A stretch of 64,000 nt of DNA from Azolla caroliniana. Its lineage: Eukaryota; Plantae; Polypodiophyta. The stretch is taken from NCBI GenBank assembly GCA_043228905.1, contig JBHGNT010000002.1:3348001-3412000 (forward strand). Direction: 5' to 3'. The notes under the pieces were generated by a model. The model made no database searches, was not told the origin of the DNA, and saw nothing but the letters and a program-made list of their open reading frames with translations. Positions 1 to 64,000 of this stretch are shown here, one piece after another; the stretch's first letter is position 1; each line of letters starts with the position of its first letter. Made by a program: the position numbers and the translations under genes.

Positions 1-267
1 TAGGTTCTAATTAACTCGTACTTAATTACTTAATTCTTAATATGGTATCAGAGAGTGTGGTTTAGAAAATCCTCTAAGCCCACCTGACTCCGTGATTGTG
101 TGTGTGTTTGAGCCGTTGACGACAAATCCAGTTATCCGCTACCGTAGTGCCTCTACGTAGCACTTGTACATGATCGAAGGAACAAAAGCCAAAGAAAAAA
201 AAAAAAAGACACTAATCAACATGGACACACAAATGGGTAGCTCGCTCCCTAATGAAAAGCTAGACTG

Positions 268-951
268 TGTTGGTATTACGGTCCCTCCGGATGGGATGTC
301 CGGAGATGAATGACGGCAAGCCCGGTTGCGGTTACGGAGCCGGATGATGAAGACCCTGGCTACGGAACCGGATGATGAAGAGTACCCGGCATGAAGCCGG
401 ATGACGAGTACCCGAATGCGGATCCGGATGTTGACGACCCCGGCTACGGAGCCGAATGCTGAAGAACCCCGGTTACGGAGCCGGATGATGAATGTACCCG
501 GAGAGAGATCCGGATGCGGGGACATATTTGTGAATATGTTTTCCAAGAGCCCTTGAGGCTTTATTTGTAAATAGCCCGAAAGTCATATGTGTATAAATAT
601 GACTTAGGGCAAACAGTTTAACTGTTGTTGCTCATTTTTCATGAGAAGTGAGAGCAGCCGAGAGAGAGAGAGAGAGAGAGAGACGAAGAGGTCGACGCCT
701 CTGTGCATTACCGCCGCCTGTGGCGAAGACAGTGAGCTCAAGGTTGTTGCCTTGTAGCTTCACCATTGTACATCCCTGTTGATAGTGATAGTTGGAGTTA
801 GATGACTCCCGTGGTTTTTCCCATTTAGGGTTTTCCACGTAAAACACTCTGTGTACTCTTCTCTCTATGGTCTTCGTGAACTTTGTATTTTCCTGTTTTC
901 TGGAGAGTTGATCCTATTCCTCGGTTGTGGCCGAGAGCTGTTTTTTCAACA
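268..951 (+). repeat. 5' LTR of the Tork-like element, with CCGGATGA-rich U3 repeats, TATAAAT (~593) and (AG)n
   Basis: Direct repeat of 5067-5748 with TG...CA ends. Confidence 0.97.
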
Positions 952-982
952 AAGTGGTATCAGAGCGACGGTAACACAGAAA

Positions 983-3900
983 ATGGAAGGCGGCGGTAGT
1001 GGGCCTCCGGGCATGATGGTGCTGAACGCGCAGAACTACGCCGACTGGAAGATAAAGATGGAGGATCTGCTCATTGTTCGGGACCTGTATGAACCGATCG
1101 ACAGGTCGGAAATACCCAAGGGGGTACTTGAGACGGAGTGGAGGCTTCTGAACCGGAAAGCCGTTGCAACCATTCGGCAATACGTCGACGTGAGCGTTCT
1201 ACAACACGTGGCGAACGACACCAACGCACATGAGATGTGGAGGAAGCTGTCGGGCCTCTACGAGAGGAAGAATGCGTTGAACCGGACCTCCCTGATGAGA
1301 AAGATAGTGAACCTCAAGTACCGGGACGGCGAGAGTATGGTGGAACACGTGAGCACGTTCATGGGATTCGTGAACCAGCTTGCGGTGATCAAGTTCCCGT
1401 TGGAGGATGCAATGCAAGCCATCATCCTGATGTGTACTCTGCCGGACAGCTGGGAGAACTTGGTGGTGACTCTCAGCACCTCCTGCGCCGAAGATAACTT
1501 GTCCCTACATACGGTAAAGACAAGTATTTTGAACGAAGAAGCGCGCCGGAGAGATAAAGAACCGGTCTCTGACTCGAAGGCGCTGCTTACCGAATCGGAA
1601 CGGGGAAGACAATGGAACCGGAGTCCGCAAAGACGGGAGAAGTCTGGGACCCGGTCGCAGTCAAGAGGAAGGCCAACATGTTTCCACTGTGGGAAGCCGG
1701 GGCACTTCCGGAAGAATTGTCGGCATTACCGAAAGGAAAACGGAGCCGACGACACCGATTCGAAGAAGTCACCGGAGAGAAACGGTGCATACCGGGGAGC
1801 CACGGACCGGAGAGGTTCGGATCGGCGAGGGCAGGACCGGAAAGGAACGACGGCACTCGCGGCAAGTGAAGAAGAGATAATGCTCATTACCGAAGAGAGG
1901 GAGCTGAACCTTGCCGGTGTAGAGATGACCTGGGTGGTCGATTCCGGAGCGTCGTTCCACTTGACCCCGGAGAAGAAATACTTCTCATCCTACACAGCCG
2001 GTGAGCACGGCTGTGTCCGGATGGGAAATGAAGGTACATGCCGGATTGCCGGCATAGGAGACGTGTGGCTGTTGACATCAACCGGATGCAAGATGCTGCT
2101 GAAGGATGTTCGACACGTTCCGGAGGTTCGATTGAACCTGATTTCGGCCGGGAGGCTAGACGATGAAGGCTACACGGGTAGCATCCGGAACGGTGTCATG
2201 AAGTTCAGCAAGGGGAGCCTGATAGTGGCTCGGGCCCGGAAGGTCAACACTCTGTACCTGATGAATGCCCGGTTATGTCCGGAAGAGCTGAATGTGGCAG
2301 CCGACACTGCCGGTGAGCTGTGGCACAAAAGACTGTGCCACATGAGCGAGAAGGGGATGAAGAGGCTTGCAGAGGACAACCTCATTCCAGTGAAGCATGT
2401 GAATCTGGAGAAGTGCACCGATTGCTTGGCCGGTAAGCAGAACCGAACCTCCTTCCACTCAAGGCCACCGACGAGACGTAGCGCACCATTGGAGTTGGTG
2501 CACACGGATGTGTGTCAGGTAGAAACGAAGTCACATGGCGGAGCCCAGTACTTCGTGACTTTCATTGATGATCACAGCCGGAAGCTGTGGACGGCACCGT
2601 TGAAGACAAAGGACCAAGTGTTGTCCGTCTTCAAAGAACTCCACGCGAGAGTGGAAAGGGAATCCGGCAAGAAGCTGAAAGCGATACGAGCGGATAACGG
2701 AGGGGAATACCGGGGGCAGTTCCAGGAGTACTGTCGCTCGAAGGGAATCCGGCTCGAGTTTACTGTGCCGAAGACGCTGGAACTGAACGGGCTGGCCGAG
2801 AGGATGAACCGGACCATAATGGAGAGGGTCCGGAGTATGCTGGCGCATGCGAAATTACCCAAGGGGTTTTGGGCTGAGGCGATGTCGACGGCAACATACG
2901 TGATAAACAGATCACCCTCAGTACCTTTGGACGGAGACACGCCGCAGAAAGTGTGGACCGGTAAGGAAGTGTCCTACCGGCATCTGAAGGTGTTCGGGTG
3001 TCTCGCATACGTGCATGTGGCAAAGGACCGGAGAGGAAAGCTAGATCCAAAGACCCGGCCATGCATATTCCTCGGTTACGGCGACGACGAGTTCGGCTAC
3101 CGAGTATGGGACCCGGTCGACAAGAAGATATTCAGGAGTCGAGATATCATCTTCATGGAGAACAAGACACTCGCCGACTGGGAGTCGGAGAAGAAGATGA
3201 AGAGCTCCAAGTCGACCGGTGAGGATCAACTCTACGAGGAGCAGTCCCGACCGGCAAGGGACCGGTTAACACTCGAGGATCCGGCCGAAGACTATGAAGA
3301 AACAGAACCGGCCGAAGAGGATGAAAATGATACCGGAACCGGCCCCGATCCCGAAATGGATTCGGATGAAGAAGAATCGGAAGAACCGGTTACCGAAGCT
3401 CCGGAACGGAGATATCCTCTAAGAGAGAGAAGGGCCCCCCGGAGATTTCCGGAACCAGAGCACGTGCTGCTAACCGACGAGGGGGAGCCGGAGAGCTTTG
3501 AAGAAGCAAACCATGACACCCAGAGCCGCAGGTGGTTGAGTGCCATGCAGGACGAGATGGATTCCCTGCATGAGAACCACACATATGAACTCGTGGAGTT
3601 GCCGAAAGAAAAACGGGCACTCCGCAACAAGTGGGTGTTCAAGCTGAAACCGGGAGATGCCGGAAACCCCCCGAGATACAAAGCCAGGATCGTGGTGAAG
3701 GGGTTCCAGCAGAAGAAGGGCGTCGACTTCGACGAGATATTTGCCCCGGTAGTGAAGATGACCTCCATCCGGACGGTGCTGAGCATAGCGGCAAGCATGG
3801 ACCTCGAGGTAGAACAGATGGACGTGAAGACGGCATTCCTTCACGGTGACCTCGAAGAAGAGATCTACATGCAGCAACCGGAAGAATTCGAGGAGAAAGG

Positions 3901-5056
3901 GAAGGAGCACCTGGTATGCCGGTTGAAGAAGAGCCTTTACGGACTGAAGCAGTCTCCCCGGCAATGGTACCGGAAGTTCGACTCTTTCATGACCGACGAA
4001 GGGTACCACAAAACGCAGTCCGATCACTGCGTGTTTATGAAGAAGTTCGAAGGAGGAGACTCTCTAATACTCCTCCTGTACGTGGACGACATGTTGATCG
4101 TCGGACGGGACCAGGTCAAGATACAGATGCTGAAGAAGGCTCTTCACCGAACCTTCTCAATGAAGGACCTGGGTCCGGCGAGGCAAATACTAGGGATGCA
4201 CATCATCCGGGACCGGAAGAAGAAGCAGTTGTGGCTGTCACAAGAGAAGTACGTGACAAAGGTGCTTCACCGGTTCAACATGTCGGAAGCAAGACCGGTC
4301 GGGTCAACCCTCCCGGCAAACTGCAAGCTGTCCAACAAGCAAAGTCCCAAGACAAAGGCTGAAAAGGAGGATATGATGAAAGTGCCGTATGCCTCAGCCG
4401 TCGGGAGCTTGATGTACGCCATGGTGTGTACGAGACCGGACATAGGATATGCAGTAGGGGTGGTGAGTCGGTACATGAGCAATCCCGGCAAAGAGCACTG
4501 GAACGCGGTCAAGTGGATACTCCGATACCTGAAGGGCACGGCAAACGTGTGCCTCCGGTTCGGCTCCGGTAGACCCGAACTCGACGGCTTCACCGATTCG
4601 GATATGTCGGCTGATGCAGATACCAGCCGGTCCACATCAGGGTATGTGATGACCTATGCAGGGGGAGCCGTTTCGTGGCAGTCGAGGCTGCAGAAGACGG
4701 TTGCGTTGTCAACCACGGAGGCGGAGTACATGGCAGCTGTTGAAGCCGGCAAGGAAATAATATGGATGAAGGACTTCATTAGAGAGCTCGGTATCCAGCA
4801 GGAGGAGTACCGACTCTACTGCGACAGTCAGAGTGCCATCCACCTTGCAAAGAACGCGGCCTATCACTCCCGGACGAAGCACATCCAGCGAAGATATCAC
4901 TGGATCCGGGAAAGGATAGAAGACAAGGAGTTCGTGCTGACGAAGGTCCACATGGACGAGAACGGGTCGGATATGCTGACCAAGGTGCTCACACCCGACA
5001 AGCTGGAATCATGCCGGAAGAGGATCGGATTGGAGAGACATCCCATGCCGAAGTGA
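983..5056 (+). CDS. gag-pol: Copia Gag-Pol polyprotein (Gag, CCHC knuckle, protease, integrase, RT, RNase H), uninterrupted
   Basis: First ATG after the PBS is at 983. Motifs: CFHCGKPGHFRKNC, WVVDSGAS, LWHKRLCH..C..C, ADNGGEY, NGLAER, YVDD, TEAEY, CDSQSA. Confidence 0.97.
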   Translation: MEGGGSGPPGMMVLNAQNYADWKIKMEDLLIVRDLYEPIDRSEIPKGVLETEWRLLNRKAVATIRQYVDVSVLQHVANDTNAHEMWRKLSGLYERKNALNRTSLMRKIVNLKYRDGESMVEHVSTFMGFVNQLAVIKFPLEDAMQAIILMCTLPDSWENLVVTLSTSCAEDNLSLHTVKTSILNEEARRRDKEPVSDSKALLTESERGRQWNRSPQRREKSGTRSQSRGRPTCFHCGKPGHFRKNCRHYRKENGADDTDSKKSPERNGAYRGATDRRGSDRRGQDRKGTTALAASEEEIMLITEERELNLAGVEMTWVVDSGASFHLTPEKKYFSSYTAGEHGCVRMGNEGTCRIAGIGDVWLLTSTGCKMLLKDVRHVPEVRLNLISAGRLDDEGYTGSIRNGVMKFSKGSLIVARARKVNTLYLMNARLCPEELNVAADTAGELWHKRLCHMSEKGMKRLAEDNLIPVKHVNLEKCTDCLAGKQNRTSFHSRPPTRRSAPLELVHTDVCQVETKSHGGAQYFVTFIDDHSRKLWTAPLKTKDQVLSVFKELHARVERESGKKLKAIRADNGGEYRGQFQEYCRSKGIRLEFTVPKTLELNGLAERMNRTIMERVRSMLAHAKLPKGFWAEAMSTATYVINRSPSVPLDGDTPQKVWTGKEVSYRHLKVFGCLAYVHVAKDRRGKLDPKTRPCIFLGYGDDEFGYRVWDPVDKKIFRSRDIIFMENKTLADWESEKKMKSSKSTGEDQLYEEQSRPARDRLTLEDPAEDYEETEPAEEDENDTGTGPDPEMDSDEEESEEPVTEAPERRYPLRERRAPRRFPEPEHVLLTDEGEPESFEEANHDTQSRRWLSAMQDEMDSLHENHTYELVELPKEKRALRNKWVFKLKPGDAGNPPRYKARIVVKGFQQKKGVDFDEIFAPVVKMTSIRTVLSIAASMDLEVEQMDVKTAFLHGDLEEEIYMQQPEEFEEKGKEHLVCRLKKSLYGLKQSPRQWYRKFDSFMTDEGYHKTQSDHCVFMKKFEGGDSLILLLYVDDMLIVGRDQVKIQMLKKALHRTFSMKDLGPARQILGMHIIRDRKKKQLWLSQEKYVTKVLHRFNMSEARPVGSTLPANCKLSNKQSPKTKAEKEDMMKVPYASAVGSLMYAMVCTRPDIGYAVGVVSRYMSNPGKEHWNAVKWILRYLKGTANVCLRFGSGRPELDGFTDSDMSADADTSRSTSGYVMTYAGGAVSWQSRLQKTVALSTTEAEYMAAVEAGKEIIWMKDFIRELGIQQEEYRLYCDSQSAIHLAKNAAYHSRTKHIQRRYHWIRERIEDKEFVLTKVHMDENGSDMLTKVLTPDKLESCRKRIGLERHPMPK

Positions 5057-5066
5057 AGGGGGAGTT

Positions 5067-5748
5067 TGTTGGGATTACGGTCCCTCCGGATGGGATGTCC
5101 GGAGATGAATGACGGCAAGCCCGGTTGCGGTTACGGAGCCGGATGATGAAGACCCTGGCTACGGAACCGGATGATGAAGAGTACCCGGCATGAAGCCGGA
5201 TGACGAGTACCCGGATGCGGATCCGGATGTTGACGACCCCGGCTACGGAGCCGGATGCTGAAGAACCCCGGTTACGGAGCCGGATGATGAATGTACCCGG
5301 AGAGAGATCCGGATGCGGGGACATATTTGTGAATATGTTTTCCAAGAGCCCTTGAGGCTTTATTTGTAAATAGCCCGAAAGTCATATGTGTATAAATATG
5401 ACTTAGGGCAAACAGTTTAACTGTTGTTGCTCATTTTTCATGAGAAGTGAGAGCAGCCGAGAGAGAGAGAGAGAGAGAGACGAAGAGGTCGACGCCTCTG
5501 TGCATTACCGCCGCCTGTGGCGAAGACAGTGAGCTCAAGGTTGTTGCCTTGTAGCTTCACCATTGTACATCCCTGTTGATAGTGATAGTTGGAGTTAGAT
5601 GACTCCCGTGGTTTTTCCCATTTAGGGTTTTCCACGTAAAACACTCTGTGTACTCTTCTCTCTATGGTCTTCGTGAACTTTGTATTTTCCTGTTTTCTGG
5701 AGAGTTGATCCTATTCCTCGGTTGTGGCCGAGAGCTGTTTTTTCAACA
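5067..5748 (+). repeat. 3' LTR of the Tork-like element
   Basis: Direct repeat of 268-951. Confidence 0.97.
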
Positions 5749-6690
5749 GACTGGAGCAATTATTCATCTTGGGAGTACAAGATGAACCAATACCTAGTCG
5801 GCCAAGGGTATTGGAGCTACATCAACGGCGCACTCGAAATCAAACCCGACATCACAAACGCCAACTACCCAATGTGCCAAGCTTGAGGGGGATTACAAGA
5901 GGGAACCAAATACCGTCCGAACCGGGTACCAGTTAAAGCGGACACATGATATCGTCTGAACCGGATACTAGCGAAAGCGAACATCAACCAAAAGGAGCCA
6001 ACCAAGTTGAGCATGAGGGGGCATGTTGAGAATCAAGCTCAACCTAGCCTTGTGTGTGAACACACCCTTTGAGAATCTATGAGCACTCAAAGGTCAAAAG
6101 TCACACCATTACTCTCTACACATTCATTATGTGTCATAGTGAAGAGAAATGCGCGGAATATCGCTCGGCCACAATCGAGTAGTAAAACACTTGTATAAGA
6201 ATCAAACACAGAAAAAAAGGGAGTGGAGAGTACACAAACAAAAAGGACACAGGATGTTTACATGGAAAACCCTAATAGGGAAAAACCACGGGATCCCACA
6301 GACTCCGAACTATCACTATGAAGAGAAAGGGGGTACAATCAGAGACTCGGAGGCAACGACCTCAAGCTCTATTTCTTTGCAAAGTGGCAGTTACAATAGA
6401 GTATCGCTTTGTATCTCTCTCTCTCTCCTTCTCGTTGACTATCTCTGTACAACAATATATCAACAACCAACCATCTAAAGTGATTGCCCTAAGTCATATT
6501 TATAGTTATATGAACTTAGGTCTATTTATAAATACAGCCTCAATGGGCTCATTCAAGACATATTTACAAATCTGTCTTTTCTTCCAATTCTCACCGGGTC
6601 CACCGATCCGGTTTTCGGATCTCTTTCGGTTCTCTTTATTTATCACTGGATCCCATCCGGAGAGACCGATTTTCCCAACAATATCCCCCT

Positions 6691-8447
6691 TCACTCCGGT
6701 ATGGGATGTCTTGTAAGTCCGATCTGCTTTCGGCATGCGTCCAACTTGTCAGGAGTCAGCACCTTGGTTAGCATATCCGACCCGTTCTCCTCCATGTCGA
6801 TCTTTGTCAGCACGAACTCTCGATCTTCAATTCGCTCCTGCATCCAGTGGTATCTGCGTTGGATGTGCTTCGTTCTGGAATGGTATGCCACGTTCTTTTC
6901 AAGGTGGATGGTTTGACTATCGCAGTAGAGCCGATATTCCTCTTGCCGGATCCCTCGCTCTCCGATGAAGTCCTTCATCCATAATATTTCCTTGCCGGCT
7001 TCCACGGTGTCGCGAAGATGCGTGTGCGAGCGTGCTTCGCTTGAGCGGGACCACCGGGGTCTTGGACCAAGGAGGATGTCCGTCAAGGTATTGAGAAGAA
7101 GACGATGTGAATGTAAGATTGGAGGAAGATCTAATAGACTTGAGAAGATTGAAGATTGTACACTTGAGAAGTAGATAAATAATTACAAGATCGATGCGAA
7201 GAAGAAGAAATAGAAGCTTATATTATTGATGGTGATGATGATGGTCATATCATATTGAGCCCCCCCCTTTACACAAGCCGTACTAGGGGTTTTATAGGTT
7301 TGTCCATGCACAAAACCATGGGCTTGGAGCCATGGTTTCTATGCACACAGTTTTGCTTTGTGACATGCAGGAAACCATGGGCTTAAAACCGTGGTTTTGT
7401 GTACACGGTTTTGTTCGTTTGTTTCCTACGGAATACTGAATATGAGAAAGAAATATAGAACATCTAAAGCACTTAGTAGTAGCTTTAGTGGTAAGGTAAT
7501 TGCCTCTTATCTTAGAGGTGCAAGGTTCAAATCCTACTTGCAACCCTCTACATGCACTCAATGCCATTGTGACCTAGGTTTATTTACTTTCATTTTTACA
7601 AGTATTCGTGAAATGTGTGTGGATCCTCAATTTTTGACTTTTTCTCGCACTAGACATGCCACATCACGACAACAGCTACCATGTACTCCGCCTCCGTTGT
7701 TGACAACGCAACCGTCTTCTGCAGCCTCGATTGCCACGAAACGGCTCCCCTGGCATAGGTCATGACATATCCGGAAGTTGACCGGCCGGTGTCCACATCA
7801 GCCGACATATCCGAATCGGTAAATCCTTCCATGAGGGGTTTACCAAAGCCGAATCAGAGGCACATACTTGAAGTGCCCTTCAAGTACCGGAGAGGCATAT
7901 GGAATCTTCATCATATTCGCATTCTCTGCCTTTGTCTTCGGGCTTTGCTTACCTGATAATCTGCAGTTTGTCGGGAGTGTCGATGCGATCAGTTTTACTT
8001 TTGACATGTTAAACCGTTGAAGCACCTTTGTCACGTACTTTTCCTGTGACAGCCATAATTGCTTCTTCGACCGGTTCCGGATGATGTGTATCCCCAGTAT
8101 CTGTCTTGTCGGACCCAAGTCTTTCATTGAGAAGGTTCGGTTAAGGGCCTTCTTCAGCATCTGTATCTTGACTTGGTCTTGTCCGACGATTAACATGTCG
8201 TCCATGTACAGGAGCAATATCAAGAAATCTCCTCCCTCAAATTTCTTCACAAACACGCAGTGATCGGCCTGCGTCTTGGGGTACCCTTGATCAGTCATGA
8301 AGGATTCAAACTTCTAGTACCATTGCCGGGGAGCTTGCTTCAGTCCATACAAGCTCTTCTTCGGCCGGCACACCAAGTGGTCCTCCCCTTTCTTCTCGAA
8401 TCCTTCCGGTTGATGCATGTAGATCTCTTCTTTGAGGTCTCCGTGTA
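6691..8447 (-). pseudogene. pol: RT/RNase H part of the decayed Tork pol, interrupted by the 7008-7671 insertion
   Basis: ORF fragments LYMDDMLIVG, TEAEY and HSRTKHIQRRYHW match the 983-5056 protein. Confidence 0.9.
7008..7671 (-). mobile_element. Solo-LTR-like insertion of the tRNA-Trp Gypsy family, containing inverted repeats and a tRNA-like box
   Basis: Termini TGTCGCG... and ...CACGACA match the 21129 and 19286 LTRs. 4-bp TSD ACGG (7004-7007) / ACAG (7672-7675) splits the RNase H EAEYMxAV|EAGKE motif. Confidence 0.8.
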
Positions 8448-8452
8448 GGAAT

Positions 8453-8538
8453 TGTGAAAGATTATGTGCGGAAGCAATAGAAAAACGAACACAGAGAAAA
8501 TACGCAGGTTTAATGGAGAGCTTGAGTATACACAATAC

Positions 8539-8576
<38 letters not shown>

Positions 8577-11500
8577 ACACAGAAAACTCAATTCAAAATA
8601 ATACTCAATCTGTACATACATCGTACTTAGTTTATACAAGCCCTGACAATGGGCTAACACAAGTACTGACAGTACTTGACTGCTCATAATGAGTCTCGAC
8701 TCTTACTCCCAAAACTATTCCTTACGAGGAATATCTCTCTAACGGCCTTTCGGTTTATGCACCAATACGGCCTCTTGTTACGCATTGGTTTGCGTATCCG
8801 TTTTACGCACCGGTCCGGCCTAACCGATCGGTGCAACCGATCCGGTCCTCGGCTTGCTCAACCGATCTGGCCGATGTTGAGCTTGTCTCTCAACACTCCC
8901 CCTCAAGCTCAACTTGAGGCTCTTCCGGATCTTCCGGATCACCGCTCCGGTTCCTCCTGGCTCCACGCCTCGCTCGCGCTCCTTGGCCTATTCGACTCCG
9001 CGCGCTTCGACCCTTCCGGTCGGTTTGTCTGCTCACACGGCCCTTCTCAGTTTCCTTGTTGTTGCGGTGTTGGTGCCTCTTCTGCTGCCTTCTATTCCGC
9101 TTGGCCCTTGGTTGATTCAGCGTATCTGAATCAAACATCCGAACCGACTCGACTTCCTCCGATCGGTTTCCGCTCTCGTCCAAGTTGGTTGTCTCCAATT
9201 CGTCTTCGGTCTTCTTGCCCTTGACGGCATCTTCGCTCTTCCTTCCGGTTGTTCCCCTTATGTCCGCTTTCGGACTCTTCCGTCGATCCGCCCTCGGCTT
9301 CTTCAGCCGATCCGAAGTCGAATTTGTCATCCAACTCGGCGCCACGGTCTTTTCTGCTCCTTTCCGTGGTCATTAGGGACGTCTCTCCCCCTCAAGTTCG
9401 GCACGTCGAGGTGATGCAACCCAAGCGCATCCGAGAATTGCCACAACTTGTCTAGACCAAGAGGCTTGGTGAAGATGTCGGCGGTCTGTCGATCCGTTAG
9501 AACATACTCAAGTTCGACTTCACCAGAAAGGACACGCTCACGGACAAAATGGTAGTGCGCCTCAATGTGCTTGGTCCTCGCGTGTTAAACAGGGTTCTTC
9601 GTAAGCTGGATGTTGTTGAGGTTGTCGCAGTAGATCGTCGTCGGATCGGACACCTCCTCTTGCAGGTCCGTAAGTAGCCGCTTCAACCATATGGCTTCGC
9701 ATGTCGCAACAGCCACTCCTCAATACTCGGCTTCAATGCTCGAAAGGGCAACTGTCAGCTGCTTCTTGCTGCTCCACGCTATCGCGGCACTCCCAAGAGA
9801 GAACGCGAAACCGGACATGGATCGGCGATCGGCGGCGTTACCATCCCAATCAGCGTCGGTGTAGCCGACCAACTGCGAGGTTGTACCGGTCCAATATAGT
9901 AGTCCCCGATCCTCAGTGCCGCTTACGTACCACAGTACGCGTTGCGCACATTGAAGGTGCTCCTCGGTAGGTCGCGCCATGAACTGACTGATCACCCCGA
10001 CCGGATAACTGAGATCGGGTCGGGTGATGGTCAAGTACATAAGGCTTCCGACTATGTGTCGGAACCTTGTCAAGTCGCATACCTTTCCGGAATTGGGGCG
10101 AAGCTTGACGGTTCTATCCAGAGGAGTCGAGACGAACTTACAATCTGCCATCCTGAATTTGAAGAGCATATTCAGCGTGTAATGATGTTGGTTTATCAGT
10201 ATGCCTTCGAGGGTGCGGATCACTTCGATCCCAAGGAAGTAATGAAGGTCCCCCAGATCCTTCATGTCGAATGATGCCGCAAGCTGGAGCTTCACGCGGT
10301 CAATTTCACCTAGGTCGGCGCCGATGATGACCAAGTCATCAACATAGAGCAAAATACTGACCGGCCCGAGTCGACCTTTCCGGATGAATAGTGAGGAGTC
10401 TGATTTTGACGTCGCAAAGCCCATCCGACGCGGTTGTTGTGTGATTTTCGCGTTCCAAGCACGTGAGGCTTGCTTTAGTCTGTAAAGGGACTTCTTCAAT
10501 CGGCACACTATCGAAGTGTTCGTTTCGGAGTGAAATCCGGGGGGCTATACCATGTACACCTGTTCCTCAAGCTCACCTTGCAGGAACACATTTCTTACAT
10601 CCATCTGATGTAAGTACCACCCCTTTGCTATAGCTACCGCGAGCAAAACACGGACGGTCGTCATCTTCACGACCGGCGCAAACGTCTCATCGTAGTCGAT
10701 GTCGTGTTTCTGCGCGTAGCCTTTTGCCACTAACCAGGCCTTGTATCAGTTGACCGAGTCGTTGGTGTTGTACTTGACCTTGTACACCCACCTACATCCG
10801 ATCGGTTTCACACCTTTCGGTGCGTCAACCAGGACCCAGGTTTCATTTTCCGCTAGTGCGTGCATCTCTTCCTCCATCGTGGCACGCCAATTCGCGTCCT
10901 TAGCCTCTTCTGCGTAGCTGTCCGGCTCACGCACTTCCGCTATACAGGTCATGTACGCATAATGATGCGCCATGTACTCATTATAACCGAACCGCACAAC
11001 AGGGTTCTTCTGGCGGGTAGATCGGCGTAATTGGTCATTAGCTGATGTCGAGGTCTTCTCGGTCGACGCGGACTTCGCTCTTGAAGACCCGTCACCGCTT
11101 CCCTCAGGGTCGGACTCGCGTCGGTCGGACTCGTTCCTATCCGTGCCGGAATCCGACACCTTCTTCTTTCCTTTCTCTTTGCGCGTAAGCCGTCTCCTCG
11201 GCTTCCTGCGCAGGGAATGCACGGCCGAGTCTCCACTACTCCCCGGCTCTTCATCGGACTGGTCGAACCGACTCAGTCGTCCATTCGGTCCGCTTAACCG
11301 AAACGAAATTGGACTCTCTGCGCAGGTCCCGATTTCAGGCACATCCGGAGGAATCTCGACCTCACTGACCTCATCATCAGAACTTCGATTGGAGGTGAGG
11401 TCCGGAGTCAGAGGCAAGTACCAGGTCGCGGACTTGTCAAACACAACGTCACGGCTCACGCGCGCTTGTTTGGTGCGTGGGTTATAACACTTATAACCCT

Positions 11501-14156
11501 TCTGCTCGTCCGAATAACCGACCAAGATGCATTTCTCGGACTTTGCGTCCAGCTTCCTCCGTTTCTCCTTCGGCACATGCACATAAGCAATGCTACCGAA
11601 AACTCATAAGTGTCGCAAATTCGGCTTCGTGCCGAAATATAGCTCGTGCGCCGACACTCTTTTTCCGATCCGATTCTGGATGTATACCACGGTTCGTACC
11701 GCCTCGGCCCAGTAGAACATCAGCAAGCTCTTTTCTTCTAGCATTGCCCGCGTCGCTTCCACAATCGACCGTTGTTTCCTCTCGGCCACGCTGTTTTGCT
11801 CCGGCGTGTATCTACAACTGAATTCGCGCCGAATTCCCATTTGTTGCAAATAGTCGTTGAATTGACCGGAAAAGTACTCTTTTCCACCATCCGACCGCAG
11901 GCACTTGATCTTTCATCCTGTTTCCATTTCCACGAACCCTTTGAGGTCCCGAAAACAGTCGAAGACTTCACTCTTCTTCTCGATGAGGTAGATCCACATG
12001 TGCCGCGTATAGTCGTCGATGAAGGAGATGAAATATCGGCTCCCGCCAAGACTAACGTTTTGTGCCACCCCCCACACATTGGAGTGTATCAAGTCGAGCT
12101 GGTTCCGGCTCCGGTTACGCTCGTTGGGGAAGGGAAGTCGGTGTTGTTTCCCGAGCTGGCAGGCTTCACAAATTTGTGCCTTCCAACCACTAAATTTGGG
12201 CAATCCGAACACCACATGTTTCGATTGCAGGTCTTGAAGCCGCTAGTAGTTGACGTGGCCTATCTGCTTGTGCCATAAGTCGATATCCGATTCAACTTTT
12301 TGTCCTTTCGCGATCATTGCAGTGCCACGGTCACTAGACTCGAGGATAAACATCCTCCCATCTCTGCACCCTTGCGCAATAACTTGGCCTTCTTCCTTGA
12401 TGAAGCACCCGAGAAGCGTAAACCGAACATGCATCCCCTGGTCGACAATCTACCCGACCGACACCAGGTTCTTTGTGATTGTCCGGACGTGTAACACGTT
12501 CATGAGTTTCCCTTTTTGCCCGACATGGCTCAGGGGAACTTCACCAACATTCGCAATCGGATGCGGAGTGTCGTCTCCGGTTGCGACTACTCCCGGTTGC
12601 GTCGGTTTCTCAAGGTATGAGAATCACTCCTTGTGGCACGTCATGTGGTTTGATGCGCCGGAATCGACATAGCACACCTCATCCGACTCCGGGGTGATCT
12701 TCTTCATTGAGTTTGCTTCGTGTCGCGTCACGAGACAAACCCTTTTCCGGCTTTTCCGGATCCTATGGCGTAGTGCGATTGCTACCAGTTTCCTTTGTCG
12801 GTCTGTCCGGAACTTGTTCCGGACCCGGTTCTCTCTGAATCGGCGCGCTTTTTCCAGCACTCGCTCTCCCTGTGGCTTTTCTTGCCACAGTACCAGCATT
12901 CCGCGGCGGATTTCCCTTGCCGGTTCTCATCACCTCGACTCCCCCTATTTCCGGAGGGTCCGGAATTGTTGTCGGCATCACTTCGGTGCCTTCTTCCTTG
13001 ATCCCGTCAGCCGCCTCCATTGTGTACCAACTCGCCTCGTCTGTCACGACCACGGGTCCTATCTCCCTCCGTGTACAACATCTTATTATCGGTTTGCGTG
13101 CTCGTTGACGCACCCACGTGGTTCGCCTCTACCAGGAGCATCGACTGTAAATCGAAAAAGGACGAAGTATTCTCCCGGGTGCACACAACAATTCGGAACA
13201 CCCCGAACTTCGATGCCAAACCCCCAAGACAGACCTGGACCATCTTGCTAACCTCGATGTTCACATCGATGGAAGCTAAGGAGTCGCATATGTCTTTGAT
13301 CTTCGAGGTATAGTCAACCACCGACAAATCGCGTTGTCCTAGGTTGCTCAACTCCTGTCGGAGCTGAAGCTTCTTGGTTGTGGTGCTCGCGGCGTTTTTG
13401 CATCCCGAACATAACTTAATAGTTGTTCGCCCACACAAGACGCAAAGCAGTACAATAGACTGCTCGCCGACTGTTCCCACGCTGGGAAATCTTTGTGTGT
13501 CGATTCGGGTGACGTGTCATTTGCTCCATCGACATAGCTCCAGTAACTGTGTCCGAGCAGGTACTGGTGCATCTTGTAGGACCAAGATGCGTAGTTGTTT
13601 CTGTCGAGCTTCTCTGTTGGAAGCGAGCTAGCCATTCCTCTATCAATCGGTTTTGCCTGTTCTTCTTGGTTAGTTTTTCTTTCAAGCTATGTCGGTTGCA
13701 AGGGTTCTCAACCCTCGCGCTCTAATACCATGTGAAAGATTATGTGCGGAAGCAATAGAAAAACGAACACAGAGAAAATACGTAGGTTTAATGGAGAGCT
13801 TGAGTATACACAATACGCGGGAGAGACAGAGAGAGAGAGCACACATAAAACTCAATTCAAAATAATACTCAATCTGTACATACATCGTGCTTAGTGAGCA
13901 CCTTTTATACAAGCCCTGACAATGGGCTGACACATGTACTGACAGTACTTGACTGCTCATAAATGAGCCTTGACTCTTACTCCCAAAACTATTCCTTACG
14001 AGGAATATCTCTCTAACGACCTTTCGGTTTACGCACCGATACGGCCTCTTGTTACGCACCGGTTTGCGTATCCGTTTTACGCACCAGTCCGGCCTAACCG
14101 ATTCAGTCCTCAACTTGCTTAGCCGATCCGGCCGATGTTGAGCTTGTCTCTCAACA
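8453..14156 (-). mobile_element. Bryco-like Copia element (degenerate) nested in the Tork RT
   Basis: LTRs 8453-8895 and 13731-14156. TSD GGAAT at 8448-8452 and 14157-14161. PBS at 13719-13730, PPT at 8896-8905. Confidence 0.95.
8890..13635 (-). pseudogene. gag-pol: Fragmented gag-pol with a C-terminal extension
   Basis: Fragments MASSLPTEKLD, YVDSGAS, LWHKQIGH, CEACQLGKQ and LYVDDL, separated by many stops and frameshifts. Confidence 0.92.
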
Positions 14157-14161
14157 GGAAT

Positions 14162-16921
14162 GTCGTCTTGACATCCAGTTGCTCTACCTCGAGGTCCATG
14201 CTTGCCACTATGCCCAAAACCATCCGGATGGATGTCATCTTTACTACCAGGGCAAAGATCTCATCGAAGTCCACTCCTTTCTTCTACTGGAAGCCCCTCA
14301 CCACGATTCGGGCCTTATATCTAGGTGGATTTCTGGCATCTCCCGATTTCAGCTTGTACACCCACTTGTTCTGGAGTGCCCTCTTTCCTTTCGGCAACTC
14401 CACCAATTCGTATGTGTGGTTCTCATGCAGGGAATCCATCTCATCCTGCATAGCATTCAACCACTTGCGGTTGTGGATGTCTCCCCTTGCTTCTTCAAAG
14501 CTTTCCGGCTCCCCCTCATCGGTTAGCAACACATGCTCTACATCCGGAAATCTCGGGGGTGTTCTTCTCTCTCGAAGGGGATATCTCCGTCCCTGGTTTT
14601 TGACTGCCGGTTCCTCCGTTTGTTCCGAATCTGAATCCGATTCGGGATCTTGTCCGGTTCCTGTGTCTTCTTCTTCTTCTTCTTCTTCAGTCGGTTCGGT
14701 TTCCTGTCCGTATCTGGCCGGTTCATCGAGTGTCATCCGGTTACCGGTTAACATCCGGTTTTCAACTGGGTATATCTTTTTTTCAATGGATGATCCGGAG
14801 TTCGTTACCTTCTTCTCCAACTCCAGAACACCTTTCTATCGACCAGATCCCACACTCGGTAACCAAACTCCTCATCATTGTATCGAAGGAATATGCATGG
14901 TCGGGACTTTGGATCCAGTTTTTCTCTCTTGTCCTTCGCCACATGCATGTATGCAAGACACCCGAACACCTTCAGATGCCGATAAGACACATCCTTACCG
15001 GTCCATACTTTCTACGGTGAGTCTCCGTCCAAGGGTACTGAGGGTGATCTGTTTATCACATAGGTCTTCGTCGTCAGCGCCTCAGCCCAAAACGTCTTGG
15101 GTAACTTGGCATGTGCGAGCATGCTCCAGACTCTCTCCATTATGGTCTGGTTCATCCTTTCGGCCAGCCCGTTTAGTTCTGGCATCTTCGGCACAGTGAA
15201 TTCGAGCCAGATTCTCTTCGACCGACAGTACTCCTCGAATTGTCCCTGGTATTCTCCTCCATTATCAACTCGAACCGCCTTCCGCTTCCGTCCGGTTTCT
15301 CTTTCCAATCTTGCGTGGAGCTCCTTGAAGATGGATAGCACCTTATCCTTCGTCTTCAACAGCGAGACCCACAGCTTCCGGTTGTGGTCATCTATGAACG
15401 TCACGAAGTATTGCGATCCAGCATGTGACTTCGGGTCTACTTGATACACATCAGTATGCACCAGCTCCAGTGGTACATTCCGTCTCATCAATGCTCTTGA
15501 CCGGAAGGAGGTGCGGTTTTGCTTACCGGCCAGGCAATCGGTGCACTTCTCAAGTTGCACGTCCTTCACCGGAATGAGGTTGTCTTCGGCAAGCCTCTTC
15601 ATCCCCTTCTCACTCATGTGATACAGTCTTCTGTGCCACAGCTCACCGGTAGTGTCAGATGCTACGTTCACTTCTTCCCGGCATATCCAGGCATGCATCA
15701 AGTACAGTGTGTTGACCTTCCGGGCTCGAGCCACTATTAAGATCCCTTTGCAGAACTTCATGACACCGTTCCGGATGTTACCTGTGTAGCCTTCATCATC
15801 TAGCCGACCGCCTGATATCAGATTCAGTCGAACCTCCGAAACGTGTCGGACATCCTTCAGCAACAACTTGCATCTGGTTGATGTCGTCAACAACACATTT
15901 CCTATGCCGATAATCCGGCATGTTCCTTCATTCCCCATCCGCACACAGTCGTGCTCACCGGCTGTGTAGGATGAGAAGCATTTCCGGTCCGGGGTAAGGT
16001 GGAACGACGCTCCGGAATCGACAACCCATGTTGTCTCGTCGACGGCAAGGTACAACTCACTCTCCTCGGTGATGAGCATTAGTTCTTCTTCACTTGCCGC
16101 GATTGCCGTCGTTCCCTTCTGGTCCGGGCCTCGCCAATCCGAACCGTTTCGGTATTGTCGGTTCCCTTGTCTTTCCGGAAATGCCGACAGTTCTTCTAGA
16201 AGTGCCTAGCTTGCCGCAATAGAAGCAAGTGGGTCGCCCCCTTGACTTTGACCATGTCCCCGACTTTTCCCCGTTTTGGGGACTCCGATTCCTTTGTCTT
16301 CCGCGTTCCGATTCGGTAAGGAGGGCTTTGGCATCGGAGATCACCTCCTTCTCTTTCCAACGTGCCTCCTCATCTAGCAAGCTCGACTTGACTCTTGCTA
16401 GGGATAGATGTTTTTCCTTCCGGTCTGGCATTGCCCAACGTGACAACTAACGTCTCCCAGCTATCCGGGAGGGAATCAAGCAGGAGTAGAGCAAGTACCT
16501 CATCGGCGAGAGGTACTTCCAACGAGGTTGCTTGGTGTATCAGCCCTTGGAAGGCATTCATGTGCTACGCCATACTGGAGCCATCTTGGTACCAGAGTTT
16601 TACTAGCTTCCGGAATACTGAAACCCGATTAACAGCATTTTTGTTCTAAAACATAATGTCGATCTTCTCCCAAAGCTCATGAGCCTTGCTCTCTTCATTG
16701 AAGTTGTTGTATAGGCTCATGTCGATGAAGCACCGAATGTATGCCGTCATCTTCATGTGCATCACCTCCCACACCGTGGCGTCGATCTTATCCGGTCTCT
16801 TGTCCCCGAACTGAACCAGCAACCAAAGATCTTTAACCACTAGCATGTCCCTCATCTTCGACTTCCACACTGAGTAGTTGGAGCCGGTGAGCTTGAACAT
16901 GCCGCCGTAAGATTCTTCCAT
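14162..16921 (-). pseudogene. gag-pol: gag, protease, integrase and RT start of the decayed Tork element
   Basis: MEESYGGMFKLTGSNYSVWK, CFYCGK, WVVDSGAS, VDNGGEY and NGLAER, with stops and frameshifts. Confidence 0.92.
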
Positions 16922-17743
16922 TTTCTATGTTGTTCGCTCTAATACCAATTTGAAGAGAAATGCGTGGAATATCGCTCGGCCACAACCGAGTAGTAAAACA
17001 CTTGTATAAGAATCAAACACATAAAAAAAGGGAGTGGAGAGTACACAAAAAAAAAGGACACAAGATGTTTACGTGGAAAACCCTAATAGGGAAAAACCAC
17101 GGGAGCCCACAGACTCCGAACTATCACTATGAAGAGAAAGGGGGTACAATCAGGGACTCGGAGGCAACAACCTCGAGCTCTATTTCTTCGCACAATGGCG
17201 GTTACAAATATAGCCTCAACGGGCTTATTCAAGACATATTTACAAATCTGTCTTTTCTTCCGGTTCTCATCGGGTCCACCGATCCGGTTTCCGGATCTCT
17301 TTCGGTTCTCTTTATTTATCACCGGATCCCATCCGGATAGACTGATTTTCCCAACACATAGAATCATATTCTATGACACATAACTAATGAGTTTCATATT
17401 CCCCATGACTAATGAGTCTCCACATTCACCAAGAGCTAGTGGTTATTGTAGTAAGTTACAGTAAGGTCACCCTCCTCCTACATCATACAGTGTCGGTTGT
17501 CCTCCCTTGTAATGTTACATTGTGTAATTGATATTCTCCTTATTAATATACAATCTTTTTCTTGAATACTTCATTTTTTCTCTCTTATCTATCTTGTGTT
17601 TTCTCTTCTCTCCTCTCTTTCCTCTCACGCATGCGCATAACACACATCACTCCACTGCACAGAATCATACCCGATTCTTTACCATCTCAGTCGGACAACT
17701 TGATGAAGACAGTATTCGTGCCGGCCTCTCTTCAGGAGGGTGA

Positions 17744-18010
17744 TGTCATGATATGGCAAGACTCGAACCCATGACCTTATGTTATATGGGTCGAGCTCTT
17801 GACCATTATACTATCTATTGTAATACGTAGGATATTATTTTCATTTAAGTTTTATTATAGGAAATTAATGTATATTCCAGATTTCTATGGAACATTCTAG
17901 AAGCTTCAAGAATCCTCCCGAGAACACTATAAAAGGAGGCACATGGCATTATGTTGAACCAAATTGGTTCAAACTGTCAGGAATAGTACTAAAACAGAGA
18001 GAGAATTAGT
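17744..18010 (+). mobile_element. Rearranged chromovirus LTR fragment: U3 on + (17744-17972) fused to an inverted U5 end (17975-18010)
   Basis: Matches the 49883 LTR from TGTCATGATATGGC to TTGGTTCAA, then switches to the reverse complement of that LTR's end (TGTCAGGAATAGTACTAAA). PPT-like GGAGGGTGA lies upstream. Confidence 0.85.
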
Positions 18011-18298
18011 CAGGATCTTTCAGGAATGGCTTGCCATGGTGGAGAACTAATCCGGCTGCAAGCTAAAATGCCTACAATCTCATAATGGAGGAGAGTATAA
18101 GTCAGAGGAATTCGTCAAGATCGAATACCGACTTTGGGACCCCGAGAACTGACAAATCATCCGAAGTTCGTACATTGTGTTCAATGAGTCGATTATGCAT
18201 AAGACAACCGAAAGGCCAATTGAAGTCCAAAGGGTAACTTTCTTGGAAGTGTTGGCCCTTCATGATGCCCCAACCCATAACACGAGGTGGCTTCACGG

Positions 18299-19285
18299 TG
18301 TCGTGAAGATTTCCGGCTTTGGTGTGAAACCGGGATGGAATGGGCAAGTCGGCAATGTGCAACATGTGCACATGTATAGTAGGAAAATGGTGTATAGAAT
18401 AAGGGGGAGAATTTATCCCACATTGTAATGTTCGTCCCTCCTTGGGCTATAAAAGGAAGTGAAGGGTCTCTTTTGAAGGGGTGGCCTATATTTTGAGTGA
18501 GAGAGGTATATCACTTAGGTCGAGGGTCTCTATTTCGATTTTAGGGTTTCGTCTAGGGTTTTACTATTCTTCTTCATCATCATCTTCTTTGCTTTACTTA
18601 TCCGGTTAGGGTTCCATATAGTGTTTTCGTTCAGCCTATGCGGCCATGGTTGTAAAGCGTTTGGTGTTTCTTAATATAACTCGTTTTTGTATCTTGCCTT
18701 CGGAGATCCATTCTATGTTTATGTCCTATTCTTTCTCCTCCCCTCTCAAGCTAAGCTTCCATTCCCCCTCTACTCCCTAGTCTAAGACCCCTGCAGCCCC
18801 GCCTAAGATCTTACACATACTTGTGGAATACCGCGACATCTTTGGTGAACCCGACGTGAAGAGGCAGCAAGGGAGGACGGAGATAGAAGATGAAGACTTC
18901 AACTTCGCGGAGATGATGGCAAAGATTATGATGGAGGCCAGACGGAAGAAGGCGAGGCGAGATGCGGCTCAACAAGCCATCAAGACGGTGGTCGATCGAG
19001 TCGGCCGGTTCAACGAGGACGATGTTCGGAGATTCTTAGAAGCGTACAATGTTCGAGAAGCTCACAATTCGTGGGAGTCCTTTGAGGGAGCTCTATTGGA
19101 GGCGTACGGGTACGCGAAACCGGAGTGGGTATGCCGGCAACACGATGAGAAGCAGTCGGCCCCAACACCGCTCGGAAGCGGCGGAGAAGAGAGGGTGGTG
19201 AGTGACTACGCACTACCACTAGAGGAGAGCTCAACGCGTGATGGATCGGAGGAGTACGACCTAGAGGCGTTGGTATGGGAGGCGT
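18299..19285 (+). mobile_element. tRNA-Trp Gypsy-type element, 5' part: LTR 18299-18838, PBS 18843-18860, deleted gag
   Basis: TGTCGTG...CGCGACA termini. PBS TGGTGAACCCGACGTGAA is the complement of the plant tRNA-Trp 3' end. The ORF contains VVDRVGRFNEDDV and SWESFE, homologous to the 32204-32719 gag. Confidence 0.85.
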
Positions 19286-20326
19286 TGTCGCGTTGTTACG
19301 CGCGTGCGTGTAGAAGGGGCGGGACCATGGGGGTCTCGGACTAGGGAGTAGAGGAGAAAGAATAAGATATGTTTTGGAAGCGTAGCTCAAGAGGAGAAGA
19401 AGAAAGAATAAGATCATGACATAGAAGGAGAGATCGGCCAAGACAAGATACTCAACAAGATATATTAAAACAACGAATGGTTACAACAATGGTGGCCGCA
19501 TGGGCCACACCAAACCACTATGAGAAAACCCTAACCGAAGATGAATAAGGAAAACCCTAAACGAAACCCTAACCCTAAAACTGTAAGAACTCTAGACTAA
19601 GTGGTATACCTCTCATATGTAAAATAGGCAACCCCTTCATAAGTGACCCCTCCCTTCCTTTTATAGCCCAAGGAGGGAGGGACCTTACAATGTGGGATAA
19701 ATTTTCCCATCTTATTTCTATACACCATTCCCTAGTATATGTGTGCACATGTTGCACACCACCGACTTTCCCTTTCCACCCCGGTTTCCGCCTATGGACG
19801 AAAATCTTCACGACATCCGCCCCCACCAAACCGCACATCCACCGGTATGTGCCAAGAAGGGGAAAGAGGTGAGATTTTCGGCCATGACGGTCAACCAAGT
19901 CCTTAGCGTCTTTGTCAGCTTTGCCCGACTTCGTCTCCCACTGTGAGCAAGCCCATCCGTCCCACATGGACCACCGTAACCTCCCGGTCCGCCATATCCG
20001 TCATATGCTCTCGAACAATCGGCTCCATCCGATCCACCATACTCGACGGAGTTCGCCGAACCACTGTCTCCGCCCGATCCGCCAGACCCGATCTTCGCAC
20101 ACCTCTCTTCGGCTTCCTTCGTTTTCCACCTGCGACCTTGGGCCGAATCATCGTTCTTCCCGACTGTTTGTCGGACATTGCACCGTGTGCTCCTCGTCCA
20201 CGCTTGTCCCGCATCGGCCGCTTCCTCGACTCGGCACTATCGCGCGCCGAACTTCGTCATCGATCATCCTCATGCTCGTCGCTCGGCCCTTACGCGGCCA
20301 CATCGCACGTCCCGCACTCCGCTTCG
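19286..20326 (-). mobile_element. tRNA-Trp Gypsy-type 3' LTR (19286-19815), PPT and 3' internal region, truncated by a deletion
   Basis: TGTCGCGTTG...TTCACGACA termini. PPT reverse complement TCCGCCCCCA. The following sequence resembles 28369-28410. Confidence 0.8.
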
Positions 20327-21243
20327 CTCCGCTACCGTTGCGCGCCAATCCGCCTCGTTCACCATGACCACGGGGCCTATCATCCTCCGTGTAAAGCATC
20401 TTGCCATCGGCGTGCGCACTCATCGACGCACCCGCGTGGTTTTCTTCTACGAGCAACATCGACTAAAGCTTGAAAAATGAAGCCGTAATCTCCCTGGTGC
20501 AGAATGTCGTTCGGAAAGGTCCGAACTTTGACACCAAGACACCAAGTCAAACCTACACCATTTCATCTTCCTCGACGTTCACGTTGACGGAGGCGAGAGA
20601 GTCGTAGATTTCTTTGATCTTGGTGGTGTAATCAACCACCGACATATCTCTTTGTCATACATTGTTGAGCTCCTGTTTGAGCTGCAGCTTTCTAGCCATT
20701 GTGCTTGCGGCGAAAATCCTTTTGAGATTCGTCCACGCGTCCTTCGGCGTCTTGGCATTTTGAATATAGCTCAAAAGTTGATCGCTCACACAGGACGCGA
20801 AGCAGTACAACACTTTGCTTGCCGCTTGTTCCCAAGCCGGATAGTCCCTGTGTGTCGAGTTGGGTGCCACATCGTTTGCTCCTTCAACATAACTCCAGTA
20901 GCCATGGCCGAGCAAGTACTCGTGCATCTTGTAAGACCAAGATGCGTAGTTGCTTCAATCAAGCTTTTCAGTCGGAAGTGAGCTTCCCATTCCTCTGTCC
21001 ATATTGTCGTCTTTTTCATTTTCGAACAACTTCAACTCTGTTTTGTCGCAAGCTTTTCGTGTCGGCTGTAGAGGACTTCAACCCTCGCGCTCTGATACGA
21101 TGTAAATGAATACGTTGTGCAGAAGCGTTGTCGCGTTGTTACGCGCGTGCGCGGAGAAGGGTGGGACCACAGGGGTCTCGGACTAGGGAGAAAAGGGGGG
21201 CGCCGAGAAACCGACTCCGGACGCGCTCTAGAGGCAACCGAAC

Positions 21244-21295
<52 letters not shown>

Positions 21296-21297
<2 letters not shown>

Positions 21298-22085
21298 TTG
21301 GGAGACAGGTCCCTCCTGATGGGAAGGGAGAAGAACAGTGCCGATGAACAGACTCGGCCGAGGCAGATGCAGACCCGGCTATGAACCGGATGAGGTGGAC
21401 CCGGCTACGGAGAGCCGGATGATGCAGACCCGGTATGAACTGGATGGTGCAGGCCCGGTACGAACCGGATGAGGAGTACCCGGCTACGGAGAGCCGGATG
21501 ATGCAGACCCGGTATGAAACGGATGAGGAGTACCCGGCTACGGAGAGCCGGATGATGCAGACCCGGTATGAACCGGATGAGGAGTACCCGGCTACGGAGA
21601 GCCGGATGGTGCAGACCCGGTATGAACCGGAGGAAGAGACATATTCGTAAATATGTTTCTGAGAGCCCATCGTGGCTACATTTGTAAATAGCCGAAAAGT
21701 CATATTAGTATAAATATGACTTAGGGCAAACTAATATTAGGTGGTTAATTTTCTTGTTGGTGCAAGAAGAAGAGAGAGTGCGCAACTGTACAGAGAGAGA
21801 GAGAGAGACGAGGTCGTTGCCTCTGTTGTAACCGCCACCTGTGGCGAAGATCGTGAGCACGAGGTCGTTGCCTCCGTGAACTCACTGTTTTGTACATTCT
21901 TACATAGTGACAGTTTGCAGCCCATGGGCTGCTGTGGTTTTTTCCCCTAGTTTGGGGTTTTCCACGTAAACCTCCTGTGTATTTGTCTTCCTCTTTGTGT
22001 CGTGTTCTATTTCCCGTTTTCTGTGTATGAAAAGAATCTCGGTTGTGGCCGAGCGTTGCGCATAAGGAACGTTGGGTTCCCATCA
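21296..22085 (+). mobile_element. Solo LTR of a Tork-like Copia inserted in an (AG)n tract
   Basis: TGTTGGGA...CCCATCA termini, similar to the 268-951 LTR. TSD AGAGA. Contains a 54-bp tandem array at ~21400-21630. Confidence 0.88.
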
Positions 22086-22242
22086 AGAGAGACAAAGGAG
22101 AGGGAGAGTGTGCGTGCGACACCAACTCTTATGCACCGGAAGCAAGGGGTTGTGCTTCCGACACCACCAAATACACTGATATGCACAGACAGACGCAAAT
22201 ATGTATATTACAAGGGAAAGAATACATCCCCGGCTTAGAGCC

Positions 22243-25200
22243 CATCGGCCGGATCGGATGAAGAAGCCGAGGACCGGATCGGTTGGGACCGATCGGTTAG
22301 GCCGAATGCGTAAACCGGTACGCAGACCGGTGCGTAGGTAGGGCCGGATCGGTGCATAAACCGGGAGGCCGTTAGGAAAGATATTCCGTGAGGAATATAT
22401 TTGGGAGTTAGTGTAGGAGCTCTTAATGAGCATTGAAGTACTATCAGTACTTCGGTCAGTCCTTCGAGGACTTGTACAAAGTGTTCATTGAACACATATA
22501 TGTGTTGTTGTTTTTTTTCTTGAATTTACCTTCTTGTGTTTTCTCTCCGTCTCTCCCGCATATACTGTGTAGGCTCAAGCTCTCCATTAAACCTGAGTTT
22601 CCTTCCTTCTGTTCGGTCTTCATACTTGCTTCCACACGCTACTTTTTACATGGTATCAGAGCGCGAGGGTTGAGAACCTCTCTGCAGCCGATACAGCTTG
22701 ACGAAGAAGAACAAGAAGAACGATGGATAGAGGCATGGCGAGCTCGCTTCCAACAGAGAAGCTCGACAAAACCAACTACGCGTCTTGGTCCTACAAGATG
22801 CACCAGTACCTGTTCGGGCACGGCTACTGGAGTTATGTCGAAGGAGCTAATGACGCGGCACCCGAATCGACACACAGAGACTTCCCGTCGTGGGAGCAAT
22901 CGGCGAGCAGGGTATTATACTGCTTCGCGTCGTGTGTGGGCGAACAGCTATTGAGCTATGTTCGGGATGCAAAGACGCTGAAGGGTGCGTGGGAAAATCT
23001 GAAGAAGATTTTCGCCGCGAGCACCACAGCCAAGAAGCTTCAGCTCCGACAGGAGTTGAGCAACCTACGACAACACGACTTGTCGGTGGCGGACTATACC
23101 TCGAAAATCAAGGATATCTGCGACTCCCTCACCTCCATAGAGGTGAACATCGAGGAGAGTGAGATGGTCCAAATCTGTCTTGGAGGTTTGGCGTCGAAGT
23201 TCGGAGCGGTCCGAACAGCTGTGTGTACCCGGGAGAATGAGCCGTCCTTTTTCGACTTACCGTCACTGCTCTTGGTAGAGGAGAACCACGCGGGTGCGTC
23301 TACAAGCACGCACACCGAAAGCAGAATGTTGTACACGGAGGGAGATAGGCCCCGTGGTCGTGGAGGACGAGGCGAGTCAGCGCGCAATGGAGGCGGCCGA
23401 CGAGATCCAGGAAGAAGGCACCGAAGTGAGGCCAACAGCAACTCCGGACCCTCCCAAAACAGGGGGAGTCGAAGCGATGAGAACCGGCAAGGGAAGGCCA
23501 TCGCGGAGTGCTGGTACTGTGGCAAGAAAGGCCACAGGGAAAGTGAGTGCTGGAAGAAGTGCGCCGATTCGGAGAGAACCGGTTCCGGAAACAACTCCGG
23601 ACATACCGACAAGGGAAATCGGCAGCGATCGCACTACGCCGAAGACTCCGGGAGAGCCGGAGAAGGGTTTGCCTTCGTGACGAGACACGAAGCAAACTCA
23701 ATGAAACAGAGCACCCCGAGATCGAACGAGGTGTGGTACGTAGACTCCGGCGCGTCAAACCACATGACGAGCCATAAGGAGTGGTTCTCGTACCTTGAAA
23801 AACCGATACAACCTGGAGTAGTCGCAACTGGAGACGACACTCTGCATCCGATCGCGAATGTCAGAGAAGTTCCCCTTAGCCATGTCGGGCAGAAAGGGAA
23901 ACTCATGAACGTGTTGCACGTTCCGACAGTCACGAAAAACTTGGTCTCGGTCGGACAGATCGTCGACCAAGGGATGGAGGTTCGGTTTACACACCTCGGG
24001 TGTTTCATTGAGGAAGAAGGCCATGTGATTGCGCAAGGGCGCAGAGACGGGAGGATGTTCATCCTCGACTCCACTAACGACGACCACGCAATGTTCACGA
24101 AGGGACGAAAATCCGAGTCGGACATCGACTTGTGGCACAAGCGGATAGGCCACGTCAACTACCAGCGGCTTCAAGATCTGCAATCGAAAGAGGTAGTGTT
24201 CGGATTGCCCAAATTTAGTGGCCGAAAGGCACAAATTTGTGAAGCCTGCCAGCTCGGGAAGCAACACCAACTTCCTTTCCCCAACGAGCGAAACCGGAGC
24301 CGGAACAAGCTCGACCTTATAAACTCCGATGTATGGGGGCCAGCACAAAATGTTAGTCTTGGCGGGAGCCGATATTTCGTCTCCTTCATCGACGACCACA
24401 CGCGGCACACGTGGATCTACCTCATTGAGAGGAAGAGCGAAGTCTTCGACTGCTTTCAGGACCTCAAAGGGTTCGTGGAAACGGAAATGGGACGAAAGAT
24501 CAAGTGCCTGCGGTCGGATGGTGGGAAAGAGTACTTCTCCGGTCAATTCAACGGTTATCTACAACAAATGGGAATTCGGCGCGAATTCAGTTGTAGATAC
24601 ACGCCGGAGCAGAACGGCGTGGCCGAGAGGAAGAATCGGTCAGTTGTGGAAGCGGCATGGGCAATGCTGGAGGAGAAGAGCTTGCCCAAGTTCTACTAGG
24701 CCGAGGCGGTAAGGACTGCGGTATACATCCAGAACCGGATCGGAGACAAAGTGTCGGCGCACGAGCTATATTTCGGAACGAAGCCGAACTTGCGACACTT
24801 GAGGGTGTTCGGTAGCATTGCGTATGTGCATGTACCAAAGGAGAAAAGGAGGAAGTTGGACGCAAAGGCCGAGAAATGCATCTTGGTCGGTTACTCGGAC
24901 GAGCAAAAGGGTTATAAGTGCTATAACCCTCGCACCAAACAAGCGCGTGTTAGCCGCGACGTTGTGTTTCACGAGTCCGCGTCCTGGTACCAGCCCCCAA
25001 CTCCAATCCGAGTTCTGACGATGAGGTCAGCGAGGCCGGGATGCCTCCGGATGAGCCCGAAATCGAGACCTGCCAAGAGAGTCTGATTTCACTCCGCTTA
25101 AGTGGACCGATTGCACGACTGAGTCGGTACGATCAGTCCGATGAAGAGCCGGCGACTAGTGGAGACTCGGTCGTGCGTTCCCCGCGCAGGAAGCCGAGGA

Positions 25201-27942
25201 GACGGCTTACGCGCAAAGAGAAAGGGAAGAAGAAGGTGTCGGATTCCGGCACGAATAGGAACGAGTCAGACCGACGCGAATTTGACTCCGAGGGAACCGG
25301 TGACGGGTCTTTAAAAGTGAAGTTTGCGTCAACCGAGAAGGCCTCAACATCGGCTAATGTGAGATTACACCGATCTACCCGCCAGAAGAATCCTGTTTTG
25401 CGGTTCGGATACAACGAGTACATGGTGCATCATTATGCGTACATGCCGCGTGTAGCGGAAGTGCGTGAGCCAGAGAGCTACGCAGAAGCGGCTAAAGACG
25501 CGACTTGGCGTGCCGCGATGGAGGAAGAGATGCACGCATTGGCGGAGAACGAGACCTGGGACCTGGTTGACGCACCGAAGGGTGTGAAGCCAATCGGGTG
25601 TAGGTGGGTGTACAAGGTCAAGTACAACACCGATGGCTCGGTCAACCGGTACAAGGCTCGGCTAGTGGCAAAGGGCTACGCGCAAAAACACGGCATCGAC
25701 TACGATGAGACGTTTGCACCGGTCACGAAAATGACGACCGTCCGTGTTTTGCTCGCAGTAGCTGCGGTGAAGGGGTGGCACTTACATCAGATGGATGTAA
25801 AGAATGCATTCCTACAAGGTGACCTTGAGGAACATGTGTACATGGTACAACCCCCCGGATTTCACTCAGGAACGAACTCCTTGGCAGTATGCCGACTGAA
25901 GAAGTCCCTTTACGGACTGAAGCAAGCCCCGCGTGCCTGGAACGTGAAGATCACGCAACAACTGCGTCGGATGGGCTTCATCACGTCAAAATCGAACTCT
26001 TCCCTGTTCATCCGGAAAGGTCGACTCGGACCGGTTAGTATTTTACTATATGTTGATGACTTGGTCATCACCTACGCCGACTTATGTGAAATCGACCGCG
26101 TGAAGCTCCAGCTTGCGGCATCGTTCGACATGAAGGATCTGGGGGACCTTCATTACTTCCTCGGGATCGAAGTGATCCGTACCCTCGAAGGCATATTGAT
26201 CAGCCAACGTCATTACGTGCTGAGTATGCTCTTCAAACTCGGGATGGCCGACTGTAAGTTCGTCTCGACTCCTTTGGACAGAACCGTCAAGCTTCGTCCC
26301 GATACGGGAAAGGTATGCGACCTGACGAGGTTCCGAAAAATTGTCGGAAACCTCATATACTTGACCATCACCCGACCCGACCTCAGTTATCCAGTCGGAG
26401 TGATCAGACAGTTCATGGCGCAACCTACCGAGGAGCACCTTCAATGTGCGCAACGCATACTTCGATATGTCAACGGCACTAAGGACCGGGGACTGCTATA
26501 TCGGACCGGTGCAGCCGCGCAGTTAGTCGGCTACACCGACGCTGATTGGGTTGGCAACGCCGCCGATCGCCAATCCACGTCCGGATACGCATTCTCCCTC
26601 GGGAGTGCCGCGATCGCGTGGAGTAGTAAGAAGCAGCCGACAGTTGCACTGTCGAGCACCGAAGCTGAATACCGAGGAGCGGCTGTCGCGACATGTGAAG
26701 CCATATGGTTGAAGCGGCTACTTAAGGACCTGCAAGAGGAGGTGTCAGATCCGACGACGATCTACTGCGACAACCTCAGCAGCATCCAGCTCACGAAAAA
26801 CCCTGTTTTCCACGCACGGACCAAGCACATTGAGGTGCACTACCATTTCGTCCGTGAGCGTGTCCTTTCCGGTGAAGTCAAACTTCAGTACATTCCGACG
26901 GATCGGCAGACTGCCGACATCTTTACCAAGCCTCTTGGTCTGGACAAGTTGCGGCAATTCTCAGGTGCGCTCCGATTGCGTCACCTCGACGTGCCAAACT
27001 TGAGGAGGAGAACAGTCCCGAACGACTAAGCAAGGCAACAAGAAAGGAGCGGAGACCGCGACACCGAGTCGGTTGACTCGGTTGTCGAGTTCGACTTCGG
27101 ATCGGCTTAAGAAGCCGAGGGCGGACAGAAGGGGAGCAGCCGAAGGAGAGAGCCGAAGCCAACCACGCATGGGGAAGATGACGCCATCGAGGGCGAGAAG
27201 ACCGAAGACAAGTTGGAGACAGCCAACTCGGACGAGAGCGACAACCGATCGGAGGTAGCCGAGTCGGTTCGGATGTTTGATTCAGATACGTTGAATCAAC
27301 CGAGGCCCAAGTGGAAGAAAAGGCAGCAGGAGAAGCGTCAACACCGCAACAGCAGAAGAGCTGATAAGGGCCACATGAGCAGACAAGCCGACCGGAAGGG
27401 TCGAAGCGCGCGGAGTCGAACAGGTCGAGGAGCGCGAGCGAGGCGTGAAGCCAGGAGGAACCGGAGCTGTGAGCCCAAAGATCCCGAAGAGCCTCAAGTT
27501 AGGCTTGAGGGGGAGTGTTGAGAGACAAGCTCAACATCAACCGGATCGGATGAAGAAGCCAAGGACCAGATCTGTTGGGACCGATCAGTTAGGCCGAATG
27601 CGTAAACCGGTATGCAAACCGGTGCGTAGGTAGGGCCAAATCGGTGCGTAAACCGGATGGTCGTTAGGAAAGATATTCCATGAGGAATATATTTGGGAGT
27701 TAGTGTAGGAGCTCTTAATGAGCATTGAAGTACTATCAGTACTTCGGTTAGTCCTTCGAGGACTTGTACAAAGTGTTCATTGAACACATATATGTGTTGT
27801 TGTTTTTTTTCTTGAATATACCTTCTTGTGTTTTCTCTCCGTCTCTCCTGTGTATATTGTGTAAGCTCAAGCTCTCCATTAAACCTGAGTTTCCTTCCTT
27901 CTGTTCGGTCTTCATACTTGCTTCCGCACGCTACTTTTTACA
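22243..27942 (+). mobile_element. Bryco-like Copia element, near complete; the left tip of the 5' LTR and the left TSD are deleted
   Basis: LTRs ~22243-22650 and 27516-27942. PBS TGGTATCAGAGC at 22651-22662. PPT GAGGGGGAG before 27516. The host LTR resumes at GGTAG (27943). Confidence 0.95.
22723..27521 (+). pseudogene. gag-pol: gag-pol with a premature TAG (24697-24699), a frameshift near 25000 and an in-frame ~163-codon tail
   Basis: The 658-aa ORF has CWYCGKKGHRESEC, YVDSGAS and SDGGKEY. The 662-aa ORF has YVDD, TEAEY and ADIFTK. The 27213 ORF is in the same frame as the 662-aa ORF. Confidence 0.93.
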
Positions 27943-30092
27943 GGTAGGTTACGCTACAACAACAGTATGCCGCCAAGCCGCCGTCGAGGAGCTCTCGGGC
28001 TTGTCACGCCGAGTGGGGTCTTGCACAGGAGGCCGAGCGGAAGCAAACCCTAAGCAAACACGAAGGGGAAGAAGAAGAAGAAGAAGAAGAAGAAGAAGAA
28101 GATAAGATAAACAGAATACTAAACCTAACGTTATACCCTCCTAACTCAAAAATGGGCAACCCCTTCACAAAGGGGCACTGCCTTCCTTTTAAAGACCAAG
28201 GAGAGGGATGCATTACCATGTGGGATAAATCCCAACTAACATGGGATTCTCTGTCCCGACTTGACTCCTACTATTCACACGTTTTTACAAGGGTGAGTAC
28301 ACATGATGCACTCCGTCGATTCTCCCGATATTCTCTAATTCCGCCTAGGGACGGTTTTCTCCACGACACCCGCCCCCACCTAACCGCGCATCCACCGGTA
28401 TGTGCCAAAATAGACTCTTTGCCGGAGAAGACCAGCCCGCGCTTACCCTTCGTCCTCCGAATCACCGAATGCACGCTCCTGCTATCCGTCGTAGGTCCGA
28501 GGTCCTCCGGTTGAGGAGCGCCCGTAACGGCCCGCTTTGCCTTAGTCCGTTGCTGCATTGTCTTGGTCGTCGTCTTTGCCGCCACTACCGTCTGTCACTC
28601 TCGGTCTCACACGGGCTCTCGGGCCGGATGTCGGAGTCTCCAGAGTCGTTTCGTGCGAAATCCCGTCACCACCGCTTCCCTTTCGCCTGTGGGTGTCCTC
28701 TACATCCGAGGAATACCCGTAGTAGCCAGCTTGGCCCTCTTCCATCTTGCGCCATTGTCGTCGAGTTGAAGCCTTTCCCTTGTCGTCGTCCCCTCACCCC
28801 CACCAGCTTGTCATCTCGGGCTTGGTTTGCTACGCCAGTTGCTGCCACTCCGACTAAGCCGCCGAGATCTCCGAAGCGGGCGTGGAGGATCCTTCTCCGG
28901 CCTGTATATCTTCCCGGTTTCAGACCCGTGCAGTTCATCGCGCACCCCTTTCCGCGTTCCCGGCATCACCGCGTACGTGTCGTCCTTTAGTCGTGCTCCG
29001 ATTTGGCCCTTGATGGCCACTTGCACGATTCTTCTTCAACTCTGGGTGTGCCCTTCCCGGCTTGGCACTCCGCCCGTACTTGCCCTTATTGGCTTCCTCG
29101 GAAACCGTAACCGGCCGGTAGGGGGTTTGCAGTTAGACAACTTCCGTCTTGCCGACTATTGTCGATGCTAGGTCTCGTTCCTTGCCGCCACCATCCTTCT
29201 CTCTCGGTCTTACGTTGCCACGTTGGCCGAACAGCCGAAGTCTCCGGATCGGTGTGAAGATCCCATAGGACTGGTCGTCGTTTCGTTGCTTGCCGAAATT
29301 TGGGTGTCTTTTGTTTGAGTCCCTCCCGGACTCTCCTCATGTCTCCCGCGTAGTCGGGTCCTGTTTCCCGCCGCCACCATCCTTCTCTCACGGTCTCACG
29401 TTGCCACGCTGGCCGAACTGCCGGAGTCTCCGGTCTAGTGTGGGGATCCCATAGGATCGGACTTCCTTATGCCCATGACCTTGTCGGTAGGTCCGATTCG
29501 GTCCATAGCCGCCTCGCCGGCCTGATACCTTCATGCCACTCTGCCCCATCGTCCGATCACGTTCGCCTGCCGTCACCGTCCCTTCTTATAGGACTCACGC
29601 CGGCACTCGGGCCGACCGCCGGATCGGTGCGAGGATCTTCGTGGGACCTCCTCTTCTGGCTTCGGTTGCCCGCCTTGCCGCCACCACCATTCCTTACTCT
29701 AGGTCTCATGTCTCCTCTTGTTTCCGGCTGCCGGAGTCTCTAGAACCGGTGTGTGTAAGGTCGCAGCAGCACCGCTCCGCCTTCGCCGCCCTCTTTTGTT
29801 GGTCGCGTTCACCTGCTGCCACCGATCTCTCCTATAAGACTCACGTCGGCACTCGGGCCGACCGCCGGATCGGTGTGAGGATCTCCGTAGACCACCCATC
29901 CGTAGCCCTTTGCCATCATCCCCTCGTTGCCACCGTTCATCACTCTAGGCCAACCGCCGGAGTCTGTAGAACCGGTGTGAAGGATCCTCCTCGAGCTTGT
30001 TGTATCTCTGACCCTTATCCCGGGCCTTCCTTCTTTCGCAAGTCAAGAGGGTGGCTCGCTCCACACCCTCTCCCGTGGTACCGACGTACCGT

Positions 30093-30723
30093 TGTCGAGG
30101 TTTTCCTCGCGGATACCGTGGAATGAGGCGGGACCTCAGGGGTCCTGTACCGAAGAGCAAGAGAGAAGGGACAAGAGACCCACTACGTGCGAGCGTAGAT
30201 TCACAGGGACACGGCCCTTCGACACAAAGACGCGAGTGGGACAGCGACACAGAGAGACACGAATGTATGTATGTATTAACAAAGACAACAACAAGAACAC
30301 GAAAGCAACAAAAACACGAAGTCGGTTACAACCGAACAGGCCGGCGAACAGATGCCGATGCCTGTTCGTAAACGCACAGAAAGACAGGAGCAGGTTGGAG
30401 GTGCTGCCAGAAGCACTCGGGCATTCCTCAAAGCAGCGCGAGCCTCCCGAAACCTGCACAGAAGGAAGCTATGGAGTTTGCGAACCAGAGAGAGAGAGAG
30501 AAGCCTTCGCACGCAAACCAACAGCACTTCGTCCTCGACTCTCCGCGATCCCCTCCCCCTTCTCGTCTCCCTCCTTTTTATAGGCAAGGAAGGAGCCGTT
30601 TCCCCTTTACTTCCTACCCACTAAATCTACCTGCCTAGGATCTTCTATGGACAACATTCGAGAAGAGCCGGCTCCTACGCTCCTGTGCACCGATTCCTCT
30701 TGTGGACGGTTTTCTTCACGACA
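30093..30723 (-). mobile_element. Solo LTR of the tRNA-Trp Gypsy group
   Basis: TGTCGAG...TTCACGACA termini with a perfect 4-bp TSD CCGT at 30089-30092 and 30724-30727. Confidence 0.88.
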
Positions 30724-31982
30724 CCGTGCTCCCAGCCTCTTCATAGGCCTGCTCTCTTCCTCCCTCCTAAAATGGTTATCCAAAAGTCCGCTCCACCCGG
30801 TTCTCGTCCGGGTCCGTTCGTCATTCTCTGGATTTCCGGGTCCCGTTCTCCTGTCGCCACCGTCCCTTCCTATAGGACTCACGCGGGCACTCGGGCCGAC
30901 AGCCAAATCGGTTGTAAGGAACTCCATAGGACCGGCCTTCATTCTCCACTTCATCCCTTGGACTTCTCCCGGACTCATCGTCACTCTCCTCGTTGTGCTC
31001 CCACCTCCATCTTCCATCTCTTTCGGTCTCACGTTGCCATGTCGGGCGAACTGTCGAAGTCTCCGGACAAGATGTGGGGTAACCGATTTCGCAACGTCTT
31101 TCGGCGACTCCTCCAGGCCACCGACCCTTTAGTGGTGTCGGTGGAAAGCATCCGCTCTGTGATCAACCAAGCCCCGCCTGGGCTTGATTCTCCAATGTCC
31201 GGAGTTTCGGCTCCGATGCCGATCCAACCGGACTCGTTCTGAACCCTTGATCTTCTTCTTCCCGATTCCCGACCTTCGCTCGGTCAGTCTTTCTCCCCAT
31301 GTAAAAGAGGGTGGCTCATTCCGCACCCTCTTCCATATCAGCACCTTCATGCCGATTCTGGCCCCCGTCGAATAATCCATGACCGGATCGCGCCTCACCC
31401 GAATCGGAGTGTCGCGCAGGTCGGTCCCCGGTCGGATCGTTTCATGGTCTCTTCGTCGACCTTCTCGTGAGCCATTTCCCATCCAACTTCGCTGGCATCG
31501 TGTCAGGACTCCTCGATACCGTCATCCATCTCCTCGGTCTCACATGGGCGTAAGGGCCCGAATGTCGAGTTCTCCGGAATCGGTTCCGTGGGCTCTTGTC
31601 CGCTCCTTCCCCGTATCGTCTCGCCGGTGATTCTCAGTTTCTCACCGCCTCCTTCCTCCTCTTAGGACTCACGTGGGCACTCGGGCCCGACTACCATCGT
31701 CTCGAGAGCAAGTGTGGGAAGATGCGTAGAATCGTCCGTCCTATTTACACCCTTATCCGCAACCACCGGCTCCTCGTGGTCGGTGGTCATCTTCTTACCA
31801 ATCGCGCAAGCCCCTCCTAGGCTTGCTTCTCCAATGTCCGGAGTTTCGGGCTGACATGCCCGAAACCGCCGATCCCAACATTCCGATTCTGCGATCGGTG
31901 TCTCGGCCTCGTCCTCGGCCGTTCTATCTCCGCAAATCGAGAGGGCGTTTTGTTTCGCACCCTCTCCCCTGGTACCGTGGTA

Positions 31983-32719
31983 CTAACCTTTTGCCATCTC
32001 GTGGGGCAAGCTCGTCTCCTCGGTCTCAGCTCGCGGCCTTGATCTTTCCTCTTCCTCGAGCATTGCCTTGAGAGCTGCGTACGCCTCCGCAATCCTGGCC
32101 CCGACGCCGACCCTTGCGGACTCTCTTTGCCGTTCGGCCTCTTCCCGTTGTGATGGCACGCCATCACGCGCCTTCCTCTTAGCCTTCTCGGCTCGCTTGT
32201 CATCTAGTTGTTGGCATACCCTTTCGACCTTCGACCAGTCCTCCGTAAGGCCATTTGCTCCCGTTCTACTCGGTCGATCGACCTGACGAACAACAGGACT
32301 TTGTCCGACCCCACCAAACCTTGTTCCCGCTCTGGGAGCCGAGCAAGCCGCCACTCGAACTCTCGGAATGCCTTCATTGCACCCCGGTGGGTCTTCGCCG
32401 ATGCAACCCACTGGTCGAAGTCGCATCGTCCCTGGCTCTTCCGACGTCCTCCATATGCCTGCAGGAGCGCCTCTTCGAAGGTCTCCCATGAACTATAAGT
32501 TTCTCGGAGCTCCTTCACTTCTGCGTGCATACGGACGACGACGACCCAACAGAAGAACTCCAGCCTCAACTCCTCATCTATGTCCCCGTTGAAACGGCCG
32601 ACTCTTTCGACCACTCGCTCAACCGCTTGTTGCGTCGTCTCTCGTCTTGCCGTTGCTCGTCCAAACTCCCTCACCGCTTCGACAAAAAGTTCCGCGAAGT
32701 CGTCTTCTTCCAGCTCCAT
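31983..32719 (-). pseudogene. gag: Gag-like ORF of the TR-GAG-like element, followed by a coiled-coil-like continuation in another frame
   Basis: Starts just after the PBS. VERVGRFNG, SWETFEE and DKVLLFVRSID are homologous to the 18823 and 34685 ORFs. Confidence 0.7.
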
Positions 32720-35175
32720 CCTCCCTTGCCGCCCTTCACGTCAGGTTCACCAAATATGCCGCGTTGTTACGTGCGTGCGTAGAGAAGGGCGGGACCATAG
32801 GGGTCTCGGACTAGGGAGAAAAGGGGGGTGCCGAGAAACCGACTCCGGATGCGCCCAGGAGGCAACCGAACGAGAGAGAGAGAGAGAGACAAAGGAGAGG
32901 GAGAGCGTGCGCGCGACACCGACTCTTATGCACAAGAAGCAAGGGGTTGTGCTTCCGACACCACCAAATACACCGATATGCACAAACAGACGCAAATATG
33001 TATATTACAAGGGAAAGAATACATCCCCGGCTTTGAGCCGAACCAAGGTAGGTTACGTTACAACAGTAGTTTGCCGCCAAGCCGCCGTCCGGGAGCTCTC
33101 GAGCTCGTCGTGCCAAGCGGGGTCTTGCACAGGAGGCCGAGCATAAGCAAACCCTAAGCAAACACAAAGGGGAAGAAGAAGAAGAAGAAGAAAAGATAAA
33201 CGGAATACTAAACCTAACAGTATACCCTCCTAACTCAAAAATGGGCAACCCCTTCACAAAGGGGCGCTCCCTTCCATATATAGACCAAGGAGAGGGATGC
33301 GTTACAATGTGGGATAAATCCCAACTTACATGGGATTCTCTGTCCCGACTTGACTCCTACTATTCACACGTTTTTACAAGGGTGACTACACATGATGCAC
33401 TCCGTCGATTCTCCCGATATTCTCTGATTCCGCCTAAGGACGGTTTTCTCCACGACAGCATGTGCGTAAACACAGAGTACACAGTTCGGAGGAATAAGAC
33501 AGTTCAGTAAGACACATAAAACGCAGAGATGGAGATGGAGATGGAGAGACAAAGAGAGAGCAGACACAGAAAAACTCAGATTCAAAATAATAACTCTCTA
33601 TTCTGTACATACTTCATGCTCATTGAGCACCTTTATACAAGCCCTGACTATCGGGCTGACACAAGTACTGACAGTACTTGACGCTCATAAATGAGCCGCT
33701 ACACTCACTCCCAAAATTATTCCTTTCGAGAAATATCTTTCTAACGGCCTTGCGGTTTATGCACCGCTACGGCTTACATTATGCGTACTGTTTTACGCAC
33801 CCAGTCTACGCACTGGGTCACGCACAGTGTTACGCACCCAACGTTGAGCTTGTCGCTCAACATTTCGTGCACTCCCCCGTTCGCACGTGGTCGGTGAGCT
33901 TTTCTCCTTTTGTCAAAATCCTCTATGACACCGCGTGATCCGTCTCCTCCCTCTTCAGCTTCTTCCCAAAGAAGAATTCCAACATCATCAACCAAAATTC
34001 GGTGTTGCTTCCAAAGCCAATGTTCTTATCCCCTTTGACCCGAGACCGGTCGACGCCCAGTAATGGATGGCCTCGATGTGCCATGTCGCCGCTTCCTCCA
34101 TTATCCTTTTCATTCAGCCTCGACCGATCTTCATCTCAAGGGGGCTCTGCGTCTCACTAGCATGAACCTGACCATTCAAGAGATATACCACATTGTTCTT
34201 CATGGCCTCAGCAAAGTCGGCACAGTCCGTTCAGATGTGGTCACCACTGTCGCACCACATGCATCGAAGGGTATGAGGCGGTCTCCAGTCACAAGAGGGA
34301 CCCCTGCCATCTCTCTAAGCCTGAGCAATCTAGAGGTCACACACCATCTTCGTGAGCTCCTCGAGTGTCGTGCCTCCAAACGGTCTATCGACCTCGTTAG
34401 TCGGTACAGACTCCAAGTCGACCCGTCTTCTTGTCTCTTCTGACCGAGTCAACACCTCCACTACTACTCCTCTCGTGGTTGGTTCGGTCGATGCAGACCC
34501 TTCGTTGCTCCATTCTCGTCATTTATCAAACGGCTACATACTCTCTTAACCACTGCCTAGTCGGTCATCACGCCTTCGATGTCTCCAGGAGGAGACCAAC
34601 CTTCTCTCGGTCACGCGAGTCAACCGACTTGATAAATAGAAGGACCTTGCTCGTGTCGAGCACAGTCCGGTCTAGTGTTGATAGTCACGTGAATCGCTTC
34701 TTGAACTCTTGGAGAAGCGTCGGCGTGTTCCTTCCTTTCCCCGGGAGCTCGACCCACTCCATGAGCTCCTTCTTCGACAACCAGAGCGATTCATTGAAGG
34801 CGTACCTTTCGAGGAGTCGCTCCTCGAACTCCGACCAATTACGGCAGTCATCTTGTATCTCGTGCACCTCGGCGTGGATGCTCAACATGACAACTTGAGC
34901 AAATCCTGACAATCGTCTGTGGTCCGGAATGTCTCTCATCAGCATTTCAGTCTTGAAGGCCTCCATTTAACTTGTGACGTCTCACCCATTGAATCGGCTG
35001 GTCGTGCCGATGACGGTTTCAATGGCCTTGTCGAGGCCTATTGATCTATCTCTTGCGCTCATGAAGCGGTCCATGGCCGCCGCCATCACCTCTGCCAGCT
35101 CACCACCTTTCATAGTAACTCCCCTACCACCCTTTTCACGTCGGGTTCACCAAAAGATGTCGTAGAAATCCGTAG

Positions 35176-36509
35176 TGTCATCAGGATTTTGGCTACGGTG
35201 AGAAACCCGAATGGGACGAATAAAACGAGGATGTGCAACATTGCACATGCACTTAGAAAATTTGTAAATAAGAACAAGAAAAGTAAAATGTAAGGTGTTA
35301 AAAGTGCACTACAAAGTTCGTGCAGTACAAATGTAATGCGTACTTAGGTGCACATACACATGTAGACTAAGGGGAGTGCAGGGTGTAAGGGTGTAATTAA
35401 CAATCGGCAACGGTTCGGTTCGGTTCGATTTGAGAGGTTCCAAACTCGGAGGAGTGCAAGGTGTAAGGGTGTAATTAACAATCGACAACGGTCCGGTTCG
35501 GTTCAATTTGAGAGATTCCAAACCAAACGGGTTTGAAACCGAACCATGAAACCTGTAAATTGAACCATTAAACATTTTTCAAACCGTTAAACCATTAAAC
35601 CATAAAAACCATGATTTCGTGGTTCGGTTTCGGTTTTCAACTTAGGTCAAATCTTAATTTTTAAAATTTGTAATATTTCATTATTTTAAAATTTTAAAAT
35701 TTTAAAGATGTTCCTAAAATGTGAGAATAAGGTCTAAAAATGAAAAGATTGTTTAAAAACAATTTTAAAAATAATAATAAACCACTAAACTGTTTAAACC
35801 GCGGTTTTTTACTGTTGAAACTGAACCGAACCGTTGAAACCGTTAAGCCGCGGTTTCGCGGTTCGGCTCAGTTCAAACCGAACCGTTGCCAATTGTTAGG
35901 TGTAATAAGTAAGTATAGGACATGGTGGTGTGTGTGAGAAAATGAGAGGAGAGGGAGTTAAGGCCCATCAATCTCTCCTCCTAAAATCAAGGCAAATATT
36001 CTTCTTCAATAAGAGAGGAATATTTGGCCTCTCTTTTTGTAATAAGCCTCACCTTTTTCCATTATAAAAGGGAGTGAGGAGGCATCATTGAGGGGTCGCC
36101 ATTTTGTCATTTTGAGGTAGATTGTTAGGGATTTTCTTCTTCTTCATCTTATCTCGATTTCATTTTAGGGTTTTGGTTTGAGGTCCCCCTTCCTATCATT
36201 TTCCTTTCTCTTGATTAGGGTTTAGTTCTTCTTTCTATCCAGTTAGGTTTTCTTCTAGTTGTGCTTGAGTCCAGCGTATATGGCCGCGGTTGTAAATCAT
36301 ATTGCGGCTTTTGTGCCCTATAATGGAATTAGCTTGATGAACCTTGTCTCAGTCTAGCTCTTTAACTTGTTAATATTCGCACATTGTTCTTGACCCTTTG
36401 TGCTCGGAAGCTCATAAGGGTTAAGCTCCCATTCCCCCTCTTTTACTCCCTAGTCCAAGTTCCCCATGGTGTTGCCCAATCCGACACACACGCGTGGATT
36501 TCCGCGAGA
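35176..36509 (+). mobile_element. Solo LTR related to the 18299-18838 LTR, containing a MITE
   Basis: Colinear motifs with the 18299 LTR (TATAAAAGG, TTAGGGTTT, CATTCCCCCTC, CCGCGAGA end). Flanks are GTAG / GCGG. Confidence 0.7.
35398..35898. mobile_element. hAT-type MITE
   Basis: TIRs TAACAATCGGCAACGGTTCGGTT / AACCGAACCGTTGCCAATTGTTA. 8-bp TSD GGTGTAAT at 35390-35397 and 35899-35906. Subterminal AACCG/CGGTT repeats. Confidence 0.88.
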
Positions 36510-38063
36510 GCGGCTTGCGGGTCGGCTCGAGCAGGACTACTGGGGTCTAGGACCAGGGAGCTTAATGACCGATAGGTAGTTTGACAACCGGCGCCAACTG
36601 GGTGGTCACTAAGGTCGAACTGGCCCTATATCCGGCTTCCGCGAAAAGAGCACACGGGCTCGTAAGGGTACCGTGTACACTAGCAAGCACGAGATGAAAG
36701 GAAAAAAAAGGGGAACGAGCAAGACACACACCACACCACACACACACCCTACACCCGGATTCGGAAGGTAAAGAGTCGATTAATAGCAGGTAAAGAAAAA
36801 CAAGAAACGGAGCGACCAAGACCAAGGGCCACAAGGTAGGTGCACCCAGATACAACAATAACAATTAATTTATTAATTACAAACAAAACGAGTACAGAAG
36901 TGTCCTTAGGCAAGGTAGCAAAGCATAAGCTCCACAGACACACGGTTGTGAGCCTCTGGTCGGGAGCACACAGGCTCTCTACGGCGAGCGAAGGCCTCAC
37001 ACGGCTCTAAAAGACTCCAAACAAAACGGCACAAACCAAACCCAAATAAACAAGATCTCGAATCCTTTCCCCTAATTCGACTTTGCAAATTCTGAAAGCA
37101 CCCCCTCCTCCTAAAACCCTCCTCCCTCCATAATAGTCATCCTTCCCCTCCTTTTATAGCCCCAAGGAGGGTCGGTTACATAAGGCTATTATGACAGTCA
37201 TTTCGGTCAAAGATTTTCCCATGATTTTCTACCATCACATCCTATAATTCCTCCCTCTTTTCGGGGGCCCAAAGTACTTAGTAATTGTATGCTCTTTATT
37301 TACATTTATTTTTATACAATTACCATTTCTTGTGCATATGTGCGCACCCCTATTCCCACACATCTGACAAATTTTTCTTGTTGTGGCCAAAATCTTTCAC
37401 GACACCGGATGTTGAAGCCATCTTAATATGTGTCGGTTGGGAGATTTTGTCCGAAGTTGGCTACGAACGATCAGGGGTGTAGTCAATCAGCTCACTTGAA
37501 TTTATTCTAGCCGAATCATACATAAACTTGCCAATTTCGAATTAAGCACGAATAGCATTGATCGTAGTGCTAATCCCCGATTAAGTATAATTAGTGATGA
37601 TCTCAATGTCAATCCTACTCCGAATGACTACGACGAATAGAGGGATCTTCCCAATTTTCATCTTGTCAGATGAAGCACAGATGAGGCCAATCATAGTGCC
37701 AATCATTGTTTAAACATTGATGATGCCAATCTTGATGCCAATCCTTCTCCGAATGGCTACAATGAGTGAATGGACATTGTCGACTCGCCTGTGCAAATGT
37801 CGCTTACCCGGATAGAGCATAGATGTGGCTAATCAAATTAGGTTCCACTTCGAGTGGTTGCAACCATGAAAGAGAAGTACAGTCAGCTGGCTTACTTAAA
37901 GAGTGGTCTAACTCAGTGGAGTGTGAACCGGCAAGGCATCTTTTGATCGACAGAAATCTTGAATCTATTCCAACAAATCTGATCAATTTGAAGTCTTTAG
38001 GGAGTGTGTAACAAGAGTGTTGGTGAAGGCAAATGACGGTCAACAACAGAATGAAGAACCTTT

Positions 38064-38430
38064 GCTCTGATACCAGATGTTGGAAACTGAGACCGTTCGT
38101 GCGGAATATAAGAACAACACTATGTAATGAAGGACAGAAAGTTGATGACAAAAGTAAATGAGATGAACGAATTGATTAAACATCTTAAGGCAACTTAGCA
38201 GAGATCAACATCAAATCAGAAAATAAGTGAGATAGTAAGACACAAAGCCACGAACTATAATTGTATTATCCAAACTTAGAGTTACAAAAGAATGGCAGCA
38301 ACGATGAGCTAGGTTACAAGTTCAATTATACTATGGCAATTTCCCTTTAGTCTAATTACATAAATGTCCTAAACCTAGTCTATCTAAGTGGGACGATGTG
38401 AATACGGCCATTATGAACCCATATTCAACA
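38064..38430 (-). mobile_element. 5' LTR (38078-38430) and tRNA-iMet PBS of a further truncated LTR element
   Basis: GCTCTGATACCA at 38064-38075, TGTTG...CAACA termini. Gypsy pol sequence resumes at 38431. Confidence 0.7.
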
Positions 38431-39149
38431 AAGAGCTCACATTCTAAAGTTGATTGAGCTACTCTAGGAGAAAATCGATATGGGGATCCTCGAACCTTCC
38501 AATCCACCATATTTGAATCGATGGTTCATTATGCGAAAGAAGAATGGGAGCTTGCACTTTATTCAAGACCTACAACCCATCAACAAGGTGACAATTCACA
38601 ATGCAGAGTCAAACCGAGTGTCAATGAATTTGACGAATCCTTCGCGAGAAGATGTATCTACTTTAACAAAGATCTGTACTCAGGGTATGACCAATTCCAA
38701 CTAGTCGTGAAAAGCAAGGATATTGTCGTGACTTGAGAATAGGAGAGAGAAAAATAAGATGATAGTAGAAGGTAGAGGGAGAGAGAGAGAAAGAAAGAAC
38801 ACTAGAAATGGAAAGAGAGTTTATATTATAAGAGAGCAAGGATTACAAAGAGTAGGCTAAGGAGCTACAAACTGGTGTCGAACCGAATGAGTTGTGATGA
38901 ATGAATAGACACCTATTTATAGGTCCTTATGGAGTATTTTAGATGTTCTGGAATATTTTAGATATTTATGATATTTAATATAATCATGGAATATCCTAGA
39001 ATGTTCTAGAATACTCTAAATGTCTTGTAATAATTAATAATACATTTATTATAACTATCCATCATATATGTTAGTATAATGGTTAAAGGTCTAACATATA
39101 GACCAAGACGTCTTGGGCTCGAATCCTTGTAAGGCCAAAATGTATGTTG

Positions 39150-42100
39150 TCATGACATTATCCCGCCTTTTCGAAAACGAGTTCCACGAGTCAAAAGACA
39201 AGATTTCGGACTTGGCTTATGAGGATATTTGTTGTGAAATGCAGCAACCATTTTGGAGGCATTAGCAAGATTCTCAAGAGGTTCCCATGTTCGATCATTA
39301 GGTGTATAACCTAACCAGTCAACCAAATAATACAGTTTGTTGCGAACGATCTTGGAGTCGAGAATGGCAGCAACTTCATATTCGGAGCCATCCGAAACTT
39401 CGATTGGAGGTGGGGGAGATGTATGACGGCCTGGAATAGAGTTGGTTGTGTACGGCTCCAAAAGTGAAACATGGAAGACCAGGTGAAGATGCATATGAGG
39501 GGGAAGATCAAGGCGAAATGCCACATCATTGATCTTACCAGATATTACATATGGGCCAAAACGTTGATAATCCAATTTGCAGCAAGGTCGGGTTGTTTTA
39601 ATGCGACCTTGTAAAAGCCATACTCGATCCCCCACTTGAAACGTAGTCGATGAATCACGTCGATGACGGTCGGCAACCTTCTTTTGAGTGTTTTGAGCAT
39701 CACATAAATGGTGCAAAAGGATATCTTGAACTTCTTGGAGTCGGGTGAGCCGATCTTCAACAGTCGGGTTTGTCAGGAGTTCGAGATGTTCAAGCATAGT
39801 CCAACGAGGATGGTACCCAATGTTTGCAAAAAATGGGGAATATCCAATAGAAGAATGTTCTGAGTTGTTGTAAGCAAATTCCGCCAAATGTAATAGATCA
39901 ACCCAATCATCTTGTTGATAGTTGACAAAACAACGAAGATATTGTTCTATTGTTTGGTTGGTGCGCTCACTCTGTCCGTTAGTTTCTGGATGGTAGCCGG
40001 AAGAGAGTTTGCAAGAAGTATGTAAGAGTTTGAACATGTGCCGCCAAAATTTTGAGATGAACTGGGGACCCCGATCACTGATAATATCATCAGGAAGACC
40101 ATGATGCCGAAACACCTCTCGCATGAGTAACTCGGTTGTCTCTTGGCTCGTAATGGCCTTTGTGCAGGGAAGAAAATGTGCATCTTGGTAAAACGATCTA
40201 CTACCGTGAGAATAGAATCAAAACCCTTGGAAGGTGGTAGATCCATAATGAAGTCCAATGAAATAGATTTCCATGGACTCTCAAGAATAGGCATTGGCTG
40301 TAATAAGCCATATGGATGATGTCGAGGTTTTTTGGATCGGCAACATGTATCACAACTGCGAACATAATCCGTAACAAAATGGCGAAGTCGTGGCCACCGA
40401 TACCTTCGAGAAATTAACGCCAAAGTCTTGTGGATGCCAAAATGTCCAGCCATTGGTGTATCATGACATTGTTGCAAGACTTGGAGTCGAGAAGGACCAT
40501 CAGGCACATATAAGAAATTTTGTCGAAAAAGTAAACCATCATGCCAATTGAACTGGTTGTAGTCTTGACGAGGATTTTGAGATTGTGAACAAGAAGCACG
40601 ATCTGGGATAATATGGCTCAGAATATCTTGGGCAAATTCATCAGTCTCAATATGCTCCCGAATGGAGTCTAGAAGACTTGAATCCTCGGGTGTGTCTATA
40701 GCATGAAAAGCCATTAGTCGTAGACGGTCAGGACCCAAGAGGATTTGCTTCTGACTTTCAAATGCGGCCTCTCCTGGTTGAAGTTCCATATATGAACGCC
40801 GAGATAAAGCATCTGCTTTGCCTTGTTGCATCCCAGGGCGATATAGAATTACGAAATCAAAACGAGTTAAAAATTGCGCCCAACGAGCTTGTCGACGACT
40901 CAAGACTTGAGCACTTTGGAAGTACGTTAGATTTTTGTGATCATTATAGACAATGATTTGTTGAGACGAACCCTCCAAAAAATGACGCCATTGTTGAAAA
41001 GAATCCACAATGGCAAGAAGCTCTTTGTCGTGAATCTCATAGTTGATTTCTGCAGCTTCGAATTTCCGTGAATGAAAAGCCACATGGTGCAGTTGGCCAT
41101 CATTGCTAATCTAGGATAATACGCTTCCTAGTGCGAAGTCAGATGCATCAGCTTCTAGTATAAAGTGCTTCAATGGATCAACATGCATCAAAATTGGTGC
41201 GGATGTAAATGCTTGCTTTAATCCTTCAAATGCAGAGTTTGCATTTATACTCCACACAAATGGTTGATTCTTTAGTGTCAGTTGAGTGAGGGGCAATACG
41301 ATCTTTGAATAATCTTTGATGAACTTGCGATAAAAGTTTGCAAACCCTAAAAAACATTGTACATCTCGCACAAACTGTGGTGTTTGCCAATCCAAAACTG
41401 TTTGAACCTTTGCTGGATCCATAGAGATGCCATGTGAAGAGACTATGTACCCCAAAAATTCCACTTGACGTTGGTCAAAGCTGCACTTCTCCAATTTTGC
41501 ATAGAGAACATTTTCACACAACCGTTGTAAAGCTTGTCGAACGTGTATATCATGATCCTCTTGAGTTTTTGAGTAGATCAAGATATCATCTAGGTAAATT
41601 ATGACGAAAATATCGAGGAAATCTCGAAAAATGTCATTCGCCATATGTTGGAAAACTGTTGGTGCATTCGTGAGACCAAATGGCATCATTGTATACTCAA
41701 AATGGCCATAGCGAGTACGAAAAGCAGTCTTCCATTCATCCCCAAGACGAATTCGAACAAGATTGTAAGCACCTCGAAGATCTAACTTTGTGAAATACTT
41801 AGCTCCATTGAGGCGTTCCAGAAGGCTCGAAATCAATGGTAGAGCATATCGGTTTCAAATAGTTACTTTATTTAATCCTCGATAATCCACGACCAGACGA
41901 AGCAAACCATCTTTCTTCTTAACGAAAAATATGGGTGCGCTGGCAGGAGATCTTGAATGTTGGATAAACCCATTCGCCAAGTTCTCATCGATATATTCCC
42001 GAAGAACCTCTAACTCTGTGGGTGAAAGGCTATAAATTGGCCCCCATGGAGACTCTTTTCCGGGCTGCAAATCAATCGGACAATCATATGGTCGATGCTC

Positions 42101-42793
42101 TGGTAGTCTATTGGCCTTCACCTTATCAAAAACATCGGAGAATTCTATATATTTCTTCAGTAGTTGGACCCCCGATTCTTGTGAGCTCGATGTGGGAGTT
42201 GCTAAAACTGCGAACACCAACATGTCTTCCTTCCATCCTTCCTCACGTAATTGATGTATAGAGATTGTCGAAATCTTTTGGAATGTCATATCCTTTGTTG
42301 GATTTTTAAGAGGGTCAGATTGTATTGTGACTTCTTCAATGGTTCTTTTTCTCCAATCAAAAGTTGGGTTATGTAGCTCAAACCATGGAAGACCAAGAAC
42401 TAGGGAGTGCTCTGGACTACTAATGATGTTGAATGAGATGACACTATCCAAATTGCCTAGGACTACATGAATTGGTTCAGACTCTTCAACTATATCACCT
42501 GATGCTATGGGGCGTCCATCAATGACTCTGACTGACACTGGGCTTGGGAGCTTATGCAACTGAATATTATGCATTACAGCAAACTCACGATCCATGAAAC
42601 AAGAGTTGGCTCCAGAGTCTAAGAGGGCAGAAGCTGGGACTCGATGGCACCTAGATGTGTTAAGCTCAACTTGTGCAGAGAAAACTCGACTAACTTGACC
42701 GGATGAAATGGAACCACAACTAGGGACGGACGTTACATGCCTAGGGCTATCCAACCAAATGGCTCCGATTTTGGCCGGACTTACTCGTTTAAC
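39150..42793 (-). pseudogene. pol: pol (protease, RT, RNase H, integrase, chromodomain) with a few lesions
   Basis: LLDSGA, YLDD, ADASD, HHCC zinc finger, SDRGPQF, GPY and chromodomain in successive ORFs. Confidence 0.95.
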
Positions 42794-44351
42794 ACATCAT
42801 CTAATTGGCTCAAAACATCAAATGTATTTTTATGACAGGGACTACTAGGCCTACTTGGGTTACGAGAAGGCGGGGCAGAAATTGAGATGGGATTGTCATG
42901 AGCACTTACTTGGTTAACTTGTCGTCGTGGTTTATGTGGACAATTCACAGCAATATGCCCTAGACCACCACAATAGAGGCATAGACGATTCGCTCGCCGT
43001 CGTTGCTTTTCAGCATCCGATAATGGTCCTCGACGTCGTGTTGTCTCGATTTCCATTGGAGTAGGGCTTTCCACCACACTTGACTTTGATACTTGGGGTG
43101 GAGTTGCAACCACCGAAGCATATGTTTCTGTTGGTCGAAAGCGTAACATTTGTTGGCGCTCAGAACGCCGCTCAAATAAGCGATTGTCACATCGCACGGC
43201 CCGGCTTACTGCTTTAGTAAGAGATTTTGGATCATCATGGAAGGTAAGAAGTAAATCCTTCACATCATTGCGCAGACCTTGACGAAATTGGTCCATTAAT
43301 GCCGCCTCGTCCTAGGGAATATCACATGCTAGAAGGCGAAAATCTGCAGCATAAGCGGAAGCAGGACGATCTCCTTGTCGTAATCGCCGAATTTTGTTTA
43401 TTGCAGTCCTCATACTATCAGTGTCTCCAAAGTTGGCTTGGAACTCATTAATAAACCCTTCAAAATCTTCTAATAATGGTGAGTGTCAGGAATAGTACTA
43501 AAATAGAGATGGAATTAGTACTAAAGAAGAGCAGTACTATTAGTACTAAGAGGACGGGACTGCGTAAGACTCCCGAGAGAGGAAGTGAGAAGAGGAGAGA
43601 GAGAGAGATAGCGAGAATGAGAGAGAGAGAAAGATGATGACAGCAGCTAATATATTATGTGAAAGATAAGTACAAAGCGGCTAAGAGGCTTAAGACTGGC
43701 GTTGAACCAATTTGGTTCAACATAATGCCTAGTGCCTTCTTTTATAGTGTTGTCAGGAGTAATCCTGAAACTTCTAGAATGTTCCAAAGAAATCTGGAAT
43801 ATACATTACTTTCTTATAATAAAACATAAATGAAAATAATATCCTATGAATTACAATAGATGGTGTGATGGTTAAGAGCTCGACCCATATACCATAAGGT
43901 CATGGGTTCGAGTCTTGCCATATTATGACAATGAGTGCTTCTCTAGGAGTGGTGCAAACCACGCTAATGCGGTACTCGTTAACAAGGTACCAACTAGACC
44001 CACACGAGCAACATTAGTTGGGTAACGGCTAGGATGCAATTTAATCACAAGCCGTACCTGATTTAAAAATCCACGAAACTGAGACCTTGTACCATCAAAC
44101 TTGGCCGGCAGACTAATCTTGGGTTCCTTCGGCGAGGTTTGAACTTCCGCCGCTTGTCGTTGCAATAGAGTAGTCTCCAATTGATGCACCCGTTGAGATA
44201 ATTCTTCATATTGTTGTACTTTCTCAGCACTTACTTGTTGTAGGTCTCCCAGCAATCTTTGATTTTCATACTCTAGTGCCACGAATTTGGTTGTTAGCAT
44301 TTCGAGCTCAGAGAGAACACGCATATATTCTTGTTTGCTGACGGACTCCAT
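42781..44351 (-). pseudogene. gag: gag (coiled coil, capsid, CCHC) interrupted by a solo LTR
   Basis: PKISLPAKFDG, PMEIE and CLYCGGLGHIAVNC. Confidence 0.92.
43484..43930 (-). mobile_element. Solo LTR of chromovirus family B
   Basis: Reverse complement of the 49883 LTR. TSD GTGAG/ATGAG. Confidence 0.92.
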
Positions 44352-46363
44352 AGTTGCGATAGAAAATTGCTAGATTTGGTTGAATAAGGTTAAGATAAGA
44401 AGAAGAAGTTGGAGAAGAAGAAAAGAGATAGATTCGGTTCAAACTGTCGTGACTTGAGAATAGGAGAGAGAAAAATAAGATGATAGTAGAAGGTAGAGGG
44501 AGAGAGAGAGAGAAAGAGAGAGAAAGAACACTAGAAATGGAAAGAGAGTTTATATTATAAGAGAGCAAGGATTACAAAGATTAGGCTAAGGAGCTACAAA
44601 CTGGTGTCGAACCGAATGAGTTGTGATGAATGAATAGACACCTATTTATAGGTCCTTATGGAGTATTCTAGAATGTTCTGGAATATTTTAGATATTTATG
44701 ATATTTAATATAATCATGGAATATTCTAGAATGTTCTAGAATACTCTAAATGTCTTGTAATAATTAATAATACATTTATTATAACTATCCATCATATATG
44801 TTAGTATAATGGTTAAAGGTCTAACATATAGACCAAGACGTCTTGGGCTCGAATCCTTGTAAGGCTAAAATGTATGTTGTCATGACAGATATCACGGTGA
44901 ACCCCTATCAGCCTAGTGCAAATGTGTACCTTGCCACAAGGAGGCACAAACTTTGTTGCCCACTTTGTTGCCCACATGGTGAATGCAATGAACAAGGTAT
45001 TCAGAGATTGCATCCGAACATCACCATGTCATTCCTCGACAACATTCCAATAAAGGGGTGTCCAAAACCGGACAAAGATGAGACCTTGGACGGGGAGGGA
45101 TGCAAGCATTTCGTGACAGAGCATATCACTAAGTTTGAGAAGGTGTTGCAAAGATTGGAAGATGTGCACCTAACCTTCTCATGCGAATTGGAATTCGGTC
45201 AATCGAAGATTCTCATGGTAGGACACTTGTGCAAGGCATATGGACAAAAGCCATCCTCATCAAAGGTGGACACCATCTAAGAAATGAAGGAAGAATGTAA
45301 ATCACAAACAGAAATGATGTGATTGCTTGGGTGCTCGTGCATTCTACCATATTTGGATTCCACACTACGTTCACATAGTCAAACCTTTGCACGTTCTTAT
45401 CAAGAAATGAAGGAAATTCAAATGGGAAGATGAGCACACAAAGGCAATGAGGAAGACCTCATCAACAACCTTGAATGCCATTTGAGGCAAAATTAGGAGT
45501 TAATACTTGCAATCTAATATTCCAACTTTGACATTTTAGCATCTTGTTGCTTTATCCTTAGTTCCTCTAGTAATCTATACTCAATGATCACATACTTCAT
45601 AGCATCACATGAGAGCTCCAATAGATCTTTTACTCCCCATGTCTTACAATTTCATAATGTCAAACACCCAACTAGATGAGAGGATTTTGCTCTTATTAGT
45701 TTTTTGTTTGTTGCATCCTATGTTCCAAGCTTATTTGGGTAATCTATCAGGCATATCCTTGACCTTTGTTATATATGTGTGTATACTCTTTGCAAGGTGG
45801 TAGATATTAGCAATGCACTTACTACGTAGTCTATTCAAATAATCCTTCACCAAATCATCTTACATAATCATGCCTCCAAATGGGGTGTATTACAAGGGTT
45901 TTTATAGTTGTGGGTGATGGAGAGAGATAGTTTTGCATTGCATGCATTGTTTGGATATTTTGTATTAACTACTATTGGACTCTTTAATGAGCTCATATCA
46001 AATATTTTACTATATCCTTCAGGGATCAACTAATTTTCTATTACCTAAATGGCCCTTTTATTATGATCGTTGTCGGTTGGTTTACATAGCACCCCCTATA
46101 ACATGGGGTCATATCAATAGTTAACAAAGGGTATAAATTACAGAATTGTCATTCCTACTTTTTCCAAAAAAGAATATACTCCATTAGTTAAAATATACAT
46201 GAACACGATCCCTTTCTCAGGTAGGCCGTGCCAAGATTATCCTAGCCTACATACGAGAGATCTCACTTATTTATCTTACACTTTTACATATGACTCAAGC
46301 CATCCTTTCAGATACATCACCTACCTTCACTATCCCACTTGCCATGTCTTTCACACCCCTCGT

Positions 46364-46665
46364 TCAACTAATGGGAGGGGGAAACAACCATCTGGGTACA
46401 TCATACTTCCATAGTATATCCATTCCATTTGCTGCGGCCATCGGTGTCGTACACCATCTTTTTCGAAAATTCAACCTCATTAGGTCTGCAGCATCATTAG
46501 TACCATTAATCCACTCATATTGAGCTCTTAGTGTAGTTATGAGTGTGTGCCAAATTAGCTTAATCGATTCAGCTGGAGGGCGTTTGTGTGCGGAAAATAC
46601 CCTGGTACACCTTGTTGTCCATATATGCCATATAGTAATGGGGGCAAGCAACATCCAAAGATCTT
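46364..46665 (-). pseudogene. LINE (L1-like) ORF2 C-terminal fragment
   Basis: Trp-rich ITIWHIWTTRC..VF motif, typical of plant L1 ORF2 ends. Confidence 0.65.
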
Positions 46666-47414
46666 CAAGTTTTTGATTCTGTACACAAGTTGTAGGTACC
46701 CCGTTGAATTGTCATTCCTACTTGACTTACACTAGATGCATTCAATGTTGCATCTAACTTCACTTTCATGTACCTTACCAAGGGATGTGCACTAATAATG
46801 TGAGCTTTAGCTTCCACCATATAATATGGGGGAAATATTATAATTAAATATGTAAAAAAAACAAGAGAAACAATATTAAAAAAATCCACAAAACTTGTGT
46901 TTTATCTATACCATAGCTATCTAGATGAAAGAATGAACCAATGGATCCATGTACAAATGAGCCGTCTTCTAACTTTAAGATACACTTTGAAAGTAGACGT
47001 TGTGTGCACATGACATATTAACATAGAAATGTAACATTGACCCAGTCGTTCAACATGTATTGAATATCTTGAGCATGCCAAAATAGGGTTACAATTAGAA
47101 CCAAACTATTTCCTTGAGGCATCAATAAAACATGTGTGAGGGCAAGTTGGAAGCTTAGAATGCACCCCCAATCAACCCATACACTCACATGTGTTGATAT
47201 GTATATGCATTATGATCTCTAAAAAGCCTAGGTAACCACATAATAAAAAAATGAATTTGGAAACACTTACCCAAACAAATAATCATTTATAACCCATGTT
47301 CCAAGAAAAATCAGCCCTAAGATAGAAGTTTCATAGGATACTCTCTATAACTTAACTATATGCAACATGTCCATAAAAGAAAACCATGAATGAGAGTGAA
47401 ATAGAGCAATAAGC

Positions 47415-47925
47415 AAACCAGAGAGGCTCACTTGATTCAATCATAAAAATTGTCCATACCCAAATACAAAACATCAAAATACATTCACAAAATTCATACA
47501 TTTATCACAAAGAAGCACACTCATGAAATTTTAATCACAATAGCCACAACTTCGTATACTTCTTCGCTTTTCTTCCAAAAACCAGAGAGGCTCACTTGAT
47601 ACGATCATAAAGTTTGTCCATACCCAAATACAAAACATCAAAATACATTCACAAAATTCATACATATATCACAAAGAAGCAACACTCATGAAATTTTAAA
47701 TTTTAAGCACAATAGCCACAACTTCATATACATACTTCTTTGCTTTTCTTCCAAAAACTAGAGAAGCGCACTTGATACGATCATAAAATTTGTCCATACC
47801 CAAATACAAAACATCAAAATACATTCACAAAATTCATACATATATCACAAGAGAAGCAACACTCATGAGATTTTAAATTTTAAGCTCAATAGCCACAACT
47901 TCATATACTGCTTCATTTTCTTCTA
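47415..47925. repeat. Tandem repeat, ~165-176 bp x3
   Basis: Units start at ~47415, 47579 and 47755 and share TTGTCCATACCCAAATACAAAACATCAAAATACATTCACAAAATTC. Confidence 0.92.
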
Positions 47926-48049
47926 ATTGTACAAAACTTCATCTAAGCAAGAAGCAAGATTCCTACTTTACGACATAGAACTATTCTCTCGTAGGTGGTA
48001 TGATTTCCTAGTTAAAAAGCATGTAGGCAAGGTGCTTTGTCAAATAAGT

Positions 48050-49877
48050 GAAAATCTCTTAGGGGGATACCTATACATTGTATTATGCCAACCTTAGCAA
48101 CAACATGTATTATAGTTCCATTGAGGCCCTTGAGTTGACTCAGAAAATAGGGGTAACTTTTTCCATAAGTGAAGGAGGTTCTTCTTTCTCTTATTCACAG
48201 TCTCTGGTGAACCCTGCATGTTGTCATACTGGCCGCGGATTACTGCCACCGAGTTCTCCCATATCTCACACAAGACATCTGAGAGACACTGATATGGTGC
48301 ATCATAACGTCAATTGCATCGACATTTCCATAATGCCCATAACGTTATTGTAGTCACTACTTTCCATATCTGGGCAGATCGCACCTGCTTTCGAGGTTGT
48401 TGAAAGGGGCTAACCAATATCAATCTTCTATTATGTACCGTCATTGCCTCTTGAACATTGTTTGCCTCATACAACATCAAACTGGAATGTAACACTCCCC
48501 ACATTGCTGATCCCCTTGAAAATAGGCAACCAACATTGATTGTTAAAAATAACGAAAGAACTTTATTCCATACTTGTTGAGGCAAGGAACATGACCAAAG
48601 GGCAGTCTCCTATGCTTCATGGCAAAAGTCACATTATCGAAGATTGGGTGTTACATTTCCTTTCAATGAGTGACCAATTGGTAAGGCCATATGCACTAAT
48701 AGCCATCTGAAGAGAATAAATTTAGTTGGCCCCTTGAATGACCAAATCCATTTCCAGTAGGTTTTCAAATACAAAGTTGAGACCCCCCAAGTGGTCCAAT
48801 GTTTCTGAGTTGCTTGTATCCTTGCATTCGAGAAAGCAATAGTGCTCTTCCAAGTTTTACTGAGTATTGAAAGAAAGGAACCTTTATGATCTGTTCCCCC
48901 AAGGAATGTGACCAAAACCAGCCCCCCAAATCCCATGTTAATCTTGCAACCGAATCTTTTGCATATAACCACAACATATCACAAGTGGTCCAATGTTTCT
49001 AAGTTGCTTGTATCCTTGCATTCGAGAAAGCAATAATGCTCTTCCAAGTTTTACTAAGTATTGAAAGAAAGGAACCTTTATGATATGTTCCCCCAAGGAA
49101 TGTAACCAAAACCAGCCCCCCGGATCCCATGTTAATCTTGCAACCAGATCTTTTACATATAACCACAACATATCACACGTATGAGCAATTGACGGATGAG
49201 GATCCAACATCCATTTCTTTCCAAATTTAGCAACCACTCTGACTGGTGCACTTCGCAAGTGTTGTAGATAACTGCACTCTAAGGTGTAAGGTTGTAATGC
49301 ATGATTGTCTAGGACCTGAAAGTAAGAAGTGTACTCGTTAGATGAAACTACCTTGACAGCCACCAATGTGTCATTTATGAAGCATCCAAACCACATATGT
49401 TCCTTCCTAGGTTGAAAGGTTGTAGAAAACGAAGAATATGTTGCTGATATACTAGCACTCATTATCTTGGCACCATGAATTGATTGTAACTATGCAAGAC
49501 GATCTTCTTGTGACATTTGTTCAAATTAATTCCACGTTCTTACAAATGCAGCATGCCCATTATCCAATTTTCCCCAGGCAAGGTGAGTTCTTAGGCCCAA
49601 CACTTTTCCTGCATTATCCCGAAATAAAGAATTGGCAAGAAGAGGTTGATTAAGTAGTGCATCCCACGTATAAGGCTTGTCCTTAAGCAAGAATGACTTA
49701 ATCACATCCCATGCCCTTATCATTCCTAGCAAAAATCTATCGGATGCAAGATCCCGCCTTGGTGTTTGTACATCATTTAGGAATAACCATTTTAAAGAGG
49801 GTGATGCACGACATAATGCAACAAATTGTTTTTACCTTTTACAAAGTTCTAGCTTTGGTCTTAGGATTATCATATAT
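48050..49877 (-). pseudogene. Degenerate LINE ORF2 (zf-RVT/C-terminal region) with a 194-bp internal tandem duplication
   Basis: YWKWIWSFKGPTKFILFRWLLVHMALP and TITLWALWKCRCN. Duplicated units start at 48788 and 48982. Confidence 0.7.
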
Positions 49878-50027
49878 CATTGTGTCATGATATGGCAAGA
49901 CTCGAACCCCTAACCTTAGATTATATGGGTCGAGCTCTTGACTATTATATCATCTATTGTAATACATAGGATATTATTTTCATTTACATTTTATTATAGG
50001 AAATTAATGTATATTCCAGATTTCTAT

Positions 50028-50073
50028 GGAACATTCTAGAAGCTTCAGGATTACTCCTAAGAACACTATAAAA
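50028..50073 (+). promoter_or_regulatory. Heat-shock element (four nGAAn units) and TATA box in the LTR U3
   Basis: GAA-CA-TTC-TA-GAA-GC-TTC at 50029-50046 and TATAAAA at 50067. Confidence 0.75.
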
Positions 50074-50400
50074 GAGGGCACTAGGCATTATGTTGAACCA
50101 AATTGGTTCAACGCTAGTCTTTAGCCTCATAGCCCTTTTGTACTTACTCTTCTTATAATATATAATCTGTAATCATCATCTCTCTCTCTCTCTCGTCCTC
50201 ACTATCTCTCTCTCTCTCCTCTTCTCTCTTCCTCTCTCGGAAGTCTTACGTAGTCCCGTCCTCTTAGTTCTAATAGTACTTCCCTTCTTTAGTACTAATT
50301 CTCTCTCTATTTAGTACTATTCCTAATAGTTTGAACCAAATTTTCCCTTCTGTCTCTCTCCCTTCATACTAATCTCTTATTCCTCTTTTCTTTTCATCCC

Positions 50401-51545
50401 ATGGCCACAGTTAGCGCTCAGGAATATCAATCTGTTTTCTCAAAGTTTCAATGCTTGAAAGAGAAGTTCCTTGCTTTGGAACAAGAAAATCAACGGTTGA
50501 TGGGGGATCTTCAACAAATCTCCTTACAAAAGCAACAAACGCAACAACAATATGGGGAACTTGCATTACGCATGCAACAACTCGAAGCAACCATCGTAGC
50601 GATGCAACAACAAGGCCCCGGAACACAAGGGATTCATAAGGAACCCAAGATTGGCCTTCCCACGAAGTTCAATGGAACACGATTGCAGTTTAGAGGGTTC
50701 CTTAATTATGTATGATTAGTTATTCAAATGCATCCTTCCCGATATCCTACTAATGCATCACGAGTGGGTTTAGTAGGGACGTTGTTAAGTGGCTCAGCAT
50801 TGGCATGGTTCGCTCCACTGTTGGAAAAGGAGTCTCCATTACTCAACAACTATGAAGAGTTTATAGGTGAGTTTAAAGCATGCTTTGGGGATACTGATAG
50901 CATAAGGACCGCAATCAACAAAATCCGGCGATTACGCCAAGGAGACCGTCCAGCCTTCACATACGCTACAGATTTCCGCCTACTCGCCGCTGACATCCCT
51001 TGGGATGATCAAGCGTTGATGGAGCAATTTTGTTATGGTTTACGCAAAGATGTCGAGGATTTACTCTTAACTTTCCCTGAAGAGCCAAAGTCCTTAACAT
51101 AAGCAATCAGTCGCGCAGTGAGATGTGATAACCGCCTCTTTGAGCAACGTTCGGAACGACAGTTACAGATGCCGAGGGCAAGATCAGAGCCCACCTACGC
51201 CTCAATGGTAGCAAAACCTTTACCCAGGGAGTACTATAATGCGCCTCCAGTGAATACTCTGACTCCGATGGAGATTGACACTACACGTCGTCAAGGACCA
51301 TTATCCGAAGAAGAAAAGCAGCGACGCCGAACAAATCGACTATGTCTCTACTGCGGTGGACCAAGACACATTGCAATAAATTGTCCCCAAGAAGACAGGT
51401 AAACCAAATAGTTGCTAGTTCTAATTGTACTAAACCCGAGCCTATTACAGTAGGGATATCTGATAGTACTAATAGTACTAATAACCTAGATCTAGCGAAC
51501 AAATTTGATGTCCTTAGTCAGTTAGAAGAAGAGTTAAACGACTAA
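50401..51545 (+). pseudogene. gag: gag with premature stops
   Basis: EPKIGLPTKFNG, PMEID and [14 protein letters not shown]. Confidence 0.92.
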
Positions 51546-54500
51546 GTCCAACCAAAATAGGAGTCGTTTGGTTGGACAGCCCTAGATCTGTGTAGCCCAT
51601 TAGTGGTTCCATTCCCTCTAAGCAAGTTAGCAATGTGTTCATAGCCCAAGTAACAGTTAGTACTAAAAGTACCCCTCCAGTACACGTCTTAACACTTCTA
51701 GACTCTGGAGCTAATTCTTGCTTTATGGATAGGAATTTTGCCCAAGCTCATCAGATAGCTCTTAGAAAACTCCCGTGTCCAGCCTCTGTAGTCGTCATTG
51801 ATGGTCGTCCCATTGCTTCCGGAAATATCATAGAAGAGTCAGAACCCGTTAATATTGTCCTAGATAACTTAGCATGTATAGTATCATTTAACATTATTAG
51901 TATCCCAGAAAATCCCATCGTTTTGGGATTACCATGGTTCGAGTTACATAACCCAGACATAGATTGGAGAACAAGAGAAATCCAGTGTCGACAAACCCGA
52001 GGATCTACTCAAAAGATTGCCACCATTTCACTACATCAGTTGCGAGAAGAAGGACGCAAGGAAGAAATGTTTCTCTTCGCAATATCACTAAAACCCTCCG
52101 ACACCATTAAAGAGGAGTCCATCGTTCAGCTTCCAAAGAAGTATCATCATTATGCCGATATATTCGATAAAGTACGAGCCAATACGCTTCCTCACCATCG
52201 ACCATATGATTGCCCCATCGATTTACAACCAGGGAAAGAGCCACCATGGGGACCGATCTACAATTTGTCACCAACCGAGCTAGAAGTCCTTCGAGCCTAT
52301 ATAGAGGAGAATTTGGAGAATGGATTCATTCGACATTCGAAATCTCCATCCGGCGCACCCATTTTCTTCGTCAAGAAAAAGGATGGCTCACTTCGTCTGG
52401 TGGTAGATTATTGTGGCTTGAATAAAGTTACAATCCGCAATAGGTATGCACTTCCCCTTATCTCAAGTCTTTTAGAACGAATCAATGGTGCCAGGTTCTT
52501 CACAAAGATCGACTTACGGGGGGGGCCTATAACCTCGTACGGATCCGACCAAGAGATGAATGGAAGACCGCGTTCCGCACTAGATATGGGCACTTCGAGT
52601 ATACGGTCATGCCGTTCGGCCTCACTAATGCGCCAACAGTCTTCCAGCACATGGCAAATGATATATTCCGAGATCTCTTGGATGTGTGTCTGATCATCTA
52701 CTTGGATGATCTACTGGTTTATTCAAAGACCGAAGAAGCGCATGATTCTCATGTACTGTTAGTACTCAAACGACTTCGAGAACATGGTCTTTACGCAAAG
52801 CTAGAAAAATGTAGTTTCGGGTGCAACCAGGTGGAATTTCTCGGCTACGTCATTTCATCAGAAGGCATCTCCATGGACCCAGCTAAGGTCAAGACGGTAG
52901 TAGAATGGTTTTTAGGCTTTGCCAATTTTTACCGGAAGTTTAAACAAGATTACTCAAAGCTCGTTCTACCTCTCACACAGCTTACCAGGAAGGGACAATC
53001 GTTCGTTTGGTCTGAAGAAGCAGATATGGCTTTCGAGAGTCTTAAAAAGGCATTTACATCGGCTCCAATTCTAGCTCATGTCGATCCGGAACAACCATTC
53101 ATTATCGAAGCTAACGCATCGGATTTCGCATTGGGGAGCATTCTATCACAACGGGGTCATGATGAGAAGCTACATCCTGTGGCTTTTCACTCACGCAAGT
53201 TTGACGCCACCGAAATCAATTACGAAATTCATGATAAGGAGTTATTGGCAATAGTGGACTCGTTTATGCAATGGGGGCATTTTTTAGAGGGATCCTCTCA
53301 TCAAGTCACCGTATTCAGTGACCATAAAAACCTTGCCTACTTTCAAGATGCTCGTGTGTTAAATCGACGGTGCGGGATGTGCAATGGTTTTTAGGCTTTG
53401 CCAATTTTTACCGGAAGTTTAAACAAGATTACTCAAAGCTCGTTCTACCTCTCACACAGCTTACCAGGAAGGGACAATCGTTCGTTTGGTCTGAAGAAGC
53501 AGATATGGCTTTCGAGAGTCTTAAAAAGGCATTTACATCGGCTCCAATTCTAGCTCATGTCGATCCGGAACAACCATTCATTATCGAAGCTAACGCATCG
53601 GATTTCGCATTGGGGAGCATTCTATCACAACGGGGTCATGATGAGAAGCTACATCCTGTGGCTTTTCACTCACGCAAGTTTGACGCCACCGAAATCAATT
53701 ACGAAATTCATGATAAGGAGTTATTGGCAATAGTGGACTCGTTTATGCAATGGGGGCATTTTTTAGAGGGATCCTCTCATCAAGTCACCGTATTCAGTGA
53801 CCATAAAAACCTTGCCTACTTTCAAGATGCTCGTGTGTTAAATCGACGGTGCGGGATGTGCAATGGTTTTTAGGCTTTGCCAATTTTTACCGGAAGTTTA
53901 AACAAGATTACTCAAAGCTCGTTCTACCTCTCACACAGCTTACCAGGAAGGGACAATCGTTCGTTTGGTCTGAAGAAGCAGATATGGCTTTCGAGAGTCT
54001 TAAAAAGGCATTTACATCGGCTCCAATTCTAGCTCATGTCGATCCGGAACAACCATTCATTATCGAAGCTAACGCATCGGATTTCGCATTGGGGAGCATT
54101 CTATCACAACGGGGTCATGATGAGAAGCTACATCCTGTGGCTTTTCACTCACGCAAGTTTGACGCCACCGAAATCAATTACGAAATTCATGATAAGGAGT
54201 TATTGGCAATAGTGGACTCGTTTATGCAATGGGGGCATTTTTTAGAGGGATCCTCTCATCAAGTCACCGTATTCAGTGACCATAAAAACCTTGCCTACTT
54301 TCAAGATGCTCGTGTGTTAAATCGACGTCAAGCTCGGTGGGCCCACTTCCTCACGCGTTTCGACTTCAAAATTACATATCGTCCGGGGAAGCACCAAGGG
54401 AAGGCAGATGCATTATCACGACGTTCGTATCTAACACCGCGTCCCGGCAAGCCGGCTTTCGATAACCAAAAGCAAGTAATCTTGGGACCGGCACGACTGC

Positions 54501-56057
54501 AAGCAACACAGGTTTTTGGCATGCCCATGGATTCCCATGTTATCAATATCATACGTGCGGACCTGAAGACAAACGCTTTCGCCCAAGCTATACTAGCACA
54601 AATTGATCCCTCTCGAGCGTCGTGTTCACAGTCACAACCACCAGGTACGGACTATCAGCAATTCAAATACCATGATGGATTACTCTTCTTTAAAGAACTT
54701 TTGTATGTTCCTAATGGTTCTTGCCGCCTTCGAGTAGTACAAAGTTGTCATGACACATATACAATTGGGCATTTTGGTAGTACTAAAACATTAGATTTAG
54801 TACAACGATCATTCTGGTGGCCCCGTATGCGACAATTTGTCGAAGATTTTGTTCAGACTTGTGATACATGCTGCAGAGCGAAAATGCCAAGGCATCATCC
54901 ATATGGTTTATTAGAACCATTACCAATTCCAAGCAAGCCGTGGCAATCCACTGCTCTCGACTTCATCACAGATCTTCCAGACTCTAAGGGGTTCAATGCG
55001 ATTCTAACAGTGGTAGATCGATATACAAAAATGGCTCATTTCTTGCCATGTACTAAGGAAATCTCCAGTGAAGACACCGCTGAAATTGTCATGCGTGAAG
55101 TATGTCGACATCATGGACTTCCCAATAGTATCGTCAGCGATCGTGGACCCTAGTTCGTGTCAAAATTCTGGAAGCACCTTATTTAAAATGCTCAAGGTCA
55201 CTTGTAACCTCTCCTCCGGCTACCACCCACAAACCGACGGCCAAGCTGAACGAACAAATCAAACGTTGGAGCAGTATCTGCGGAGCTTTCTCAGCTATCA
55301 TCAGGATAACTGGGCAGATATTCTCCACTTCGCCGAATTTGCCTATAATAACTCTATCCACGCATCAACTAAAGTTATGCCATTTTATGCTTATACGGGA
55401 TGTCACCCTCGGTGGAGTGTACTTGAAACCCCAAAGGTGTCCATAAATCCTTGCGCGGAGGATCGTTTGGAGCAGTTACGCAAGATACAAGCAGAGTTAT
55501 CTACTCATCTCCAGCAAGCTCAACAAACACACAAGGTCTACGCGGATCGTCATCGACTTCCATCTAGTTTTAACATTGGAGATCGGGTGTGGCTGCTACG
55601 ACGACACATCAAGACTACTCACCCATGTGAGAAGTTGGATTATCGGCGATTAGGTCCTTTCCGTATTATCGGAAAGATTAATGATGTCGCTTTTCGTCTC
55701 AATCGACCTCCTCAACTTCGGATACATCCAGTGTTTCATAGTTCTCTCCTTGAACCCTATCACGAGAGCACCATCCCAGGACGTATTATACAACCTCCAC
55801 CCCCGATCGAGCTTGAAGATGGACCAGAGTACGAGGTTGCCGCCATCCTTGATTCCAAGATTGTTGGCAACAAGCTCTACTATCTAGTTGATTGGCTAGG
55901 CTATAGTCCCAACGAACGTACTTGGGAACCGATCGAGAATGTGACCAATGCTCGTGCGCTTCTTGAAGACTTCCATCGTCAATATCCACACAAACCAGGT
56001 CCTCCATCCAAAAGGACTCATGACACTTGTCGTTTTAAAGGGGGGATAGTGTCATGA
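51533..56057 (+). pseudogene. pol: pol with frameshifts and a triplicated RNase H segment
   Basis: LLDSGA, YLDD, RNase H three times, integrase SDRGP and chromodomain. Confidence 0.93.
52903..54327 (+). repeat. 479-bp tandem triplication inside pol
   Basis: Units at ~52903 (5'-shortened), 53370 and 53849 give identical translations. Confidence 0.96.
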
Positions 56058-56330
56058 TATCAAGACTCGAACCCATGACCTTAGGTTATATGGGTCGAGC
56101 TCTTGACCATTATATCATCTATTGTAATACGTCATTTACATTTTATTATAGGAAATTAATGTATATCCCAGATTTCTCTGGAACATTCTAGAAGCTTCAG
56201 GATTACTCCTGAGAACACTATAAAAGAGGGCACTAGGCATTATGTTGAACCAAACTGGTTCAACGCCAGTCTTTAGCCTCATAGCCCTTTTGTACTTACT
56301 CTTCTTATAATATATAATATGTTATCATCG

Positions 56331-56361
<31 letters not shown>

Positions 56362-59300
56362 CTCGCTATCTCTCTCTCTCTCCTCTTCTCTCTTCCTCTC
56401 TCGGGAGTCTTACGTAGTCCCGTCCTCTTAGTTCTAATAGTACTTCCCTTCTCTAGTACTAATTCTCTCTCTGTTTAGTACTAATCCTCTCTCTGTTTAG
56501 TACTATTCCTCTCTCTGTTTAGTACTATTCCTCTCTCTGTTTAGTACTATTCCTGACACATTGTGCATGAAAATTGTAAGCCTTTGGGCACATAAGCTTA
56601 AGTTGTAGCATTCACATGTTTTTCTTAATACTAAAGAGGAAAATCTTTAAAGGAAAAAACAACATATATTATAATTTATTAGCATGAATAAGTCATATTA
56701 AGACGATTGAATGGTTCATTGAATAAACACATATGCTTGATAGATGATTGTTGATATGAATATATAATAATCCCTACGACTTTGCCATCAATAGCTTTTA
56801 CCTAATATTTGAGATATATTGTTCCATAACTATTTGGATAATTTTATGTTGAATACGTGTATATCTCAAAAATTATGTTGATGTGCATTTTAGCATTGTT
56901 TTCCATTTTAGTCTATTGATGGCATGACAACTTTTAATGTGAATGACCAAATCGTATAAGAATTTTTTATCAATGTTTGCTTTTAGCTTGGGATTTGAAT
57001 TAAATGAATGGACATGATTTTGTCATTGATGGGAAAGAAGAAGAAGAAGAAGAAGAATAAGCGATTTCATAAAGCTAAAAATGTTGCATTAGGTTATCTC
57101 CAAGATGACATTGCCTTTCATAAGGTGCTCTTTTTAATATCACTTTACCCATTACAAACTTCTTCTTGTGCAATGGCTTGACTATAATTATGAATGAATT
57201 TTTAGTTTAATTTGGTTGGTTCAATACTTCATTTTATGTGATATGGAGCAAGTTACTTTTCTTTATTTTCATGTTATTCTAAGTCAAGAAGTGGGAATTA
57301 GTTAAGAAAATGTAACTTTTTTGAAGAGGGCAATGTTGCCCGTGACACCAAAACAATAGATATATTTGTGCGTTCACTTGATTGAGAAATGAAATTCATG
57401 AGACTCAAAATCAAGTAGAGAAAAAGCAAGGGGTAACAAATTTGCTTTAAACCAAGTAGCTACAATCCAAAGGAATGTTTCAGAAAGTTAACATGCAAAA
57501 CATTGATTTGCTTGTTTCAACAATATTGAGACTGAAAATTTCGTTTCCATCGAAGAAGGATCATTACCGCCAACTATTATAAGAATACAAAATAGAATTA
57601 ATTAGGTCCTTTTAAACTGTCATGAGGCAGTTGAATGAATCATATTCAACTTCTACTTAAATAACTTGGATGGTTGAAATGGACCTAACTTGACCACAAT
57701 TTCTAGTTGTTAAAAAAATAAATAGTCTTATGTAGGCAACGAGACACATCAGGATCAATTCAAATGGACAAATATTAGAGAAGCAACTTGCACAAAGCTA
57801 AAAATGTTGCACAATATGGCATTACCTTTTATAAGTTACCTCTTTTTTAATATCGCGTCATCCATTGCAAGTCTCTCGTGCACAATCACTCCATTTTTTA
57901 TTCGATTTTGCTAGCTTGATACTACATTTGTAGATTCATTTTGTTGATTTATTGTTATTAGAGTAATGCTTGATCAAGAACCGGGAATTATTTAAGTGTT
58001 TGGTTACACTTTATACATAATTTACCCCTCCAGGGTTTTTTTTTCCAATCCTTCTCATACTTTTGTTGACGAGCTGTAAAGCTTATTTATTCTTCATTGA
58101 TTATCATGGAATGGAGTTCTGCTTTAGAAATTCGAGTAATGATTTGACTTTCATTATGGTTACGCTTTCTAGCTAGCAAGACATGCAATAATGAATATAA
58201 TATACTCCAACATTACATCATTGTCTAGGGAAGTATCTAACTAGATTTTCTTTATGGAGACCTATTCATCTTTGGACAAACGGTTAATGTAAAGAAAAGA
58301 CTTACCCTCACCAAGTGACCATCTTCCTATTCTTGAATAAAGGCCCCTTTGTATGCCAGCATAACCAACCATATCTTGAGATCCTAAAAGTACCTTTGGA
58401 TAATTTTACTCATAATTTTTTTTACCTCACTTTTCACCCAACTTTCATAAGGCAAATTGATACTAATGTGTTGGTAGCTTCTGCTATTGCTTTCGGTCGT
58501 GGTCCTAATCAAGGTCAATCAAATACCTATCATATTATGCTCACAAGCCAGCTGCTCGTGCAAGAATCATCCATGGCCCATGCTAGCTTGTCAATCGATG
58601 CTTCTCTTGTAGTTCTCCGTTGTCCTCTTTTCTTTCTTCATGGGATGAGGGCCTACAAAAAAACAAAACATTAGGTAATGAGTTGAATCTTGATCAACTA
58701 TATATTTTGCCACCTATTGAAAATGGCCTTTCAAGCTCATAGATTCGTCATCTCTTGAGGATGGCCCACCAACCATATGAAATAAATAGAATTCCAATGA
58801 TGTGTGCAATGTGTACCTTTTGCCACCTAACAATAGAAAAAGACAAGCAAGACCAAACAGATGATAAGGCAAGGTGTAACATCTTTCAAGAGCATTTTTT
58901 TGAGTGTACTATTCCTAATGTCTTGCATCCATTGAACATCTTATCCGAAAGAAACGAAGTAACATGTATACTATGGCACCATAATGACTTGAAGTAGTAT
59001 TTGAAGATAAGAAACCTAAGCGATCAATGTAGTAAACATCACAACCCAAGTGTCAAATATGTTCACATAGTTAAAACCTCGTTTTTGTTGAGCTACCTTA
59101 CCAATAAAACAATTATAGAAGTAAACAACTTGTTGCATGTTCGAGAAACAAAAAACACTAAGAAAAGGAAAGACACTAAGAAGCTCATTGCTTGAAGGGA
59201 AGACAATTGTAGTGCATAACTCAATGACATAAATCATAATATAGAGAGAAACTAAAAAGAGGCCAAAAGAGACTTCGCAAGAGATATTTGTTGCAAACGG

Positions 59301-62099
59301 AAAGTGGCAATGCCCATTGTTGGTTACTAACATTTGATATGATATGAATTTCTTATCTTGATTTAGATAAAATCTCGTGCCGGCATATGCTTTCTAAATA
59401 AAAAAACTTGTAGGCAATGATATCATGTCTTGCCACTCTTAGCATAGGTACATGTCGTTTATTCTGTAACTAATTCTTCTTGTTCATGCTCAACTAATAA
59501 ACAACTCAAGTCAAGCGCAAAAAAAGTCAGCAAATATTTAAGTTTTCAACCAAGTCTATATGGTTGTACTTGTAAGAAAAACAATTTCGATATAAGTCAG
59601 CGTTTGTAAAGCCTAGTAAAGTTGCCTCTCGAGGTTACTATTTTTTGTCAAATCATCAATAATTATATGAATTTGAAATTACAAACTCTCTCGTCCAAAT
59701 TTCATCTTATTACTCTAATGCCAAAGTTATATTGACACATACCATATCTATTATTCGAGCATATATAGGGAACATTGACATAAAGCTAGATCAAGTTTTA
59801 GGTCTACTTTTTAATAGAATTGGTTGAGAGATAAGGAGCTCACAAAGGGAGGGGGTAGGTATCTATGTAGTTGATTGAGTAATAGGAGTTAAGTTCCAAC
59901 TTGGGAAGGGAGGTTGAGGTGAATGTTTTGCTGCAATGACAAATAGAGTTTGTCCACACACACACATATACATGTTTGTGGATACATTCTACAACTTCCA
60001 TGTATTTATACATATACTCATTCATGAGGTCTAGATAAACACATGTAGATAATACAACAGTAAGATTGCAATGTTAGCCAAGTGTGACGAGTATCAAGCA
60101 AATCAACCCCGAATTATAGAATCTTTGTGGTTACAATGGTTTGCCTATCAACTAACACATCTGGAATTATTGATGCACAATTCATTATCTATACCTTCAG
60201 TCCGAGAAACGCTACTATTTCATTTTTCACAACAATGATAGGGGGAAAGCATTACCATTATTTTTATGACAAAATAAATATTCTTTCGATTTTCAATGAA
60301 AGCTCATTGTCTTGCTTCCAAGTAATGTGTCATGTCATTGTTTCCTTTGGCCAAATCAAATGCATTGGATGATCCAACTAACATGCAATATCATCATTCG
60401 TTACCGTGAATATTAAAGACGACTCCCATTTACTTATTTGTTCAATGGCTCTCTACATTCATCGTGTAATGCACATGTTGTCCAAGTGAAATGCATTCTT
60501 GAACTTGTCATTTCATAAAGTACATTTTCCAGAACCATTGGAAAGAGAGTGTTGCTTCAAATATGTGTAAGTGATTGTAGGGACATATACACAGAACCTT
60601 AATAGTTTTGACCTAGCTTAGGATGCCTCAATTCAGCTTGCACAAATGAATTTGAGTGCACCAATTGTAAGGAATCTAAAGTTAAGGTGTTCAAAGGGTG
60701 AACTATAAGGAAACTTTTGCTTGTAGTAGTGTATGATGCAAAAATGTAGTAAAATCAATTACATAATAACAAGTATAATGTTGAGGGGTTGCACATTAAA
60801 CTAAGTGTATATATGCAAGTGTATGTCCAACATTAGGCTATTAAGAGATTGCTCGACTATATTTTGCCCCATAATAATTCATGTGGCAGATTGATTAATG
60901 ATATATCAATCACAAATCATGGTAGTTCTTCACTCTATTGCATATAGTTTAATGATTGTGCATGTATGAGATTATAAGGAGAGTCATAACATTAAGACTA
61001 TGAACAACACAATGCACAACAATTATCAATGTGCAATGATAATCACCAATGTATGTAGGGGATTGAATGAATGTGTATGTATGACATGCACCAAAAGACA
61101 AATACATATTGCATCGTACATGTTGAAGGCATACCCTCTTAGAGATAGCCTAGGTGGGAGACACTATTATATTGCAAAACAAATTGCCTTTTGAAGCCTA
61201 GTTTGGGAAGCGATACATAAACCCTTAGAGAGCTACGAAACAAGGTGTCATTTTTTCCGTACTAATCTTTCATCTGGCCAATCTCTCTTTCTGACAAAAG
61301 GGCAACATGATATTTTCTAACCTTTTTCTTGTACCCCCCCCACAACATGTCATTACTTTGTCTCTCCTTCTCACAAAACAAGACTCTTTTTTACGAAGGT
61401 CACTTGGTACATCTATGGCATATCGTTGGCAGGTTTTTTTGGCTTGTAATTTTATCTATCTACTGGGTAACTCCTGTTGTCTTGGTCACTTTTGCTCTCT
61501 CCTCATCGATTTCTAGTCATCCCTTAACAAGTGTGTGCGTGTGGGTCCATCTGTTTGTCACTCGCTTGTTAGTTCTATAAAACTCATGGTCTCATTGGGC
61601 TTTGGTTGGTCTTGTATAACGCAACTACGAAGCCATAAAATGTCCGAGAGAGATTGCGAATTCGGGTCCAGTGGCCTAGCCCTGCGGAGACTGTGATTAA
61701 TCAGAGCCCCCTCCTCTGGCCCCCCTTGAATCGTGATATGCATCCGATGTCCAGGCTGTTTGTGACCATCACTCACATTTGCCTGGACAACTTCGTCTTA
61801 GTTATTGATCGGTCTGCCACAGTGCCATACATGTAAAAATTTCTTCTTGTTTTATTTTTATTTTTCCTCTTTTTATTTATTTTTTGAGGCTTTTTATTTA
61901 AAACATTTCTCAAGAGAGCTTCCCCCCCCCCCCCCCCCCTTCTCTATCTTCTTTACTGTATTTATTCACTGATTTTCTTAAAAGAGGAAGAAGAAGAAGA
62001 AGAAGAAGAAATGAATGAATTGAGTTAAATCGATTTATTATTGATGTGTGAAAAAAAATAAACAATATATAGAAATGAATTGCTCTACATATTTTTACG

Positions 62100-62470
62100 G
62101 CCAAGGCCCACGTGGAAGACACGTAGGACGGGGACGTGGCAGATATAGTAAATCCATTACATATTCTAACATCGTAAAATTGGATTGGTCTGTTTTTCGT
62201 TCTCTAGGCAAGCCTACGTGGAAGGCACGTAGGCGGTGACGTGGCAGGGCCCGGACACCTGGCGCGGTGACGGGGCGGAGGCCCTAAATTTGTCCGGCTA
62301 AAGATGGCGGGGACCAATCTCTCTCTAGACTCTCTCTCTCTCTCTCTCTCTCATTAATGCCAGCCACTCACCTCCCCCTTCATTCTCTCTCTCTCTCTCT
62401 CTCTCTCTTCTGCAGGGTTTCGCCATAGCCAGCCAAGCAAGCTTTCTCTCTCTAGACTCACTCTGGTCTC

Positions 62471-62515
<45 letters not shown>

Positions 62516-62560
62516 CCAGTCTCTGATCTGTCTGTGTCTGTCTGTCTGTCTGTCTCGCTC
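62100..62560 (+). promoter_or_regulatory. ACGT-core (G-box/ABRE-like) cluster followed by CT microsatellites; promoter/5' UTR-like
   Basis: Six ACGT boxes in 62108-62247 (CCACGTGG, GACGTGGC twice, TACGTGG, CACGTAGG twice), then long (CT)n tracts. Confidence 0.45.
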
Positions 62561-62747
62561 TGTCTTCGGCCCCCGAAACGATACGATTCCTGCTATATTT
62601 TTCAGTTATTCGTGGAGCGAATCTCTCGGGAGGTTGTTTGTGAAGGGGAATGACTGAATTGGTCGCGCTCGCTAAGCACTGATATACTATGAAGGAGTTC
62701 GCCTTCCTCTGCTGATCGGCCATGTCCGCTTCTTCTTAATTCTTCTT

Positions 62748-62778
<31 letters not shown>

Positions 62779-63273
62779 ATTCTTCTTCTTAATTCTTCTT
62801 TCTTCTTTCTTCTTCGCAATCGTTGAGTTCCTTCTGAGCCGAAAACCTGCAATGTCTGATCACGTCGCCATCAATTTGGACGCCGCTGAAACAATTCCAT
62901 GGGGAGGACAGGTTTGCTTCCCGTAATCCTTCATTACTCTTCCAAATTTTTGATGTTTATGAAACTATCGCTGTCTCTTTCCCTCCATTCTTCTTCTTCT
63001 TCTCCTGCTCCTGCAGAGAACTGGACTTTGATTTCTCTCTTCTTCTTCTTCTTCTTCTTCTGCGGAGAACGGTTATCTTTCCTGTGAAATTTCCTTTTGC
63101 GTTCTTCAGCAGGCAGGCCCGAATTTCTCTTTTCTCTCCGTTCATTCTGCAGACAATGTCTGCCTTTTGCATTCTCGCCGTTCGTTCGAAAGAACATTCC
63201 TTCTGCGTTCTTCTTCACTAGGCAGGCTCGCTGTGGCATTCTCTCCCGTCTTTTGTGCAGAGAATGAACAGTG

Positions 63274-63675
63274 TTTCTTTCTCTCCGTTCTTCTTCAGAA
63301 GATGAATGCCTTTTCTTTCTAATTCTCTCATTCTGCGGAGAGGGGATGGTTTTTCTTTCTCTCCGTTCTTCTTCAGAAGATGAATGGTTTTTCTTTCTAT
63401 TCTCTCAGTCTGCGGAGAGGCAATGGCTTTTCTTTCTCTCCGTTCTTCTTCAGAAGATGAATGGTTTTTCTTTCTATTCTCTCATTCTGCAAAGAGGGAA
63501 TGGTTTTTCTTTCTCTCTGTTCTTCTTCAGAAGATGAATGCTTTTCTTTCTATTCTCTCATTCTGCGAAGAGGGAATGGTTTTTCTTTCTCTCCGTTCGT
63601 CTTCAGAAGATGAATGGTTTTTCTTTCTATTCTCTCATTCTGCGGAGAGGGAATAGTGTTTCTTTCTCTCCGTTC
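63274..63675. repeat. ~77-bp tandem repeat x5
   Basis: Unit TTTCTTTCTCTCCGTTCTTCTTCAGAAGATGAATG starts at ~63274, 63352, 63429, 63506 and 63583. Confidence 0.92.
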
Positions 63676-64000
63676 ATCTGCATTTGCTTCCTTATCGTTA
63701 ACCTGCAGAGAATGGTTTTTCTTCTCGCATCATTAACATGTGCAAGCGGTTTTTTCTTCCGCGGAGAAACGGTTTGCTTTTTCTCTGCCTATCACTTAAC
63801 AATACGTCGTTCGCTTCAAAGCCATCCTTTTCTTCAAGGCTTGGTCGGACATTGCCGCTTCTGTTGATTGTAATACAAGGAGGGGACGGAGAAGAAGAAG
63901 ACGAAGGAAGAGACGGAGAGGAAGAAGAAGGAAGAACACGAATAAAGAAGAGAAAGCAGAAGAATTAAGAAGAAAGATATGTTGCCATGTTACCTGACTT

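What the first reader, a model, noticed from the sequence alone, without database searches (positions are those of the whole stretch)
7004..37408. tRNA-Trp Gypsy family integrates at CpG-centred 4-bp targets
Seen: every junction of this family has a 4-mer with a central CG on at least one side. Paired TSDs are ACGG/ACAG (7004, 7672), GCGT/GCAT (21125, 33458), CCGT/CCGT (30089, 30724) and GTAG/GCGG (35172, 36510). Single flanks are ACGG (18295), GCGT (19282) and CCGG (37405). The mismatches are all C>T or G>A within the CG, as expected from methyl-C decay. All Copia and chromovirus TSDs here are 5 bp and lack CG. Inference: the integrase prefers NCGN, possibly methylated, which would steer insertions into other CpG-rich retroelements. 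Caveat: the host sequences are themselves CpG-rich.
Basis: partly seen in the sequence, partly recalled or inferred. Interest (0 to 1): 0.75.

Follow-up and report, generated by a model that had tools for sequence, protein, structure and literature searches.

The report
Phygy-type retrotransposons insert at CG
These plant jumping genes almost always land on a CG base pair; they likely belong to the Phygy lineage, for which this habit is already published, and an indirect test gave no sign that the CG must be methylated.

Summary
All 11 cited 4-mers are in place. Of 3,812 LTR 5' junctions in G000, 3,231 (85%) have NCGN and 461 more have CA, TG or TA. Background CG is 4-6%; a chromovirus control gives 5 of 100. 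All 43 true paired ends carry CG on at least one side, and none fits 5 bp. The motif sharpens to VCGB (93%).

It is not new. Neumann et al. 2019 list Phygy with a 4-bp NCGN TSD (100% of 186 elements) and a Trp PBS. These elements meet every structural criterion I could test; tree membership could not be tested without Phygy reference sequences.

Insertions fall in CG-rich repeats about as often as random VCGB sites do (87% vs 86%). The motif alone therefore explains nesting. TSD decay shows methylation after insertion, not before. I found no earlier scan note on this.

The parts
7004..7007 (+). Left TSD ACGG, inside a Copia RT region
   Evidence: Homologous empty Copia sites: 13 ACGG, 84 ACAG, 3 other among the first 100 of 214 (counted by eye)
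7008..7671 (-). Solo LTR, type A (664 bp)
   Evidence: Genome copies carry the Trp PBS, the PPT and NCGN flanks
7672..7675 (+). Right TSD ACAG (likely decayed)
18295..18298 (+). 5' flank ACGG
18299..18838 (+). 5' LTR, type B; element truncated at about 19285
18843..18860 (+). tRNA-Trp PBS
   Evidence: Trp assignment rests on recalled tRNA-Trp 3' end and on agreement with the Phygy table
19282..19285 (+). Flank GCGT
19286..19830 (-). 3' LTR (19286-19815) and PPT of a truncated element
21125..21128 (+). Left TSD GCGT, inside a Copia LTR
21129..33457 (-). Element C. 3' LTR in three pieces (21129-21278, 22086-22242, 27942-28368) split by two Copia insertions; PPT from 28369; decayed gag 32193-32716; Trp PBS 32735-32752; 5' LTR 32757-33457; no pol match
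30089..30092 (+). Left TSD CCGT
   Evidence: Empty host copies hold a single CCGT: 99 of the first 100 of 263
30093..30723 (-). Solo LTR, type D (631 bp); full-length relatives are about 7.0 kb, gag-PR then RT-RH-INT
30724..30727 (+). Right TSD CCGT
33458..33461 (+). Right TSD GCAT of element C (likely decayed)
34042..35152 (-). Decayed gag of element F (34042-35113) and Trp PBS (35135-35152)
   Evidence: tblastn 49-60% identity to the L002 gag
35158..37404 (-). 5' LTR of element F, interrupted 14 bp inside its U5 end by LTR E
35172..36513 (+). Solo LTR E (35176-36509, both ends mutated) with flanks GTAG and GCGG
   Evidence: weakest of the pairs
37405..37408 (+). Flank CCGG of element F

Best explanation
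These are non-chromovirus Ty3/Gypsy retrotransposons with a tRNA-Trp primer site, likely of the Phygy lineage, that sit in 4-bp duplications centred on CG, and their integrase likely picks the site by DNA sequence alone. Shown: TSD length 4, centre CG, T avoided at position 1 and A at position 4 (VCGB), G rare just outside. Inferred by analogy with the foamy-virus intasome: a 4-bp stagger needs a sharp bend that unstacks the central pyrimidine-purine step, and a further base contact narrows YR to CG. Candidates for that contact (untested) are the Glu three residues after the second catalytic Asp and the conserved first loop of the SH3-like C-terminal domain. Because CG is concentrated in repeats in this genome, the motif alone would send most copies into other retroelements. 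After insertion the two TSD copies are likely methylated with the element and decay independently to TG or CA.
For: 3,231 of 3,812 junctions NCGN, 3,692 YR, 3,006 VCGB against 4.1% NCGN and 46.5% VCGB among NCGN in a 200-kb genome sample. Still 11 of 13 CG in CG-poor flanks. Chromovirus control 5 of 100 by eye and 1 of 21 by script. Pairs: 34 of 43 identical, 0 of 43 fit 5 bp, 43 of 43 CG on at least one side (L189 dropped because its left side is a PBS remnant). Empty sites hold one copy of the 4-mer. At 7004 the CG allele is the minority among host copies, 13 of 100. Structure: no chromodomain or archaeal RNase H by Pfam; RT 55-74% identical to Riccia and Adiantum proteins against about 25% to the window's chromoviruses. 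Published Phygy profile matches. 4-bp-TSD retroviruses favour central YR and avoid T at 0 and A at +3 (PMC4422553). Flank CG density 0.058 against 0.062 for random VCGB sites, p=0.12; repeats 60 of 69 against 129 of 150. DRGE in 68 of 72 homologues that my pattern matched, of 120 scanned.
Against: No Phygy reference sequence could be read, so membership is by features, not by tree. Type D elements are 6.6-7.6 kb (16 of 17; one 5.1 kb), below the published 7.7-10.0 kb range. The methylation test is indirect and small (69 flanks, some found inside repeat nests; repeat status judged against about 1 Mb). Of 17 stretches fetched around non-CG junctions, only 3 gave a clean partner end (all CG); 2 gave unmatched ends and the rest were unresolved. 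The integrase model is mediocre (pLDDT 66.6, pTM 0.36) and shows no DNA contact. One host site is occupied in at least 3 copies and LTR ends are hit about 1% of the time, so CG sites may not all be equal.
Confidence: 0.8

Rival explanations
1. The integration complex prefers methylated CG and so seeks out silenced repeats.
For: 87% of flanks are repeats. TSD CGs decay, so these sites are methylated at some time. A paper title on CpG methylation affecting retroviral integration in vitro was seen in a reference list (paper not held).
Against: Random VCGB sites are repeats just as often (86%), and non-repeat CG sites are not avoided (9 of 69 against 21 of 150). No chromodomain or methyl-binding domain was found by Pfam. 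The C-terminal domain is the ordinary SH3-like integrase fold (PFV integrase Z 7.0, rmsd 2.9, 62 aligned, tied with Tudor domains). One-sided decay postdates insertion.
Confidence: 0.13
2. The pattern only reflects CG-rich host sequence, or generic YR flexibility.
For: The window has CpG o/e near 1 over 1-36 kb. 4-bp integrases favour YR steps.
Against: 15- to 20-fold enrichment over background. CA+TG+TA make up 19% of background but 12% of junctions, and every resolved pair returns to CG. The chromovirus control is at background.
Confidence: 0.02
3. The elements are a sister lineage that shares the PBS and target with Phygy (or with TatI) rather than Phygy itself.
For: Shorter than the Phygy range. 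No Physcomitrium-named hit among the listed rows of three protein searches. TatI also has a 4-bp TSD and Trp PBS.
Against: TatI has archaeal RNase H in 100% of cases; none was found here. NCGN is reported only for Phygy. Phygy is also annotated in a liverwort.
Confidence: 0.12

Closest known systems
Phygy, non-chromovirus Ty3/gypsy lineage (Neumann et al. 2019, PMC6317226; passages and supplementary file 3 read)
   Same: 4-bp TSD, NCGN motif, tRNA-Trp PBS, no extra polyprotein domain, no extra ORF, coding region filling the internal part.
   Different: Described there as specific to Physcomitrella patens, 186 elements, 7.7-10.0 kb. Here at least 3,812 5' ends of several LTR types, type D about 7.0 kb, motif refined to VCGB, named relatives in Riccia and Adiantum.
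TatI and Selgy (same paper)
   Same: 4-bp TSD; TatI also has a Trp PBS.
   Different: TatI carries archaeal RNase H (not found here); Selgy has an Ala PBS and about 5 kb; neither has a reported target motif.
Drosophila errantivirus-type elements with palindromic targets TATA, CGCG, ATAT (PMC5408687, passages)
   Same: Sequence-specific Gypsy integration at short palindromes, one subgroup at CGCG.
   Different: Animal lineage; fixed CGCG rather than VCGB; no close relationship was tested.
Prototype foamy virus and other 4-bp-TSD retroviral intasomes (PMC4422553, passages and section 14)
   Same: 4-bp stagger, central YR step, T and A avoided at the edges; the C-terminal domain superposes.
   Different: Weak YR bias there, near-strict CG here. 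Retroviruses have a small neutral residue at the Ala188/Ser119 position; this lineage has Glu at the position I take as equivalent (numbering recalled).

Membership tests
Phygy | Ty3/gypsy order gag-PR-RT-RH-INT between LTRs | tested here: met
   L002 ORFs and Pfam
Phygy | 4-bp TSD | tested here: met
   34 of 43 pairs identical 4-mers, none fits 5 bp; empty sites
Phygy | NCGN target motif | tested here: met
   3,231 of 3,812
Phygy | tRNA-Trp PBS | tested here: met
   Three PBS in the window, in types A and D, and in 39 of 80 metagenome relatives (only this PBS type was searched). Trp identity recalled, not from a tRNA scan
Phygy | No chromodomain, no archaeal RNase H, no extra ORF | tested here: met
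   Pfam on L002 and precomputed domains of 120 homologues; median 71 aa after GPY; ORFs fill the internal region
Phygy | Clade membership in the RT-RH-INT tree (primary criterion) | not testable with these tools
   The reference FASTA was too large to read; the tree holds no Phygy reference
Phygy | Size 7.7-10.0 kb (descriptive; the paper calls size weak for classification) | tested here: not met
   Type D 6.6-7.6 kb in 16 of 17
TatI | Archaeal RNase H domain | tested here: not met
   No such Pfam match in L002 pol or among the listed homologue domains
Selgy | tRNA-Ala PBS, about 5 kb | tested here: not met
Chromovirus (Tcn1, Galadriel) | Chromodomain at the integrase C-terminus | tested here: not met
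   Absent in L002, present in the window's chromoviruses; RT identity about 25%

The most novel reading that the evidence does not exclude
Probability: 0.13. Interest if true: 0.7.

Novelty: new member of a known kind. Interest (0 to 1): 0.27.

Why it matters
In Neumann's survey, Phygy is the one plant LTR lineage with a sequence-specific target, but the paper gives it one sentence and a table row. This genome supplies thousands of junctions. They show the rule is close to strict once decay is allowed for, refine it to VCGB, and show that a two-base preference is enough to steer an element into other repeats without chromatin tethering. They also name two conserved integrase features to test. 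This is useful to transposon specialists but not surprising to them. Only a shown dependence on methylation would make it a major result.

Tried and rejected
Phygy reference proteins: Additional files 1 and 3 of PMC6317226 were too large to read and may bear on size, PBS and membership. Three protein searches and a cluster look-up named no Physcomitrium protein in the rows listed. The P. patens RLG2 transcript supplement gave no match to four short PBS or LTR-end motifs; long cells are cut there, so this is uninformative.

Methylation data: no bisulfite run was listed. Kitamura 1992 is not held.

Literature: searches found the NCGN statement only in PMC6317226 and no test of methylation dependence. 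The library lacks most subscription journals. A 2025 review (PMC12477314, passages) does not mention Phygy. GingerRoot (PMC6839031, passages) is unrelated.

Structure: the ESM Atlas gave only generic integrase clusters. The Tudor-domain matches of the C-terminal domain (Z 7.0-7.6) are tied with PFV integrase and reflect a common SH3-like fold, so I did not take them as a methyl reader. The RT tree has one very long chromovirus-like row and is no membership test.

Partner ends for most non-CG junctions were lost to nesting. The U5-end and single-site hotspots were only roughly calibrated and are not claimed.

Full report
OBSERVATION. All 11 4-mers lie at the cited coordinates next to LTR ends. 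They belong to seven insertions of at least six LTR types that share little beyond their termini. These are solo LTRs at 7008-7671, 30093-30723 and 35176-36509; truncated elements at 18299 (+) and 19286 (-); a deleted element at 21129-33457 (-); and the 5' part of an element ending at 37404 (-). Three Trp-type primer sites and two purine tracts adjoin these LTRs. Six Copia and chromovirus insertions with readable junctions have 5-bp TSDs without CG. The 35172/36510 pair is the weakest, since both LTR ends are mutated.

GENOME-WIDE TEST. The window lies in G000, 523 Mb. I searched a shared LTR-start pattern with a non-G at position -8 to exclude purine-tract junctions. It gave 3,812 sites: 3,231 with CG at the TSD centre, 3,692 with any YR and 3,006 with VCGB. 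These counts are not deduplicated, cover only subfamilies that match the pattern, and include a few leaked internal junctions. CG occupies 5.8% of positions in 69 local flanks and 4.1% in twenty 10-kb genome samples, where VCGB is 46.5% of NCGN. In the 13 CG-poor flanks, 11 are CG and 2 TG. A chromovirus family searched the same way has CG there in 5 of the first 100 of 1,043 sites (by eye).

PAIRED AND EMPTY SITES. Of 44 paired ends I dropped one (L189, a primer-site remnant). Of the remaining 43, 34 are identical 4-mers, none fits 5 bp, and all have CG on at least one side. The 9 mismatches are 5 CG>TG/CA, 3 other transitions and 1 transversion. G is rare immediately outside the TSD (9 of 88, counted with L189 included). 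The host sequence around 30089 occurs 263 times; 99 of the first 100 are empty with a single CCGT. The Copia site around 7004 reads ACAG in 84 and ACGG in 13 of the first 100 of 214 copies, so the element sits in a copy with the minority CG allele. Of 17 stretches fetched around non-CG junctions, three gave clean partners, all CG; two were unmatched and the rest unresolved.

THE ELEMENT. Full-length type D copies are 6.6-7.6 kb (16 of 17) with LTR pairs 94-99% identical. L002 carries gag-protease (with a Pfam DUF4100 match) and RT-RNase H-integrase; its pol has an in-frame stop inside the integrase. It has no chromodomain and no archaeal RNase H. The named relatives are Riccia and Adiantum proteins, 63-74% identical over the RT core, against about 25% for the window's chromoviruses. 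Of 80 unnamed metagenome contigs, 39 show the same primer site. A host junction was readable in about 13 of them: nine have NCGN (four confirmed by a second LTR copy, the rest picked by eye), three do not or are unclear, and one is uncertain.

MECHANISM. Retroviruses with 4-bp TSDs bend target DNA at a central YR step and avoid T at position 0 and A at +3 (PMC4422553). That matches V..B, so VCGB looks like the generic 4-bp signature narrowed to CG. What narrows it is not shown. The integrase has Glu three residues after the second catalytic Asp in 68 of 72 matched homologues, where retroviruses have a small neutral residue, and a conserved first loop in the C-terminal domain. The model (pLDDT 66.6) shows an SH3-like domain that superposes on PFV integrase 313-374 (Z 7.0, rmsd 2.9, 62 residues). 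These are candidates only.

METHYLATION AND NESTING. Flanks are more CG-rich than random positions (0.058 against 0.041, p=5e-6) but not more than random VCGB sites (0.062, p=0.12). They are repeats in 60 of 69 cases, against 129 of 150 random VCGB sites and 94 of 150 random positions. The 29 flanks taken in genome order give 0.060. One-sided decay shows methylation after insertion. No methylome was listed, so methyl preference is neither shown nor excluded.

WHAT IS KNOWN. Neumann et al. 2019 state that Phygy elements have an insertion preference for NCGN. Their table gives 186 elements, 4-bp TSD in 100%, Trp PBS in 81%, 7.7-10.0 kb. Jedlicka et al. confirm mostly 4-bp TSDs and report Phygy nested in Tcn1 (PMC6911290, passages). 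Phygy is also annotated in a liverwort (PMC12885004, passages). CGCG targeting is known in Drosophila (PMC5408687, passages). PMC7466625 (passages and supplement searches) did not link RLG2 or RLG3 to Phygy. All structural criteria are met except size; tree membership could not be tested. My searches found no VCGB refinement and no methylation test.

VERDICT. Real and strong, but a new member of a known kind. Interest 0.27. The methyl-reading version has probability about 0.13 and would merit 0.7. The scan's earlier notes shown for this genome (8 of 35 listed) concern other Gypsy features, mainly a lineage without a purine tract; word and sequence look-ups found nothing on this one.

Noticed in passing
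window 38429-38730 and 44901-45455 (+): Decayed RT/RNase H fragment of the same Trp-PBS lineage (59-76% identical to L002), split by the chromovirus at 38724-44887.
   Followed up: partly
window 30089; L278 (G000:C2:23.19-23.20 Mb); G000:C7:241103: The same CCGT in a host repeat is occupied in at least three copies. In L278 the host flanks are 82-89% identical to the window but the LTRs 96-97%, which points to independent insertions at one site. About 263 host copies exist, so this may be a hotspot.
   Followed up: partly
window 35158-35175; L163-L172: 35 genome-wide cases of a lineage LTR inserted just inside the CG-rich U5 end of another, against at least 3,197 such ends. A few-fold above a rough per-site estimate; not properly calibrated.
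   Followed up: partly
window 35373-35900: AT-rich insert with short inverted repeats inside LTR E, MITE-like.
   Followed up: no
L179/L180, L193/L195: Type A LTR pairs lie only about 2.9 kb apart, so these copies are about 3.6 kb and likely non-autonomous.
   Followed up: no
window 268-5748: Young Copia with a 1,416-aa open frame and LTRs 99% identical.
   Followed up: no
window 52904-54327: Perfect threefold 479-bp tandem duplication inside the RT-RNase H region of the chromovirus at 49883-56558; either a recent duplication or an assembly artefact.
   Followed up: no
window 63253-63706: Tandem array of 77-bp units, about six copies.
   Followed up: no
L143-L162 and window 44-62 kb: The genome mixes GC-rich blocks with CpG o/e near 1 and AT-rich blocks with o/e 0.3-0.6; all six lineage LTR starts in the random sample fell in the former.
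   Followed up: partly
L185/L186; L090: Identical flanks at two places 138 kb apart, and a tandem partial copy with the same flank: segmental duplicates, so junction counts are not fully independent.
   Followed up: no

Follow-up and report, generated by a model that had tools for sequence, protein, structure and literature searches.

A putative tRNA-type Pol III module facing outward from the LTRs of Tcn1-like chromoviruses, and its possible role as a chromatin barrier

Pol III modules in LTRs have previously been known from short, non-autonomous elements, which use them for their own transcription. Among these, Helenus (TRIMp3; Kojima 2024, PMC10886601) already carries tRNA-derived boxes in its LTR. 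The portions of that paper drawn on here deem a shared stretch in the LTRs of autonomous partners unlikely, and state of Repbase that 'not a few LTRs' there look like a portion of a tRNA, only TRIMs being followed up; as those LTRs are mentioned without description, a database note on them may exist. For the Tcn1 clade of chromoviruses, the sections cited here describe self-priming in mosses and club-mosses (PMC6317226) and a moss chromovirus, RLG1, which lies in heterochromatic islands yet is transcribed (PMC7466625). In the openly searchable literature we found no description of a tRNA-type module in Tcn1 or other autonomous LTR elements, and the parts of PMC12859917, PMC12789967, PMC3286476 and PMC11963269 drawn on hold nothing on such a module. 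The first-pass annotation of the locus knew of no such description for Tcn1-like elements, and none was found here; it did not take account of Helenus, in which tRNA-derived LTR boxes as such are already documented.

The window, by which we mean the whole 64,000-nucleotide stretch of Azolla caroliniana DNA that was analysed, is a nest of plant LTR retrotransposons. It holds several Copia elements and two Ty3/gypsy chromoviruses, A and B, and the features that concern us are as follows.

38724..44887, minus strand: element A, a Tcn1-like chromovirus; LTRs identical at 429/434 positions; target site GATAT on both sides
44445..44887, minus strand: 5' LTR of element A, with HSE arrays at ~44666 and ~44724, TATA at ~44645 and self-primer at 44606-44617
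44432..44444, minus strand: PBS of element A, a complement of the start of R; the element self-primes and has no site for a tRNA primer
49883..56558, plus strand: element B, a Tcn1-like chromovirus; LTRs identical at 409/427 positions; target site CATTG; PBS at 50329
43484..43930, minus strand: family B solo LTR interrupting gag in element A, with target site GTGAG/ATGAG; it has an HSE array at ~43772, TATA at ~43741 and self-primer at ~43701
17744-17972: truncated family B LTR, its module on the minus strand
7008..7671, minus strand: family C solo LTR within a Copia fragment; TGTCG...CGACA ends; TATA near 7290; imperfect target site

By Pfam, element A contains gag, PR, RT, RNase H, integrase, SH3 and chromodomain, its coding sequence being broken by stops and frameshifts as well as by the inserted family B solo LTR. 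RT, RNase H, integrase, SH3 and the chromodomain are present in both A and B, the PR-RT-RH-INT order with a C-terminal chromodomain is found in each (Pfam; sizes 6.2 and 6.7 kb), and the aromatic cage Y...W..Y is intact in both. A chromodomain of this kind is linked to heterochromatin targeting. With internal regions that are 67% identical and an LTR layout common to both, A and B are one inheritance, that is, homologous Tcn1-like self-priming chromoviruses, and the two families therefore count once and not as independent cases. The first-pass annotation had called them otherwise dissimilar and had treated them as independent, and neither description survives this comparison. In a search, the RT is closer to amphibian sushi-type matches (53-61%, full length) than to seed-plant ones (44-50%), and the tree of relatives described below has no named Tcn1 reference among its rows; SM-Tcn1, as given in supplement S3 of PMC2864245, is similar to the window elements by eye. 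The family C LTR has no match to A or B, elsewhere in the window, or in any fetched related locus.

Some further observations belong to this setting. Element B has an exact 479-bp tandem triplication within RT/RNase H (52904-54327), the 100% identity of which suggests either a very recent event or an assembly artefact. The pol stop codon sits in the first bases of the 3' LTR (56050-56057 and 39150-39157), which places the PPT within the coding frame. Outside the studied elements, tandem arrays of ~77 bp and ~165-175 bp units lie at 63253-63706 and 47392-47926.

[quoted passage not shown] Self-primer and PBS change together across the families represented by the related loci L004, L009, L011, L013 and L018, a covariation that we take as proof of self-priming. 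The same complementarity can be seen by eye in SM-Tcn1, though the part of PMC2864245 used here reports that element without priming evidence. In the truncated family B LTR (17744-18010) the self-primer is followed by ~40 nt of reverse complement of the PBS and U5, an arrangement suggestive of template switching to self-primed strong-stop cDNA. The notion that the self-primer is itself a second B box was rejected, because it varies together with the PBS.

Six LTR copies in the window had been said to carry A-box and B-box motifs, and in all six the motifs lie where they had been placed. A seventh, absent from the first-pass annotation, lies in the family C LTR. They are listed here with tRNA position numbers, together with one upstream zone.

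43861..43914, plus strand, antisense to the LTR: module of the family B solo LTR; T8 at 43861, G53 at 43906, C61 at 43914; 27.7 bits
44802..44855, plus strand: module of the element A 5' LTR; T8 at 44802, G53 at 44847, C at position 54; 25.3 bits; RF00005 11.9 bits
39072..39125, plus strand: module of the element A 3' LTR; T8 at 39072, G53 at 39117; 25.3 bits
49899..49952, minus strand: module of the B 5' LTR; T8 at 49952; A box damaged, G18 lost; 19.8 bits
56064..56117, minus strand: module of the B 3' LTR; T8 at 56117; 26.2 bits
17760..17813, minus strand: module of the truncated B LTR; T8 at 17813; 29.7 bits, the top score of the window
7480..7533, plus strand, antisense: seventh module, in the family C solo LTR; G53 148 nt from the LTR start; 24.5 bits
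43811..43851, plus strand: AT-rich zone (~80% AT) in the family B solo LTR, lying 11-50 nt upstream of its T8; candidate TFIIIB/TBP landing zone

All six A/B-family copies are antisense to the element and confined to the LTR's first 70-86 nt. The distance from T8 to G53 is 45 nt in each of them, as had been claimed. The A-box/B-box profile used for scoring has prokaryotic-virus tRNAs as its source: 121 viral-contig loci yielded 484 distinct tRNA genes, of which 331 entered it, leaving out tRNAs that bear the search motif or are without the D-loop GG or T-loop pattern. The 249 class I tRNAs of the training set have a median of 31.2 bits and a 5th percentile of 20.8. Among 127,884 window positions the six copies take ranks 1, 2, 3, 4, 5 and 7 (19.8-29.7 bits), rank 6 being the family C module. 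Twenty dinucleotide shuffles of the window gave top scores of 17.0-22.1; five of the six copies exceed every shuffle, and the B 5' LTR copy with its damaged A box does not. Nothing of at least 18.3 bits was found in the window outside the seven modules. A module in the window's Copia LTRs was also considered and rejected, there being no match of at least 18.3 bits in them.

Relatives were gathered with an integrase-chromodomain alignment, which gave 79 loci from metagenome contigs (best 80 of 529 matches). The LTR start was placed in 62 of these (9 by hand) and in none of the other 17; 3 were too short, leaving 59 scorable loci. Over the LTR's first 150 nt, 14 of the 59, all from the best 80 of 529 matches, score 18.6-30.5 bits in antisense; the other 45 reach at most 11.3 bits, and in sense nothing exceeds 9.2. 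A quick tree was made from 77 rows (L042, L043 and L052 dropped as short segments, L019 having no segment), and the carriers fall in two starred clades of it. One of them has the module in 12 of its 12 scorable rows, so that membership of this clade was not picked by score. In the other, L016 and L028 carry the module, L011 (coverage 160) has a decayed one with a TA expansion in the spacer, and L013 has none. The tree needs two changes, and the module may nonetheless have had a single origin, since the test on a quick tree of 29 rows fails to reject one clade uniting the carriers, L011 and L013 (p-AU 0.13). The printed LTR of Selaginella SM-Tcn1 (PMC2864245, supplement S3) has no module by eye. 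Judged by the decay in L011 and the absence from L013 and SM-Tcn1, the module is evidently dispensable for Tcn1 elements. A search of viral contigs gave no relatives among 65 candidates.

A separate observation comes from L004, where two copies of one element, 84% identical (~1005-1063 and 6330-6386, minus strand), each have an antisense A/B module. These extra modules lie in frame within the protease-RT linker of pol, score 22.3 and 22.9 bits, and are identical at 16/20 positions around the B box and 10/17 in the spacer; they could be a second capture or chance. A general PR-RT linker module was rejected, as of 19 linkers found the two copies in L004 have it and the other 17 do not.

The conservation set comprises 14 rows, L001 being dropped as a duplicate of B and L004 as a duplicate of L003. 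T8, G18, T20, A44, T47 and G53 are invariant in all 14, and A14, G19, G46, T55 and A58 are held in 13; with one row per lineage, 12 tRNA-invariant letters are retained in 7 or 8 of 8. Between the 8 lineage groups (integrases 54-77% identical to the query) identity is 0.55 at positions 8-15, 0.95 at G18-G19-N20, 0.85 in the variable loop 44-47 and 0.73 at 53-61. Elsewhere it is near the composition level, at 0.28 downstream and 0.34 both upstream and in the anticodon-arm spacer. At the free A-box letters 11-13 the identity between lineage groups is 0.35, and position 59 also varies freely. The variable loop lies outside the profile; AGGT occupies 44-47 in 9 of the 14 rows, and being the commonest tRNA form there (47/207) it supports a tRNA or SINE origin. 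In the related loci the distance from LTR start to G53 ranges over 25-58 nt while that from T8 to G53 stays at 44-47 nt, a constancy that is partly built in, the scan having been restricted to spacings of 43-48.

Comparison of the boxes with the rest of U3 across relatives had been proposed as a check on the first reading, and it came out in favour, with 0.55-0.95 against 0.28-0.34. These values also bear on a neutral explanation, in which U3 once received a piece of a SINE or tRNA and has carried it since without function. The decay in L011, the loss in L013 and T54C in family A would fit it, but a relic should decay evenly, and between lineages the boxes are kept at the higher values while the spacer, acceptor arms and flanks have fallen to the lower ones. 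A neutral relic is therefore largely refuted, and we hold it to be improbable. The boxes, on this pattern, bear the mark of selection for a linear Pol III promoter motif. Additionally, the zone from 11 to 50 nt upstream of T8 has an AT fraction of 0.83 (n=11), compared with 0.60 for 10 near relatives that do not have the module (p 0.0003, a nominal value as the rows are related). Of the features of a Pol III type-2 promoter, the A and B boxes at tRNA spacing and the AT-rich upstream zone are both present, and a close terminator is absent. Box profile and conservation together support the central proposal of the first-pass annotation, a putatively tRNA-derived, outward-facing Pol III type-2 module in Tcn1-like chromoviruses.

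Broken invariant B-box letters number 1 of 42 in high-coverage contigs against 8 of 56 in low-coverage ones (p 0.07, nominal for the same reason of related rows). Family A is a spreading family with a weakened B box: position 54 is C in ~95%, 85% and 93% of contig depth in runs X4, X7 and X13, and T in a fourth, and position 10 is T in 89-100% of contig depth. G10T is found in 5 of the 14 rows. The majority of family B restores A14 (72% in X4). Among the family B variants listed (40 of 63), those in the module fall at the free positions 12 and 20a and in the spacer, and none lies within 43893-43930. Peaks of contig depth over the B box, HSE and self-primer were set aside, since summing contig depth does not give a copy number. 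Of 10 carriers with a complete U3, 7 have HSE arrays and L008, L009 and L018 have none. The link to an adjacent heat-shock promoter drawn in the first-pass annotation thus fails as a fixed association, 3 of 10 such carriers having no HSE array.

The module had also been described as tRNA-shaped, which holds for the linear order of its boxes and not for a cloverleaf. Standard tools, to which detection had been referred, do not recover a tRNA: ARAGORN finds none in the window, and Rfam none at threshold on the whole window, on 43800-44000 (family B) or on 9 related loci, the best RF00005 score being 11.9 bits (gathering 29, E 9.6) at 44803-44867 in family A. Relaxed ARAGORN gives scattered non-specific calls, including 7473-7546 and L028. 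Across the 14 rows the acceptor stem is paired in 39% (cross-family null 35%; 473 of 2000 shuffles reach the observed pairing), the D stem in 66% (60%; 194), the anticodon stem in 40% (33%; 95, borderline) and the T stem in 67% (67%; 1107), so the earlier remark that the acceptor stems are not kept was correct. There is no stem covariation, and RNAalifold gives no consensus fold on either strand of the carrier rows. A conserved RNA fold was rejected on the absence of a consensus fold and of clear stem pairing above the null, and with neither covariation nor fold the signal is linear and of DNA type. By cloverleaf score and stems, the module is not a tRNA gene. In the B subfamily (window 17755-17800, other B copies; L052) spacer and B box pair to give a long hairpin of non-tRNA type, with z about -4 to -6 against doublet shuffles; it was not found across other lineages.

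A T-run terminator is likewise not kept behind the B box. The first T4 lies at +55 to +1081 in 13 loci and at +97 to +733 in the window copies, and what is conserved is accordingly not a defined RNA product. This spread weighs against a working antisense Pol III promoter whose RNA matters for copy-number control or silencing, the 3' LTR giving a short RNA over the PPT and the integrase end and the 5' LTR one that enters the flanking DNA. The boxes, their tRNA spacing and the AT-rich DNA upstream do amount to a complete type-2 promoter, and in several 3' LTRs the first T4 comes ~95-110 nt on, opposite the PPT. However, an RNA antisense to its own genome should harm the element, and we judge this explanation unlikely.

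Alternatively, the conserved letters might act in RNA, with the U3 of the genomic RNA behind the PPT pairing with host tRNAs at their D arm and at their variable loop/T arm. Such an anti-tRNA site would serve packaging, end-bridging or strand transfer, as Ty3 is served by the 3' half of its bipartite primer site. The U3 of HIV-1 contains a tRNA-like antisense stretch. Antisense orientation and a place right behind the PPT fit this idea, the two conserved blocks (8-21 and 44-61) take in the variable loop, T54C would retain a G-U pair, and a second module is found inside the pol of L004. In Ty3, according to the part of PMC5371799 cited here, tRNAiMet pairs with U3 by way of its T and D arms. 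Yet these elements self-prime, on the evidence of PBS-R covariation and of the cited sections of PMC6317226, so that no tRNA primer needs holding. Furthermore, the free variation at positions 11-13 and 59 points to a degenerate box and not to pairing with one tRNA, G10T (5/14) breaks the pairing, and the AT-rich upstream zone is left unexplained. We regard an anti-tRNA site as rather unlikely; if the module does bind tRNA, this would be an unexpected tRNA contact in a self-priming lineage.

A conserved outward module in elements that are full-length and driven by Pol II must serve some purpose other than the one known from short elements. As it faces outward, it cannot transcribe the element, and it stands between the flanking DNA and the TATA box, which is 114-183 nt away. 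Tentatively, and at somewhat less than an even chance, we propose that the outward A/B module is a TFIIIC/TFIIIB platform serving as a chromatin barrier for the Pol II promoter of the LTR. A tRNA gene or SINE head would have been captured into U3, its A and B boxes would bind TFIIIC, and TFIIIC would load TFIIIB on the AT-rich DNA just inside the module. The resulting complex would form the barrier, leaving the LTR Pol II promoter usable after insertion in silent chromatin, and reverse transcription, by copying U3 to both ends, provides each new insertion with the module. In the parts of the papers cited, tDNA barrier function in yeasts needs the A/B boxes (PMC7990762), and land-plant tRNA genes have an AT-rich upstream zone for TFIIIB (PMC13578239). 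The intact chromodomain of the elements and the transcription of moss RLG1 out of heterochromatic islands (PMC7466625) likewise speak for a barrier. Our literature search found no tDNA barriers in plants.

Several points argue against a barrier. The variable loop is conserved to the same degree as the B box, something the core box model does not call for; in each LTR only the U3 side is guarded by the module; and the spreading family A has a weakened B box, with L011, L013 and SM-Tcn1 decayed or without a module. If a barrier it is, it would answer how chromodomain elements in silent chromatin remain expressible, and plants would gain a first clear test case for TFIIIC boundaries. More broadly, and with less assurance, it is possible that heterochromatin-seeking plant chromoviruses carry their own tDNA-type barrier against silencing, captured more than once, scattering many boundary-setting TFIIIC sites genome-wide. 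Candidates for separate captures are the two Tcn1 clades, the unrelated family C LTR and the in-frame pol-linker insert of L004, and under the barrier reading a high-copy family would be spreading such sites across the genome.

A bound platform might instead act as a landing pad or decoy, attracting or steering insertions of elements that home on TFIIIB/TFIIIC. Ty3-type targeting of Pol III sites is established, which counts in favour. Among the few sites available, however, none of the 7 window LTR copies has an insertion upstream of the module, and the insertion sites of A, B and C have no high-scoring box pair next to them, which leaves this a very slim prospect.

How, then, do these elements with their proposed barrier compare with described systems, as far as the cited portions of the papers go? 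Helenus shares the tRNA-derived boxes in the LTR, but it is a non-autonomous, non-coding TRIM of 311-1263 bp, whereas the elements here are autonomous-type chromoviruses of 6-7 kb with gag-pol and a Pol II TATA promoter. In the LTRs of the Helenus supplement the boxes lie in sense, fit to transcribe the element, in contrast to all 14 loci and 7 window copies here, which are antisense (PMC10886601). Cassandra and Ajax TRIMs resemble the present case in having a small-RNA-gene Pol III promoter in both LTRs, but theirs is 5S-derived and transcribes a non-autonomous element (both per PMC10886601).

The Tcn1 clade itself (SM-Tcn1, moss PpatensLTR/RLG1; PMC2864245, PMC6317226, PMC7466625) matches the window elements in domain order and aromatic-cage chromodomain, in TG...CA LTRs of ~440 bp with a 5-bp target site, in the self-priming PBS and in the CAACACCAG motif behind the self-primer; the difference is that the cited portions describe no tRNA-type module. 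The bipartite primer-binding site of Ty3 (PMC5371799) is comparable in that the U3 of the genomic RNA is complementary to tRNA T and D arms, but Ty3 primes from tRNAiMet and matches one tRNA, whereas the present elements self-prime and hold generic tRNA letters only. The tDNA/TFIIIC barriers known from S. cerevisiae and S. pombe (PMC7990762) are host genes that stay at their loci and whose function has been tested, whereas the module described here is a mobile candidate without cloverleaf or terminator. What it shares with them is A/B boxes, AT-rich DNA upstream and a place at the edge of an open domain.
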